From positions 2,666,001 to 2,730,000 of the forward strand of contig CAUYUJ010000001.1 in the NCBI GenBank assembly GCA_963575745.1: a DNA stretch of 64,000 nt, given 5' to 3'. The number at the start of each line of letters is the position of its first letter. The first letter of the stretch is position 1. This DNA is from Prorocentrum cordatum. Taxonomy: Eukaryota. The notes beneath the pieces were generated by a model. It saw only the letters and a program-made list of their open reading frames with translations, did no database searches and was not told the DNA's origin. The position numbers were made by a program, and so were the translations under genes. This document shows, piece by piece, positions 1 through 64,000 of this stretch.

Positions 1-2459
1 GATGTGCCAAACAGCCTCGTCTCCATGGCGCGCGCCCCTCGAAAACACCGCGCTCTTGCGACGAGTCGGCTCGGTGGCGGCGGTTCGAACCGACCTGAGC
101 CCAAACTGCTACGGGTGACGTGGAGTCCTCGATGGGGAGGGCGGGAGGGAGAAGGATCCGGAGAAAGCGCATAGGGACGCTGACCGTCGGGGGCGTCCAG
201 GAGGGGGGGCGTCACAGAGGTGGGGCGCAAATCATGGCTGACAGCATTTGCGCGGTCCGGGGGGGGGGGGGCGGGAACGTATTGAAATAAGAAGAGGCGC
301 CATGACATCTGGGGAGACATCATGGCCCCCGCCATGATACATCCCCGCTCAAGTATCCATCCACCCCTCTAGGCCGCCCCCGATACGGGACCTCATTCAC
401 CTCCCTGAGCGCCATCCTGTGCACAACCAGATCAAGATCACGGGCGCGCTCAGGTTCTAGTCGAAGCCCATACTTCCTCCAAGGCCCCCTGAGGACCGCA
501 GTCATGTCTACCAAGCTTCCCTGCGAACAAGCGTTCACAAGCGAAGGCACCAAGGCGCTAACGTGAATGTCCATGGGGACCTGCATGAATCCCACCAGCC
601 CTCTGGGCGTAGGTGGTTTAGCGAACTTGTGTCGCCTCTCTTCTAAAATCCCTGCTTCATCTGCTCGGGGGAGGGGCATTTACCACTATTCCCTATTGAT
701 ATACACCCCCTCCCCCAAGCGACCGATTGCGCCGACCCTATGCGCCCCCCCAAACTATCCATATCACAAAACACACTCTGCCTCCAAATTCGGAGCCCGC
801 GTAACCAATATGATGCGGTCCCCCCATCATCCCTGTCAGAACACAGAGTACACTTTGGGGCAAAAATCTTGAGTCATGTTCGTGAGGCCAGCGGGCACTT
901 TGTACTGTTTTTTGAAAGGGACGGCGGGTGTGTCAGCATATTGCCTGTTGTGCGCAAGGCCACCATCCATGTCAAAAACAATACAACAGAGACCTCGCGG
1001 CTAAATCTGGATCATACATGGCCACCCCGTGATCACTATCAACAGATTTTTGACAGGGACGGCGGGGTTGGTGGCGCATGGCCTTCTGTGTGCAGGCCCA
1101 CCAGGCACCATGATGGACATTGGTTTACGACAAGGATGGTGGGGGCCGACATGTTTCCTGATGTGTGCTGGCATGTGCGCAAGCGCACACGACACGATCT
1201 GCACGTGCCCCGAACGTGGTGCACCTGGCGCGGCTGGAGTATGCGGCACACCTGGCGCACGTGGAGCACGTAGCGCATCTGGCACACCAGGCGTGCCTGG
1301 CACGCTCGGGCCCCAGGGGTGCCTGGCGCGTGTCGCGCCTGGCACGCGTGGCGCACCTCACCCCAGCGTCGCGCACAAGGGGTCGGTTTCAGTTTCCAGT
1401 AGCTGTCCATCCAGAGTCGACCACTGAACATGCTGAGGCTCGGGTTTTACTTATATGTTGGGGGGGCGGGTGGGAGTGAGCCAGGCGCCTTGCGATCAAG
1501 GAGGGTGTCTTGACCCCTCCCCGTGCCCCCTCCACTGGGTCTGGAGGGGGGGAGGGGCGCGGGAAGTTAGAGGTTAGAGCGTCCAATATGGGCACAGATG
1601 GCTTCAAGAGGGCCTCAGAGACCCCAAGATTGCCTCCAAGATGGGTCAGAATATCCCAAGATGGCTCAATATAGCCTCCGAGTCACATCCAAGAGGCCTC
1701 AAGACGACCCCAAGACGGCTTCAAGTGCTCGCCGAGCCTTCAAGGACCCCCCCCAAGAGGCCAAAAGGCTTCGAAACCTAAAGGCGAATCAATGTTGTTT
1801 GCCTTCTCGCTTGTTCTCTTCCGATGGGCATTGGGGCCTCAAGATGGTTTGAGGATGGCTTAAGAGAGGCCCGAGAAGGACTCAAGAGGGCCCCATGAGG
1901 GCCCAATATCGCCCAGGAGCGCTCCAAGAGCTGCCCGATTGGGCCCCAAGTCTGCATGTTCGAGCCTCCGATGGGGAGGGGACCTGACTTTCCTACCCCC
2001 CCCTCTGTTGGAACGATGGTGCCCCAGATTGCCCTTCGAGGCTTCCCAGACCCCTCCGAAGGGCCCGAAGAGGGCCCCAGGATCCCCAGAACGAGCCCCA
2101 AGAGGACCCCAAAAGCCCCGAGAGGCCCCACGGGGACCCCAAGAGATCCCTTAAGATGGCCTCGATTGTCCTTCACGAGCCTCTCACAACAACATCTCCA
2201 ACGCCGGACTTCTCATCTTCCTTATCTTCGTCCGTTCCTTCCCTCCTCGTTTCCTTCCTCCTCCCTCTTCCTCCTCATATTCCTCGTGCCGCATTCCTCC
2301 TCCTCCTCCTCCTCCTCCATTCCTTCTCCTTATAGATAACTTCCCCCTATCGCACCCCGAAGCAAGTCTTTAGGGCGGCCCAGGCGTTTCGCCTGAGACC
2401 TCCTCACAATGTATGACTCTGAAGCTTCAAAAGTGACAGCAGTTTCACAAATGGAGGGT

Positions 2460-2695
2460 GGGTTGTTTTCAAAATGTGGCTCTCGCCTTAGCGCCGCGCA
2501 CCTTCGTTTTCGAACTTTGCAAGAACTTCACGGGTAAAAAAAGGGTCGTTTTCAAACTGTGGCTCTCGCCTTGGCTCCGCGCACATTCGTTTTCAACGTT
2601 TGCAAAAGCTTCACGGATTGAGCGCGGTTCCTTTTCAAAATGTGGCTCTCGCCTTAGCGCCGCGCACATTCGTTTTCAACATTTGCAAGCGTTTA
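2460..2695 (+). repeat. 83-bp satellite, ~3 copies
   Basis: TTTTCAAA.TGTGGCTCTCGCC at 2466, 2549 and 2632; same family inverted at 26520-27185. Confidence 0.85.
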
Positions 2696-3406
2696 CTGAT
2701 TCCCATGATCAACGTGCTGGAATTAGTGTGTTGGAAGGATTCAGGATTATGCGGTGCAACAAGTGTCGGGTTGATACGTGGCGTTGGCATTCCAGGAACC
2801 ATGTTCTGGCATGCTTCAGGATCTTCAAACAGTTGTCCTCCAACGAGGCACTTCCCTTCATGGAGGTGAACAGTTGTAGGGGCCTATGAAAAAAAAAGGG
2901 AGCTGGGAGGGATGATTAATTCCAACATCGTTGATGACCTTTGGCTTTGCGGGGGTTTTCCTCCTCCTCCTCCTCCTCCTCCTCCTCCTCCTCCCCTGTG
3001 TCCTCCTCTTCCTCCTCCTCCTCCTCCGTCTCCTCCTCCTCCTCCTCCTTCTCCTCCTTCGTCTCTTCCTATCATTCTTTTTGACCCCAAGATACTCCCG
3101 GGAGGTCGAGCGCCTCCGGAAGACCTCCATGATGCCTCAAGACAGCCTCAATATTGCCAAAGGTAGCTGGGCATGGCTCAAACTAGCGTCCGACAGTCTC
3201 TACCGACCATGGCTCAAAATCGCCTCCAAGAGGCCTCGACGAAACCTCCGCTCGTATCTGGATGGACTGGTGGGGATACTTTTTACCTAACAGCGAAGAC
3301 TGATAGGTTTCTAGTTGGGCCAGAAGAAAACATCATGACGCCCCAGGGGGGTCTGGGCGCGATCCGGGGGAGGATGCCAGGGACTCCTTTTTTACAAACA
3401 GTAACG

Positions 3407-3752
3407 CACTTCGTGTTCTTCGAGTTCCCAGAACTCCATTCCTGGGCATGATTTTGAATGCCCGGAACCAACTGTAAGCCACTTCGTGTTCTTCGAGTTC
3501 CCAGAACTCCACTCCTGGGCATGATTTTGAATGCCCGGAGCCAACTGTAGGCCACTTCGTGGTCTTCGAGATCCCAAAACACCATTCCTGGGGGTGATTT
3601 TGAATGTTCGGAGCCAAATGTAGCCCACTTCGTGGCCTTCAAATTCTTAGAACTCCATTCGTGGGCATGATTTTGAATGCCCGGAGCCAACTGTAGGCCA
3701 CTTCGTGTTCTTCGAGCTCCCAGAACTTTATTCCCGGGCAACATTTTGAATG
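3407..3752. repeat. 73-bp tandem repeat, ~4.7 copies
   Basis: CACTTCGTG at 3407, 3480, 3553, 3626 and 3699. Confidence 0.95.
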
Positions 3753-5192
3753 CTGAGGCAGGCTGATGCTGAGGCTGAGGCAGGCTGAGGCTGAAGCCGA
3801 GGCTGAAGGCAGACTGCGGCTGAGGCTGATGCAGGCTGAGGCTGAGGCTAAGGCAGGCGGAGGCTGAGGCTGAGGCAGGCTGATGCTGAGGCAGGCTGAG
3901 GCTGAGGCTGAGGCTGACGCAGGCTGAGGCTGAGGCCGAGGCTGAAGGCAGACTGAGGCTGAGGCTGAAGCAGGCTGAGGCTGAGGCTGAGGCTAAAGCA
4001 GGCGGAGGCTGAGGCTGAGGCAGGCTGATGCTGAAGGCAGGCTGAGGCTGAGGCTGAGGCTGAAGCAGGCTGAGGCTGAGGCAGGCTGAGTCTGAGGCCG
4101 AAGGCAGACTGAGGCTGAGGTTGAAGCAGGCTGAGGCTGAGGCTGAGGCAGGCTGAGGCTGAGGCTGAGGGAGGCTGATGCGGAGGCAGGCTGAGGCTGA
4201 GGCTGAAGCTGATGCAGGCTGAGGCTGAGGCAGGCTGAAATTGAGGCTGAGGCAGGCTGACGCTGAGGCGGGCTGAGGCTGAGGCTGAGGCTGAGGCAGG
4301 CTGAGGCTGAGGCAGGCTGAGGTTGAGGCCGAGGCTGAAGGCAGACTGAGGCCTGAGGCTGAGGCTGAAGCAGGCTGAGGCTGAGGCTGAGGCAGGCTGA
4401 GGCTGAGGCTGCGGCAGGCTGATGCGGAGGCAGGCTGAGGCTGAGGCTGCGGCTCATGCAGGCTGAGGCTGATGCAGGCTCAGGCTGAGGCCGATGCTGA
4501 AGGCAGGCCGATGCTGAGGCTGAAGCAGGCTGAGGCTGAGGCTGAGGCAGGCTGAGGCTGAGGCTGAGGCAGGCTGATGCTGAGGCTGAGGCTGAGGCTG
4601 AGGCTGCAGGCTGGCTGAGGCTGAGGCTGAGGCTGAGAGGCTGAGGCGAGGCTGAGGCTGAGGCTGAGGCTGAGAGGCTGAGGCTGAGGCTGAGGCAGGC
4701 TGAGGCTGCAGGCTGGCTGAGGCTGAGGCAGGCTGAGGCTGAGGCAGGCTGAGGCTGAGGCCGAGGCTGAAGGCAGACTGAGGCTGAGGCTGAAGCAGGC
4801 TGAGGCTGAGGCTGAGGCAGGCTGAGGCTGAGGCTGAGGCAGGCTGAGGCTGAGGCAGGCTGAGGCTGAGGCTGAGGCTGATGCAGGCTGAGGCTGAGGC
4901 AGGCTGAGGCTGAGGCCGAGGCCGACGGCAGACTGAGGCTGAGGCTGAAGCAGGCTGAGGCTGAGGCAGAGGCAGGCTGAGGCTGAGGCTGAGGCAGGCT
5001 GATGCTGAGGCAGGCTGAGGCTGAGGCTGAGGCTGATGCAGGCTGAGGCTGAGGCCGAGGCCGAGGCTGAGGCTAAGGCCGAGGCTGAAGGGGGACTGAT
5101 GCTGAGGCTGAAGCAGGCTGAGGCTGAGGCCGAGGCAGGCTGAGGCTGAGGCAGGCTGAGGCTGAGGCTGAAGCAGGCCGTGGCTGAGGCTG
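3753..5192. repeat. (GCTGAG)n / GCAG composite microsatellite
   Basis: Direct reading. Confidence 0.97.
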
Positions 5193-6929
5193 TGACTGCG
5201 ACTGCCGTTGCCGCTGCCACTGTCATCGCGAGTTGGACTACGACTGCGAGAACAGCAGAATTCTACAACCGGATTCTCATCTGAATCTTAAGGGGAATGC
5301 TTCCAGATATGCTCCTTCACATCGCTGTTAGGTTGCTTTGCCAGGATAATTTGTTCGCAACCGCTGGCGGACAACAACGCGGCGTCAATAGTTCGAACGA
5401 CAAGCGGGCCTACGTGGAACAGGGCGGATGCTTAAACTACAGGGCGGGGCCGAAACCGAACGCGAGCGGCGGACGGGCAACGAAGAAGGACAGGCGACTA
5501 ACGCGGCACAGCTCAGAAGCCGAAGATCACGACCCGAGCGCGCCAGTGAACGCGACATCCTCGGAAAGCCCGCCACATCTTCGCCGACGCGTATGCCAGC
5601 GTGAGGACTGCGAGCCCGGCGCCAATCAAGATGCAGTAAGCCAGCCGGCGCAAGCCCACCGTGTGGACGCGCGGACTGGAAAGCGTCGAGGACCCTGCGT
5701 CCCGGTATCCCAATTCGCAAGATCGAATCGTCGAGGGAGACTTGGCCAGCGAGGGGCACGTGGGCTTCTGCCGTGAGCCGACCGGAGAATATCGACAGCT
5801 GCCAGCCCAACAGGGGGCGCCGCGGGACAGCCGACGTAGAACGATGGACCCACTGGCCCGCGCGCCCCGGGGGGGCACTGATGGCCAGGGGCGTGCTGTG
5901 GACGGGGTCGCGACTAACGGCCGCAGAGAAATGGTTGTAACGCAGCGGGTGGGGTCGCAGCTAACGGCCGCGGAGACATGGGCGCGATATTGCGAGTGGG
6001 GTCGCAGCTAACAACCGCGGAGAAAGTGCGTTGAGGGCGGGCCGTGAGCCTCCGGTGGGGGGATGGCCGCGGGAGGCGCCGGGACAAGCGAACTGGGGTG
6101 ACTATTGTCAGCGTGCCTCGACGCCCCCGGGGGAGCGCCGGCGCGTGCGTCGAGTCAGTCGCGTGTGAGTAAGCGCCCCTGGTGCACGCGGCGAGGGCAG
6201 CCCAACTGGAGAGGGGGGTCGCGGATGACAGCCGCGGAGTTAGTGAGAAGACGCGCGGGCCTGAGCACCGCGTGCGGGGGGGCCGCAGACGGGGGGCGGG
6301 GGTGCACGATGAGACCGCGGCGCGCAGGCCCTAGCGCCCCGGGGGGGGCACCAAGGGCGCGGTGAGTGGCGCCTGCAGCTAACGCCCGCAGAGCAGTAGA
6401 GACGCGGTGGAAAGAGCCTCAGAGGAGGGGCGACGAGGAAGGTGCGAGGGGCGAGGGGGGGGGGGGCGGCTAACAGCCGCGGCGAATGTGAACAGAAAGG
6501 CGAGGCAGCCAAGCGGGAGACGGAAGGGGGCAGGCCGACAGGCCGAATGGCCAGCGAGGGCCAGGCGCAGGTGTGCGGGGCAGCACGGGGCTGCGAAGAG
6601 GTGCCGCGGGGGCTCTAGAAGTAACCGTGGCCCAGTTGGAAGGGCCCAATCTCCGAGCCGCCGAAAGCGCGCCGGGGGGGCGGCAATCATCCCGGGGGGG
6701 AGAGAAGCCGCAAAGTGGCGTCCCGGAAAGGGCTCTAAGGCCTGGGACAGGCCGTCAGCCCCAGCTGGGCACGTCCAGGGTGGCATTCGCGCACTCAGGG
6801 CGGTGCGCAGGAGGAGCCGACCAGCCCGTGGCCAGGAGCGGTGAGGCTCCGAAAGGCACACTGAGGCACAGTGACCGGCGTCCACGAGTGCCGTTGCGCG
6901 CGCCTGCCTGAGCGGCCTGCGCGGGACTT

Positions 6930-7400
6930 AGGCGTGCGCCCAGGGCTGGCGCGAGCCCGCTGCCCTTCTGGGTTCCGCCGTTCTTGTCCAATGGGTGACG
7001 CTGTCTTCGCGCGGCCCCTTGCCTTTGGCCTTGCTAGGGGTGCCCGCGTTCCTAGCTCTGTCGTTGAACCGTGCGCGGGCTGCACCCCGGTTGACCCCGA
7101 GGTGGGGCGCAGCGTCCATCTTGAAGACGTCACATTTGTGACTGAGCCATTCCTTGAGGAAGCGTGCGCAGGACTCGGGGTGCTGGCGCGTAGGGTCGGC
7201 GCAAGGGCGGCCCGACGGCGTGATTCTTGGTCGCCCATTGATGCCATACTCCATTGAAATAATCACTCAGGTCCCTCTGGAGTCGTTTCACGGTTTCGGC
7301 AGGAGCCTCGCCAATGGGGTTCAGGAGGTCGGAGTCCTGTCTCTGGGTCGCACAGGTTTTGTGAGTAGTCGCCTTGGGCACTCCTGAAGGATGGCCAGGG
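6930..7400 (-). pseudogene. Possible degenerate retrotransposon gag-like fragment
   Basis: KAKGKG followed by an eroded CCCH-like finger (THWTRT...PWAH); recognised by eye only. Confidence 0.3.
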
Positions 7401-10130
7401 GCCTGACCGGGGAGCGGGGAAGTCGTCGGGAGCGTGGGCCGGCTCCAGCGGTCGTCGGTCCCCGAGCTGGACCACTCTGTCCATTCTGTCCAGTGGCCGC
7501 CGCAAGGGCAACGACTGGTCTCGTGGTGGCGACGCGAGCGGCGCTCGCGCCATCCTTCGTTCCAGTCAAACACCTCCCGCGCCGCGCTGGCAGCCTGGGG
7601 TTGCTGGGGTATGCTAGGGGAAAGCGGGGCTCCTCGCTCTGGCAGGCTCGTGAGATTCCTGTCGTCTTGCCCGGCGGGCACGGGGGAGGCGCGTGGACCG
7701 GGCTGCAGGACTTGTCAGCAGTCTCGGGGCTGCCGGAAAAGTGAACCAGCAGGACTGGGGGTTCCGAGCTCGGGGTCGGAGACAGGGCCACAGGTGCCCC
7801 TTGGCGCCCCCGTTGCGAAGAGGGTAGGTCAGGCCGTCGGGGGGGCACCCGCAGAGGTTTCCGAGCCCTCGTCCCCGCGGCCGGCTGCATCGTCGTCTCT
7901 CGTGGCGGGAGGGGGGCTACCCGAGTTGGCCGCTTGATGGGGAGGAGCGTCAGCGGCGGGGCTCGCAAGCCGCGGGCGGGTGCCGTCAGGGCAGCGAGAG
8001 CTGGCCCCACGGTTGTAGGGTGGGTTGGTGCCGCTTTGTACTGACGACGCAGGGGAGGGTACCACCTCGTTGCCCCAGTCGGCGATTTCAGGTGTGCGGG
8101 GGGCAAAGGGGTGGAATTCTGCTGGTGGGTCTGCCGCCTCAGAGTGCTGCTCGCCGAGCCGTGCCCACCAATCGTTGTCGCTGTGCTCCTTGATGGGGGT
8201 GGTGTCGATCTGTCTGCACAGTTCCTGCGTGCTTGTGGGGATACGCGACGCGTAAAGAATTCACTAGCGAACAAGCGAAAACGCAAGCCAGCGACGAGGA
8301 AGGAAAGAAAATTGGGCGATGCCCGCAACGTGCCGAGCTGCCCCAGCTGCGGCGGGTTCGAAATTATCGGCCATGGCTAGGGCGCACCTGACTGCACACC
8401 TCGGCGAGAGCCTTCGATCTTCCTGGTCACACATCATGCGCTGCCGACTGCGCTGCCCGCAGTGTGCCAGGCTGCCATGCCCAATATGCGAGACACGAAC
8501 CCAATATAACAACGGCTGCCATTGGATAGCCCACCGCGCTGCCCGGTGTAGAACATGAGCCTGGCGCGACCCAAATAAGGGGTCTTCTTCCAAAGCAATC
8601 CAAAGCACTGCTTGGCATTGTTTTGCATTACCTGGCGTTGCGTGGCAATGCTTGAGATCGTTGCTTGCCAGCCCTTGGAGTTGCTTGGCGTTGCTTGGCA
8701 TGGCTTGACGTTGCTTGCTTGGCGTTACATGGCATATGGCATCGCTTTGGCATCGGATTTGCATTGCTTCGCATTGCTTGGCCTTCATTGGCGTTGATTG
8801 GCATTGCTTGGAGTTCTGCTTGGCATTACTTGGCATTGCTTGGCGGGGAATCCCGAGCAACGCTGGGGAACCCCGAGCAGCGCCTTGGCGGGGAACCCCC
8901 AAGCAGCGCCGAGAGGCGCCTTTGACGAAGTGGCCGTACCCACCAGCTTCACAAACGAATGAGGGACCCTTCGGCAAAGCCTAATTTGGAGCACGTCCCT
9001 GCTGCCCTGAGCATGACGGCCGCATGGGGTAATCTCAGTCTTGCCGCATTCCTAACCCACATCGCTCTGGGATGCAACTATTCCTTCCCCACGTCGCGCA
9101 AACGCAAACGTACTGCGTGCATTGTGCCAGGCTGTTCTGCATGCTGCGCACAAGCCTGGAACTTGCGCTGCCAATCCACAGAAACCTCCGTGGGAATACA
9201 TCACGCGTCACGTATCTCGCAATACGCTGCCCGTGCCGCGACAAGAAACCTTTGTCCAATGTGCGAGGAAACGCCACGATGCCCCCGGGCCGCGCCAACG
9301 CAACATTTTGGACCCGCCTTGGAGGCTACGTACGAGCGGCGCTGGCCAGTGATGTAAAACGCACAGCCCAAGAACCCCCAATGATGCAGCGAGGAAAAAA
9401 CGGACGCCGGCGTGGTGATAGTGGATGTTGGCATATCGGTGTCCGAGGGAAAAATATTCGGATTGTTCTGTTTTTGTGAAAAGGAGGGGCGCTGTTCCAT
9501 CGAGACTCCAGCATCGGGTGTCCGGCAGGGGAACGTGAGCAAACAGCTCTGCCAGCGTGCTGACTGGCACTCTGGGCGAGGTGCTGCCGAGCGCTGCCTG
9601 GCACTGGCAGGGTCTCTGTAACATGTTCAACACACGCCCCCTCCTCCGAAGCGCACTGGCTCGCCCGTGCAGCACGCACTCCCCCCCCTTCGACGCTCCG
9701 CAAGGCTTGCAAGGATGCCCAGCACGACTGCCGAAACGGCCCAGGACGGCCTCCAGTTATATCAGAGAGGCCGCACAGACGACTAAAGAGAGGGGGGCCA
9801 GTCAGAACTGCTTGTCGCGATCCACGGCGTCTCGGTGCGTTCTGCTTCCCAGGCTTCTCGGCCCAAGGTGGCCTCCGAAATGTCCAGGAAGGCCCCCGCA
9901 TACTCCGATAGGTGGATGGGAGTAGTGAGATGCTCGTTCTGGGGATCTTCCTTGAACCACTCGCTCCACTCATGCGTCGGTACTTTGTCGAACGTCCGTC
10001 GACTTGAGTCGAGAACTTGAATCGAATTAGAGCCGAACAGATCCGTCAGGTGAGTCCCAAGCAGCTCCCTGAAACGAACAGCTAAGCGGAGGGGGGGTGA
10101 TCGCAGCAGCGCAAGGCGTACGGGCGGGGC

Positions 10131-10183
10131 CTCTTCTGCTGGTCCAAGTCCGCCTCTGCTCTCGCCCTCTGGCTCCGCTCTGC
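10131..10183 (-). CDS. Putative host exon (AERSQRARAEADLDQQK[R])
   Basis: GAG|G acceptor, AG|GC donor; RARAE..L.QQK repeat shared with the 11.4 kb exon. Confidence 0.6.
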
Positions 10184-11009
10184 CTCGGCTCTCGGGGGGA
10201 AGCGAGGGGGCCAAGGATCGCAGGACGTCGGACAGTTATGCTGGAGGGAGAGGGCTGGAGGAGAGGGGCGATGAGGACGATGCAGAGAAAAAGCAGGAGG
10301 AGGGAGGGAGGAGCAACTGGGAGGGCGGGAGCGAGAGCGAGAGAGAGGATGGAGGAGGGAGCAGAGAGGAGGGAATAGAGAAGGGGGGAAAGCGGGAGGA
10401 GGAGGAGGAGGAGGGCGGATAGAAGAGGAGGAGGGAGAGGAGGAGGAGGGCGGAGAGAGGAGAGGGGATGGGAGGATAGGGTCGAGGGAGGGTTGCAACG
10501 TGTGGAATGGGAAGAACAAGACGACCATTATGAAGTGAAAGGAAAGATCTTGGAAGACGCACCAAGGAGGATACAGTAGAACACCGCAAAGAAGAATGCC
10601 CGGGGATGTAGAAACCATGGAGCTGGGGACGATGAAAAGACAGGGATGAGAGAAGAGAGTGGAGGGATGATGGATACATGCTGGAAGGTGAACTGTCACA
10701 TATGGAAGGTGACGAGTGCAGGACGAGAGAAGGATGAGAGAACGCGGCGGAGAGGGGAGGCAGAAGAAGGATGAAGGCTAGCAATTACGGGAACATGAGA
10801 AGGGCAGCGGCCGGATGAAAGTAAGGAGACATGAGGGAAGAACGCGGAAGGAGGGAGAGCAGGGAGGGAGAACAGAGGGAATGATAAAGCAGACGGATGA
10901 TGGAAGGAGGGGGGAGAGAGAGAGAGAGAGAGAGAGAACAAAAAAAAAAACTACGACAATGAGAGCGAGGGAGGGAGAGAGAGAGAGAGAGAGAAGGAGA
11001 GAGAGAGAG

Positions 11010-11041
<32 letters not shown>

Positions 11042-11165
11042 GTGGTACATACACAGCTATATGCATAACGGGAGAAATAAGGATGAAGAGACTTGGCAAA
11101 GAGGGAGAGAGAGAGAGAGAGAGGGAGAGATGGTGAATGCAGAGGCAGAGAGAGAGGGAGCGAGA

Positions 11166-11201
<36 letters not shown>

Positions 11202-11237
11202 GAGAGAGGGCAAGAGAGGGAGAGCGAGAGCGAGAGG

Positions 11238-11269
<32 letters not shown>

Positions 11270-11358
11270 AAACGCCACACCTGGGAGCGAGAGACCGAGG
11301 AGCCAAAGAGCGGTGGCGTCGGGGAGGCGGGCGGGCGCGCTGCTGGCTCCCGCCCCGC

Positions 11359-11424
11359 CTCGGCCCTGGCCTTCTGCTGGCCCAGCTCCCTCTCGGCCCT
11401 CGCCCTCTCCCGGTCCGCCTCCGC
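11359..11424 (-). CDS. Putative host exon (AEADRERARAERELGQQKARAE)
   Basis: 66 nt, GAG|G acceptor, GAG|GC donor; frame absent from the ORF track; peptide repeats that of the next exon. Confidence 0.6.
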
Positions 11425-13794
11425 CTCGGCTCCGCGGGCGGAGGTCTCCGCGAGCGGGCGGGGCGAGCGGGCGAGGATCGGGCAGGGGATCGGCTACGGA
11501 ATGGATCTGCCCCGGCACCGATTTGCTCGTCGGATCTGCGGGAGTATACCGAGAATCCCCAGGAGATGTTTGCGGAACTCCTACGCAGCCGTCCGCCGTG
11601 GATTCGATGAGGGGGAACATCAGGTCTGATGATGGGCCCGTTTTCCATCACCCCAAGAAGTTGGAGGGGGGGAAGGAGGAGGAGGAGACAGAGGAGGAGG
11701 AGGAGGAGGAGGAGGAGGAGGAGGAGGAGAAGAAGGAGGAGGAGGAGGAGGAGGAGCCCCTCCCGCTCCGACTGCTGGTGGTGGTGGTGGAAAACGGCCC
11801 CCACCTCTGGGGCAGCTCGCCTCTGCAGTCGCTCCCCTGCTCGAGAAGCTCGCGGCGGGAGCGGCGGCGGCCCACGCCCTCCCGCAGCCGTCCCTGCACA
11901 CGCTGCTCGGGGTCCCCGGGCCTGCCGCCTCCGCGGCCGAGGAGGGCGCAGTGGGCACTGCGCCGCCCCGTGCGACGTCTTCGGGCCTGTAGAGGCTCGA
12001 TGCCTCGTGACAGCGACGCGAGCCCTTCGGCTCACCACGCGGCACTGCGGCACCGTAGGCGCGCAATCATGGATTGACGCGGCGGTGATGGCATGACTTC
12101 GCACCGCCACCCGCTGCTGCTGCCGGGATGTTCGGCGCGGCCATCGGCAGGGCCCGCAGAATTCGACGGGTCGTGGCGGTCGCCCCTAGGATCACCCTAG
12201 GGCACCACTGCGGATTGAGGCAACGCCCTGGTGACGGGTTTGAAACATTGTACAAATCCTCTCTTCTTTTGCGTGGGTGTCGAACGGGCTCTGTGGGTGC
12301 CGGCCAGTGCGGCTGTGTGAGCGCTGGCCACAACCCCATCTCTGGCATCGCCGCGTGGCACCTGGCGCCGTCTTTTCCCAACCTGTCCGCCTTTCGCGCC
12401 CAGTGGACCACGGGGAGGGCATCAACGATCGGAAGGCAGAAGGGCCGAACAGAAACCCTTCGAGGAATTCGAAGAATACGGAGAGGATCATTCCGACTCG
12501 GACACGACAATCCCATGCTCGCGGCATGACGTCGCAACCGACGCTGGGGCTTTGTGGACTGCTTATCACAATGGTGGTGAGCCGCCACTAATGTAAAACA
12601 TGGCCGGAGGCTTGGAATCCTTGAGAGACCCCTTGCACCATCCTGAGACTTCGCCAGTAAGGGGCGTGAGGATAACGGTCGTCCAGAGCCCCCCGCCTCT
12701 GCCCACCCCGCGCAGGCGCGAAGACAACAGCGCTCCTCCGACGCTCACTTGCACTCAGGGTCAGCTGACCTGCACATTCTTACTCTTTAGAGCAAGAGAA
12801 ACACACATAAACATAAACTTTCGACGGTCCGCGCGGATTTCTTGGATTTGCGCTGGACCCCCTCCCTGGCGCGCGGAGCGCGCCAGGGGCGGCGCCGGAG
12901 GCGCCGCCAGGTGGCCCCAGCGCAGATCCCAATGTATGTTTATGTTTGTGCGTTTCTTCTTCTGATTCTTCTACTTGTTTGTTGTTATTCTTCTTCTTCG
13001 ACTCTTGTGGCGGAGGGGACGGATGCACCACGGGGAGGGCGGGGCCGAGCCGCCAGACGCCATGGACAGGACCAGAGGGCGGCCGCGGCCCAAGGCGCAC
13101 GCCGCGCCAGCGCAGCTACCACCCACGCGGCCTCGCCTTCCCCCCCCCTCTTTACACACCTCTCCCTCTTTGCACACGTCCCCCCTCTTTCCACAGCTCT
13201 CCCTCGCACGCCGCGCCAGCGCCTCTCTCCCGTCCTCGAGGCCCAGAGCACCGAGGCCAAGCCCGCAACTTTGAACTGCCCTGCCCCTCCGGCCGTAACC
13301 AACTGCCGCCCGAGCCTGCCGCCAAGCCCCTCTGGCCAACAAGGTTACGGTGCTTGACCCGGAAAGAGTTGCCAAGAAGCACGGCTGGACCAACAAAAAT
13401 GTTCCTGGGTCTGCGCGCTTGCATTCTTTGGGATCCGTGGAGGTTGCTGGGGTGAACCGCCAAACCCCAGCACGCGGCGCCAACCCACCGGCGCGACGCG
13501 CGAGTCCGTTCCAACTTGCAGGCCTCCTCGGCCACCTTGCTGACAGGGCGAGTGACGGCCTACAGGCCCAGTTTGCGCGTAGCGACCCTGACTCAACCCT
13601 TACCTCGTTCGTTTCCCCCGCCCCCCCCTCTCCTCATGCACGCGCCGGTGGCATGGGCACACCCATCAGTGGGGGCCAGGATTGAAATGATAAATTCTCA
13701 AAACATGCTGGGAAGATGGATGTTTTCTAGCTTTGCTATAATCAACAGGAATCTAACGTAGCACCCCGCAATTGCGAATAAGAAAGAGGGGGCG

Positions 13795-13836
13795 GGCGCG
13801 GGCGACGCGGGCGTCGAGCCGGCGGACCTCGTGGCC
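13795..13836 (-). CDS. Possible host exon (GHEVRRLDARVAR)
   Basis: GAG|G acceptors at 13836 or 13827, GC3-rich codons; donor unclear. Confidence 0.3.
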
Positions 13837-14197
13837 CTCACCTTCCCCGTCGATGGCGCCCTCCTCCTCCTCCTGCTCCTCCTCCTCTTCTTCCTCGTCC
13901 GCGTCATCGTCCTCATCGTCGTCGTCGTCCGCCTCCCCCTCCTCCTCCTCCACCTCCTCCTCCTCTCCTCCTCCTCCTCCTCCTCTTCCTCCTTGTTCCT
14001 CCTTTTCCTCCTCCTCTTCCTCCTCCTCTTCCTCCTCCTCCTCTTCCTCCCCCATCCCGATCCTCCCCCCTCCTGCTTTCCGTCGTCGTCGTCATCCTCC
14101 TCCTCCCCCTCCTCCTCTATCCTTTCTCATCGTCCCCCTCCGTCCCCCCATCCTTTTCCTCCTCGCCCTCGTCGTCGGCCTCCTCTTCGTCCTTGTA

Positions 14198-14232
<35 letters not shown>

Positions 14233-14479
14233 TGTCTTCCTGCTCCTGCTCCTCGCCCTGCTCCTCCTCCCCTCCTCTGCGGCAGCAGGCATCTGGATTG
14301 TCAATGAACGTGTTCAGACACAGCCCCGCCGCAGGCGCCGATGTGCTGTTGTAGAGTCAACGTGGGCCGGATCGGGGGAATGGCACGAGAGCGCTTTCCC
14401 AAACCAATTCGAGCAAGCCCGCCGCAGGCGCCGATTTGCGTGCTCTGACAAGCTCAGCGCGGGAGGGATCGCTGGTGGG

Positions 14480-15312
14480 CCACCCGGAACGAATGCAAAA
14501 ACAGCCCGCCGCAAGCGCCGAATTTGTTGGCTTGTTCAGTGAACGTAGTTTGGGTCGCGGGTGGGTCGCGGGCTCTCCACCTCCACCTGGAACGCATTCA
14601 AAAACAGCCCGCCACAGGCGCCGAAAATTTTGATTTGTATACTGAACGCGGTGTGGGTCGCGGATGGGTCGCAAGTTCTCCACCTGGAACGAATGCAAAA
14701 GAAGACCGCCGCAGGCACCGAAAATTTTGGGTGGGTCGCGGGGTGGGTCGCGGGTGGGTCGCGGGTGGGTCGCGGTGGGTCGCGGGCGCGGTTTGGGTCG
14801 CGGGTGGGTCGCAGGTTCTCCACCTGGAACGAATGCAAAAGAAGCCCGCCGCAGGCGCCGAAAATTTTGGGTGGGTCGCGGGGTGGGTCGCGGGTGGGTC
14901 GCGGGTGGGTCGCGGGCGCGGTTTGGGTCGCAAGTTCTCACCTGGAACGAATGCACAAGAAACCCGCCGCAAAACGCCGAAAATTTGGGTGGGTCGCGGG
15001 GTGGGTCGCGGTGGGTCGGGTGGGTCGTCGGGGGGTGTCTCGGTGTGGGTCGCGGGCGGGTCGCGGGGTGGGTCGCGGGGTGGGTCGCGGGTGGGTCGCC
15101 GGTGGGTCGCGGGTAGGTCGTCGGGGGGGGTCTCGGTGTGGGTCGCGGGCGGGTCGCGGGATGGGTCGCGGGTGGGTCGCGGGTGGGTCGCGTGTGGGTC
15201 ACGGGTAGGTCGCGGGGTGGGTCGCGAGGTGTGTCGCGGGGTGGGTCGCGGGTGGGTCGCGGGTGGGTCGTGGTGGGTCGCGGGTGGGTCGCGGGGCGGG
15301 TCGCGGGTGGGA
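14480..15312. repeat. (GGGTGGGTCGC)n minisatellite interleaved with a CCACCTGGAACGAATGCAAAA...GCCGAAAATTT unit
   Basis: Longer unit seen ~5 times between 14480 and 14990. Confidence 0.9.
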
Positions 15313-15325
15313 CGACGACAGCAAC

Positions 15326-15357
<32 letters not shown>

Positions 15358-15359
<2 letters not shown>

Positions 15360-16513
15360 CATTTTACCCGAACGCTCAGTGTTCTCACCAGTGCCAGGGT
15401 TTTCATGCGACGCGAGACAATACCCCCACTTCGTGGGGGGGCAGTTCAAGCTCTACCAAATATCCAAACGACTCTTCGCGACCACCCAAACCCAGCTTCC
15501 CGCCCTATGACGTTGGGACACTTCACTTCGTGGCGTGCGGACGACCGTGGCTACTACACTGGCGTGGGGTACACACCCACAGAACTTGGTCACTTATTCG
15601 GGGCGCGCGTGTGCCCAGCATCCTGCAATTGTGACATACAATACATGACACAGACAGACAGAGAGAGAGACAGAGAGCAGACAGAGAGAGAGACAGAGAG
15701 AGCGGAGTTGGTCACATTTTTGGGGCAAGTTCCTGAGATCGTCGTGTTTTTTGTTGGTCTTGCGCGCGCGAATGTCCACTTTACTTTTTTTTGCAAGGGA
15801 GTATTGAAATTTGATTATGTTAGAACAAGAAAAAGTAGCTCGCGCGAGCTCATGTAACATAAATGTTGAAAAACCATTGGTTTTGTGGGAGTCGGACAGC
15901 GCGCGCGGGATGAAATTTGGACATTTTTTTTTGAAAAACCATTGGGTTTTTGATGTTTTTATGTTGAAATCGTTACGAAACCTAAGGTTCTGGAAGGATT
16001 TCGTCTTGCGCGCGCGAATGTCCACTTTACCTTATTTTTTGCAAGGGATTATTGAAATTTGATTATGTTAGAACAAGAAAAAGTAGCTCGCGCGAGCTCA
16101 TGTAACATAAATGTTGAAAAACCATTGGTTTTGTGGGATTCGGACAGCGCGCGCGGAAGGACATTTTGACAATTTTTTCTTAAAAAACCATTGGGTTTTT
16201 GACGTTTTTATGTTAAAATCGTTACGAAACTAAGGTTTTGGAAGGATTTCGTCTTGCGCGCGCGAATGTCCACTTTACCTTATTTTTTGCAAGGGATCTT
16301 GAAATTTGATTATATTAGAACAAGAATGTCATTTTATAGTGTTTTTTGCAAGGGAAAACGGATTACAACAAAACAACCGGATCCGGACACAATCCACTTT
16401 TCTGAAGCTTTCGCGAAAAAATGATGAAAATGTAGCTGCGGCCTAGGCGCGGCGCAGAGGTCGCGCACCAGGGGTCCCAACAATAATTATTCTTAAGAAG
16501 AAATAATGTTCAA
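15358..16513. mobile_element. Interspersed module family A, copy 1 (bounded by (CAA)n), with an internal ~247-bp tandem duplication
   Basis: Homologous to 18160-18928; TCTTGCGCGCGCGAATGTCCAC recurs at 15758, 16004 and 16252. Confidence 0.7.
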
Positions 16514-16577
16514 CAGCAACAACAACAACAACAACAATAACACCAACACCAACACCAACAACAACAACAACAACACC

Positions 16578-16623
<46 letters not shown>

Positions 16624-16822
16624 CAAAACAACAACAACAACAACAACAACACCAACAACAACAACAACACCAACACCAACAACAACAACAACAGCACCAA
16701 CACCAACAACAACAACACCAACACCACCAACAACAACAACAACAACAACACCAACACCACCACCAACAACAACAACGACAACAACAACACCAACACCAAC
16801 ACCAACACCAACAACAACAACA

Positions 16823-18010
16823 ATCATGTTAAGACTGTTCGCCCTTACTTGCCCGCGTACCATGCAACGTGTATACCCACGCCCTCGATACCCGCCCCCT
16901 TCGTCTTCGAGCGTACCCCTTTCTGGGGGGATTATTTTTTTTTGCGGGGGCGGGCGGGCTTACACAAGCGGGCGTGAACGGGCGGGGAAGTATTCGGAGG
17001 ATGGGGCACGCATCTCTTTGCCCACCATTGGAATTAGCGCGGGCCCTGCAAGAAGAGGAAGGGGGAGAACGCGGGAGAGTGGGAGGAAGGGACGGGGAGG
17101 GACGAGGCTAAAGGGGAACACGCCAGGAGAGAGGGGGCGAGGAGGGGGGGGGGGGACGATGGGAGATAGAGAGACAGAGGAGGGAGGAAGGAGGAGGCTG
17201 GAGAGGGGAGGGCGAAGAGAGGAGGGAGGAGGGTTATGGGAGGAGGGTGAGGGGAGAGAGGAAGAGGGAGGAGGAGGGTGGATATGAGGGGGAGGGGAGG
17301 GAGGAGGGAGGTTGTATGGGGAGGAAGGGGCAGGAGGGTAAGAGTGTGAACGTTCGAGGAAGTCCCAGGCGAGGGCGTATTCCTCAAGGAAGAGTTGGGC
17401 GGGAGCGGGGGTCCCGAGTACATTGTCGGACGTCTCAGGCGGGAGCGCCGGTCGGGCGGGCGGACCCTGACGGGCGGGTCGGGCGGGCGGGACATTCAAA
17501 CGGGATTTTTGCGTAAATTGCGAGGAAATATTAAGCGAGAGCGCGATTCCTAAGTAAGTTGCGAGGGCGTCCTTGGCGCGAGCGTGGTTCCTGAGCGTCG
17601 AGAACGCGATGCTGCAATAAATTGCGAGGTAGTCCTAAGCGAGAGCGCCATTCCTGAGTAAATTATGAAGAAGTCTCGGGCGGGAGCAGGGGTCCTGATT
17701 AAGGAAGTCTCCAGCGGGAGCGCCGCTTCTGAATAAAATGTGAGAGCGTCTGAAGCGGGAGCGCCCTTCCGGAGTAAATTTTGAGGAAGTCTCAGGCGGG
17801 AGCGGGGGTCCTGAGTAAATTGTGAGGAAGTCTCAGGCGGGAGCCGATGTTGTTGTAGTCCGGGGCCCAACAACGCAATCTGATCCGCAAGGCTTTCCCT
17901 GTCACAAAAACAGGGTGCGAGCCCTGGAGGAAGCACTTCAATTGAAAAAACCAATGGGCACCGGACAGGGGGGATCAACAACAATTATTCTTCAGAAGTG
18001 AGAGTTCATC
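16823..18010. mobile_element. Interspersed module family B, copy 1
   Basis: Left end (ACTGTTCGCC) and right ~450 bp shared with 18993-20306; G/A-rich interior. Confidence 0.65.
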
Positions 18011-18073
18011 AACAACAACAACACCAACAACAACAACAACAACAGCAACAGCAACAACAGCAACAACACCAAT

Positions 18074-18113
<40 letters not shown>

Positions 18114-18159
18114 CCAACAGCAACAACAACAACACCAACAACAACAACAATAACAACAA

Positions 18160-18928
18160 TTACTAGCACGTGGGGACACACCGTTCTCACCAGTGCCAGG
18201 GTTTTCATAGGAGGCGGGCAATACCCCCACTTTGTGGGGGGGCCGGTTCAAGCTCTACCAAATTTCCAAACGACTCTTCGCCACCACCCACACCCAGCTT
18301 CCCGCCCTATGACGTTCGGACACTTCACTTCGTGGCATGCGGACGACCGTGGCTACTATTCAGGGCCCCGCGGCCGACGACGACGGCGTGCGCGCGCGAA
18401 GAAAAAACGAATGTGTCCCGCATGGTATTATTTGACAGGGATGATGGCCCTGGCAGGTGCGCAACCGTTGTTGCAGAAGTTCGAAAAAGTTGCTCGCAAA
18501 AGCCCGTTTGACAGAAATGATTAAAAAGTGTTGGGTTTCCTACGAATCCGCAAGAGCGCGCGGGATGAAATTTTGACATTTTTGTGTTTGAAAAACCATT
18601 GGTTTTTTTTTTGATGTTTTTATGTTAAAATCGCTACGAAAACTAAGGTTTTGGAAGGATTTCGTCTTGCGCGCGCGAATGTCCACTTTACCTTATTTTT
18701 GCAAGGGATTCTTGAAGTTTGGTTATGTTAGAACAAGAAATGTCCACTTTAGCTTATTTTTTGCAAGGGGAAACCGATCGTAACAACACAACCTGATCCG
18801 GACCAACCCGTTTTGCCTGAGACTTCCTCACGAAAATGATGAAAATGAGGCTGCGGCCTAGGCGCGGCGGGGGGGTCGTGCACCAGGGGTCCCAACAATA
18901 ATTATTCTTTAGAATTAATAATGTTCAA
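18160..18928. mobile_element. Module family A, copy 2
   Basis: GTTCTCACCAGTGCCAGGGTTTTCAT... through GCACCAGGGGTCCCAACAATAATTATTCTT shared with copy 1. Confidence 0.7.
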
Positions 18929-18992
18929 CAACACCAACAACAACAACAACAACAACAACAATAGCAGTACTAATAACAACAACAACACTAAC

Positions 18993-20306
18993 AATCAGTT
19001 TAATACTGTTCGCCATTTATTGCTCGAGTGTCCAATAACGCCTATTTCCCAAACCCTCGGTACCCGCCCTCTTCGTTTTCGATCGAACCCCTTTTGGAGA
19101 ATATACCTTTCTTCCCTGCAGGCCGGGCCCCGGCAAACGGCGGGGCGGCCGCGGACCGTCGGCCTGGCCAGCGGCAGGGCTGATCGGCGGGGCGGCCGCA
19201 AACCGTCGACCCGACCCCAAGAGGGACGGACAGGGGACCGACCACGACGACGACGACGACGACGTCGACGACGACGGCGACGACGACGACGACGGCGACG
19301 CCGACGACGAGCGAAAGCGAAAGAGAACGACAGCAGGGCCACAAGGACACGAAGTAGGCCACGAAGGGCAACAGCGGGGACACGAAGGGAATGCGTATGG
19401 GGCCACGAAGAGAGCGAAGGAGCGGGGGCCACGAAGGGCAGATAATGCGGGGCCACAGAAAGCAACGATGGGGTCACTGAGGGTAGCAACTGGGCCACGA
19501 AGGGCATACATATATGGGGCCACGAAGGGCAGCGAGGGGGCCACGAAGGGATGCAACGGGACCACGAAGGGCAGCGCGGGGGCCACGAAGGGCTGCAACG
19601 GGGCCACGAAGGGCTGAAAGGGGGCCACGAAGGGCAGCGAGGGGTCCACGAAGGGCTGCAAGGGGGCCACGAAACAAAGCGAGGGGGCCACGAAGGACTG
19701 CAACGGGGCCACGAAGGGCAGCGAGGGGGCCACGAAGGGCTGCAACGGGGCCACGAAGGGCAGCGAGGAGGCCACGAAGGGCTGCAAGGGGGCCACGAAA
19801 CAAAGCGAGGGGGCCACGAAGGGCTGCAACGGGGCCACGAAGGACAGCGAGATCCGGATTCCTATGTAATCTGTGAGGGAGTCCTCAGCGTGAGCGCGAC
19901 TCCTGGGTGCCTGGGTGTCGGCAGCGCGGCGCGTAAGTAAATTGCAAGAAATTCCAACGCAAGGGCGCTATTCTTCAGTAAATTGCAAGCAAGTCTCCAG
20001 CGAGAGCGCGACTCCAGAGCGCCGGGAGAATAAATTCTAAGGAGGTCCCAAGCGAGAGCGCGATTCCTGAATAAAACGCGCGGAAGTCTCGGGAGGGAGC
20101 GGGGGTCCTGGCTAAATGGTGAGGAAGTCTCAGGCGGGAGCCGTTGTTGTTGTAAACCGGGGGCCAACGACACAGTTTGACCCTCAAGACTTTCCCTGAT
20201 GAAAAACAGGGTACGAGCCCGGGGAAGGGCACTTCAATCGGAAAAAAACAATGTGCACCGGACGGGGGGGATCAACACTAACTATTCTTCAGAAATGAGG
20301 GTTCAA
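18993..20306. mobile_element. Module family B, copy 2, with an internal 21-bp minisatellite (GGGGCCACGAAGGGCTGCAAC-like, ~19335-19845)
   Basis: Ends homologous to 16823-18010; interior different. Confidence 0.65.
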
Positions 20307-20350
20307 CAACAACAACAACAACAACCACAACCACAACCACAACCACAACC

Positions 20351-20388
<38 letters not shown>

Positions 20389-20630
20389 AGCAACAAGGAT
20401 CCGCATCGCGGAATTCCACTTCGACCACGCACCCAGGGACAGTGAATGACCGTTCGGTTCAGCCCCCTCGCTCTGATATTGGATTGGTGGACAAACCTTT
20501 CCCTAATCATGTGAAGGCTGGTGTATTGATTAGAGATACTGCGAGGGGGTAGGGCGGAGGAGCCACGACCACGACCACCACGACGACGACGACGACGAAG
20601 ACGACGACGACGACGACGAGACGACGACGA

Positions 20631-20697
<67 letters not shown>

Positions 20698-20818
20698 GCG
20701 ACGGCGGCGGCGGCGGCGGACGGCGGCCGATGATGACGAAATCCTGGCAGACATATCGAGAGCCCTAGTTGATCACCCCCTCCCGGTTGCCAGGGCCGCT
20801 GGGGGGTGGGGATGGCTA

Positions 20819-21006
20819 CGGCAGGTTCGTGTCGTGCCGACCCCAGCGTTGGTTTTTGACACCGCAGGGATCATTCAACCTTGAACGATCGGCCGCTGCC
20901 GCAACGTCCGATCGTTCAACATCGATCGATTCTGGGTCGCCGGCGGCGTTCAATGTTGAACGCCAGCGTCGGGGTCGCCGCTGGTCGACACGACGCAAAC
21001 CTACCG
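20819..21006. mobile_element. 188-bp MITE with ~24-bp TIRs and TA on both sides (Tc1/mariner-type), copy 1
   Basis: CGGCAGGTTCGTGTCGTGCCGACC ... GGTCGACACGACGCAAACCTACCG; near-identical second copy at 35689. Confidence 0.85.
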
Positions 21007-21904
21007 TAGTTGATCACCCCCTCCCGGTTGCCAGGGCCGCTGGGGGGTGGGGATGGCTACACGTCGGTCGGAAGAAGTAGGTAAAAACATGAAGTAGGAA
21101 GGCGGATTAAGTTGATTGGGTCCAGGCCCCCCCAGAGAATAACAAAACACAGCAAAAGCGTGCCGATTCTTGAAGTAGGAAGGCGCTTGAAGTAGATTGG
21201 GATCTATACATCCAAAAATACCTACTTTCAACGACCAGCGTGTACATCAAACAGACGCTCTGGCCACCAGCCCTGAAGCTCCGAAGGAGGAGGGAGGGAA
21301 GGGCAGCGCTGCAAGGGGGATGGGGGGGGGGCAGGAGAGATTGAGGCAGGGGACGTGGGGATATAGCGGGCGGAGCAGGGGGAGAAACGGCGAAGGAGGG
21401 TGGAAGAGGGAACTGGAGCAGGAGGAGCAGGAAGGTGGTGGAGGTACAGGACTAGGATTAGGTCGGGCGTGTCCCCCTACAGTCGGATTTTGGACGAGAA
21501 ATGAAAAGTAGCTAAACAAATACTCCAACTTGGGCAAACATCGGAGGTTGGGGGGTGAGATCGAAAGGGAACGGAGAGCCCCCCACCGGGAAATCGGTTT
21601 CGGTTTCGTGTTCGTGCGTGCCGTGCGTGCGGGCGAGGCGAAGCTGCGTGGGCGGACGAGAGGGAAGTCTCCTGTGGCTGAGGCGCGGCCGGACCAAATG
21701 ATTCCCCCCCCCCCGGCAAACGGGGCCGCCCAGTGTCCCGCGCGGTGTCCCGCCGGTGTCCCGCTGGTGCCCTGGTAAGTCTCCTGTGGCTGAGGCGCGG
21801 CCAGACCAAATGTTTCCCGACCAGCAAACGGGGCCGCGCGGTGTCCCGCCGGTGTCCCGCCGGTGTCCCGCTGGTGTCCTGGTGTCCCGCTGGTGCGAAA
21901 ACGA

Positions 21905-22335
21905 CAGTGAGACCGATAGTGAGATCGATTGTGAGATCGCTTGTGAAATCGATAGTGAGATCGATAGTGAGATCGATCGAGTGAGATCGATGGTGAGGTC
22001 GATTGTGGGATCGATAGTGAGAGCGAAAGTGGGATCTATGGTGAGATCGATTGAGTAAGATCGATAGTGAGATCGATCGAGTGGGATCGATAGAGAGATC
22101 TATAGTGAGATCGATAGTGAGATCGATGGAGTGATATCGATAGTGAGATCGATAGTGAGATCGATGGAGTGATATCGATAGTGAGATCGATAGTGGGATC
22201 GAAAACGAGATCGACAGTGAGATCGACAGTGAAATCGATCGAGTGAGACCGATAGTGAGATCGATCGAGTGAGATCGATAGTAAGGTCGATCGTGAGATC
22301 GATCGTGGGATCGATAGTGAGACCGATAGTGAGAT
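21905..22335. repeat. (GATCGATAGTGA)n 12-bp minisatellite
   Basis: Direct reading. Confidence 0.95.
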
Positions 22336-22846
22336 GAACATCGAAATGCAAATCGAAATGCACCGAAAGGCTCCCAAGAGGCACCCAAGAGGCCCCCAAG
22401 AGCCCCCCAAGAGGCCCCCAGGAGCCCCCCAAGAGGTCCAAAAGACGCGCCCAGACGGCCCCCCAAGCCCTTGTAAAATGAACAAACAAAAATATTATGT
22501 CATTAGTTCCCGGGGGGGGGGGAACTAAACAACTCGACACCAAGGCTCCCAAGAGCGAGCGGCAACGCAACAATCTCCACTGGCATCGTCAGAACAACAA
22601 TCACCACTGTTGTCCATTGCTGGCCCCCTCCCCCCCCCCAACCTCCTTATCACCCGCAGGGTGGTCGTATAGGTAATCAAAACATCGTCCCCTGATTATT
22701 TTGACTTCTTTGGAATACTCCCCCTGCAGAGGGACAGGCCCGACTCAGGACCAGGAGGATGACGCTGCTCCCTGCTCCCGCGGCCAAGCAAGACCGCGTG
22801 CCCAGCGGCGGGGGCCCGCTCCATGGCACGCGGCCGGGCGAGGCGC

Positions 22847-22907
22847 CTTCTGCTCCGCCAGGGAGTGCTGCTCCCGCGAGATCTCGGCGCCGAGCATCGA
22901 CACCGAC
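22847..22907 (-). CDS. Putative host exon (SVSMLGAEISREQHSLAEQK)
   Basis: CAG|G acceptor (phase 2), AAG|GC donor; EISRE resembles ELARE in the other exons. Confidence 0.6.
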
Positions 22908-24733
22908 CTGGCCGCCGCGAGCCCCTTTCCTATCCTCTGCGACGGCAGGAAGGAGGCCGAGGACGAAACGTCGGAGGAAGGAGGGCCATCGGGAGCACGA
23001 GCTGACGCACGGTCGGGATCATGAGGAGTGGACGCAGGGGCAGGAGCAGAGGCACGAGGGGGGACGGGGAGGAAAGGACGACGAGGAGGGCGAGAATGAC
23101 GAGGCGAGGAAGCGTGGCGGAAGGGGGATGGGGAGGAGGGGATTGAGGAGGACAATTGGGGGGGATGAGTCAACATCATGAGGATGATGGTGAGGATGGC
23201 GAGGCGGCGGCGGCGGCGGCGTAACTGCACATGTCCCTGTCAGCTGGGCATTAGAAGGAGGTGGAGGCAGGGCGCGTATGGGCAATACGCCAACGTCGGT
23301 GTCGAGAAGGGCCGGGGTCCCCACCCCAACGATCGATTGGGGACTCCCCGACCGCAGCGCAGGACACACAGCCGGACCCCAGCAGAGGGGACAACGAAAG
23401 GGGAACGACGGAGGAAAGAACGCCGGGCGGGAGGAGGGGAGAGGCCACGGAACAGGAGAGCACACGCAGAACCTGCAGAGGGCACAGCCGCGGAAGAGTG
23501 GCAGGCGAGAAGAAGCAAGCAGCACATGGAGGGGGGGGCTGACTGAACAAATTCTGTGCCCAAGAAAATTTGAGAGACAGTCTCTCTCAGCAAGAACTAC
23601 GCATGTACATTCGATTCAACACAATCGCGCACAACAGAGATCAGGCACGGAGCAAAAGGGGTCGTCGGCCACGGCCTCCGCCACCGGCCCTCCCTGTGAC
23701 TCCTCGTCCTCGACGTTTCGCACATGGGGGGTTCCATTCTCCTTGAAACGCCACTCTCCCGCGCTCAAGAGCGGATCCAAGGAAAGAGGGGGGGGGCAGG
23801 CCGGAGGGGCGGAGGAGGAGCAGAGGAAGAGGCAGAGACGGCAGAGACTGGGGTGGATCCAATCCTAGGCTTCTCTCCTCGCCGCGACGATGGCGGCGGG
23901 CTCCTTTGAGCATATTCTCGAATGAATGATGAATCCTACGCCCTCCGAATGGTTTTCGGACGTGGGGCCGACTTCGCTGTACTCCCGGGCGCCAGGAAGA
24001 GCTGACTGATCGCGGCATTCATAGAATGTGCACTGCGCCTGACCACAGTGGGACCACTCCAGAGTCAGGGCGTTCCACTTCACCATTTCACACGAGATCT
24101 AGGAAGTGTCACGCTTGCCACTCTTACCTGCGTGGTGTGTGTGCTGCGTACATGTGCTGTATGTCTGCTGTGCGTATGTGCTGTCAGCGCTATTGCAGAT
24201 GAGAAGGAGAAGGAGAAGGAGATGGAGAGGAGGGAGTTGAGTATGATGCAGTCAATGGGCACTCCAGGTGTGCGGCTGTCTGCATGTGGATGTCAGATCG
24301 CCTGATGCACGCGAGCGCTAGGAAGTGTCACGCCTGCCACTCCTACCTGCGCGTGGTGTACATGCGTGCTGTGTACATGTGCTGCATGTATGGTGTGCAC
24401 ATGTGCCGAGAAGGAGGATGAGGAGGGGTGAGGAGAAGATGCGGGTGTGACGCGGGTGGAAAGAAAACAAGAACCCCGCGAAACATGCTGGGATAAACAG
24501 AACTTCCCTTAGCATACAGGTCCTCCCCGACATGCTGCTGCCGTTGCCAAGGACACGCTCCAGCTCCTCGCCTGCATCCCGGGTACGCGTTCCCTCCAGA
24601 CAACAGATATGATATGGCTTCCCTGGGGCACGGAGTGAAGGCTCGGCGTCTTGACCGTAGGGATAGCGGGAGTGTCGAAAGCACCGAGGCCAACCGACGG
24701 GCCCTGCTTCATGCTCTTGATCCCCAAGCTAGA

Positions 24734-24970
24734 GGCCTCCTAGATGGGGTCGGAGTAGGTGGGGTCGGAGGATGGCGCCGCATCGACGATACATCGGCGA
24801 TGCATCGGCGATGCATCGGCGATGCACCAGCGATGCATCGTCGACGTCAGCGATGAATCGGCGACGTCGACGCGAAGCAAATCGGGCTCCACATCGAGCC
24901 GCATCGGCGATGCATCGGCGATGCGGCGCGCTCCTTCGACCCCATCTGCTCCGACCCCACCTAGGAGGCC
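24734..24970. mobile_element. MITE with 34-bp TIRs enclosing an (GCATCGGCGAT)n minisatellite
   Basis: GGCCTCCTAGATGGGGTCGGAGTAGGTGGGGTCG versus the right-arm reverse complement shows 3 mismatches; TAGA on both sides. Confidence 0.75.
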
Positions 24971-25689
24971 TAGACAAGCTCCTATCTTCGACCGCACCCG
25001 GGCGGGGGCCCAGGGCCGCCCTCTGCTTCCCGCCCCAACTCCAGCCCCGAGGTGCCAACCACACTGCGTGACAACGAAGCGCCGATCTCGGACCCCCGCT
25101 CGCTTGCAACGCCCAACCGCATCACGAAGGGCCTCGAAGGCGAGGGAACGCCAGCTGGCACTCCTCAGGATTAAGGATGACACCTTTCCCACGACCAGCG
25201 TCGCCCATGCTCCGCGGCAGGCGGTGCTCCGCGTGGCGCGTGCTCGAGCGGCGCCGCCCCCCCGCAGCGCTGTCGCCGTGGCTGCCGCCGTTGGCCTCGT
25301 CGTCGCCGTCGTCGCCGTCGCCGCCGCCGTTGGTCGCCGTCCGACGACGACAACGACGACGACGACGACGACCAAAGCTTCCCACTTAAGGATGCGCAAC
25401 ATGCTAGGTAAGACGGTGATCAAGTCAACGCCAGTGGCTCTGAGATCACCGGCGAACGCATCTGGCACGAGCGGCGCAGAGGTGGGCAAGCTGCCGGAGG
25501 CGGCGGCGAACAGGGTCAAAGCAGATGCTGAAGACGAGGATGCCGTTCAACGGGCAGCCCTGCTCCTCCTCCTCCTCCTCCTCCTCCTCCTCCTCCCTCC
25601 TCCTCCTCCTCCTCCTCCTCCTCCTCCTCCTCCTCCTCCTCCACCTTCTCCTCCCCCTGAATGCCGTCCCCAACCATGATGGGGCGCTT

Positions 25690-26155
25690 CTGGGAGCCAT
25701 GAAATACCCCCTACATCATGCAGTCAGCATATAACGCCTGGACCGCAGAGATACTAAGCCCGGGGATGCCCAAGGCCCTCGAGACAGCCCATAGAAAGAA
25801 CATGATGGACGGAAGGGAACGCGGCTGACAGGTCGAACATGGCCGACCCTGCATTTTTACAGACACACATTCCAGACCAGATAGCCAGGTTAGCGTCGAC
25901 CTCCAGACTGCGATCCAGGAGTTGCATTCCTTTCATGAACCCCTCTGGGCCCCGCTAGCCTTATCCTCCGCGACTTTCGCCAGTGGGGCGGCAAGGGCGG
26001 AGCTGAGCAGCTTGTTGTCGCAACTCGATAGAGACAACGGGCGCGCGCAGGCAGGCTGACGGGAAACGATATCGCCAGCGGGGCCATCGCCATTCGGTAG
26101 AAATGCGGCAGCACAGGCGTTAAAACAATCAGGGGCCATGCCGTCGTTCACTAGC
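25690..26155 (-). pseudogene. Degenerate LINE reverse-transcriptase fragment (LINE-B-like)
   Basis: Two frames join to read FLP...RPLSLSSCDNKL...AQRG/FMKG...FDLSAAFPSV, paralleling LINE-B RVLGLRNCDIKL...QRGF...LDFGQAFPSL. Confidence 0.8.
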
Positions 26156-26519
26156 TAGGGGGAGGGGGGAGTGGAGGAGGGCCAGTGTAAACCCAAAACG
26201 CCGATTTTGAATTACACGCCCTCCCCTTCCAAGATCCCTTTTCACAGACCCCAACGAAGGGTTATTTCAACCGATGGAATTGCCCCGTCGGGGGGCAACC
26301 GCGTGAACATCTTGAGGCGCGCCAAAGCGCCATTCTCAGGACTTCAACACCACGAGTGAACCTGACTGCTGCGCCTTGGGGATCCGGAATCACGCAAGAA
26401 CGCCGTTCCCAGGGCTTCAGCACCGCGAATCAACGCAACGATTGCGCCCTGATGCTCCACAAACGTTCCTAAACACCGTGCCCGCTGCGTTAGCCATGAA
26501 AACAAATGGAACTCTTACA

Positions 26520-27185
26520 ATTGTTTAAGACGAGCGCGTGCGGAGCTACAGCGAGAGCCATATGTTGAAAGCGACCCGCCCTCAATCAGTGAAACTCGGG
26601 CAATTTTGCACAAAGAATATGCGGGGCGCTAAGGCGAAAACCACATGTTGAAAACGACCTGCTCGCAATCCTTGAAGCTCTCGCATTTTGTTTGGAACGA
26701 GCTCGCGCGGAGCTTAGGCGAGAACAACATTTTGACACCGACCCGCCTTCAGTCCGCGAAATCTTGTTACTTGCAAAACAATTGCGCGCGGCCCGAATGC
26801 GAGAACCACTTTTAAAGAACGGCCCGCCCTCAATCCGCGAAACACTTGCGATGTTGTAAAACCAATGCGCGCGGCGCCCATACGAAGGCCTCGTTTTGAA
26901 AACAGCCCGCCCTCAACCCGCTAGGCTCCTGCAGCTTTGCAAACGAATGCGCGCGGCGCTAAGGCGAGAACCGCATGTTGAAAACGACCCGCCATCAATC
27001 CAATAAGCTCTTGCAAACTTATGTACGGAATGCGCGCGGCGCAAAGGTGGGACCGCATCATGAACACAACCCGCCCTCAATCCGTTCAGCTCTCGCACAT
27101 TTTAAAACGAATGTGCGCGGAACCGAGAGGAGACCCACATTTTGAAAACGACCCGCCTTCCACCTGTGCAAGCGCTGCCAACTTG
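26520..27185 (-). repeat. ~83-bp satellite, ~8 diverged copies (same family as 2460-2695)
   Basis: Recurrent GCGCGGCGCTAAGGCGAGA...GAAAACGACCCGCC. Confidence 0.85.
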
Positions 27186-27418
27186 TAAGCATCAGGGTCG
27201 CAGGAGGCGAGGAAGGCTCGACCGAAACGCCTGGCTCGCCCGTTCCGCCGGCCTCGGGGCGCGACAGGGAGGAGTTATCTATCAGGAAAAGGAATGGAGG
27301 AGGAGGTTGGGGAGGAGGAGGAGGAAGAGGAGGAGGAGAAGGAAAGGGAGGAGGAGGGGGGGGGAGGAGCAGGAGGAGGGGGAGGAGGAGGAGGACGACG
27401 AGGAGGAGGAAGAGGAGG

Positions 27419-27440
27419 TCCGTAGCCATTTTGGCTCAAG
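27419..27440 (+). other. Exact dinoflagellate spliced-leader exon (DinoSL) at LINE-A 5' end
   Basis: TCCGTAGCCATTTTGGCTCAAG matches the DCCGTAGCCATTTTGGCTCAAG consensus; no GT SL-intron follows, so it is not an SL RNA gene. Confidence 0.97.
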
Positions 27441-27462
27441 TCCGGAGCCGTTTTGGCACAGG
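27441..27462 (+). other. Degenerate relict spliced leader in tandem behind the intact SL
   Basis: TCCGGAGCCGTTTTGGCACAGG, 18/22 identical to the SL directly before it. Confidence 0.85.
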
Positions 27463-27479
27463 ACCTGACCTTACTGGCA

Positions 27480-28868
27480 ATGGGGAGCAGCGGCCCCCAC
27501 AGTGCCCCTCGTTTGCCTGGTCAGACGAGGACTTCTGGCGAGTTTTGTGAGCTCCTGTTGGGGCATTCCCTTCGGCATCACGTCCCGATGGTGCCAGCCC
27601 CTTTCCCGCATGCGCCCTGGGTCAAGCCGCAGGGTGATGGCGAGGGATGGTCTATTGCGAGAGGTCGCCGCGGCCAGGCTCAAGTCTCGAGCTTCGCCTG
27701 CCCATCCTGCGGTTGCAAGAAGAGCAGCGTCAATGCCTCGCATTGCAAGCACTGTGCTCACCCTCTCCCTCGTCTGCTTCATGGTGATGGGCCACCAGCT
27801 GGTGGTCGCTGGGCCACAGCTGGCCCCCCTGGCTTCTGGTTCGGGAACGGCTTCAGCGGCAAGGGGCCCGTCTTTCAGAACTTCGGGGGCAAAGGGGGAG
27901 GCCGTGGGCCCAGTGGCAAGAGCAGAGGCAAGGGCTACTTCGGAGGCGACCAGACGATGTGGGATGTGCTGGCCCGTCAAGGAGATGAGCGTGCTGGCGG
28001 AGCAGCAGGAGGCCCCCCTCCTCTTCCTGTGGGACCAGTGCCTGCCATCACTGCGTCCGAGGCCAAGGCCTTGGGCGAATCGCTCCAGAAGGCGGGTGAT
28101 GTTGGAGCGGCTGCCAAGTACCTTGACATGGCGAAGCATCTGGAAGCGGCAGCAAAGCCCGTGGTTGTCTCGGACCACACGCGTATGCAGCAGGCTCACT
28201 CCATGGTGCGCAAGCTGGAGAAGCAAATGGAGCAGCAGCTGGGCCGTGTCACGAGGCTTCGGGAACAGCTCGTCGAAGCGGAAGCTTCGCTACGTTCGCT
28301 TCGTGTTCATCTCGACCAGGCGGATTTGGACTACAAGCAGACGCTGGCGGCCTTGCAAGGGCCCCCTCAGCCCACGGGGGAGCGGACTCAGTCGATTTCT
28401 TTCAAGCTCGAGGATTTGGTGGCAGGCGATGTGGATTTTGCCAAGATCATCGACTGCAGCCACATGCTGGAGGATCTCACGACGGACAATGATGTGGACG
28501 TGGCCGACCTCGAGCAGTTCCAGAAAAGGAAGGGGGACCTCTCGTCTGGCGCCACCAAGTTGGCCAGGGACCTCTTCGCCCAGGTCGCATCGCATGCCAA
28601 GGCTCTTCGTGAACAGCATGAAGCTCATCGACTTCGTGTGGTGGCTAAAAAGCGGAAGACCACGGAGGGTGAGGTTGTCGGAGGTTATCCTGAGGATGCT
28701 GCTGCCGCGGCTGGGGCTGGAGCAGGGGCGCCTTCTGAGGGTGCCAAGGCCGCTGCGTCAGCTGCGGGGACGGCCGAGGCTGGCCAGGCCTCGGCTGCTC
28801 TGCAAGAGGACATTCGAGCCAAGGCCGACCAGGCTCTCAAGGACTCTGAGCCCCCTGCTGCGTCTTAG
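27480..28868 (+). CDS. LINE-A ORF1 (putative nucleic-acid-binding/chaperone protein)
   Basis: Intact ORF from the first ATG after the SL; C-x2-C...C-x2-C zinc finger (FACPSCGCKKSSVNASHCKHC), GKG-rich segment, coiled coil (MVRKLEKQMEQQLGRVTRLREQL). Confidence 0.8.
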   Translation: MGSSGPHSAPRLPGQTRTSGEFCELLLGHSLRHHVPMVPAPFPHAPWVKPQGDGEGWSIARGRRGQAQVSSFACPSCGCKKSSVNASHCKHCAHPLPRLLHGDGPPAGGRWATAGPPGFWFGNGFSGKGPVFQNFGGKGGGRGPSGKSRGKGYFGGDQTMWDVLARQGDERAGGAAGGPPPLPVGPVPAITASEAKALGESLQKAGDVGAAAKYLDMAKHLEAAAKPVVVSDHTRMQQAHSMVRKLEKQMEQQLGRVTRLREQLVEAEASLRSLRVHLDQADLDYKQTLAALQGPPQPTGERTQSISFKLEDLVAGDVDFAKIIDCSHMLEDLTTDNDVDVADLEQFQKRKGDLSSGATKLARDLFAQVASHAKALREQHEAHRLRVVAKKRKTTEGEVVGGYPEDAAAAAGAGAGAPSEGAKAAASAAGTAEAGQASAALQEDIRAKADQALKDSEPPAAS

Positions 28869-31800
28869 AGGCGGCGGGGGGCAGGAATCTGAGGGCGGGG
28901 ACCCAGGTTTGAAACCCTCCTGGGATCTTTTTAATTTTTTAGCCTCGAGAGTGTCTGTGATAGGCTCCAGGTCTCAGGCCTCTGGGGTTCGTCTCTCCAA
29001 GCGTTTAAGGTGTTTGTTTGGGTTTTGCCATCTCGGGGGCTCGTTCGACGCCCCGCTCTCCTGTGCTGAAATTCGGGTGCCCCCAGACAGCCCAGGAGCC
29101 TCTCGCATTTCCTCTCTGCCTCTGCCCGGTGCGGACGTGAAGCAGCATTGCGTGAAGGCTGGCGAAGCTCTGCGTGAAGGTTCTCCAGTCGCACGATTGC
29201 CGCAATCCGATGCCCTTTTTCCTGGTGCCAGCTCCGCCAGGGCCTGGTCCTGCATGAGGCCCGTCCCAGATGACGAACGGCTTCCAGAGACCTCAGCCCC
29301 CACGCCAGCTGCCCAGGGTGCTGCCGATGGCTGCATCAGGCTTGACGAGGGTCTTCTCGTGACTACAGTGAACGCCAACTCCTGGGGCACCCTCAAGAAC
29401 TTTCTTTCCTCGGCCAGTTCGCATGTGGTTATCGCTCAGGAACATCGGCTTAAAGATCCCTGTGCGCTGGACCAGGCTTCGAAGTCGTCCAAGTTTCTGG
29501 GATGGAAAACGCTGTGGGCGTCAGGACTGCTTGGAGAGGGAGGTGGCGTCTCGTCGGGAGTTTGCGTCTGTGTTCGAGATGGACTTGGGCTTTTCGAAGC
29601 TGCTGCGAATTCTGTTCTCGTTCCTGGTCGAGCTATCGCCACCATGGTTCACGTTCCTGGTTGTGCCCCGTTTTGTGTCTGCAGCCTCTACTTGGTCCAC
29701 AGTGAAGGTCTCTCGGATTCCACTAGAGAAACGTTGAGGGTTGTCGGGGAATTTTTAGACTCCGTGGGTTGTGAGTTTATCGTGGGGGCCGATTGGAACA
29801 TGGGTCCCGAGGTCATCGAAGCTTCCGGGTTTGGCAAGAAGCTTAGGGCCAGTACGATTGTTCCTGAAGGTCACACCCACTTCCCCAGCAGGGGCCCTCC
29901 TGTTCGGTTTGATTTTTTCGTTGTGTCGGAGGCTCTCAGCCTCTGTCTCAAGAGTGTCTATGTTGAAGGTGACTCCAGCATCACTCCACATCGCCCAGTG
30001 TCGCTTCGTTTTCACAGCTCCCTGGGCGATCTCAAGGTTCTTGCCTTCCGCCAGCCCCCTTCGTTGCCCGTGCTCCCTCCTGTTGGCCCTGCGCCCAAGT
30101 CTGGCGACTGGAGTGCTGCGCTTGGTTTGGCCGAAGAAGCGTTTGGGGCGGTCTCGAACGGGGATGGGGAAAAAGCGCGCAGGCTTTTGAGCATCGGATA
30201 CAAGTTTTGGGCTGATGCTGCGGAAAAAGACCTTGCCAACTTCCTGGGGGCCGATCTCAAGGTTTTGGGGACTAGGGGCAAGCGGCCCCAGGTTTTCTGG
30301 AAGTCTGTGCTCCGCCCAGCGGGGCGTGAGAACGATCCAGGTTTACGGTCTATCTCCTGGCTGTGTAATCAGCTTCGTGCAGTTAGGTGCTATCTCTCGG
30401 ATTCGGTCTTGCAGGAGGCTGGGCGACAGGTGCTCAACTCGATCCTCCAGCCTCCGTCGGCCGTGGCGGCGCAGGAGAGCTCTGAGTTCCACTCGCTCTT
30501 CAAGGCCAGTGCGGCCCTAGCTAGATGCGCCTTTTCTCCTGTGCTGGATCCTGAGCTCGGCTCTGATCTGGACGACCTGATCGATCAGGTAGCTCAAGCC
30601 GTCGCCGCTGCTAGGGTCACCGCTGCGAATGCCTCGCGGCTAGAGTGGCCAGAGTGGGTGCGTACGGGCATTGATGCTGGTGGTCGCAACGCTCAGAGGG
30701 CCATCAAAGACCCTGAACCCTGGAAACCCTCCACCACCTTATCCAGATGTGGTACCATCGTTTGCGACCCAGTGTCTTTACTGCAGGCCGAAGGCGACAA
30801 GTTTGCGTCTATTTGGGGCAATGACAAAGGCATTGGTGTGGGCCATGACCTTTTGCCCCATGGGCGCATTTTAGAGCCTGCCGAGCTCCGATTTTTTCCA
30901 AAAAGTATCGTTCCTCCTCGGCGGCGAGCGTTGATGGATTCCACTGTCGGCATTTTAGTCTTCTCCCCGATGAGGCTTTGCATGCCCTGGCCCTGTGGTT
31001 TGCTGTTTGGGAAGCCACTGGCGAGTTGCCCAAGCAGCTCTCGTGGGTTCTGATGGCCTTGTTGGCCAAGCCGACGGGTGGGTTCAGACCCATTGGGGTC
31101 TTCCCGAGCCTGTACCGCCTTTGGGGTCGCGCCCGTCGTCAGGAGGCTCTTCAGTGGGAGCTCACCTACCCCAGAAAGTACTGGGCTGCTGGGGCCAACA
31201 GAGGAGCGGGGGATGTTGTTTGGAGGCAGGCTTTCAGGGCTGAAGCGGGCACTCGCAAGAGAGAGGTGTCGGCTTCCATTTTCTGGGATCTCAGGAAGTA
31301 CTATGAGCACATTAATCTGAGGTACCTATGGCAGCAGTGCGTGCACTTTCATTTCCCGTTACCTCTGGCGAGACTGGCCATCAGGGCGTATTCGTGTGCT
31401 CGCTTTCTGGCCCTCGGGGGCATCATCCAGGGCCCTTATTTCGTTTCCAAAGGTCTGGTGGCGGGTTGTTCTTTTGCGACCAGCCTCATTCGCGTTTTTG
31501 CCATGCAGGCTTTCGATGAGGCCCTCGCTTCGGTTCCCAAGGGCCCAGGAGCTTTGACCGACTTCGACGCCTACGTCGATGACCTTAGTCCCAGCTGCAC
31601 GGGACCTGCTAAGGTTGTAGTTGCCAGCCTCACGGCGGGAGCCAAGACGCTCCACCGAGCCATCACGGCGACGCTCGAGTGCAAGCTGGCCATGGACATA
31701 GTGGGAATGATCAGCAACTCCCCCGATGTTTCCAGAAAACTCACTGAGGCCTTGGGGCCTCTTGTTGGACCAGCCTGCTCTCGGGTTACCAATCTGGGTT

Positions 31801-33869
31801 CCGATTTCACTGCGGGCAGACCTGTTCGCTCCAAAGGGCGCTCGGCCAAATTGAAATCTAGAGCTGCGGCTGCTCTGAGGAAGACCAAAAAGCTGAAGGG
31901 CCTCCATCAGGTCCTGGACCGCAAGTGTTTGAAGGTCTTCGCGGCGGGACCGATGGCGGGAGCCGTGTACGGCTCTGACTTGTATGGGATTTCGGGCAGG
32001 GAGCTTCTTAATCTCAGAAGGATGGCCATGTCGACGGTTAAGCCCAGAGCCCAGGGCAGGTCCCTCAGTGTCTTGTGTCTTCTCTCGGATGACCCTACTT
32101 GGAGGGGCTGTTGCGCGCCTGTCATCCGCTGGGCCAAGGAGGTCTGGACCCTGCACACTCATGGGTTTCCCTGGACGTTGAGCTGGGCCGAACTAAGGGA
32201 CGGCTGGAGCGCTGTCTTTGCGTCGGATGACCACTCGTGGTCCAAAGTGGCTGGGCCGATTTCTGCCCTGCGTATGACCTTGTACAGGCTGGGCTGGACC
32301 ATGCCCAATTTTTGCGCCTTTGTTGACGACTTTGGCCGCGAAATCTCCTTGACCCTGTCGTCCCCTAAGCTTGTCAAGCTTTACTGTAAGGAAGCTCATC
32401 TTCGGGGTCTTGAAAGGGAGTCGGGGGACAAATACGGTTGTGGTTTCAGACTTTGCTGGGACGTGGTCAAACAGCTGATGTCTTCCAGGAAGGTTTCTAG
32501 CAAAACCAAAGGTTGGATCCGAGCTCAGGCCACGAGAGCTTGCTGGACGGCAAGCGATGTGGCAGCTGCAGGGTAAGACTTTTCTGACAAGTGCGCGCTG
32601 TGCGGCAAGGACCGCGACACCCTCTTCCACAGGCTCGTCGTGTGCCCGTCTGTGTAGTCTGTGAGGGAAGCGGTGCTTGACAAAAGTATTCAGAATGAAG
32701 CGTTGGAGCTAGGTGCAGATCATGTCGACATGTGTCTGTACTTGCACGGTGCCGTCAAACATCCTGGAGATTATGCCCCACCGCCACTCACTGAAGGAGG
32801 TAATAGCCTGGAATGGTTCGTCGATGTTCTTCCTGACCCTGGGGACCTTGCTGCTGCTCCCTCTATTCCTCCCTCCGCGGGGCTCTGGGGGCACCTCTTC
32901 ATGGATGGCTCGTGCCATCGTCATGTAGTGTGTGAACTCTCTAGGGCTGGCTGGGCTGTTGTCATGGTTTCATGCTCGGGTGAGCGCCTCGGGGTTTTGA
33001 ACGGTCCTCTGTGGGCCCCGTGGCCTCAGACGCCCCAGGGTGCCGAGTTTGGGGCCCTGGCCTGGACCGCTGTGCAAACCGAAGGCCCTGCCCTGTGTTA
33101 TTCTGATTGTGCTAATGTGGTTCATTTAATGAACCTTGGAGCTGCCGACGGCGTCAGCGCCAGGCGGCAGTATGCGGGCCAGATCATTCAAGCTAGGCAC
33201 TACTTCGGCACCAACCTAGTCTCCTTAGATAAGGTTGAGGCCCACAAAGATGCGGACGAGGAAGGGCTCTCCTCGCACGAGAGATTCGTGCGAAGAGGGA
33301 ACTTCTTCGCCGACGTCTACGCGAAGGAGGGTGCAAAGCAGCACCCCTCCATGTCCCCAACGGAGCAGGAGGCCCTCGATCACCAGATTCTAGTATCAAG
33401 GGCGATCTTGCTTGCGGGAGCGGAGCTCTTGCCACTTTGGCCGAAGTTGGAGTTTCGAGGTCTGTTGCGCGGCCCTCCGCTGCTCGACTCAAAGGCCCCC
33501 ATTTTAGAGCTCGTCCACGACTGGTCTCAACAAGGTTCCTCCTGGCGGTGTCGTGTGTGTCTGCGCGGTTCCCGTGCGAAGGCCAAGCCGCTGGGAGGAA
33601 CGTGCCCTGGGCAATCCCGTTTGGACCAGGGTCTGTTGGAGAGACTAGGCCATCGAGTCATTGCCTTCCCTTGCAGTGACAATGGCCACCTGTACTTGTG
33701 CATGTCGTGCAAGTTTTATTCTAGCGATGAAAAGGTCCTGGGTTTGTCCCGCAAGTGCGGGCCCCCCACGGAGACAGGTTTCAGAAACTTGAGACGGCTC
33801 CGAAAAGGACTGCACCCCGATACGAGGGGTGTCTCGGTCGATATCGACGAATTCATCCCGCTTTTATAA
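28869..33869 (+). pseudogene. LINE-A ORF2: APE endonuclease, reverse transcriptase, zinc knuckle, RNase H, C-terminal Cys/His motifs
   Basis: APE: TVNAN, AQEH, GADWN, RFDFF, PHRPV. RT: RPIG, WDLRKYYE, GLVAGCS, YVDD. Knuckle: CALC...H...C. RNase H: FMDGS, GAE, YSDC, KVEAH, GNFFAD. Lesions: 1-nt loss in the T run at 30892-30897 and stops at 32574-32576 (TAA) and 32655-32657 (TAG). True start unresolved because the frame is open back to 27502. Confidence 0.92.
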
Positions 33870-34008
33870 TTACAGGCAATTTGTTTGCCCTCAGTGCGCC
33901 TCTGGCTGTTGGAGCAAGCTGTCACTTTCAGAGGCATGAATGTTGCATTCAAACGAAAGAGGAAGAGGAGGAGGAACAGGGGGGGGAGGAGGAGGGGGAG
34001 GACGACAC

Positions 34009-34079
34009 TACTACTACTACTCCTTCTACTCCTACGACTCCTACTACTCCTACTACTCCTACTACTCCTACTACTACTC

Positions 34080-34138
<59 letters not shown>

Positions 34139-34142
34139 GCTG

Positions 34143-34174
<32 letters not shown>

Positions 34175-34224
34175 GCTGCTACTACTACTACTACTACTAC
34201 AACAACTACTACTACTACTATACT

Positions 34225-34284
<60 letters not shown>

Positions 34285-34296
34285 ATACTACTTCTT

Positions 34297-34327
<31 letters not shown>

Positions 34328-34333
34328 GATGCT

Positions 34334-34372
<39 letters not shown>

Positions 34373-34617
34373 GCGCACTCCTACTCCTACTACCACTACC
34401 ACTACGACTACTACTCCAACTGCTCCTACTACTCCTACTCCTACTACTACTACTACTACTATTACTACTACTACTACTACTACTACAACTACTACTACTA
34501 CCACTACTACGACGACGACGACTACTACGACTGCTACTACGACGACGACGGCTACTACTAATACTACTCCTACTCCCACGCCTACTCCTACTCCTACTCC
34601 TACTCCTACTCCTACTC

Positions 34618-34659
<42 letters not shown>

Positions 34660-34795
34660 ATCATAATAATAATACTACTGCGGCTACTACTACTACTAAT
34701 TTTACTTATTCGACTTCTCCGGCCACTACTACTACTACAACTACTACTACTACTACTACGACTACCACGGCTACTACGACTACGACTACCACGAG

Positions 34796-34840
<45 letters not shown>

Positions 34841-34890
34841 GATTGCTACTACTACTACTACTACTACTACTGCTACCACTACCACTACCA

Positions 34891-34948
<58 letters not shown>

Positions 34949-35085
34949 GACTGCTACTACTACTGCTACCACTATTACTACTATTACTGCTAATGCTACT
35001 GCTACCTACGACTAGGACTTCTACTACTACCACGACGACGAACTGTAATCACAATTCCAACTACTACCACTACTACTATTACCAT
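34009..35085. repeat. (CTA)n microsatellite
   Basis: Direct reading. Confidence 0.97.
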
Positions 35086-35688
35086 TAATAATATGGATAA
35101 AACTAGTAATCAAGCTATAACGTCTATTAATAAACAGATTACAAACAAAACGGCTACTACGAATAGTAGTTATACACATGTTCGTAATAGTATTGGTAAC
35201 TCTACCAATAAGAATACCAATCGCACGCTGACTAAACTTAATAGTACGACGAATGGCACGGAAACTAATGATAAAGAACAAGGCGCCGTACTACGGAGAG
35301 AAATTGTAAGAAGCGGCGGGAGCAAGGGGAACAGGCGCGCAAGCAGGTCGATAATGTTGGCGCGCGGCGAACAGGCGGGGGCCTTCTCTGCTGGTTTAGT
35401 TCCGCCTCAGCCTTCGTCTTCTGCTGCTTCAGTTCCGCCTCGGCTCACGGATGAAGGCTTCTCGTGAAGAAAGGGCGAGGGAACCACGTGCAATTTGAGC
35501 AACGACCAATCACATATTGGAGGAAGCGTTCTCCATCCCCTCACCATCCCCGTCATTTTTTCCCCTCTCCTCTCCCTGCCCCTTCTGTCTCAGGTGTCTT
35601 CTCCCCCTGCTCTCCCATTCCCTCCGCCCCTGCCCCACTGCCCGTCCCCAGAGCCATCACTGCCGCCCACCCTTCCCCTCCCGGCATA

Positions 35689-35876
35689 CGGCAGGTTCGT
35701 GTCGTGCCGACCCCGGCGTTGGTTTCTGACACCGCAGGGATCGTTCAACCTTGAACGATCGGCCGCTGCCGCAACGTCCAATCGTTCAACATCGACCGAT
35801 TCTGGGTCGCCGTCGGCGTTCAACCTTGAACGTCGGCGGCGGGGTCGCCGCTGGTCGACACGACGCAAACCTACCG
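35689..35876. mobile_element. 188-bp MITE, copy 2
   Basis: Same length and TIRs as 20819-21006; TA at 35687-35688 and 35877-35878; flanks unrelated to copy 1. Confidence 0.85.
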
Positions 35877-37049
35877 TACCCCCTCCCGCCCTTCCCTCTC
35901 GCCAAATGCGCCCCGCCCCGCCCCCCCTCCCCGAGCTTTCCCTGCCCCCCCCTGGCGCCCGACACTTCCGTCTTCTCCTGCCCCCATCCCGTCTCCCCCT
36001 CCCCTCCCTCCCTCCCTCCTATCCCATCCCTCCCTCCCTCCGCTTCCCTCCATCTCCCCCTCACCTCCCCTCTGTGCCTGCCTCCTGCCCGCCCACCCCC
36101 CCACCATCCCGTCCTACCCTGATGAGGAGGAGGACGAATGGAGAAAGTGAGAACGAGAGAGAACGAGAGAAAAAGAGAAAGAGAGAGAGAGAGGGAGACA
36201 CAGAGCAAGAGAAGCAAGATGGGGAAGTGAGCGGGGATGGAGGAGGAGGGTGAGAACCGGAATGGGGAGGAGGGGGAGAACAGAGGGGAAGAGAGAGAAG
36301 GAACTGAAAACCTGTAGGATGGAAGAAGCGGAAGGGAAGGAGAAAGAGGAGGACCAGCGCTTGGCTTCGGAGGTTCGTGGCGTCCTCGGCACGCTCACGC
36401 CGAGACAGCTGCGCGATGCTGCCGATTGCGAAATCCGTGCGGCCCTCGTGGGGCCCTTTCAGCAGACCCATTGTGGAGGAGTGGCGGCCACACTGCAACC
36501 TCGCGACTGCTGTCGCGGGCGGCCAGCGCTCGGAGGGACTGGCGTTAAAATTGGTCGAGGGGCACGAGCGGTCGGAAGACCATTTCGGCAAAGGCTCCAC
36601 TCTTTTGGGGTGTTGGAATCCGAAGGCCTTGGCAATCAGAGCACCAGCTTTGTTACTCTGGGCCCCTCCGGGCATTCAGAGAAAAGGCGGCGCTTTTGGG
36701 GGTGTTGGAATCTGATGGCCTTGGCAGTCAGAGCACAAGCGTTGCTACCTCGGGCAGTCTGGGCAAGGGAGGCCGTTCCTTGCGATGCCCTTGACACACC
36801 TCCTCTCTGCGTATGAAACACTGGGATTGATTCGTGGCTCGCGTTCCACATCAATGGGTTCCCAAGCGCGGGGGGCCTCCTGGGACGGAGGGGGAGGAGC
36901 CCGACGAGAGAGGCCTCGGAGGAGGGAGGCGTCGGCCCCAGGGTTCCAAGCAGAGGTGGCCGACGCGGCCCCCATGGAAGGATTCAGGCACCGCTCTGGC
37001 TCCTTCAGCCTTTTGGGGGGGCCGCCCTCGGAGCTAGTGCTGGCCATCT

Positions 37050-37570
37050 GGGCAAAGATCTGGCAACGTAGAACGGAAAGCATCTCAAAAGGCTGCGATC
37101 TGCTCTGAAATTCTCCAGATCGGAGGTCGAAGGCTCGTCAAGCTTGGCCGTTACCTAGGGCATGCTGTCCAGCTAGCTCGTTGGAAAATTCAGCTGCTAG
37201 ATCCTGATGTGCTTGTGCTTTAACCTTCTCGAGACAGGCAGACGGCGGGGCGGTGCACTTGCCCGCCGGGATCTTCAAACCAACGCGCGCGTTCTTCCAC
37301 GGGCACCCTGGGGTCGAAAAGAGCTGGAGGACGCCGAGGTAGTCAGCGCGCACTGCGGTGGCCAGGGGCGACATGCCGCAAGCGCCGACGATGGCCGGCA
37401 TTTCCGCGACTCCAGCTTCGAACGTGTAGATCCCCGATTTGACAAGAGAGAATGCCGCGCGTGCCCCCGTTCCTCATGAAGACTACCGACCAGTCTGCAG
37501 CGTGGTAGGCTGGGCAAAGAAAACGATCGCAGATGCCAATTACATAGACGGGCCCAGCGAAGGCCCCTTT
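37050..37570 (-). pseudogene. Degenerate LINE RNase H fragment (LINE-A-like)
   Basis: VYVIGICDRFLCPAYHAADWSVVF...GILS parallels LINE-A LFMDGSCHRHVVCELSRAGWAVVM...GVLN; later EKVKAQ...GNGQA. Confidence 0.65.
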
Positions 37571-39170
37571 CCGGGGAAACTCCAAGGTCGGCGCGCCAGA
37601 GCTGGCACTGGCCCAGTCCCGCCCCAGAAAGGGGGGGCGCCGAGGCAAAGCTCGGGGGAAACCTGAAACCACGAGCCGAGCACGAGGCCCCCGACGATGG
37701 TTCTGCGGCAACTGCAACTCATGTGGGGCATGGGCGTTGACTCTGTCTGGTTCAGAAAAAGGGCGGCCAAACAGTCTGTGCCGGAGGCAATCAGACTGGG
37801 CACCGCCCGCGCAAGATTTGGCAAGGTCGCGCAGTGGAGGCCCATGCCAAGAAACGCCCTGCTTGCCTCCAGGGTGCCCTGGGCTTCTTGGGCTTCGACG
37901 TTTCTGCCGCGGGAAGCGCGACGTTCCCGCGCCAAAAATCAACGGGCGCGCCCGAGGGTCTCAGGGTTGGGCTTCTTGCGGAAGGCTTCTCGTGGTCCGA
38001 AACCATCGAAACCCAAAGAAACCCAGCCCTGCAGGCAAACGGGGCGCTTCTTGGCATGGGCCCCCACTGTGTGACGAGGCCGCGGCCCGCAGCTTCAGCT
38101 CCGGCTCTGGTCCAGCGGCCTCGGGCCAGGAACGCGGGGGGGGGGCCCGCCTCTCTCGCGCTCGGCGAAGCGAGCGCTGGCCAGAACCTCGGTCGCAGCC
38201 CCAGGGGTCTAGCGAACCTGCGCGGTGTAGCTCGGGCGCCGCTTGCCCTGTGATTTGCTTAACGCACTCGGCTCGCGTGAACCTCCGCGACAGACAGACG
38301 GCAGCCAGGCGCCAAACGGCGCATAGGCAGCAAAACCGCATCACATCGCGGCATGGCTGAGCCGAGCATCCTGAAGGGCGCGCGGGCACAAGAGTGCACG
38401 ATTGGCAGCTCTCCGTGGAAGTCTAAAATGCACCCGCTCGACTGCGGACCTTACCGGGCGAGAAACAAGTGAGGGGGCGCCGCTGCCCCGATCTCCTCTG
38501 GAACGCAAGAGGCGCGGCGAAGGGCCATCCGATCCGCTGCGAGGAGAAAGAGCAAGACGCCACATGGGGCCCCTCGCGCTCCCCTAAGGGGGGGGAGGTT
38601 GGCCCTTGAAGGCCTCGCCGCGGGCCCGCAGGGTCGGCGCGGCCGGGGCCCAAACGACGCCATGCCGAACTAGGGCTGGCCCCGTCGCTAACTTCCAGCC
38701 GGGGTCCCCCGCAGATAGAAAGCTGGGGGCGCGGCGGCGCGCGGCGCACTCGGGGCCCGCTAGCTTTACATGCTCTCGCTTGGCGATTGCCAGCTGGGCA
38801 TCGCCCGGGCCTGCTACTCCGCGCCCAGACTCGGTCGCCACAAACATTCTGCTGTTTTATATGTATATAAGTCTCTCCTCCAGGCGCCCCTTATAGCACC
38901 CGACATTCTCATCCTCGTCTTCATCTTGTCCATCCTCGTCTTCCTCAACCTGCCCTTCCTCCAGCGGCGCCCGGGGAGGGCGGCAGCTGTCTCGCAGCCG
39001 TGGGCGTGGCCCGAGACGTCGAGGTCGGTTCCTGCCCTGCCTCGCAATTCCCCCTGGGGCAACTTTCTCGGCGGGTCTCATTGGGCGCCGCGTTGCCGCC
39101 CAATTCCCGCTGGGCGCGGGCCGGGGGGTCCCGAGAGCCCCTGCCAAGGCTTGAAACAACTTCGCCCATC

Positions 39171-39233
39171 TTGGCCGCCTGGCGCTCGAGCAGGAGGTCG
39201 CGCGCGAACGCGTTGAGGTCCACGCTGGGGGCC
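39171..39233 (-). CDS. Putative host exon (APSVDLNAFARDLLLERQAA[K])
   Basis: CAG|G acceptor, strong GC3 codons; donor is either GA (exon end 39171) or GC (exon end 39179). Confidence 0.5.
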
Positions 39234-39249
39234 CTGATGGGTCCAGGAG

Positions 39250-39900
39250 CCCACGGGGTCTATGGTGTGCATCTGTATGAGATAAGTAGCAAACTCTCAT
39301 CCCGCGGCCATCCCGGATTTAATGCACCCCACGTGCATTGCAAGGTTCTGGAAGGCCGCGAACCTTGGATTCGCATAAACGCCAGACATATTCCTGAGGA
39401 GGGAGGCAAGGATCCCGTTTTTGAGAGCCCTTGTAGCTAGCTTCGATCCGTTAACACGTTCGCAACAGCTGCTGATGTCGTAGAGGGCCATGCAATACAG
39501 CAGCTTATCGTGTCGCTTGTTTTAGGAATCGCTCTCGAGGCTTTACTGCGCGAAAGCGAGCTCTACACTCGACTGTCCTACTGGATGGGCAAGAATGGGT
39601 CCGCGGCGCTGCCTTTCCCACTCGCGAGCCGCTGATTGATGTGCTCGGGCCCGCGTTCTGCGCAGACCTACCGCCGTGCCGATCGATCGCGCAGCTGGCA
39701 TCAACGCTTTCGGATCCTGCTGTTTGTGCCCAAGGACGAGGACAAACGCGATGGCTCGGATGGGCGAAGGCAGCGTTCCGAGCTTCTTTATCATGAGCAA
39801 CAGGTTAGTGATCGGATCAGCCTGCTGCACTGTGATCGGCAGGAAGTGTCTCGAGTGGGCTCCATCCCGCGTCGAGGCTGTCTCGGGGGGGAGCTTTTGG
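39250..39900 (-). pseudogene. Degenerate LINE RT fragment (LINE-A-like)
   Basis: DGAHSRHF, GTLP, RSIG, AREWE, YDISSCCERV and GMAAG*EFAT parallel LINE-A DGFHCRHF, GELP, RPIG, ALQWE, WDLRKYYEHI and GLVAGCSFAT. Confidence 0.75.
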
Positions 39901-40086
39901 CGGAAGCTTGCAACATTTCTCCCGCCGAAAGGTCTGCCTGTCCAGCGGCCCTTGCCACAGGTAGTGGCAGGTTTCCAAGAGTCGAGGTTCCCTGTCCATC
40001 TGCGGGCGCAGCCGACGCCGGCCTGGCGCGACGTTTGGACCTGGGGTGCCCAAGATTTGGCAGTTTCGGGAAACTCGCTGCTGCGC

Positions 40087-40112
40087 TCCGCCGCGATGGC
40101 GCGGTCGAGGTC
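40087..40112 (-). CDS. Putative host micro-exon (DLDRAIAA[E])
   Basis: CAG|G acceptor and GC donor giving phase 2, compatible with the next candidate exon; donor position uncertain. Confidence 0.35.
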
Positions 40113-43100
40113 CTGGGCGCCCGAATCGACGGCCCGGTCGGCTGCGCCGCTGCGCCCCCGGATGGGGCTCCCGCCGCAGAATCTGCCGGAGGAAGTGCCC
40201 CTGACTGATGGGCTGCGACAAGCCCATCCTTCAACCTGGCGACGCTCTGGAGTCGTCTGGCGGGCCCTGCTGACGGGCGACCTGAGCAGCGCGGGGAATG
40301 AGTTCTCTTGCTGGTCGCGCAATTACTGTCGATGAGCCTGTTTCGAAGCCATTTGAAAGGGGGGGGCGCGGACTTCCAGCTGGCTCGAACTTTAGCGCCT
40401 CGACGTGTCGCACTTTGGCGCCCCGGCGTTTCGCTCGCCCCCATCTGATGACACGGGGTCGGGCCTTCGGCGTCGAGCTGCGCCGAGTCGGCTGGGGGGC
40501 GATGGCGAGGGGCACGGCCGAGGCGGATGGGGGGGGGGGGCAACGAGCGAGGCTGCTCGGTGAAGGACGCGGCGAGCCCAAGGCCGAAAAGCCATTGATT
40601 CTGCGCGCTGGTATCCAGCCACCCACCCACTACAACTACTGCCTGGAGGCCAACTCCCCCCAGTCGGGCAGCGTCGCAAAGCGCTGGGATTTAAGGACAG
40701 AGACCAGAACGACAATGCCGAATGCATCGCCAAGGTAGGCAAACCATGCCCGTGAACAAAAGCATACCGCCCACGCAGATGTATGTCGGGCTGTAGAAGA
40801 CACCGAGATTTGTCCTTGCACCTAAGAATTTGAACCCCGATACCCGGTCAAGGTCGTCAGCCCAGACGTGGCCGAAATATGCGTTGGCCATGTGCACCAA
40901 CGAGAAGCCGAAACGTAATGGATATCACTTATGAATATTGAGGGGGGGAGATGTGACCACGCGCGCACGGGGCCACCGTGCGGGCCGTGGAAGGGATCCA
41001 GGTGGAACAAATTACCAAATCATCGAAACGGTGAACTGAACAGATTGCGAGATAAGGTGGGACCGCGGGGGCGCAAACAACATGACGCCGAAACGAGGGC
41101 CCATGTCCGTGTCGGAAGCGGCCCAGCATTGCGATAACCTGTGTGCTTGAAGCGGCTATCTGGGGAAAACGAACAGCCTTGGAACACGCGTCATCACCGC
41201 GCGGAAGCCGAGGTGCGCCTCAATCTGGAAACATGTAACACGGAGGAACGCACTCAAGGCCCCGCGCGCGCGACGCCACAGAGCTTCCACTAGTGACTGA
41301 TGAATCGTTGGAGCCAAGAACAGGACACCGACCAAACTACGTTGCATGCGCATGCCCAAGGCGGAACAACGATTGCAATACCATCCGTGCCATCCACCAT
41401 GCCAATCACATCGCGGCTTCGGACAACGTAGAGCAACCTCCGCGTGGCTTTCCTGAGGAGGTACCTGCCGCCACGACGCGAATAGATATCCAAACTGTGT
41501 CGAGGACGCCGGACCAGCTATCATACCTGCCGGTGGGCCACCTACATAGGCGCACCGAGAATTGCACCACTGCGTGCCAACGACGAAAACAGACCACGCC
41601 AGGACTACCACGACATACCCGGCCAACCATGAATTTCCACAAAAGACCTCGTGAAGGTGAAAGATGGGCCCTACGCCCGTACAGACGCGCGTGGTACTTT
41701 TTTTTTTCCTTGGCGAAAAGCAATCGGCTTTGCTCGCCCACCTCAAAAGCTGCCCCCGAGATGCTGAGCGACGTCCACCCGCGCGACTGCCCGACGCCAG
41801 CGCGCGATTGCCCAACGCAGCCCATCGAACCGGCATCCACGAGCTACCCCGGAATCGAACGATGACTGGACAGCCGAAAAAGAAGGGATACAATCGGTTA
41901 TTAAAACGTTTGTTTACGGACCTGGAGTACAACCACACAACATGCTGGATTGGCCATCGTTGCAAGAGCCTGTGCCGTGGCGTCGGTCGGCTCCAGGCTG
42001 AACGACAAGAGCTGGCACCACATGTTGGAGGGCTAGTAAATATGGAAAGCTTGTGCATCATTAGAAACTCCACCTCGAGATCGCGTTCACATGCCGAGCC
42101 GCCCAGGCCAGTCTCCGCCCTACCTTGATACCTTACGCACCTACCTGACGCAAACCAAAGATGCGTCATGCACTGATTACAGATGCTCAATCGGCACTTG
42201 TGTCTGCTACGGTACAGTGGGTAAGACACCATCACCATCGGGGGCTGTACACCTGGGAATATGAGGGGGCAGCGGTGTCATGCCAAACAGTGGTTTATCT
42301 CCTGACGCTGCAGGATGGTTGTACGCTGTGGGCTCGACCTGCCTCTGAGTTTCCATGTGTACGAGGGGATATCAAGTTCTCAAGTACAGCCGAGGGTGCA
42401 AGCTTCTCGTACCTCCTACGCGTTACCATTGGCGGTCCGTCGACTCTGGTACTACTGGGCACTGTTGGGCGGCAGTGTGCTTATTACTTCAGCCCTCCCT
42501 GGTAGGCTCAAACATGAGATGCCCCTGCGAAACTGAAAGGCTTACCAACTTACCTGAAGGGGGCTACATCGACCACGGCGACCCCGAACATCTGGATCCA
42601 CAGTGCCCTCATCGACGAGGACGTGGGAAGATACAAAGAGGAAGCCCACTGAGGGCTGTAAAAAGGAGCCGCCGTGTGGCCAGGGCATATGCCAAACGAC
42701 ACTCCAGGTGCCTGGGACTTTCAGGCACAACTGCCCACTAGGGTACGTGACAGCGGAGCAGACTTCCACCAATCCCATACATACGAGATCCGCGGGTGCG
42801 TGCGCCGCTTCCTCAAGTCCCACCGCGAGCGCCACATCTGCATGAAGAAAACACTGCGGAAGGCGACCCGGTACGACACGACGGTCGTAAGGGGGCGGCT
42901 ACCGAGCTGGACGACAAATGCTATATCAACCTGGGATGCTACGTCTACGTGGGAACACATCCCTCACCTGGAGGAGATCGGCTTCCACGCTGTGGATCGA
43001 GGCGACCGCACAGCAAGTTATCGTACTGAGAGATCTACCTCAAGCGCGAGCTTGTCAAGGCCCTGTACGACTGGCCACGTCGACGGCCAGTACCATCCTC

Positions 43101-43442
43101 AGGCCGAGGTGTGAGACTACGACGAGATCGACATGGTCCTGCTCGAGCATACAGCCATGATTCAACCAAGACCCTACTGTCAAAACGGCTGCTAAAGGGC
43201 GTCTCGGGGAGCAAGCGCACAATCGGCCTACCGAGCTTGCAGACCGAGTGCAACCCCGTGCTGATAAAGGAAGCGCGCCAGCATTCGGAGCGTTCGACAT
43301 CCATGGATCTGACGCTACCGAAGAGACGCAAACAATTGCACCAATGCCAACTGCTACACCCGTGGGTACGCGACCGCACGTACGGCAGCCACGAGAGCCG
43401 CGTGCGAGGAATCCAATGACCCCACATACGATCAGCATTTTG

Positions 43443-44902
43443 GAGAGAGAGCGATCCACCGCCGCTTTACTGCGGATTTTTTCTCCCCCTCTTCCTCTGG
43501 AACCCGCCCCCCCTGCTGGACCGCCCCCCCCCTCCCCTCGCAAAACCGCCCCGCCCCTAACCCCCCCGCTCCCCCTCCGGAAAACTGAGGGGGGGTACTA
43601 TCGGTTCGACCCCCCCCCCTCCAGAAAACCGGGGGTGATAACTACCGGTTCGAACCCCCCCAACCCTCTCCAGATAACCGGGAGGGGTCACTACCGGTTC
43701 GAACCCCCCCCCCACTCACCGCCGGCAAACGACTCCCGGGTCCCCACCACCGTCCGCACCACATCCCCCACTGCTGTCCCAGCACCACTGTCCCCGCCAC
43801 CTCTGTCGCCACTGTTCCCACCACCGTCCCCACTGCCCCCACCATTGCCCCCACCACTGTCGCACTGTGCTCATTGTCCCCACCACTTTTCCCACCACTG
43901 TCCCACACTCCCCACTATCCCAACTGTCCCCACTGTCCCACTGTCCCCACTGTCCCCACGGCTGTCCCTCTGAGCTGTCCCACTGTCCCCACCACTGCCC
44001 CCACTGTCCCCACCAATGTCACCACTGTACCTCTGTCCCATCGTTCCACCACCATCCTCGCAACCGCCCTCACCACTGTCCCCACCACCACTGTCAACAC
44101 CACTGTCCCACTGTCCCCACCACATCCCCCCTGTCCCCACACCACTGTCCCCACCACCACCGTCCCCACCACTGTCCCACAGTCCCCACCACTGTCCCAC
44201 TGTCCCCACTGTTCACACCATTGTTCCCGCTGTTCCCACCAGTGCCCCCCCCCATCAGTGTCTCACTGTCCCCACTCTCCCCACCATTGTCCCACCACGG
44301 TCCCACTCTCCCCACTTCCCCCACGGTCCACACCACTGTCCCACTGTCCCCACTGTTCCCACCACTGTCAAACTGTCCTCACTGTCCCCGCCGCAGTGCC
44401 ACTGTGCTGTTCCACTATCCCCACTGTCCCCACCACTGTCCCACTGTCCCCACCACTCTCCCCACTGTACTACTGTCCCACCACAGTCCTCACCACCGCT
44501 TTCACCACTGTCCCCACCACTACGATTCCCACCACTGTCCCACTGTCCCCGCCGCTGTCCCGCTGTCCCCTCGCCACTGTCCTCTCACCACCACCGTCCC
44601 CACCACTGTCCGCACCACTGTCCCACTGTCCCCACACAACTGTCCCCACCACCACCTTCCCCATCACTGTCCCAGTATCCCCGCTAATGTCCAACTGTCC
44701 CGAGGAGCGGGAATTGTTTACCGGCGGCGAAGGGAGGGGGGGGGTCGAACCTGACCCCCCCCCGGTTCTCGAGGGGGGTGGGATTCGAACCGGTAGTGAC
44801 CCTCCCCGGTTTTCGAGGGGGGGGGGGGGGACGGGCTGGGAAACCCCACTGACCCCCCGGTGTTCCGCCAGCAGCCCAGCAGCGGTAGAACACGCTCTTT
44901 CG
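43443..44902. mobile_element. Foldback/TIR element with long imperfect arms around a ~1 kb (CCCCACTGT)n-like minisatellite
   Basis: GGGTCACTACCGGTTCGAA and CGCCGG(C/T)AAAC in 43590-43740 recur inverted in 44710-44815; outer ends GAGAGCG..ACCGC / GCGGT..CGCTCT. Confidence 0.7.
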
Positions 44903-45526
44903 CATCTCGGCAACCCACGTAGGTGCCACGATTTCAGCGCGGCAATTTCTACGTAGCGGCCGGCTGACACGCACTGGAAGTGCAGGTGTTCTTCTGCACC
45001 CAGCCCAGACAGAAGAGACCGCCAAGGGGTGCCGCGCCTCCAACACTGGTCACCAAAACCACGGCGACCTACTATCATCGTCCTACCAGAAGAAATACTG
45101 AACACGGGACGGAGGGGCTTTTTCAGCCTCAGCCACGAAGAAGTTCAACGCTCTAGATCCAAGGAACGGCCCGAAAACCAGAGGCCTCCTGGGCCCAAGG
45201 CTCTGCTTCTTTCAGCGCCTTGACTCTAATCCACCCTCGTTTTCTGCCTCCCCCCAAAGTTCGCTGCAAATCGGTTTCCTTCCTACCCCGTTCCTGCTCG
45301 GGGAAGACGGGCTACCGCGAGCGGACGCGGCGCAGCGACTTGGGAGCGCGGGACAGTCGCAGTCGGTGTAGGTGTTGCGTCGGCACCACGGTGGGTAGGA
45401 AAGAAGCCGAGGAGGAGCAGGAGAAGGTAGAGCCTGAGAAGGAGTCGAGCGTCGAACATGAAATGAGAGGCGGTGATGAGTATGCTGTGATGATGAGGAT
45501 AATGAGGAAGAGCAGGAGGAGGAGGA

Positions 45527-45557
<31 letters not shown>

Positions 45558-46949
45558 GGAGGAGGAGGAGCAGGAGGAGGAGGAGGAGGAGGAGGAGGAG
45601 GAGCCCAGCGTGCCGAGGGGTTCGTCAGCCGCGCTAGCCACGGGGCGACCGCGCCTTGTCGACACCGAGGCCGACGAGAGGCGAGGCGGGTCGTGCGGGG
45701 GCGGGCCTGGACGAAGCAGCTGCACAGGTCGGCGTCGTTGCCGACGGGGCGGCCAGCGGCCGAGACATAGTTTCAATCAGAGGCTGGTGAGAGGAGAGCG
45801 GTGGCGGCGGGAGCCGCGGCTGGCGGAGGGGGAGGAGGACAGGCGAGACGGCAGAGGGCAACAGCAAGGCAGTCTCGAGCGGAGGAGGGGACGGGGAAGA
45901 GATGGGGGCGGTCGAAAAGATATAGCGGCGAGTGCGCCCAGCAGCTGGGGTGCACGAGATTCGGGTGGGTGGGTCAATCCTGAGACCGTGGGGAAAATTC
46001 AGAGAGGCGTGGTCACTCGATGGGTCGGGCGACGGGGTGACGGCGGGAAACAGGGAAGGCACAAACGCGGAGGGAGGGGGGGCAGGCGGGGGGCAAGCAG
46101 AGGCAGGGGCAGAGCTCAACGGAGCGAGGGACGAAGGGAGAGAGGAGATGGAAGCTCGCTCTAATATAGGCGCAGGATGCACGTGCAAGAGAGGCGAGAT
46201 GACAGGATGAAAAGAGAAAATGTTCTCGACTGGGGGCTCATGACGGGAAAGCGATCCCGCCGCGGTACTGGGAGAGGCAGGATATAGCCTCTGGGAGCAC
46301 GGAGACGCCGAGGGAGCACAGCAGGAGGCAATCCGCGAGGAGGAGGCCGCCACCCATGGAGCGGTCGGGGCAATCGACGACGTCAGAGTAGCCGGAATCG
46401 ATGAGCAGGGCGGGCGCGGGGAAGACAAGGCCATAGGCGCCGTTGACAGTCCGTGAAGCGAGCGGCCGACCGCAATCGACACCACAGAGCTGGATGGCAG
46501 CGCCTCGCAATTTACTCGAGCCTGGGGCGGCGGGCTCGAGGAGCACCCACGGCCAGGACTTTGCGATCTGACACCGACGGAGGGGAAAGGCCGCGCCTCG
46601 AAATTTACTCGAGGAGCCTGGGAAGGCGGGCTCGAGGAGCACCCGCCACCAGGACTTTGCGATCTGACGCCTTCAGCACCAAAGACGGGAAGAGACCGAG
46701 CCAGCTCGTCGCAATTTGCTCCAGATGCCTGCTCGGGCGGGTTCGAGGGGCACCCCCTGGCAGGACTTGGCGTTCTGACAGCATGCACCACCGCATCAGG
46801 ACGGAAGTCGAGCATGACGAGGTCGTCCGAGTCGTCCGCATCCTGCGAGGAGCAGGGAGATGATGATCCAGACGTCGCCGAAAGCGGGGGCATGGTCGCA
46901 CTGCAAGAAGAGGAGGAGGAATAACTCGGCGACGAAGATGAACTTGAGG

Positions 46950-49900
46950 AGGAGCTTGCAGGTCGGGGCACACGAGGATGCCAGTGGGGAGCAAGTGAAG
47001 CTCGTTCCTCCTCCGACGCACGAGATGGGTGCGCGAGACGCATCGCCCTCACTCCCGCCAGAGCGCAGGCGTGGATCTGCTGTGCAGAGAGCGGCCACTC
47101 ACGGATGGTGCGGGCCTCGTTGTACATGTTGTACGCGGCCGTGAGCAGCGAGAACGAGGAGAACGACGGAGACGCCAGACCCCAGCGAGAAAACCATTCG
47201 AGCGGGAAAGGACGTGCCAAGGCCCGTCTGAGAGCACGGTGCATGGGTGGGCATCTCGCATAGTGACGGAGGGGGTCGAATCGCTGCATGCATCCGAACG
47301 CACAAGGTCTCTGCGTGATGGATGCCACAGCCAAGTGCGCCCATCGGATGGCCCTGGGCGCCCCCCACCTCTCCAGCTGCACCCACGCGTCGAGACCGAA
47401 GGTGCCGAGAGGAAGACGAAATACTTGGGCCAGCACTGCCAGCTCGGGTTGAAGGACCGAGCGCGGGATCCAGGAGAACTGTGCAACGTACGAGAGAGTA
47501 GTAACAGCACGGGAATTGTATAACTGGGCGGACTGGCTGGCGTGAGTGGTGCCACGGCCAATAGCTTGAGCCCGCAAACGCAGCTTGGTGAGCGGGTCGG
47601 CCCACGAACGATCGGGAGCGGCCCCAGGACCCAACCAGATGCCCAGGTAGAGCAGACAGTCGACCACCTCAAAGGAGGACCACTCGGGGACCCAGTAGGA
47701 GATCTCCTGGAGGACGCGGGTGGCGAGCTCGGGGGAGAAGGGCCCGCAGAGAGGGACCGCCTTGCACTTGCCGGCCTTCAACGCGAGGTTGGCCATGCCA
47801 GAGGCCTTGGACATCACCCCGAAGACACGAACGAGGTCGGCAATCGCGGAGAGCGCGCCCCCAATGTCGTCCGCACAGGCCCGCACGAGGCCAGACAAGG
47901 GAAGCTCAACCACTTGGACCAGCTCAGAGAGGAAGGCAGCCGTACTGAACGCAAATGACGAACCCGAGAGAGCGCAGCCCTGAATGATGCCGCTGTCAAT
48001 CCAATAAACATGTTCCAGAGTCCCCTGCACCATAGCAACCCCGTCGATCGCAGCGCACAGGAAAGCGACGAAGCCGAGGAAACGATCAGGGAGCCCGAGA
48101 GTCCGAAGAGCGAGGGTCATGAAGCCTTGGTTCAGGGACGGGAAGGCCTGGCCGAAGTCCAGGGAGTACAAGAGCGGGATATCCAGGGAACCATGGGGAA
48201 TGACCGAGAGCATCCTGGCCGAGGCGTCGAGCTCGATGATATTCTCACCGAAGTTGCGGCGGGGGATGAACCCGCGCTGGCAAGAGGGGATGAGGTCCAG
48301 GGCAGGGCGAACAGCACGATTCATCGTCGCAGAGATGAGCTTGATGTCACAATTCCTAAGACCGAGGACACGAACTTTGTCTGGGGCCCGCTCGCAGCCC
48401 CCTGATTGCAACTCGTTGTCAGTGACATTTTTCGGCAGGAAGATCTGAATAGTGTCCGATGCAGAGGCGAACAGGAACTGGCCATCTCCGATCCACTCGA
48501 GAGCACCCAGAGAACCTCCACAGCAATAATTGGGTGAGCCTGCCACGCAGCATGTGGAAAAGCGTCGGGGCCAGGAGCGGAATGTTGAGCGCCACGAATA
48601 GCAGCACGGAGCATGGCACGGGAATGTGGGGGGAGATGAAGATCATCAGCACGGGGCAGGAGACGATGGAGGTAGGGGCGAGCAGCGTCTTCATCCCAAG
48701 GCTTCTTCCTGAAAATGGGGCCCCAGTAGTCGGTGAGGGCCGTCAACCGCTGGGGCGGGTCGGAGACAGTCTCGCCGCTCGCAAGACGAACACGCGAGAG
48801 AGAGACCCGACGATTCAGAGGTGACCACAATCTCGCTCTGCGCTCCAAGGCTCTGATCTGAAGTCTGATTTGAGCACGGTCCCCCAGACGACGACGGCGG
48901 GCTTCCAATTCCTCCATGGCGGCGGCCGCCGCATCAGACTGGATCTCATCGACCCAGGCATGGAACGAAGGAGGGTGCATCAGCTCAACCTTGCCAGCCC
49001 GCGCAACGATCATGTCCACAGCCACGCGATGTGATTCCTGAAGGCGGCGTGCAAGTGGAACGTCTTGACGCCAGACAACTCGTGCCAGTGCTCGTGCAAG
49101 CTGGAGAAGGGTGCGGGGATGATGAGGGCGAGCACGGAAGAGACGATCCCGAACTTCGGCAGAGGCGATTTTCAGCAGCTTTTTGTAGTGCTCGAGCTTG
49201 ACGGGCGGGGACATCTGGGACCAGTCGGAGGCTTTGATGAGGCCCTCGAGGCGCTGCTTGAACGCTGGCTCGTGGAAGATGCGCTTGGGAATGGCTCGCT
49301 CGCCCAGAACCCAGGGAGCCCTGGAGGCGAGAGAGATCAGCACGGCGGCATGGTCCGAGACGCATCTGCCCGACACTAACGCAGCCGAATCGACAGTCGA
49401 CGCCTGAACCACAAGTTGACACATCTGCCATCCCGAAAGCGGGCAAAAGAATCGATCGATGGACGATTCAGCATTCTCAGCACGCTCATAGCGCGATGGG
49501 GCGTCACTTTCAATCTCAAGCAGCGGGGCAAGAGCATCCCGCCACTGCGGAGCGCGGGCGTGGTGCTGCCGCGCGCTCCGCCGCGCAGCCGCTGCGGGCA
49601 TATGCAGCAGGACGGACTCGTGCGGGGAAAAATTGAAGTCGCCATTGACCGCGACCATGCGCGAGTCTGGTGCCCGCTCAGACGCAGCCCGAGCAGCACG
49701 GATATCTCGTGCAACACGAGCGACTTCTGCCAAAGAAAGACCATGACTGTGCACGTTGTACACCTGAAGGCACACATCTCCCAAAGATATATCAACCCGA
49801 AGAACGCGCCCAGGAACGAGAGGGACAGGCGGATGGGCGACAGCACCAGGATGGAGGGGAGGAAGTACGACTGCGACGCCCCCACGGATGCTGCCGCCAG

Positions 49901-50170
49901 CGTCAGCGTCACAAAAGCCAGAACGCACAGTAAGATCACGTGCCACTGTGCCCAGGAAAGAGACAAGTTGGCGATGATCCTGGTGGACCTCCTGGAGGGA
50001 GAGGGCCGTCTCAGACAGGCGGAGCTTGATGAGGTACTGGCGCTTCAGATCTGCGTTCTCTCCTCCAGCTTGCAAGAGCGCCCTGGCGTTCCAGGAGACA
50101 AAGCGAAGCGGTCTCGCCGATGAGGAAGAAGACGGCGAGGAGGAGCGAAAGAGGGGGCACGCGCTAAAGA
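46950..50170 (-). pseudogene. LINE-B ORF2: APE endonuclease + reverse transcriptase + C-terminal zinc knuckle
   Basis: APE: VSWNAR, LQEVH, GDFN, SIDRFF, SDH. RT: SAPGPD, QRGF, LDFGQAFPSL, GIIQGCALS, CADD, YLG. Knuckle: CAFGC...H...C. Frameshift near 48500. Confidence 0.9.
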
Positions 50171-51555
50171 GACCACTGGCTGGTCTCGACTGGGTGGGAG
50201 ATCTCCTTGGTCGCCTCGCGGAGGCGGGCGACGTCCATGTGGTTGTGCTCGAGCTTCGGGATGTCCCAGTAGATGACGGGGGGGGCGCCCCCCGAGGCGA
50301 CCTCGATCTGCATGGCCTTGTCCCAGCCAACCAGCAGGGCGCCACGCTCACGGTCGGAGTAGAGCCGCTTACCAAGGTAAGCCTCTTCCACCAGTCTGCG
50401 CGCTCGACGGAGGACGATATCCTGCTTGATCTGCTTGGGGCTCTTGTCGGGGCCGAGGTGGATGCGGCAGTGCACATCTCCAGGCGGGGTAGTCCAAAAT
50501 TATTTCCATTCTTTGCCTTCGCGTAAGTTGGCAAGGACACGGTCGACCTTGCGGGAAGCGACCCCGACGGGGCCCTTGAACTTGATCTCGAATCGCTTGC
50601 ATGGGACCGTGCCTTTGGCAGCGATCTGGTAGTCGTTGTTGGCACTCTCAAAACCGATGGAGGACAGCCAGGGAGCCAGCACCTCACGAACACTTTCCAA
50701 TGACGAGGGGCGCTGGGAGATAGCCACCACCATGGTCGTGTCAATGTCGCGGTTGAAGCCAGCGGGTACTTGAGACTGGGGGCGAGGACGAGCCTCAGCG
50801 AGAGCGAGTTCTTTCCTGAGCTCGGCCATCTCCCGACGGATGTCCACGAGGTCCTGGTCGTGTTTGGCGATGCTGGAAGTGTGGGCGTCGATGACGCCCT
50901 TCTGCTGGTCGATCTGGGCCTGCAGCCTGCGCGACAGGGAGTCCAGCTGCGGTGTGGCGACCTTGCGCACATCGGCCTCGAGGGTCTCGGTGTGGGCTTG
51001 AACCAGGGCTCGGAGGTTCTCCACAGCAGCGAGCAGGGGCTTGTTGCTCTCGGCGGCGGTCTTGGCAATGGAGTCGCCAAAATCCTCTTTGATGGAGTCA
51101 AACTCGGCACGGCACAACTGGCGAATGAAGTCTTCGTAGCCCTCGGGCATCTCGTCGTCAAGGGCGGGAGGCAGCTCAGCATCAGCGTCGTCATGAGGAG
51201 CCTCGCCAGGGAGGGCACGACGTTTCTGCGGATTGGGGTCGGTGAAGCGAGACGGAGCAGCTCCTTTGCCTTGAACTTTTCCTTTGCCGGACTTGACCTC
51301 CTGGGACGGGAAGGTCGGTGCATCCTCCAGCTGCTCGAGCTGCGAGGTCGTGAGCTCATCACCGCGAGGGCTCGCCACCATCACAGCAAGTTGACTGGTC
51401 GAGGGAAGAGACGGTGCGGGGGCCCAACTCCCGCGGTAAAGGCACAGAAGAGCGATCAGAAGACTGATGAGCGGGCTGGAGAGTGGCCTCAAAGCGGAAC
51501 CTCCCTCGCGCTCAGGTGTCGCCCCGAAAGACCCGCGGTCGTCGGGACGGTTCAT
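50164..51555 (-). pseudogene. LINE-B ORF1 (coiled-coil protein) with one premature stop
   Basis: ORFs 50500..51555 and 50164..50475 are in the same frame, split by TAA at 50500-50502; coiled coil SRRLQAQIDQQK...DIRREMAELRKELALAE; ATG candidates at 51555 and 51381. Confidence 0.75.
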
Positions 51556-51558
51556 GTC

Positions 51559-51580
51559 CTTGAGCCAAAATGGCTACGGA
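51559..51580 (-). other. Exact DinoSL at LINE-B 5' end
   Basis: Plus strand reads CTTGAGCCAAAATGGCTACGGA, the reverse complement of TCCGTAGCCATTTTGGCTCAAG. Confidence 0.97.
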
Positions 51581-52297
51581 GGAGGAGGAGGAGGAGGAGG
51601 AGGAGAGGGGAGGGGGGGAGGAGGAGGAGGAGGAGGAGGAGGAGGAGGAGGAGGAGGAGGAGGAGGAGGAGGACGAGGAGCAGGGGATGTATGAGAACCA
51701 ACTGCAACGGCAACCGACGCTGCCAGCGGCATGCCCTATGATACCGGCAGGACGACGAAAACGAAGTTTACGACATTTTAGACCAGAGAAACCTCGGTCT
51801 GCTTTTCGGCCAACTCTTGCGCAAACGTTCGGCCAACTTCGCCCGTTTAGCCCCGCGCACCTACGGGTACTCAGGCCAGGGCAGCTCAGCGGAAAACCGC
51901 CGAAAGCAAGTTGGGCCGAGGCGAAGACCAGAGGTCCCTTCATGATCGGCACAACTGTAAAGACAAGCAGCTCAGCAGGCGGGGGGGGTGGACATCGCAG
52001 CAGCGGCACTGGCGGTGTCAGCCAATGCCCAGCCATCGGCGGCCACTGCTGCGGCACCAGCGGCACCACAGCGGCACCGGCGGCCCCACTGATCTTTGAA
52101 TTCCGACGTCACGAAACAAGCTTAACATCTCACAAAACCTCGACCAGAGCACTGGACCCCATCATTCCCGCGGCAATTTTCGTGCTCGATCGATCCGTGA
52201 GGGTCCCGTGGCCAGATACACGGCACCCGCCTGGAAGTATCTTGGCGAAGGACCCAAACATATGCAGCTGTGAGCACCGCATTGTGGGTACCGCTCT

Positions 52298-52870
52298 CGG
52301 TGGAACCCCCTATGCGGCCACGATCCTCATGAGGGGTGTGCCGCAATGGGCGGGGGGACGCATGCAAACCCTGCCGCTGGGGCCTTCGGTGGAGCTCCCT
52401 ATGGGGCCACGATCCTCGTGAGGGGCGTGCCGCAATGGGCGGGGGGACGCATGCAAACCCTGCCGCTTGGGCCTTCGGTGGGACTCCCCATGGGGCCGCG
52501 ATCCTCATGAGAGGTGTGCCGAAATGGGCGGGGGCTCGCATGCAAACCTTGCCGCTGGGGCCTTCGGTGGAGCTCCCTACGGGGCCGCGATCCCCGTGAG
52601 GGGTGTGCCGAAATGGGCGGGGGGACGCATGCGAACCCTGCCGTTGGCCTTCGGTGGAGCTCCCTATGGATGGGGCCGCGATCCCCGTGAGGGGTGTGCC
52701 GAAATGGGTGGGGGGACGCATGCGAACCCGGCCACTGGGGCCTTCGGTGGAGCCCCCTATGAGGCCACGAAACGCTGTCCTTGGTGGCGGTGACGCATGC
52801 GGGCCCTCGCACCGGAGCCTTCGGTGGAACTCCATATGGGGCCACGAAACGCTGTCCTGGGTGGGTGAAA
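52298..52870. repeat. ~89-bp tandem repeat, ~6.5 copies
   Basis: CGGTGG...CCC at 52298, 52387, 52476, 52565, 52652, 52745 and 52822. Confidence 0.93.
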
Positions 52871-53197
52871 CGCAGGGAAGTGACGAGGCGGATGGGATGA
52901 GGGAGGGGGGGGAGGAGGAGGGGGAGGAGTGAGTGAGCGGGACGCGGGGCGCTGTCTTTTCAAAACGAAAACCCAACACCAAAGTTGGTTGGGAAAAACA
53001 TTGCGACGCCCGGACCCCTGGGTACCGCTGCGGCATCGGCGGCACCACGGCCGCATCGACGGCCGCTGCGACTGCAGCCCTGCGGCCACAGCGGCGGCGG
53101 CCCTGCGCTTTGCAGCCGGCGGCGGCAGCGGCGGCGGGTGGCGGCCCTGCGGCTGCGGCAGCCCTGCGGCAGCGGCGGCGGCAACCGCGTGGAGGGC

Positions 53198-53323
53198 CTC
53201 GAGCTGTGCCGCCCTGCTGCGCTCCCGCGCCAGCTCGGTGCCATCCGACTGCGCCGCCGCCTGGGCGCGTGCCACCGCCGCGCGCAGGGCCTCGACCTTC
53301 TTGTCGCGCTCGCCGACCTGGGC
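53198..53323 (-). CDS. Putative host exon (AQVGERDKKVEALRAAVARAQAAAQSDGTELARERSRAAQLE)
   Basis: 126 nt, GAG|G acceptor after a C-rich tract, GAG|GC donor; shares the ELARE...LE motif with the 60.4 kb exon. Confidence 0.7.
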
Positions 53324-54487
53324 CTCCAGAGGGGGGGGGGAGCAGGGAGATGAAGGCGGGGATGAAGAGGAGGGGGGCAAGGGGAGGAAGAGGAGGAGGG
53401 AGGAAAACGACGGGAAGGCGGGAGGATATAGAGGAGTTGGACGAGTTGGAGACAGGGAGCGCCAGGAGTGCCGAGCGAGCCTGCGGGGCCCCCGAAGCCC
53501 GCCGAGGGGCCGATCCTGCCTCTCAACTTTGCCGCGACGCGCTCCCCACAGCCTGGGCCGGCGACAGCCGGCCGTGTCGCTCGGGCCCCTGGTCCACCAC
53601 AAGCGGCCGGTGGTGGGGGTGCGCACGGTGTCCCTAGCTCTTCGCTCCTTTGTGGAGCCCCCTGGGGCCGTCGGGGCCTCGTGAACGGTGCTCTGGGCCT
53701 CCGTGGGAATCCGGGGGACACCTTGGGCCAGGGACACCTCTGGCAACGCCAGGGAAGGGTTCGAGATCCCCGAAACCCGCGGGCTGAACAGAAGCTGCCC
53801 GCCAGAGGTCTGGGCGCCGGGCTGTCGGCCCGGGCCCCGCAAGCCGAGGGGGCCGCGCGGAGGGGCGCGGGGGCGAGCGAGAAGGGGGAGCAGAAGCAGC
53901 AAGACAAGAGTCGAGAGAATCAGACAGAAGCGGGTCTGGGACAGGGGGCCGCCCCCAGGGGCAATCCTCCGACCCCCGGGGGGTCGAGATCCATGGGGCC
54001 CGCGGACGGAACCTACCCGCATCGTGCCCAACAGGCGACTACCAAGAAGAGCGCTCCATAGAAAAGTGCGCATTGAGAGATCTGCAACACTCTTGAAGGA
54101 TTCGCAGAACCATGTCGGACCACATCCAACGCTCCCCATTCACGCGCAGACTATCGCAGCTCAGACCGCAAAGCGGGTGTTCTCCTCCTCCTCCTCCTCC
54201 TCCTCCTCCTCCTCATCATCATCATCATCATCATCATCCTACTTCTCCTGGAAAAAATCCACTCCGATGGGCCCTCCCTGGGTTTTTTGCACCGTGGAAC
54301 CCCTCCCCCCCCTTTCCCCTCAGTAGCGTGCGATCCTCCTTCTCCTCCTCCTCCTCCTCCTCCTCCTCCTCCTCCTCCTCCTCCTGCCCCTCCCCCTCAT
54401 CCGCCTCCTCCTCGTCCTCGTCCTCCATCTCTTTCTCCTCCTCCCCCTCCTCCTCCTCCTCCTCCTCCTCCTCCTCCTCCTCTTCCT

Positions 54488-57603
<3,116 letters not shown>

Positions 57604-58204
57604 TCTGGATCGGAAGGGGGAGACGCCAAGGACGCCCGACGTAGATGGCGCGGTTGGGCTTGCGTTCGACTCTGCAAGACTTTGGATGATATCGTCGGCG
57701 GCTTCCGTGGAACGCGTGGTGGAACCGAGCAGTCTTCTCAGCGGGCAAAGCTTTTGGCTTTGATAGATGTAGAGCAGTCAGCAACTGGATGTGTACTCTG
57801 TTTCTCTGATCGGTGGCCTGTGGTGGAAGGCTTCAGAAACATTGTGAGGCCTTTATGAAGTCTGGTATGCTGGACGTGTGGGTTCGACCTTGGGATGTCT
57901 TGGCAAGCAGGCAAGGTGTTGTGAACCTCAAACGGACCAAGAGCCACCCACCGAGAACCCATGCCTGCGCCCTGCATTTAACTAACCACTACCGAACAGC
58001 TCTTGAATGGAGCTGCTGACGCCTGCGCTGGGGAAGAAGCTAAGAGAGGTGCCGTTCCTCCCGAATGAGCCGCCATCACACGCCAAAATGTTGGGCACCG
58101 ATGTTTTGATTATCCCAGAACGACCCTACCTAGGAGTTGGAGCCCCGAGGAGATCAATATTAATAGTAACGGTAAACGCAGTCCTCCTCCTTCTCCTCAT
58201 CGTC

Positions 58205-59400
<1,196 letters not shown>

Positions 59401-60417
59401 TGAGATGAACAAAACTAAGGACGTAACTGGGGGAACCGCGGGGCGGATGCCGGGGGAACCGCCCCGGGCGCGTTCCACTGCCCGGCCCCTTTAAGAAAGA
59501 GGGTAAGAACCCTCTAGGCAGAGCCTAGGTAGGGAAAAAAGGCTAGACTGTATCCAACGCAAACTTGCCGCCGAGAGAAAGAGAGAGAGAGAGAGAGAGA
59601 GTGCGGGACGGGGTTGGGCATGAGCATGGGCGAGCCCGAACCGCGCGCACCAGCGCCCACATTCGTCTTGAGCGTGGTATGTTCGGAGGGCACTCCCCAG
59701 TCCGTTTGCGAACTGGAATGAAGGGTCGCATTTGTTCTGCGCGGTTCCCTGTGAGGGGCGTGCTGTCTGCTTGTTGGCCTGGCCCTTATGCGGCCTAGTC
59801 CTGCGTGTTGCCCCTCCCCCTGAGGAGAATCGGCTGGCTGCCGATGGTCCTGGGGCCGCCGAAAATGACCCGTCGTCCCATCAACTAGCCACGTAATTTC
59901 GTGAGGCTCATGTAACATTGATTCTCAATGGCTTGCTTTTTTTCCAAACTGCGCGTGCTTCACTGTGGGCAGCATCAGGAGGTTCCGTGAGCTCTGTCAG
60001 CAGCCACCCGTAAAGGGCTCGAGGCATTGAATCGTCTCGGGCGCGGCCTCCCACCAAAATCGAGAATGAATGTTCCGAGGTGCTTGTGGTGAGGTGGCCA
60101 GGATAGCACCTGGGAGCCACGTCTCCGCCATGGCGCCATAGCTCCTGATCCCCGTCCTCCTCCACCTCCTCCTCCCATCCTAATCATATTCCTACCCCTC
60201 CTCCTCTACCTACTCCCCCCCTCCTTCCCCTCCTCCTCCTGGTCCTCCTCCTCCTCCTCCTCCTCCTCCTCCTCGTCCTCCTCCTCCTCCTCCTCCTCCT
60301 CCATCTCCTCTTCCTTCTCCTCTCCTCCTCCTCCTCCTCCTCCTCCTCCTCCTCCTCCTCCTCCTCCTCCTCCTCCTCCTCCTCCTCCTCCTCCTCCTCG
60401 GGCAAGAAGGAAGCGGC

Positions 60418-60495
60418 CTCGAGCTCCTCCGTCCTGTTGTGCTCCCGCGCCAGCTCGGATGCCGCGCTCTCGTACGCCTTCCTGAGGTCTGCGGC
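60418..60495 (-). CDS. Putative exon of host coiled-coil protein (AADLRKAYESAASELAREHNRTEELE)
   Basis: 78 nt, AAG|G acceptor, GAG|GC donor, phase 0-0, high GC3, heptad-like peptide. Confidence 0.65.
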
Positions 60496-63304
60496 CTTGC
60501 CGGGTGGGGAGGGGGGGCCGCCCGCAGTCTCCAGCTCCCACGGGCCACTCCTGGACGAGACGCAGGGGGACGAGGAGGGAGAGGAGGACCCAAACATCCT
60601 CGAGCTGGAAACCCAAAATTATGAAACGAATTCTGACCATTTTCGACCACCAGGAGCCCTCACTGGGCCCCGGGACCGTCAACAACCGACTCGCGATGAA
60701 GAGCTGGCCCCGGGGAAAGGCTCGGGACTTCCAGGGAGCCCGTGCTGGACAAATCAAGATATCGCACGTCTGGGAAGGGGGCGAGGATGGGGAGGAGAGG
60801 GAGGAGGAACGAGCAGCAAAGGGCAGCGCGGTTCCGCGCCCATCCGACGCGAGGGGCGCGGTGTCGCACCCGAGGAGGAGGAGGAGGAGGAGGAGGAGGA
60901 GGAGGAGGAGGAGGAGGAGGAGGAGGAGGAAGGGGAGGAGGAGGAGGAGGAGGAGGAGGAGGAGGAGGAGGAGGAGAAGGAGGGGGAGGAGGAGGGCGAC
61001 CTCCCACGTCGTCGGACCACTTCTGCCGACGAGCCGCACCGCCGTACAGGGAGGCGGCCGGGCACGGTGGGCCGGCACGCGAAGCGGCCCTCACGACAAG
61101 GGGAGTGCTTTGGGCATTGTCCGCTTGCAGGGGGGGGGGCCCTCGGCGCCCTGGCTGGACTCGCTTCGGAGCCCCCGTCTGGCTGCACTCTCCAGGACAG
61201 GTCCAGGGGGGCCGACCTCGAGGGAGGCTGAGGCAGAAGTGGGCACGTGAGGGCAAGGAGAGGAGTCCCCTCCACGTCCTCGTGTTCCCTCCTCCTCCTC
61301 CTCCTCCTCCTCCTCCTCCTCCTCCTCCTCCTCCTCTTCCTCCATCTCTGACTACTGCACCGTCTCCTTCTCCCTCCGCCCTCTTCATCCTGCTCCTCCT
61401 TCGCCGCCCTCCTCCTCCTTCCAGCCCTTATCACCCCTCCTTGTCCCTCCTTTCCGTTCTGCTGCCGAACAACAGAAGCAACTTGTGATAATATGCCATG
61501 GACTCCGTGCGTGTGATCCTGATTGGATTGCCGAGTTTTGGGGCCGGGCAGCACGACGGCATGCCAGCCCCGACAGCGATTGGGCTGCGTGTGAAAATGA
61601 AGCCTCGGACTGCTCACTCTCAGTAGTCTGCGCTGCTTTCAACGTCTTCGGGTCTGAGGCGCCACTAATCATTTCCATCACGCTCCTCTCATCCTGCCCG
61701 TCGGATGCTCCTGCTCCCCCTTCTCCTTATCGTCCTTATCCTCCTCCTCCTCGAAATACTGCTGAGACCTGCTCTTCCTCCTTTCTCCTCGTGCTCCTGT
61801 GATGGACATCCTGCTCGTGTCTCTGCCGCTGCTGCTGCTGCTGCTGCTGCTGCTCTTCCGTGCTCTCCCTTCCACGTCCGCCATCCCTCGTCCTCGTCCT
61901 CCTCCACAATTTCACAACATCAACACTCCCCGTCCAGAATATCCCTGGCCCCCCTCCGCGTAGTACTTCCTACACGCAATATTGGGCCGATTTTTTTTGT
62001 TCAGGTGTGTTATAATAATCAGAATGTTCAGGTGTGTTATAATAATCAGAATGTTTCCGGTGTTTCAAAATGGTAACCCCGCTGCAGCGGGGGCCTCATG
62101 TTCGGATCGGAGCTTGGCTCCCGTCGTTCAGAATGGCGCCCTCGGCCCAGCGCTGACCAATTTTCCGGATCCGAGTCCTTTTTCACCGTTATTGCCTCCC
62201 GAATGTATCCACCTCCGCCTTCCTCTGGTTTTACATGCTCCTCCCACTCCTTCCACTGCTGCGAATCGTCCTCGTCCTCCTCCTTGCTCATCCAAATATT
62301 TTTCCTCCTGCTCGCCCTCCTGCTCACCAGCCTCATCCTCCTCCTGCTGATTCTCCTCCTCCTCCTCCTCCTCGTCCTCCTCCTCCTCCTGCTCCTCCTC
62401 TGTGCGCAGCTCCCCCGTGTCCGATTGCGCAAACTATGATGGGCTCTGTTTTGGAGTTCCAAGTAGGAAATGACACGCATCCGCGGATAGCGAGCACACC
62501 AGCGCAATAGGAAGGGATGAGATGGAGGGATCGAATGTAAAATATGGCGTGGAAGCGCCTTGCTTGACAATTACTCAATATTAATACTACTCTCCCTCTT
62601 CCCCTGATGACGGCTTGGGAGTAGCCGACCCCCCCCCCGCGTACTGTTTTTTTACAGACAAGTTTCCCCGGAGTTGGGTTGTCGCCTGCATTTTTCCAAA
62701 ATGCTGATCTCGCTGAGGCGCCGGCCTCATTTTCGGGCCTCGCTCGTTCAGAATCGTGCTCCCGCTGCAGCGCTGGCATCATTTCCGCCGGCGCCTGCAC
62801 GCCCGAGCCGGCGCCCGGGCCGGCGCTCGGGCCGGGTCTGGAGCCGGTTCCGGCCGGCGCCAGAAAATCGAGTTCCGAGGCGGCGCCGAAAAAAGGACAT
62901 TCCAATACACATTTTTCTTTTGAAAATGCTGAATTTCTGCTTCCGGCGCCCGGGAAGCCTCCCGGACCGATTCCGGCGTGCTTCCACTCGTTCCGAATCG
63001 TGCTCCCGCTGCAGCGCGGGCCTCATTTCCGCGCTTCCGCTCGTTTCGACTCGTGCTCCCGCTACAGCGCTGGCGTCATTTCCCGTGCCATGCCACGGCA
63101 TGCAATGCAATACTAGGTTGATACTACGCTTCGCGGTGCTCTTCTACGCCATGCCATGCCGTGCTCTACAATGCATCGCGTACCCTTTCGGGATCATTGC
63201 CCTGCTCGACATCCGACTGTGCGAGTAGTGAGGGGATCTGCGCCATGGTAAGGGATGGGAGGGAGGGGTAGGATGCCAGATATGACGCGAGCGCACCTAG
63301 CTTG

Positions 63305-64000
63305 TCCTCCCCCCCTCTTCCCGCCCCTCCCGCCACCGCCTCCGCCTCCTCCTCCTTTTCTTCCTCCTCCTCCTCCTCCTCCGAATGCCCCTCCTCCTAT
63401 TGCCCATCCTCCTATTGCCCATCCTCCTCCTCCTCCTCCTCCTCCTCCTCCTCCTCTCCTCTCCTCTCCTCTCCTCTCCTTTCCAGCTCTCTTCCCTTCC
63501 TCCTCCCCTCTTCTTCTCCTCTCCTCCTCTTCTCCTCTCCTCCTCTTCTCCTCTCCTCTTCCTCTCCTCTCCTCTCCTCTCCTCTCCTCTCCTCTCCTCT
63601 CCTCTCTCAACTCCCGTCTGCTCCTCTCCTCTGTCCACTCCTCTGTTCTCTCCTCCCCTTCGTCCTCTCCTCTCCTCTCCTCTCCTCTCCTCTCCTCTCC
63701 TCTCCTCTCAACTCCCCTCTGCTCCTCTCCGCTCCTCTCCTCTCTCCTCTCTTCTCCACTGCTCCTGCCTCCTCCTGCTGCTCCTCCTCCAACTCCTCCC
63801 TCCTCCTCCGTCCTCCTCCCTCCTCCTTCCGACCTCCTCCCTCCTCCCGTCTCCCTCCTCCGGCCTTCGTCCTCCCTCATCAGTCCTCCCTCCTCCGTTC
63901 CGTCCTCAATCCTCCGCCTTCCTTCGCGCGTCGTCGGTCTGCCGTCCTGCATCCTCCGTCCTCCCTCCTCCGTCCTCCGCCCTCCGTCCTCTGTCCTCCC
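63305..64000. repeat. Polypyrimidine (CCT)n/(CTCTC)n tract
   Basis: Direct reading. Confidence 0.95.

What the first reader, a model, noticed from the sequence alone, without database searches (positions are those of the whole stretch)
27406..51600. Two different LINE families both begin exactly with a complete host spliced leader: candidate trans-splicing-dependent retrotransposons
Seen: LINE-A (APE-RT-RNase H, +) and LINE-B (APE-RT, -) have dissimilar ORF1s and RT subtypes, yet each starts at nucleotide 1 of a perfect 22-nt DinoSL (27419-27440; 51559-51580) directly against flanking microsatellite. No SL-intron follows. Established: DinoSL is trans-spliced onto nuclear mRNAs, SL relics mark dinoflagellate retrogenes, and CRE/SLACS/NeSL elements insert into SL RNA genes, which is a different arrangement. 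Inference: these elements were copied from fully SL-capped mRNA. They may need no internal promoter, because trans-splicing could release them from any read-through transcript and reset the 5' end each cycle. I cannot verify whether this is already published.
Basis: partly seen in the sequence, partly recalled or inferred. Interest (0 to 1): 0.9.

Follow-up and report, generated by a model that had tools for sequence, protein, structure and literature searches.

The report
Jumping genes capped with host leader
Two unrelated jumping genes (LINEs) in a dinoflagellate genome each begin with the short leader that the host cell splices onto its messenger RNAs, which shows they were copied from spliced host-style messages and probably rely on the host's splicing machinery, not a promoter of their own, to make their RNA starts.

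Summary
A perfect 22-nt DinoSL lies at 27419-27440 (+) and 51559-51580 (-). These are the only two hits in the window, against 0 expected. Each sits between a GGA/CCT microsatellite and the first ORF of a LINE.

New here:
- LINE-A carries a second, decayed, full-length SL (18/22) directly behind the first.
- LINE-A is a high-copy family in an independent run (3,996 contig pieces at 80% identity or more). One contig starts within 3 nt of SL nt 1.
- A third, intact LINE on an environmental contig (L138) has the same layout: (GA)n, then SL nt 2-22, then ORF1, then APE-RT-RNase H, then (GA)n.
- Genomic DinoSLs in environmental contigs abut simple repeats about 15 times more often than random positions do.

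Both window copies are frameshifted, but their relatives are intact.

The claim that these are cDNAs of trans-spliced LINE mRNA is well supported. The claim that they depend on trans-splicing and lack a promoter is a sound but untested inference. No RNA evidence and no genome-wide census were possible. Target-site duplications (TSDs) cannot be shown.

I found no paper that describes this in 7 full-text searches. It is a new variant of the known SL-tagged retrocopy. This scan had not noted it before.

The parts
27296..27418 (.). (GGA)n array, 5' flank of LINE-A, ending directly at SL nt 1
   Evidence: TRF; sequence. 97% purine, 27 AG dinucleotides in the last 100 nt.
27419..27440 (+). Perfect 22-nt DinoSL, the first bases of LINE-A
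   Evidence: 0 mismatches, 0 expected by chance.
27441..27462 (+). Relic SL: full-length and decayed (18/22, TCCGGAGCCGTTTTGGCACAGG). Its terminal AG is changed to GG.
   Evidence: chance 3.6e-8.
27480..28868 (+). LINE-A ORF1 (462 aa): CxxC...CxxC zinc-finger-like motif, Gly/Lys-rich stretch, coiled coil. The ATG at 27480 is not conserved in other copies.
   Evidence: P0001 is 81% identical. 27481 T>G in 12 contigs of X1. The CPSCGC motif is shared with L138 ORF1, whose RanBP zinc ribbon passes Pfam.
28870..31050 (+). LINE-A ORF2, N-terminal part with the APE-like endonuclease (frame 2). The window copy loses this frame near 30894.
   Evidence: Atlas look-alikes carry Exo_endo_phos (scores 0.93-0.95). 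No hit in Pfam or PDB sequences. Other copies have an extra G after 30894 (table 4).
30849..32573 (+). LINE-A reverse transcriptase (frame 1)
   Evidence: RVT_1 at 23.8 bits, below the cut-off of 29.6. Relatives are P0004 (67%) and P0006, which carries RVT_1. 28.8% identical over 260 aa to the L133 RT, E 7e-18.
32577..32657 (+). Linker with a CCHC-type motif (CALCGKDRDTLFHRLVVCP), read in a different frame from its neighbours. This points to further indels in this copy.
   Evidence: Sequence. P0004 reads RT-CCHC-RNase H as one open frame.
32658..33869 (+). LINE-A RNase H-like domain and C-terminal part
   Evidence: Atlas: RNase_H clusters at 0.94, 0.93 and 0.90. 29% identical over 110 aa (E 0.004) to the L138 region that passes Pfam RNase_H. 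No direct Pfam or PDB hit. The structure model was unusable.
33959..34006 (.). GGA-rich block directly 3' of LINE-A, followed by 1 kb of (ACT)n
   Evidence: Not demonstrably a TSD.
51581..51684 (-). (CCT)n array, 5' flank of LINE-B on the element's strand. 99% pyrimidine, no AG.
51559..51580 (-). Perfect 22-nt DinoSL, the first bases of LINE-B. The ATG follows 3 nt later.
50500..51555 (-). LINE-B ORF1 (351 aa, coiled coil)
   Evidence: P0003 is 87% identical and named Prorocentrum cordatum.
48324..50498 (-). LINE-B ORF2, APE part
   Evidence: Exo_endo_phos at 29.2 bits, above the cut-off of 24.5.
45634..48642 (-). LINE-B RT plus a Ser/Pro-rich C-terminal part. A frameshift separates it from the APE part in this copy only.
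   Evidence: RVT_1 at 31 bits, above the cut-off of 29.6. Matches human L1 ORF2p chains at E 0.005. 2,927 relatives at E<=1e-3; the best, P0009, carries APE and RT in one protein.
45504..45604 (-). (CTC)n array directly 3' of LINE-B
   Evidence: Not demonstrably a TSD.

Best explanation
Both elements are 5'-complete insertions of APE-type LINEs. They were reverse-transcribed from LINE mRNAs that had received the host spliced leader by trans-splicing, as ordinary dinoflagellate mRNAs do. The reverse transcriptase copied the RNA to its very end, so the 22-nt SL became the first 22 bases of the new DNA copy. Each copy landed inside a simple-sequence array.

The SL replaces everything upstream of the splice acceptor, so the transcription start and promoter that produced the RNA lay outside the unit that moves. 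A new copy can therefore be a source only if it is transcribed from its flank, by read-through or a neighbouring promoter, and trans-spliced again at or near its resident SL. Splicing at the SL's own terminal AG would restore exactly the structure seen.

Shown: the anatomy; its recurrence in three LINEs from two organisms; a second round of SL addition in LINE-A; and exclusion of an SL-gene context.

Inferred: the lack of a promoter in the element; the acceptor that is used; and what share of daughter copies can be sources. A few upstream-driven master copies would fit equally well.
For: - Perfect SLs lie at the 5' ends of two unrelated LINEs.
- SL-A is followed by a decayed full-length SL. 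An SL-bearing copy was therefore transcribed from upstream of that SL and spliced again. All 4 substitutions lie in the inner copy; the probability is 0.06 if the two copies were of equal age.
- LINE-B has 3 nt between the SL and the ATG, so its 5' UTR has almost no room for a promoter.
- The third element, L138, comes from a different organism (GC 0.70). It runs (GA)n, SL nt 2-22, ORF1 with a RanBP zinc ribbon (30.9 bits), then one open 2,536-aa ORF2 with Exo_endo_phos (36.6 bits), RVT_1 (43.3) and RNase_H (31.3), then A6, then (GA)n.
- LINE-A is a large family. In X1, 3,996 contig pieces were laid (99 at >=99% identity, 334 at 95-99%, 1,434 at 90-95%, 2,129 below 90%). Three metagenome runs gave 757, 189 and 492 pieces. 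X1 record 1 (563 nt) aligns from its 4th letter at 27422 through the relic and 5' UTR, with 39 differences and 12 gaps over 393 nt. That contig therefore begins at about SL nt 1.
- There is no SL intron and no SL on the 3' side. Rfam finds no RNA gene and no HDV-like ribozyme.
- The coding capacity is real. Relatives read APE-RT (P0009) and RT-CCHC-RNase H (P0004) as single frames. Other LINE-A copies carry the base that is missing at 30894.
Against: - There is no RNA evidence of any kind.
- No census of 5'-complete copies was possible. The laying tool masked 27295-27421, so the contigs do not show the junctions of other copies, apart from one record's start.
- The contig start is only a hint. 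Contigs also break at repeat borders for other reasons.
- Both window copies are dead (frameshifts), so they say nothing direct about active sources.
- TSDs cannot be shown. LINE-B's 5' flank aligns as well to an unrelated (CCT)n array (score 153, 93/99) as to its own 3' flank (153, 93/99). LINE-A's flank aligns better to unrelated arrays.
- LINE-A's relic is full-length, not the 5'-truncated form described for retrogenes. This needs an acceptor exactly at the old SL's first base, or another mechanism.
- LINE-B and L138 show no relic.
- Short downstream promoter elements inside the first tens of bases, as known from some insect LINEs (recalled), are not excluded.
- Among 126 SL loci from metagenome contigs, none had a detectable RT or APE downstream: tblastn gave 0, and Pfam on 80 of the 128 ORFs of >=150 aa gave 0. 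Most of these contigs are only 1-2 kb long.
Confidence: 0.7

Rival explanations
1. Inherited leader with an internal promoter. Each family captured an SL once. Since then the SL has simply been part of the element's DNA, which is transcribed from its own first base by an internal promoter. The promoter could be the SL's own TTTT(G) motif, which Song et al. proposed as a promoter element for retrogenes. Trans-splicing would play no part in the cycle.
For: Song et al. 2017 (PMC5585692; passages seen) report that TTT(T/G) of DinoSL relicts is retained upstream of retrogenes and propose it as a core promoter. Perfect SLs on recent copies are also expected under plain inheritance.
Against: - LINE-A's tandem SL still requires at least one trans-splicing onto an SL-bearing transcript that started upstream of the element.
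- The outer SL is 22/22 while the inner is 18/22.
- Three unrelated or distant LINEs would each need an independent capture.
- A genome-encoded SL at a transcription start would lack the SL RNA's own cap structure (general knowledge, not tested).
Confidence: 0.13
2. Template switching. At the end of reverse transcription the LINE enzyme jumped from the LINE RNA onto a free SL exon or another SL-bearing RNA. The SL would then be a chimeric add-on, like U6-L1 chimeras in mammals, and not the true 5' end of the LINE mRNA.
For: It could explain why LINE-A's two SLs are both full-length and abut exactly. U6-L1 chimeras are an established precedent (recalled, no call).
Against: - A switch onto SL RNA would copy its intron as well, and no intron is present.
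- Chimeras usually join variably truncated elements. Here all three elements start just upstream of ORF1.
- The two SLs of LINE-A differ in apparent age (0 against 4 substitutions).
Confidence: 0.05
3. Passive by-product only. These are LINE mRNAs that some other element's machinery copied in trans, exactly like host retrogenes. The SL would then say nothing about how the families normally propagate.
For: SL-tagged retrocopies of ordinary genes are abundant: over 20% of genes according to passages. Both window copies are defective.
Against: - LINE enzymes generally prefer their own RNA in cis (general knowledge).
- LINE-A is a large family, and one further contig starts at the SL.
- An intact SL-led LINE exists (L138).
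- This reading still implies SL-capped LINE mRNA.
Confidence: 0.08
4. Site-specific insertion into SL RNA genes (as in SLACS, CZAR, CRE and NeSL), a chance match, or an assembly chimera.
For: None beyond the presence of an SL next to a LINE.
Against: - There is no SL intron and no remainder of an SL gene on either side, and no Rfam RNA gene in the window.
- The endonuclease is APE-type, not restriction-like.
- Chance expectation is 0.
- The same junction type is seen on an independently assembled contig of another organism and in an independent run.
Confidence: 0.02

Closest known systems
DinoSL-tagged retrogenes ('recycled processed cDNAs', Slamovits & Keeling 2008; Song et al. 2017)
   Same: A genome-encoded DinoSL lies at the 5' end of an intron-less copy, and tandem SL relics record repeated rounds. 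These features are described in passages of PMC5585692, PMC6050394 and PMC12014239. Song et al. even found the GO term 'RNA-dependent DNA replication' enriched among SL-relict genes. RT genes with upstream SLs were therefore already in their set.
   Different: Here the tagged unit is the autonomous retrotransposon itself: two or three distinct LINEs with ORF1 plus APE-RT. The authors read that enrichment as activation of the retroposition machinery, not as LINEs that begin with the SL. LINE-A's relic is full-length, not the 15-nt truncated form. I saw no paper that states LINEs begin with DinoSL.
SL-gene-specific non-LTR elements (SLACS, CZAR, CRE, NeSL-1)
   Same: A LINE lies physically next to spliced-leader sequence in a trans-splicing host.
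   Different: Those elements insert into SL RNA genes, so SL-gene sequence flanks them on both sides. They carry a restriction-like endonuclease (recalled). Here a complete SL lies only at the 5' end, with no intron and no gene context, and the endonuclease is APE-type.
LINEs that free their RNA from co-transcripts with a 5' HDV-like ribozyme (R2; L1Tc with Pr77 and L1TcRz)
   Same: It works alike. The element's exact 5' end is generated by RNA processing, so transcription may start upstream of the element. The L1Tc ribozyme and promoter are known to me only from search-listing abstracts (PMC3383444, PMC1874656).
   Different: The processing is self-encoded (a ribozyme) and the transcripts are reported as unspliced. 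Here no ribozyme is found by Rfam, and the host's trans-splicing would do the cutting and capping.
Microsatellite-targeting LINEs (Waldo, Mino, Kibi, Koshi, Dong; recalled from the Kojima and Fujiwara surveys)
   Same: The same simple repeat brackets the copies on both sides: (GGA)n, (CCT)n and (GA)n for the three elements.
   Different: Target specificity across many copies was not testable here. Such arrays are common in this window, so simple abundance is an alternative.
SL-containing transposable elements in Schistosoma mansoni (PMC5832876)
   Same: The authors found 6 transposable or retrotransposable elements with an internal SL. [quoted passage not shown]
   Different: This concerns a flatworm SL. 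The authors offer it as a tentative aside and name assembly chimeras as an alternative. They give no element anatomy and do not claim dependence.

Membership tests
DinoSL-tagged retrocopy | Complete or partial DinoSL encoded in genomic DNA at the 5' end of the copied unit | tested here: met
   22/22 at both elements; 21/22 at L138.
DinoSL-tagged retrocopy | Not an SL RNA gene: no SL intron, no snRNA or 5S array context | tested here: met
   Sequences. Rfam gave 0 hits in 64 kb. The SL-gene intron start GTACACATTGGG quoted in PMC12584245 is absent.
DinoSL-tagged retrocopy | Tandem relic SLs from repeated rounds | tested here: inconclusive
   LINE-A has one relic, but it is full-length and not the usual 15-nt form. 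LINE-B and L138 have none.
APE-type non-LTR retrotransposon (LINE) | Reverse transcriptase domain | tested here: met
   LINE-B: RVT_1 at 31 bits, above the cut-off of 29.6. LINE-A scores only 23.8 bits, but is related at E 7e-18 to the L133 RT, which scores 43.3 bits.
APE-type non-LTR retrotransposon (LINE) | Apurinic-like endonuclease N-terminal to the RT | tested here: met
   LINE-B: Exo_endo_phos at 29.2 bits, above the cut-off of 24.5. LINE-A: Atlas look-alikes only (0.93-0.95, with 136-160 shared features, below the 170 guide value), so LINE-A alone would be inconclusive.
APE-type non-LTR retrotransposon (LINE) | Target-site duplications flanking the insertion | tested here: inconclusive
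   The flanks are the same microsatellite on both sides, but they align no better to each other than to unrelated arrays.
RNase H-bearing LINE group (I, Tad, R1, LOA, Ingi-like) | RNase H domain C-terminal to the RT, and placement in that clade on an RT tree | tested here: inconclusive
   The RNase H-like region of LINE-A is supported by the Atlas (0.94) and by 29% identity over 110 aa to L138's Pfam-verified RNase_H. No RT phylogeny was made.
SL-gene-specific LINEs (SLACS, CZAR, CRE, NeSL) | Insertion inside an SL RNA gene, with SL-gene sequence on both sides | tested here: not met
   The 3' flanks are microsatellite without SL or intron. There are only 2 SLs plus 1 relic in the window.
SL-gene-specific LINEs (SLACS, CZAR, CRE, NeSL) | Restriction-like endonuclease instead of APE (the feature is recalled) | tested here: not met
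   APE-type domain found.
Ribozyme-processed LINEs (R2, L1Tc type) | HDV-like self-cleaving ribozyme at the 5' end | tested here: not met
   No Rfam family reached its gathering score anywhere in the window. Divergent ribozymes could be missed.
Microsatellite-specific LINEs | The same repeat type at the insertion sites of many independent copies | not testable with these tools
   Only one copy of each family has readable flanks. No genome is held, and the junction region was masked.

The most novel reading that the evidence does not exclude
Dinoflagellate LINEs may be promoter-less 'trans-splicing parasites'. Host SL trans-splicing would cut their RNA out of whatever read-through or polycistronic transcript contains them and give it the cap. 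Each generation would thus rebuild a perfect 5' end without any element-encoded promoter or ribozyme.

The same enzymes, integrating at simple-sequence arrays, could be the long-sought machinery that makes the thousands of SL-tagged retrogenes. Those retrogenes show the same 'simple repeat then SL' junction. That would point to LINEs and not to the Ty1/copia LTR elements favoured in the literature (PMC6050394, passage).
Probability: 0.35. Interest if true: 0.85.

Novelty: new variant of a known kind. Interest (0 to 1): 0.66.

Why it matters
LINEs normally must carry an internal promoter or a self-cleaving ribozyme, because everything upstream of the RNA's first base is lost at each jump. A LINE whose DNA copy starts with the host's spliced leader shows a third solution: letting the host's trans-splicing define and cap the 5' end.

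It also bears on an open question in dinoflagellate genomics, namely which reverse-transcribing machinery produces the very large number of SL-tagged retrogenes. In environmental contigs, SL-tagged copies share the 'simple repeat directly before the SL' junction with these LINEs (13 of 83 sites against 17 of 1,660 random positions, p 1.6e-10). This makes LINE-mediated, microsatellite-associated integration a testable candidate.

In practice, the SL gives an exact marker for 5'-complete LINE copies. The decay of relic SLs could be used to date rounds of retrotransposition.

Tried and rejected
- **Whole-genome census:** no genome is held for this window.
- **RNA evidence:** no RNA holder was listed among the runs, so expression was not examined.
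- **Possible empty sites:** the joints 27277>33961 (X1, 1 contig) and 27278>33959 (X3, 1 contig) were considered as empty sites and rejected. The stretch 27295-27421 was masked as repeat, and both sides are GGA arrays. They more likely come from paralogous copies of the upstream repeat.
- **Depth profile:** depth along LINE-A is flat (67-239 per bin in X1), with no 5' decline. I do not use this, because the tool states that contig depth cannot rank parts of a gene.
- **TSDs:** one search suggested a 100-nt duplication for LINE-B. The control removed this: an unrelated (CCT)n array scores the same.
- **Polypyrimidine tract as built-in splice acceptor:** this holds only for LINE-B (99% pyrimidine). 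LINE-A and L138 have purine-rich flanks, so it is not a general feature.
- **An 84-85-nt intron at 32573-32657:** rejected. The stretch encodes the CCHC motif in another frame, and the relative P0004 reads through it.
- **Searches for more copies that found nothing:**
  - ORF1-A alignment in metagenome contigs: 231 pattern matches, 0 confirmed.
  - LINE-A RT alignment in genome contigs (81 matches, 0 confirmed) and in viral contigs (104 matches, 0 confirmed).
  - LINE-B RT alignment and the L138 RT in viral contigs: 0 confirmed.
  - tblastn of all LINE proteins against the 126 metagenome SL loci and against 94 loci from viral contigs: 0 hits.
- **Pfam downstream of metagenome SLs:** 80 of the 128 ORFs of >=150 aa were scanned. 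I left out 48, namely the AT-rich virus-like loci and overlapping frames. None carried RVT or APE; MORN, ArfGap, PP1, scramblase, HSP70 and HMG were found. Thirty were re-scanned at E<=0.05 and again none did.
- **PDB sequence search:** the LINE-A APE, RT and RNase H parts gave nothing meaningful.
- **Structure model:** the single-sequence model of the LINE-A RNase H part had pLDDT 41 and was unusable. No fold search was run.
- **Host genes in the window:** Pfam on 40 other ORFs found no host gene that could show the direction of neighbouring transcription.
- **Earlier notes of this scan:** there are none on this genome. One note on DinoSL in giant viruses exists.
- **Reading limits:** I opened no supplementary files. 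The retrogene lists in the supplements of Song et al. 2017 may already contain SL-led RT genes.

Full report
**1. What is in the sequence**

The 22-nt dinoflagellate spliced leader TCCGTAGCCATTTTGGCTCAAG occurs exactly twice in the 64-kb window, at 27419-27440 (+) and 51559-51580 (-). There are no other matches at up to 3 mismatches, and 100 shuffles gave none (sequences read).

On each element's own strand the SL is directly preceded by a trinucleotide array of about 100-120 nt: (GGA)n at 27296-27418 for the + element, and (CCT)n at 51581-51684 for the - element. It is followed within a few bases by a long ORF.

Neither SL is followed by an SL-RNA intron. Rfam finds no RNA gene of any family in the window.

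The best protein relatives are named Prorocentrum cordatum. The window's GC content (about 0.6) fits the 59.7% reported for that genome (PMC10666404, passage).

**2. The two elements**

*LINE-A (27419 to about 33958, +)*
- ORF1 runs 27480-28868. It has a CxxC...CxxC zinc-finger-like motif, a Gly/Lys-rich stretch and a coiled coil.
- A long second reading frame follows, which this copy breaks. Its APE-like part is in one frame up to 31050, and the RT is in another frame from about 30900. A CCHC motif around 32590-32650 is in yet another frame. An RNase H-like part follows at 32658-33866.
- Pfam sees only a sub-threshold RVT_1 (23.8 bits).
- The APE and RNase H assignments rest on three things: Atlas look-alikes (Exo_endo_phos clusters at 0.93-0.95; RNase_H clusters at 0.94, 0.93 and 0.90); the relative P0004 (67% identical), which reads RT-CCHC-RNase H-C-terminus as one frame; and 29% identity over 110 aa to a Pfam-verified RNase H in L138.
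- Other copies of the family carry an extra G after 30894, exactly where the window copy changes frame (table 4). That break is therefore copy-specific.

*LINE-B (51580 down to about 45605, -)*
- ORF1 runs 51555-50503 and is a coiled coil.
- The APE part scores Exo_endo_phos 29.2 bits and the RT scores RVT_1 31 bits, both above their cut-offs. A Ser/Pro-rich tail follows.
- A frameshift separates APE from RT. Relatives such as P0009 (67% identical) carry both in one protein.

*How the two compare.* They share no nucleotide similarity. At the protein level the RTs share 25% over 88 aa (E 0.049), and the ORF1s share nothing beyond coiled coil (no cross hits). 'RT subtypes' was not tested by phylogeny.

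**3.

- *A second SL in LINE-A.* Directly behind SL-A lies a second, full-length, decayed SL at 27441-27462 (TCCGGAGCCGTTTTGGCACAGG, 18/22). The chance for a given 22-mer is 3.6e-8. An ancestor that already began with an SL must have been transcribed from further upstream, received a new SL, and retrotransposed again. All four substitutions are in the inner copy, and one of them destroys its terminal AG.
- *Very short leader in LINE-B.* Only 3 nt (GAC) lie between the SL and the ATG.
- *The same array type on both sides.* LINE-A has GGA-rich sequence at 33959-34006, and LINE-B has (CTC)n at 45504-45604. I first read LINE-B's two 100-nt arrays as a target-site duplication. A control showed that an unrelated (CCT)n array at 25559-25658 aligns just as well (score 153, 93/99 in both cases). 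LINE-A's 5' flank aligns better to unrelated arrays than to its own 3' flank. TSDs therefore cannot be shown.
- *What the flanks do show.* The 3' flanks carry no SL. Other arrays of the same type in the window (25559, 54182, 54334) do not abut an SL. The SL came with the elements and not with the arrays.

**4. Evidence from outside the window**

*Run evidence for LINE-A.*
- One independent run of 'organism A' (X1) holds 30% of LINE-A's sampled words, and three metagenome runs hold 5-10%.
- Their contigs were laid on 27200-34006 at 80% identity or more. This gave 3,996 pieces in X1 (99 at >=99%, 334 at 95-99%, 1,434 at 90-95%, 2,129 below 90%), and 757, 189 and 492 pieces in X2-X4. LINE-A is therefore a large, diverged family.
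- X1 record 1 (563 nt, depth 28.9) aligns from its fourth letter at 27422, runs through the SL, the relic and the 5' UTR to 27814 with 39 differences and 12 gaps, and then goes on unlike the window. That contig begins at about SL nt 1. This is a hint and not proof, and the tool masked 27295-27421 for its junction tables.
- In most other copies 27481 is G, not T (262 of 269.7 depth, 12 contigs). The ATG at 27480 is therefore not the family's start codon.

*Environmental scans for the SL.* The pattern excluded an SL followed by NT, and so excluded SL genes.
GTDB genome contigs gave 10. Viral contigs gave 96 stretches, mostly giant-virus bins with AT-rich 'promoter plus SL' cassettes.
- One of the 10 genome-contig loci is a complete third LINE. 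It is a 9,096-nt, GC-rich contig binned into a bacterial MAG, fetched whole as L138. Its layout is:
  - 1-116: (GA/GAGACA)n.
  - 117-137: SL nt 2-22.
  - 123-1340: ORF1, with a RanBP-type zinc ribbon (30.9 bits, cut-off 27), a CPSCGC motif like LINE-A's, and a coiled coil.
  - 1358-8965: one uninterrupted 2,536-aa frame with Exo_endo_phos (36.6 bits), RVT_1 (43.3 bits), a CCHC motif and RNase_H (31.3 bits, cut-off 25.8).
  - After that: '...GGGTAAAAAA', then (GA)n, then unique sequence.
- Its RT is a distant relative of LINE-A's (28.8% over 260 aa, E 7e-18).
- The layout 'simple repeat, SL, ORF1, ORF2, simple repeat' therefore recurs in an intact element of another organism.
- Two short contigs look like further 5' ends of this kind, but they end before any RT could appear. 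L010 has an SL, two classical 15-nt relics and an ORF with a RanBP-like zinc finger and coiled coil. L065 has (AT)n, an SL and a similar ORF.
- No RT or APE was detectable downstream of the other metagenome SLs. Most of those contigs are 1-2 kb long.

**5. A general junction signature**

There were 132 distinct SL sites in the metagenome loci, and 120 of them had at least 25 nt upstream. Of the 83 that are not AT-rich, 13 have a simple repeat (period 1-6) within 3 nt of the SL. Random positions in the same loci gave 17 of 1,660 (odds ratio 18, p 1.6e-10).

Among the genome-contig loci, 4 of the 8 with enough upstream sequence do so: GT-rich, CAT, GA and AGAC repeats.

SL-tagged retrocopies in general thus tend to abut simple repeats at their 5' junction, as the three LINEs do. 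This fits one integration machinery that works at microsatellites. It does not prove it.

**6. How it most likely works**

*Shown.* These are 5'-complete cDNA copies of LINE mRNAs that carried the trans-spliced leader.

*Inferred.* Trans-splicing discards everything upstream of the acceptor, so the promoter used lay outside the mobile unit. A daughter copy can therefore be a source only when it is transcribed from its flank and spliced again.
- Splicing at the resident SL's terminal AG would rebuild exactly SL plus body. This is the state seen in LINE-B and L138, and in LINE-A for SL plus relic plus body.
- Use of the internal AG would instead give the 15-nt relics seen in L010.
- LINE-A's full-length relic needs an acceptor right at the old SL's first base. 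Its AG-rich (GGA)n flank could supply one, but this is not shown.
- LINE-B's flank is a 100-nt polypyrimidine tract without any AG, which would make a good acceptor context. LINE-A and L138 have purine-rich flanks, so this is not general.
- A few master copies driven from upstream would fit the data as well as many active daughters.

*Rivals.* These are an SL inherited together with an internal promoter (Song et al.'s TTTT motif idea), template switching, passive copying in trans, SL-gene targeting, and artefact. They are weighed in their own sections. The first is the only serious one, and a census would settle it.

**7. Comparison with what is known**

- *SL-tagged retrogenes* are well known (passages). 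Song et al. 2017 even report the GO term 'RNA-dependent DNA replication' enriched among SL-relict genes. They read this as activation of the machinery, and a later review favours Ty1/copia as the agent.
- *LINEs in Symbiodiniaceae* are described in the passages I saw as ancient remnants.
- *Search coverage.* I ran seven full-text searches and read passages of 15 papers. I found no statement that dinoflagellate LINEs begin with the DinoSL, and none linking DinoSL relics to microsatellites. The library holds open-access papers only, and I opened no supplements.
- *Nearest parallel in function.* This is 5' processing of R2 and L1Tc RNA by HDV-like ribozymes. L1Tc is reported to make unspliced transcripts from its Pr77 promoter in another trans-splicing host (abstracts in the listings). 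SLACS, CRE and NeSL are a different arrangement, and their defining features were tested here and not met.

**8. Verdict**

This is a new variant of a known kind. It is of real interest to transposon biology and to the open question of what drives dinoflagellate retroposition. It is also not wholly unexpected in an organism that trans-splices its mRNAs.

Noticed in passing
L001-L126 (metagenome contigs) and L127-L136 (genome contigs): Genomic DinoSL copies are strongly enriched for a simple repeat directly upstream. This holds for 13 of 83 non-AT-rich sites against 17 of 1,660 random positions (p 1.6e-10), and for 4 of 8 genome-contig loci. Repeat types include (TG)n, (CA)n, (CAT)n, (TC)n, (GA)n, (AGAC)n and (GGGT)n.
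   Followed up: partly
L138 (= G001 contig C12, 1-9096): A complete, apparently intact SL-led LINE (ORF1 plus a 2,536-aa APE-RT-RNase H ORF2) sits on a GC-rich contig binned into a bacterial MAG. It is evidently eukaryotic (dinoflagellate) contamination of that bin. It holds the only DinoSL in that 4.1-Mb genome.
   Followed up: yes
L010:114-1401 and L065:49-1347: Two short environmental contigs carry an SL followed by an ORF with a RanBP-like zinc finger and coiled coil, the same ORF1 build as LINE-A and L138. In L010 the SL is followed by two classical 15-nt relics. In L065 it is preceded by (AT)n. They are probable LINE 5' ends, but the contigs end before any RT.
   Followed up: partly
L139-L217 (viral contigs); also L002, L012, L034-36, L047-48 and others: Many exact DinoSL copies sit behind AT-rich '...TTTTA' sequences in giant-virus bins, sometimes several per contig and in short tandem cassettes.
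   Followed up: no
window 27200-27277: The sequence just upstream of LINE-A's (GGA)n array is itself multi-copy in run X1: 20-25 contigs differ at 27236, 27242 and 27247, with summed depth of about 120-157. It follows an 82-bp tandem repeat at 26551-27157. LINE-A probably sits inside or beside another repeat family.
   Followed up: no
window 34007-35030 and 54614-57604: Very long (ACT)n arrays of about 1 kb and 3 kb. The second adjoins (ACG)n, (TCC)n, (TCA)n and (CTC)n arrays. The window is unusually rich in trinucleotide repeats: there are at least seven GGA/CCT-type arrays.
   Followed up: no
window 94-115 (-): CCCGTAGCAGTTTGGGCTCAGG matches the DinoSL at 17 of 22 positions. It may be an old relic SL of another retrocopy near the window's edge.
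   Followed up: no
P0003: A public Prorocentrum cordatum gene model of 468 aa joins a LINE-B ORF1 relative (87% identical over 76% of the query) to an amino-acid-transporter domain (PF01490). This is probably an annotation chimera, or an exonised LINE fragment.
   Followed up: no
window 46496-46668: A 96-bp tandem duplication (1.8 copies) lies inside the Ser/Pro-rich C-terminal part of LINE-B's ORF2. This long tail has no recognisable domain.
   Followed up: no

What the first reader, a model, noticed from the sequence alone, without database searches (positions are those of the whole stretch)
27502..28868. LINE-A ORF2 frame (+1) is stop-free across all of ORF1: possible overprinted dual coding
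Seen: the endonuclease frame is open from 27502 to 31053, which includes ~455 codons overlapping ORF1 in the +1 frame, with an ATG at 27610. A +1 stop arises whenever an ORF1 NTG codon is followed by A, or NTA by A/G, so total absence over this length looks non-random. LINE-B shows the same thing independently. Inference: ORF2 may be made by leaky scanning from a cap-proximal AUG (long overprinted N-terminus) or by a +1 frameshift, rather than by re-initiation after ORF1.
Basis: partly seen in the sequence, partly recalled or inferred. Interest (0 to 1): 0.78.

Follow-up and report, generated by a model that had tools for sequence, protein, structure and literature searches.

The report
LINE ORF2 frame open across ORF1
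Two unrelated dinoflagellate LINE retrotransposons keep the reading frame of their second gene free of stop codons all the way back through their first gene, more than calibrated shuffles allow, hinting at an unusual way of translating the reverse transcriptase.

Summary
In LINE-A the endonuclease (ORF2) frame has no stop from 27469 to 31050. That covers 466 codons over ORF1 in the +1 frame, and the first ATG of that frame is at 27610. LINE-B (minus strand, unrelated by BLASTP) has the same +1 arrangement, open over the last 292 of about 350 ORF1 positions.

It exceeds chance under nulls that fit five ORF2 control segments (60 stops seen, 59.6 expected):
- Synonymous permutation: P about 0.004-0.007 (A); run-length P 0.027 (B).
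- Local codon-order shuffles: 19 of 40000 (A) and 31 of 20000 (B).

The signal is narrow and directional. Leu/Val/Met are followed by an A-starting codon 9 of 110 times, against 10 of 39 for Phe/Ile. All nine of those contexts use C-ending codons.

Against coding, the +1 peptide looks like ordinary off-frame sequence, has no relatives outside the family, and rests on small counts from two dead copies.

My best reading (about 0.45) is that selection keeps the frame open because ribosomes enter it near the 5' end, most likely at the +1 AUG 22 nt after an ORF1-frame AUG. Chance plus composition remains at about 0.35. Family-wide DNA, Ribo-seq or proteomics would decide.

The parts
27419..27440 (+). 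Complete 22-nt dinoflagellate spliced leader (DinoSL) at the 5' end of LINE-A
   Evidence: Read; 15-nt core found twice in the window; matches the DinoSL printed in PMC7245778 and PMC6050394
27441..27462 (+). Second, degenerate DinoSL copy (18 of 22 positions by eye)
   Evidence: Sequence; not scored by a tool
27466..27468 (+). Last stop (TGA) of the ORF2 frame upstream of the open run
27588..28868 (+). LINE-A ORF1 (frame 0, 426 codons plus stop). In this copy it is extended to ATG 27480, which is private to the copy
   Evidence: 27481 T>G in nearly all family contigs; 81% identical to a Prorocentrum cordatum protein; weak coiled-coil Pfam hit only
27469..28868 (+). The finding: stop-free +1 (ORF2) frame over all of ORF1, 466 codons
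   Evidence: shuffle tests
27610..27612 (+). First ATG of the ORF2 frame, 22 nt after ORF1-frame ATG 27588; next ORF2-frame ATG at 27637
   Evidence: the Met of fragment protein P0007 aligns here and that of P0005 at 27637
28869..29253 (+). Stretch between the ORF1 stop and the first later ORF2-frame ATG. The ORF2 frame is open and has no ATG; the other two frames have 7 and 4 stops
   Evidence: P 0.061 by dinucleotide shuffle; family indels here are net multiples of 3
29254..31053 (+). ORF2 from the conventional ATG: endonuclease-like region and linker. A private 1-nt deletion near 30894 ends the frame at 31051
   Evidence: 25% identity to P0003, which has weak Exo_endo_phos and RVT_1 hits; no Pfam hit of its own
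30849..32576 (+). Reverse-transcriptase part of ORF2, shifted into frame 0 in this copy
   Evidence: RVT_1 E 4.2e-5, 23.8 bits, below the 29.6 cut-off; the family majority has one extra base after 30894, which joins EN and RT in one frame
32658..33869 (+). C-terminal part of ORF2, after in-frame stops at 32574 and 32655
   Evidence: no Pfam family
51559..51580 (-). Complete 22-nt DinoSL at the 5' end of LINE-B
50500..51555 (-). LINE-B ORF1 (351 codons from ATG 51555; internal in-frame ATG at 51381)
   Evidence: AF2 model of 51381-50503 shows a 115-residue helix followed by a small alpha/beta domain
50503..51380 (-). Stop-free +1 (ORF2) frame over the last 292 positions of LINE-B ORF1. The last +1 stop is at 51383-51381; the first +1 ATG is at 51359, 22 nt after ATG 51381
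48321..50477 (-). LINE-B ORF2 from the conventional ATG 50477 (22 nt after the ORF1 stop): endonuclease and linker
   Evidence: Exo_endo_phos 26.9 bits against a cut-off of 24.5; sequence
45634..48642 (-). LINE-B reverse-transcriptase part, in another frame in this copy (frame switch near 48500-48520)
   Evidence: RVT_1 31.0 bits against a cut-off of 29.6; sequence

Best explanation
Both elements are 5'-complete, spliced-leader-capped LINEs of a Prorocentrum cordatum-like dinoflagellate. In both, ORF2 lies in the +1 frame of ORF1. I think selection keeps that frame free of stops through ORF1 because some ribosomes read it from near the 5' end straight into ORF2. The most likely entry point is the first +1-frame AUG, which lies 22 nt after an ORF1-frame AUG in both elements (A: 27588 then 27610; B: 51381 then 51359), reached by leaky scanning. 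On this reading ORF2p carries a long arginine/serine-rich leader (about 548 aa in A, 294 aa in B). The only constraint on that leader is that it has no stop. What is shown: the open frame, its statistical excess, and the specificity of that excess. What is inferred: that the frame is translated, and how ribosomes enter it.
For: (1) Stop depletion holds under three nulls. Synonymous permutation gives A 0 vs 3.8-3.9, P 0.004-0.007, and B run P 0.027. Resampling with ORF2 codon usage gives A P 0.0021-0.0035 and B P 0.016. Block codon shuffles give A 19/40000 and B 31/20000; combining these last two by Fisher's method, worked by hand, gives about 1e-5. (2) The nulls are calibrated: five ORF2 segments (3013 codons) show 60 +1 stops against 59.6 expected. 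(3) Among the five alternative frames, only +1 is specially depleted in the ORF1s. (4) Codon level: Leu/Val codons before an A-starting codon end in G in 0 of 9 cases, against 43 of 90 elsewhere in the ORF1s (p 0.0047). There is no G|A avoidance after other codons (40 of 93), and none in ORF2 (33 of 89 vs 163 of 441). (5) Protein level: Leu/Val/Met are followed by an A-starting codon 9 of 110 times, against Phe/Ile 10 of 39 (p 0.0098) and all other residues 121 of 607 (p 0.0028). Controls give 95 of 570 vs 33 of 195. (6) The effect is directional. The reverse adjacency and the i,i+2 spacing are not depleted. Reversing the codon order gives 7 (A) and 5 (B) +1 stops instead of 0, while controls stay alike. 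(7) In B, four +1 stops fall in the 58 codons upstream and none after; the last stop is 22 nt before the first +1 AUG. (8) On the family consensus of A, AUG 27610 is the second AUG of the mRNA, and AUG 27588 has C at -3. (9) None of the 6 majority variants shown in the overlap creates a +1 stop. (10) A and B have no detectable similarity.
Against: The whole signal rests on small counts: 12 codon contexts, and 9 risk contexts where roughly 20 were expected. It comes from two single copies, both dead: each has a frameshift in ORF2, and A also has two in-frame stops. The +1 peptide has the composition and codon log-likelihood of any off-frame translation. Its only database matches are five 67-113-aa fragment ORFs of the same family. 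Counted over all of B's ORF1, stops are not depleted (4 vs 5.2-6.5, P 0.15-0.31). Both elements have a conventional ORF2 AUG: B 22 nt after the ORF1 stop, and A at 29254, about 35 codons before the endonuclease-like region. In B, scanning ribosomes would have to pass two AUGs that have G at -3. The shuffle nulls may not capture the sequence grammar of coiled-coil or low-complexity proteins, because the controls are enzyme domains. To my knowledge no LINE with a fully overlapped ORF1 has been described (searches found none). The finding was picked by a reader who had noticed it.
Confidence: 0.45

Rival explanations
1. Chance plus composition. ORF1 is poor in T at codon position 2 and in A-starting codons, so only about 4-6 +1 stops are expected. 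Their absence is then luck, or a side effect of coiled-coil or low-complexity protein grammar. ORF2 starts conventionally (A at AUG 29254, B at AUG 50477) by some form of reinitiation or internal initiation, as in other bicistronic LINEs.
For: The expectation is low: 3.8-6.8 stops in A and 2.8-5.5 in B. The window holds 61 stop-free frames of >=250 aa; I sent 31 of these to Pfam, and apart from the three LINE-B frames only one gave a (weak, sub-threshold) hit. The +1 peptide looks like plain off-frame sequence. Conventional AUGs exist. Over the whole of B's ORF1, stops are not depleted. The stretch 28870-29253 is open with P of only 0.061. The finding was selected by eye.
Against: Calibrated shuffles give 19/40000 and 31/20000 for two unrelated elements. 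The depletion is confined to the +1 frame, to the ORF1s, to Leu/Val/Met rather than Phe/Ile, and to the i to i+1 direction. Helix grammar alone does not predict that pattern.
Confidence: 0.35
2. The constraint is real, but ribosomes enter the frame by +1 ribosomal frameshifting within ORF1. This could be programmed near the 5' end or spread over many sites. It would yield ORF1(N-part)-leader-ORF2 fusions, by analogy with gag-pol fusions of LTR retrotransposons.
For: The statistics are the same as for the best explanation. ORF2 is +1 to ORF1 in both elements. A's ORF1 ends UCU-UAG-A, a Ser codon followed by a stop, with the +1 frame continuing. This recalls antizyme-type sites (recalled, not tested). 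In A there is no ORF2-frame AUG for 128 codons after the ORF1 stop.
Against: A shift at the ORF1 stop would not require the upstream frame to be open, so it does not explain the finding. No shift site shared by A and B was seen; B ends AAA-UAA-U. No frameshift-stimulating element was looked for. +1 frameshifting has not been shown for any LINE in the passages I read.
Confidence: 0.12
3. ORF2 is expressed from a separate, shorter mRNA made by spliced-leader trans-splicing at an internal acceptor, or by internal ribosome entry. The upstream open frame is then irrelevant.
For: Both elements carry a DinoSL, so their RNAs are trans-spliced. In dinoflagellates trans-splicing is thought to resolve polycistronic RNAs (passages).
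Against: There is no internal DinoSL relic in either element at up to 2 mismatches. This model does not explain the stop depletion. The loose-end table was truncated, so SL-joined internal ends could not be checked.
Confidence: 0.05

Closest known systems
Bicistronic APE-type LINEs and their unconventional ORF2 translation (L1, SART1 UAAUG coupling, TART +1-frame start after the gag stop)
   Same: ORF1 is followed by an EN-RT ORF2 on one RNA, and ORF2 is in another frame. How ORF2 is initiated is an open question in the field (review passages).
   Different: In the cases described in those passages the ORFs are separated, or overlap by only a few bases. Here the ORF2 frame is open, and apparently kept open, across all of ORF1 (A) or 83% of it (B), starting beside the ORF1 AUG.
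+1-frame overlapping genes reached by leaky scanning in RNA viruses
   Same: A second AUG in the +1 frame lies shortly after the first, and the alternative frame lacks stops beyond expectation. For these viruses I saw only the title and abstract of PMC2832772 in the listing.
   Different: Viral overlaps encode a separate accessory protein that ends within or near the overlap. Here the overlapping frame runs on into the main enzyme, and the overlap shows no sign of selection on its own protein sequence.
gag-pol fusion by +1 frameshifting in LTR retrotransposons (Ty1/Ty3 type; recalled, with general background in PMC5009743)
   Same: The downstream enzyme ORF is in the +1 frame of the upstream structural ORF.
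   Different: Those overlaps are short and have a defined shift site. No such site was identified here, and the open stretch is 290-466 codons.
DinoSL-tagged retrogenes of dinoflagellates
   Same: A complete or relic DinoSL sits at the 5' end of a retroposed copy, and tandem relics occur. LINE-A has a full copy plus a degenerate copy.
   Different: Here the tagged unit is the retrotransposon itself rather than a host gene copy. I found no paper describing this (searches; listings and passages only).

Membership tests
APE-type non-LTR retrotransposon (LINE) | Reverse-transcriptase domain | tested here: met
   RVT_1: B 31.0 bits (cut-off 29.6); A 23.8 bits, E 4.2e-5, below the cut-off
APE-type non-LTR retrotransposon (LINE) | AP-endonuclease domain N-terminal to the RT | tested here: inconclusive
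   B: Exo_endo_phos 26.9 bits (cut-off 24.5). A: no Pfam hit; 25% identity to P0003, which has a weak Exo_endo_phos hit of 17.7 bits; AF2 model unusable, pLDDT 36.6
APE-type non-LTR retrotransposon (LINE) | Dispersed multi-copy family without terminal repeats | tested here: met
   For A, 3312 contigs of run X1 were laid at >=80% likeness. There are no other internal matches in the window apart from tandem repeats upstream. B's copy number was not tested.
L1-type ORF1p (coiled coil + RRM + CTD, Pfam Transposase_22) | Sequence or fold match to ORF1p | tested here: not met
   No such Pfam hit at E<=1 and no PDB sequence hit. The B model has a 115-residue helix plus a beta-alpha-beta-beta-alpha domain, but no Foldseek match at E<=0.001. 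The architecture resembles ORF1p, but membership is not shown.
Overlapping gene reached by leaky scanning | Alternative frame open and depleted of stops against a calibrated null | tested here: met
Overlapping gene reached by leaky scanning | Alternative-frame AUG is the next AUG after a weak-context first AUG | tested here: inconclusive
   A: 27588 (C at -3) is followed by 27610 as the next AUG, but the window copy has an extra private AUG at 27480. B: two ORF1-frame AUGs with G at -3 come first. Context rules for dinoflagellates are not known to me.
Overlapping gene reached by leaky scanning | Openness and suppressed synonymous change conserved across relatives | not testable with these tools
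   No genome is held. The variant table shows 40 of 1505 places. The JGI scans were empty.
Overlapping gene reached by leaky scanning | Evidence of translation in the alternative frame | not testable with these tools
   No Ribo-seq or proteome search is available here
Programmed +1 ribosomal frameshift | Defined, conserved shift site with a stimulator | not tested
   I only read the ORF1 ends: A UCU-UAG-A, B AAA-UAA-U. No comparison across copies was possible.

The most novel reading that the evidence does not exclude
Prorocentrum LINEs make ORF2p by initiating at a 5'-proximal AUG in the +1 frame, 22 nt after the ORF1 AUG, and translating through the whole of ORF1 as a highly basic, otherwise unconstrained leader of about 300-550 aa. 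Selection against +1 stops has shaped both the codon choice and the amino-acid order of ORF1. This would be a third solution to the LINE ORF2-translation problem, besides reinitiation and stop-start coupling. It would also be one of the longest same-strand overlaps in a eukaryotic element.
Probability: 0.38. Interest if true: 0.85.

Novelty: new variant of a known kind. Interest (0 to 1): 0.68.

Why it matters
How LINE ORF2 is translated from a bicistronic RNA has been an open question for decades (review passages). If the ORF2 frame really is read from the 5' end through ORF1, these elements offer a natural and easily tested alternative mechanism. They would also show that an overlap can be maintained by selection against stops alone. 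That costs only about 5 codon choices and a few residue adjacencies.

There are practical consequences too. The DinoSL at the 5' end marks the exact mRNA start of full-length copies. That would allow a genome-wide test in dinoflagellate assemblies. It also affects how ORF2 should be annotated in these repeat-rich genomes.

Tried and rejected
- **Own genome:** not held, so no family-wide DNA test was possible.
- **JGI metagenome scans:** ORF1-A and an EN alignment returned pattern matches, but no relative was confirmed.
- **Protein searches:**
  - The +1 peptide within the 1194-aa frame gave nothing.
  - ORF1-A gave one P. cordatum protein.
  - The ORF2 region gave one chimeric P. cordatum model and one distant ENA protein.
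  - The exhaustive search with the +1 peptide gave only five 67-113-aa fragment ORFs of the same family. Because only open frames are called as ORFs, these are not counted as support.
- **Sequencing runs:** no RNA holder was listed. Reads were laid as contigs only, and the variant, indel and loose-end tables were truncated: 40 of 1505, 12 of 66 and 24 of 320 rows shown.
- **PDB sequence searches:** ORF1-A, EN-A and RT-A gave nothing below E 0.01.
- **Structure prediction:** the AF2 model of the A endonuclease region was unusable. The ORF1-B model had no significant Foldseek match.
- **DinoSL scan of IMG/VR, meant to find more SL-capped LINEs:** 119 stretches matched, but none of the 67 ORFs of >=400 aa that I sent to Pfam (of 72 listed) had an RT or EN family. 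They are giant-virus-type genes or RNA-virus-like contigs.
- **Earlier findings of this scan:** nothing.
- **Idea that the shared frame pattern 0,+1,0 (ORF1, EN, RT) is programmed:** rejected for A, because the family majority has one more base after 30894 and so a continuous EN-RT frame. For B it is presumed to be a private indel as well (not tested).
- **2A-like NPGP motif before EN:** none seen by eye in the translations.
- **General avoidance of G|A codon junctions, or of stops in all frames:** rejected.
- timed out and was rerun. One control was mis-framed; this was corrected from then on, and the resampling was redone. One search failed because of in-frame stops and was not repeated.

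Full report
**What is in the window.** The region holds a 6.5-kb LINE on the + strand (LINE-A).
- It begins with an exact 22-nt dinoflagellate spliced leader at 27419-27440, followed by a degenerate second copy. The leader sequence is as printed in PMC7245778 and PMC6050394 (passages).
- ORF1 is in frame 0 and stops at 28866-28868.
- An endonuclease-like region and linker lie in frame +1, and an RT lies in frame 0 (RVT_1, E 4.2e-5).

A second LINE (LINE-B) lies on the minus strand.
- It has an exact spliced leader at 51580-51559 and ORF1 at 51555-50500.
- Its ORF2 is again in the +1 frame, with Exo_endo_phos and RVT_1 both above the Pfam cut-offs.

ORF1-A is 81% identical to a Prorocentrum cordatum protein, and an ORF2 piece is 98% identical to another. 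The window's composition fits that genome's reported 59.7% G+C. LINE-A and LINE-B share no detectable similarity in ORF1 or in the endonuclease region.

**State of the two copies.** Contigs of four public runs were laid on LINE-A. They show a high-copy family: 3312 contigs in X1, mostly 80-95% alike. Three family-majority differences matter here.
- The majority base at 27481 is G, so the window's ATG at 27480 is private. ORF1 of the family more likely starts at 27588.
- The majority has one extra base after 30894, plus two substitutions. This puts EN and RT in one continuous frame, so the frame switch in the window copy is a private deletion.
- Listed indels between 28374 and 29249 are net multiples of three.

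LINE-A also has in-frame stops at 32574 and 32655. LINE-B switches frame near 48500-48520. Both are therefore dead copies of families whose ORF2 is +1 to ORF1.

**The observation.** The ORF2 frame of LINE-A is open from 27469 to 31050 (1194 codons). Of these, 466 lie over ORF1, and the first ATG of the frame is at 27610. In LINE-B the ORF2 frame is open from 51380. That covers the last 292 +1 codons of ORF1, and four +1 stops lie in the first 58 codons.

**Is it more than chance?** I ran three kinds of null. "Expected" is the mean number of +1 stops in the shuffles.

| Null | LINE-A | LINE-B |
|---|---|---|
| Synonymous codons permuted, protein kept | 3.8-3.9 expected, P(0) 0.004-0.007 | P(run >=292) 0.027 |
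| Codons resampled with ORF2 usage | 5.0-5.2 expected, P 0.0021-0.0035 | run P 0.016 |
| Codon order shuffled within 15-, 30- or 60-codon blocks | 6.3-6.8 expected | 5.3-5.5 expected (run region) |
| Run-length tests from the 30-codon block shuffle | 19 of 40000 | 31 of 20000, using all of B's ORF1 |

These nulls fit the five ORF2 control segments: 11, 15, 12, 10 and 12 stops seen against 11.2, 14.8, 11.8, 9.7 and 12.1 expected. Combining the two block-shuffle values by Fisher's method (by hand) gives about 1e-5. The two synonymous-only values give about 2e-3.

**Specificity of the signal.**
- Of the five alternative frames, only +1 is specially depleted in the ORF1s. The +2 frame is mildly depleted everywhere, controls included.
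- Leu/Val codons before an A-starting codon end in G in 0 of 9 cases, against 43 of 90 elsewhere in the ORF1s (p 0.0047). Other codons show no G|A avoidance (40 of 93), and neither does ORF2.
- At the protein level, Leu/Val/Met are followed by an A-starting codon 9 of 110 times. Phe/Ile give 10 of 39 and all other residues 121 of 607. ORF2 controls give 95 of 570 against 33 of 195.
- The opposite adjacency and the i,i+2 spacing are not depleted.
- Reversing the codon order gives 7 and 5 +1 stops in place of 0 and 0, while controls change little.

This is the pattern expected if +1 stops themselves are avoided. Helix grammar or base composition would not obviously give it.

**What speaks against a coding overlap.**
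- The +1 peptide has the amino-acid make-up of any off-frame translation of these elements: R, S, P, L and W rich, and D, E, N, Y poor. Its codon log-likelihood is also that of an off-frame.
- It has no relatives except five short fragment ORFs from copies of the same family. These are biased towards open frames by the way ORFs are called.
- The counts behind the statistics are small.
- Counting all of B's ORF1, stops are not depleted (4 vs 5.2-6.5).
- Both elements have a conventional ORF2 AUG (A 29254, B 50477).
- The stretch 28870-29253 is open with P of only 0.061.
- The window is rich in long open frames in general: 61 of >=250 aa.
- I could not obtain DNA of other copies or other families, or any evidence on translation.

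**Mechanism.** If the constraint is real, ribosomes must enter the +1 frame near the 5' end of ORF1, because avoided contexts lie along the whole overlap. The layout fits leaky scanning.
- On the consensus mRNA of A the first AUG is 27588 (C at -3). The next two AUGs, 27610 and 27637, are both in the ORF2 frame.
- In B the last +1 stop overlaps ORF1-frame AUG 51381, and the first +1 AUG follows 22 nt later. This is the same spacing as in A.
- The product would be ORF2p with a very basic leader: A has 99 K+R against 25 D+E in 548 aa; B has 52 against 5 in 294 aa.

Alternatives are +1 frameshifting within ORF1 and chance. A shift at the ORF1 stop (UCU-UAG-A in A) would not explain the upstream openness.

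**Comparison with what is known.** The review passages I read describe LINE ORFs as separated by a spacer, or joined by a stop-start overlap, and they treat ORF2 initiation as unresolved. Full overlap of ORF1 by the ORF2 frame did not turn up in my searches, in which I saw listings, abstracts and passages only. +1 overlapping genes reached by leaky scanning are known from RNA viruses (listing). There, however, the overlapping frame encodes a separate protein.

**Verdict.** I put about 0.6 on a real constraint, of which about 0.45 is for 5'-proximal initiation, and about 0.35 on chance plus composition.

Noticed in passing
window 27419-27462 and 51559-51580: Both LINEs start with a complete 22-nt DinoSL joined directly to the flank, and A has a second, degenerate copy. 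LINE RNAs are therefore spliced-leader trans-spliced and copied to the very 5' end. I found no paper saying this for LINEs themselves.
   Followed up: partly
window 27361-27418, 33958-34005; 51581-51660, about 45520-45600: LINE-A is flanked on both sides by (GAG)n-like repeats. LINE-B is flanked by (CTC)n in its own orientation. This is the same microsatellite type in opposite orientation relative to the element, which suggests insertion into such arrays or microsatellite-type tails.
   Followed up: no
window 27588/27610 and 51381/51359: In both unrelated elements the first +1-frame ATG lies exactly 22 nt after an ORF1-frame ATG, and both ORF1-frame ATGs are followed by GTG. This may be coincidence.
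   Followed up: partly
window 30889-30905: The private frameshift of LINE-A sits in a T6/A5 homopolymer stretch where the family majority reads differently. An assembly error in the homopolymer cannot be excluded.
   Followed up: partly
L001-L119 (IMG/VR), e.g. L007, L045, L063, L088: The exact 21-nt DinoSL occurs in 119 stretches of IMG/VR. Most are AT-rich (15-30% G+C) contigs from giant-virus bins. Their ORFs downstream of the leader carry giant-virus-type families: ribonucleotide reductase, topoisomerases, MutS, Bro-N, DUF4116. The open frame often starts within 50 nt of the leader. This looks as if spliced-leader-tagged cDNA copies sit in giant-virus genomes, or as if these are viral insertions in dinoflagellate DNA.
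   Followed up: partly
L049 177-197; L067 5299-5319: Two higher-GC IMG/VR contigs with RdRp-like (GDD) polyproteins carry a DinoSL near their 5' side. They may be endogenous or transcribed copies of a dinoflagellate RNA virus.
   Followed up: no
window, whole: There are 61 stop-free frames of >=250 aa, many overlapping one another and lying in simple repeats, e.g. 52122-54139 and 54077-57832. I sent 31 of the 61 to Pfam; apart from the three LINE-B frames, only one gave a (weak, sub-threshold) hit.
   Followed up: partly
P0001 against window 28600-28800: The P. cordatum protein P0001 follows ORF1-A and then ends with about 28 residues that match the +1 frame of the window. That gene model, or that copy, therefore jumps from frame 0 to +1 after a deletion.
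   Followed up: no
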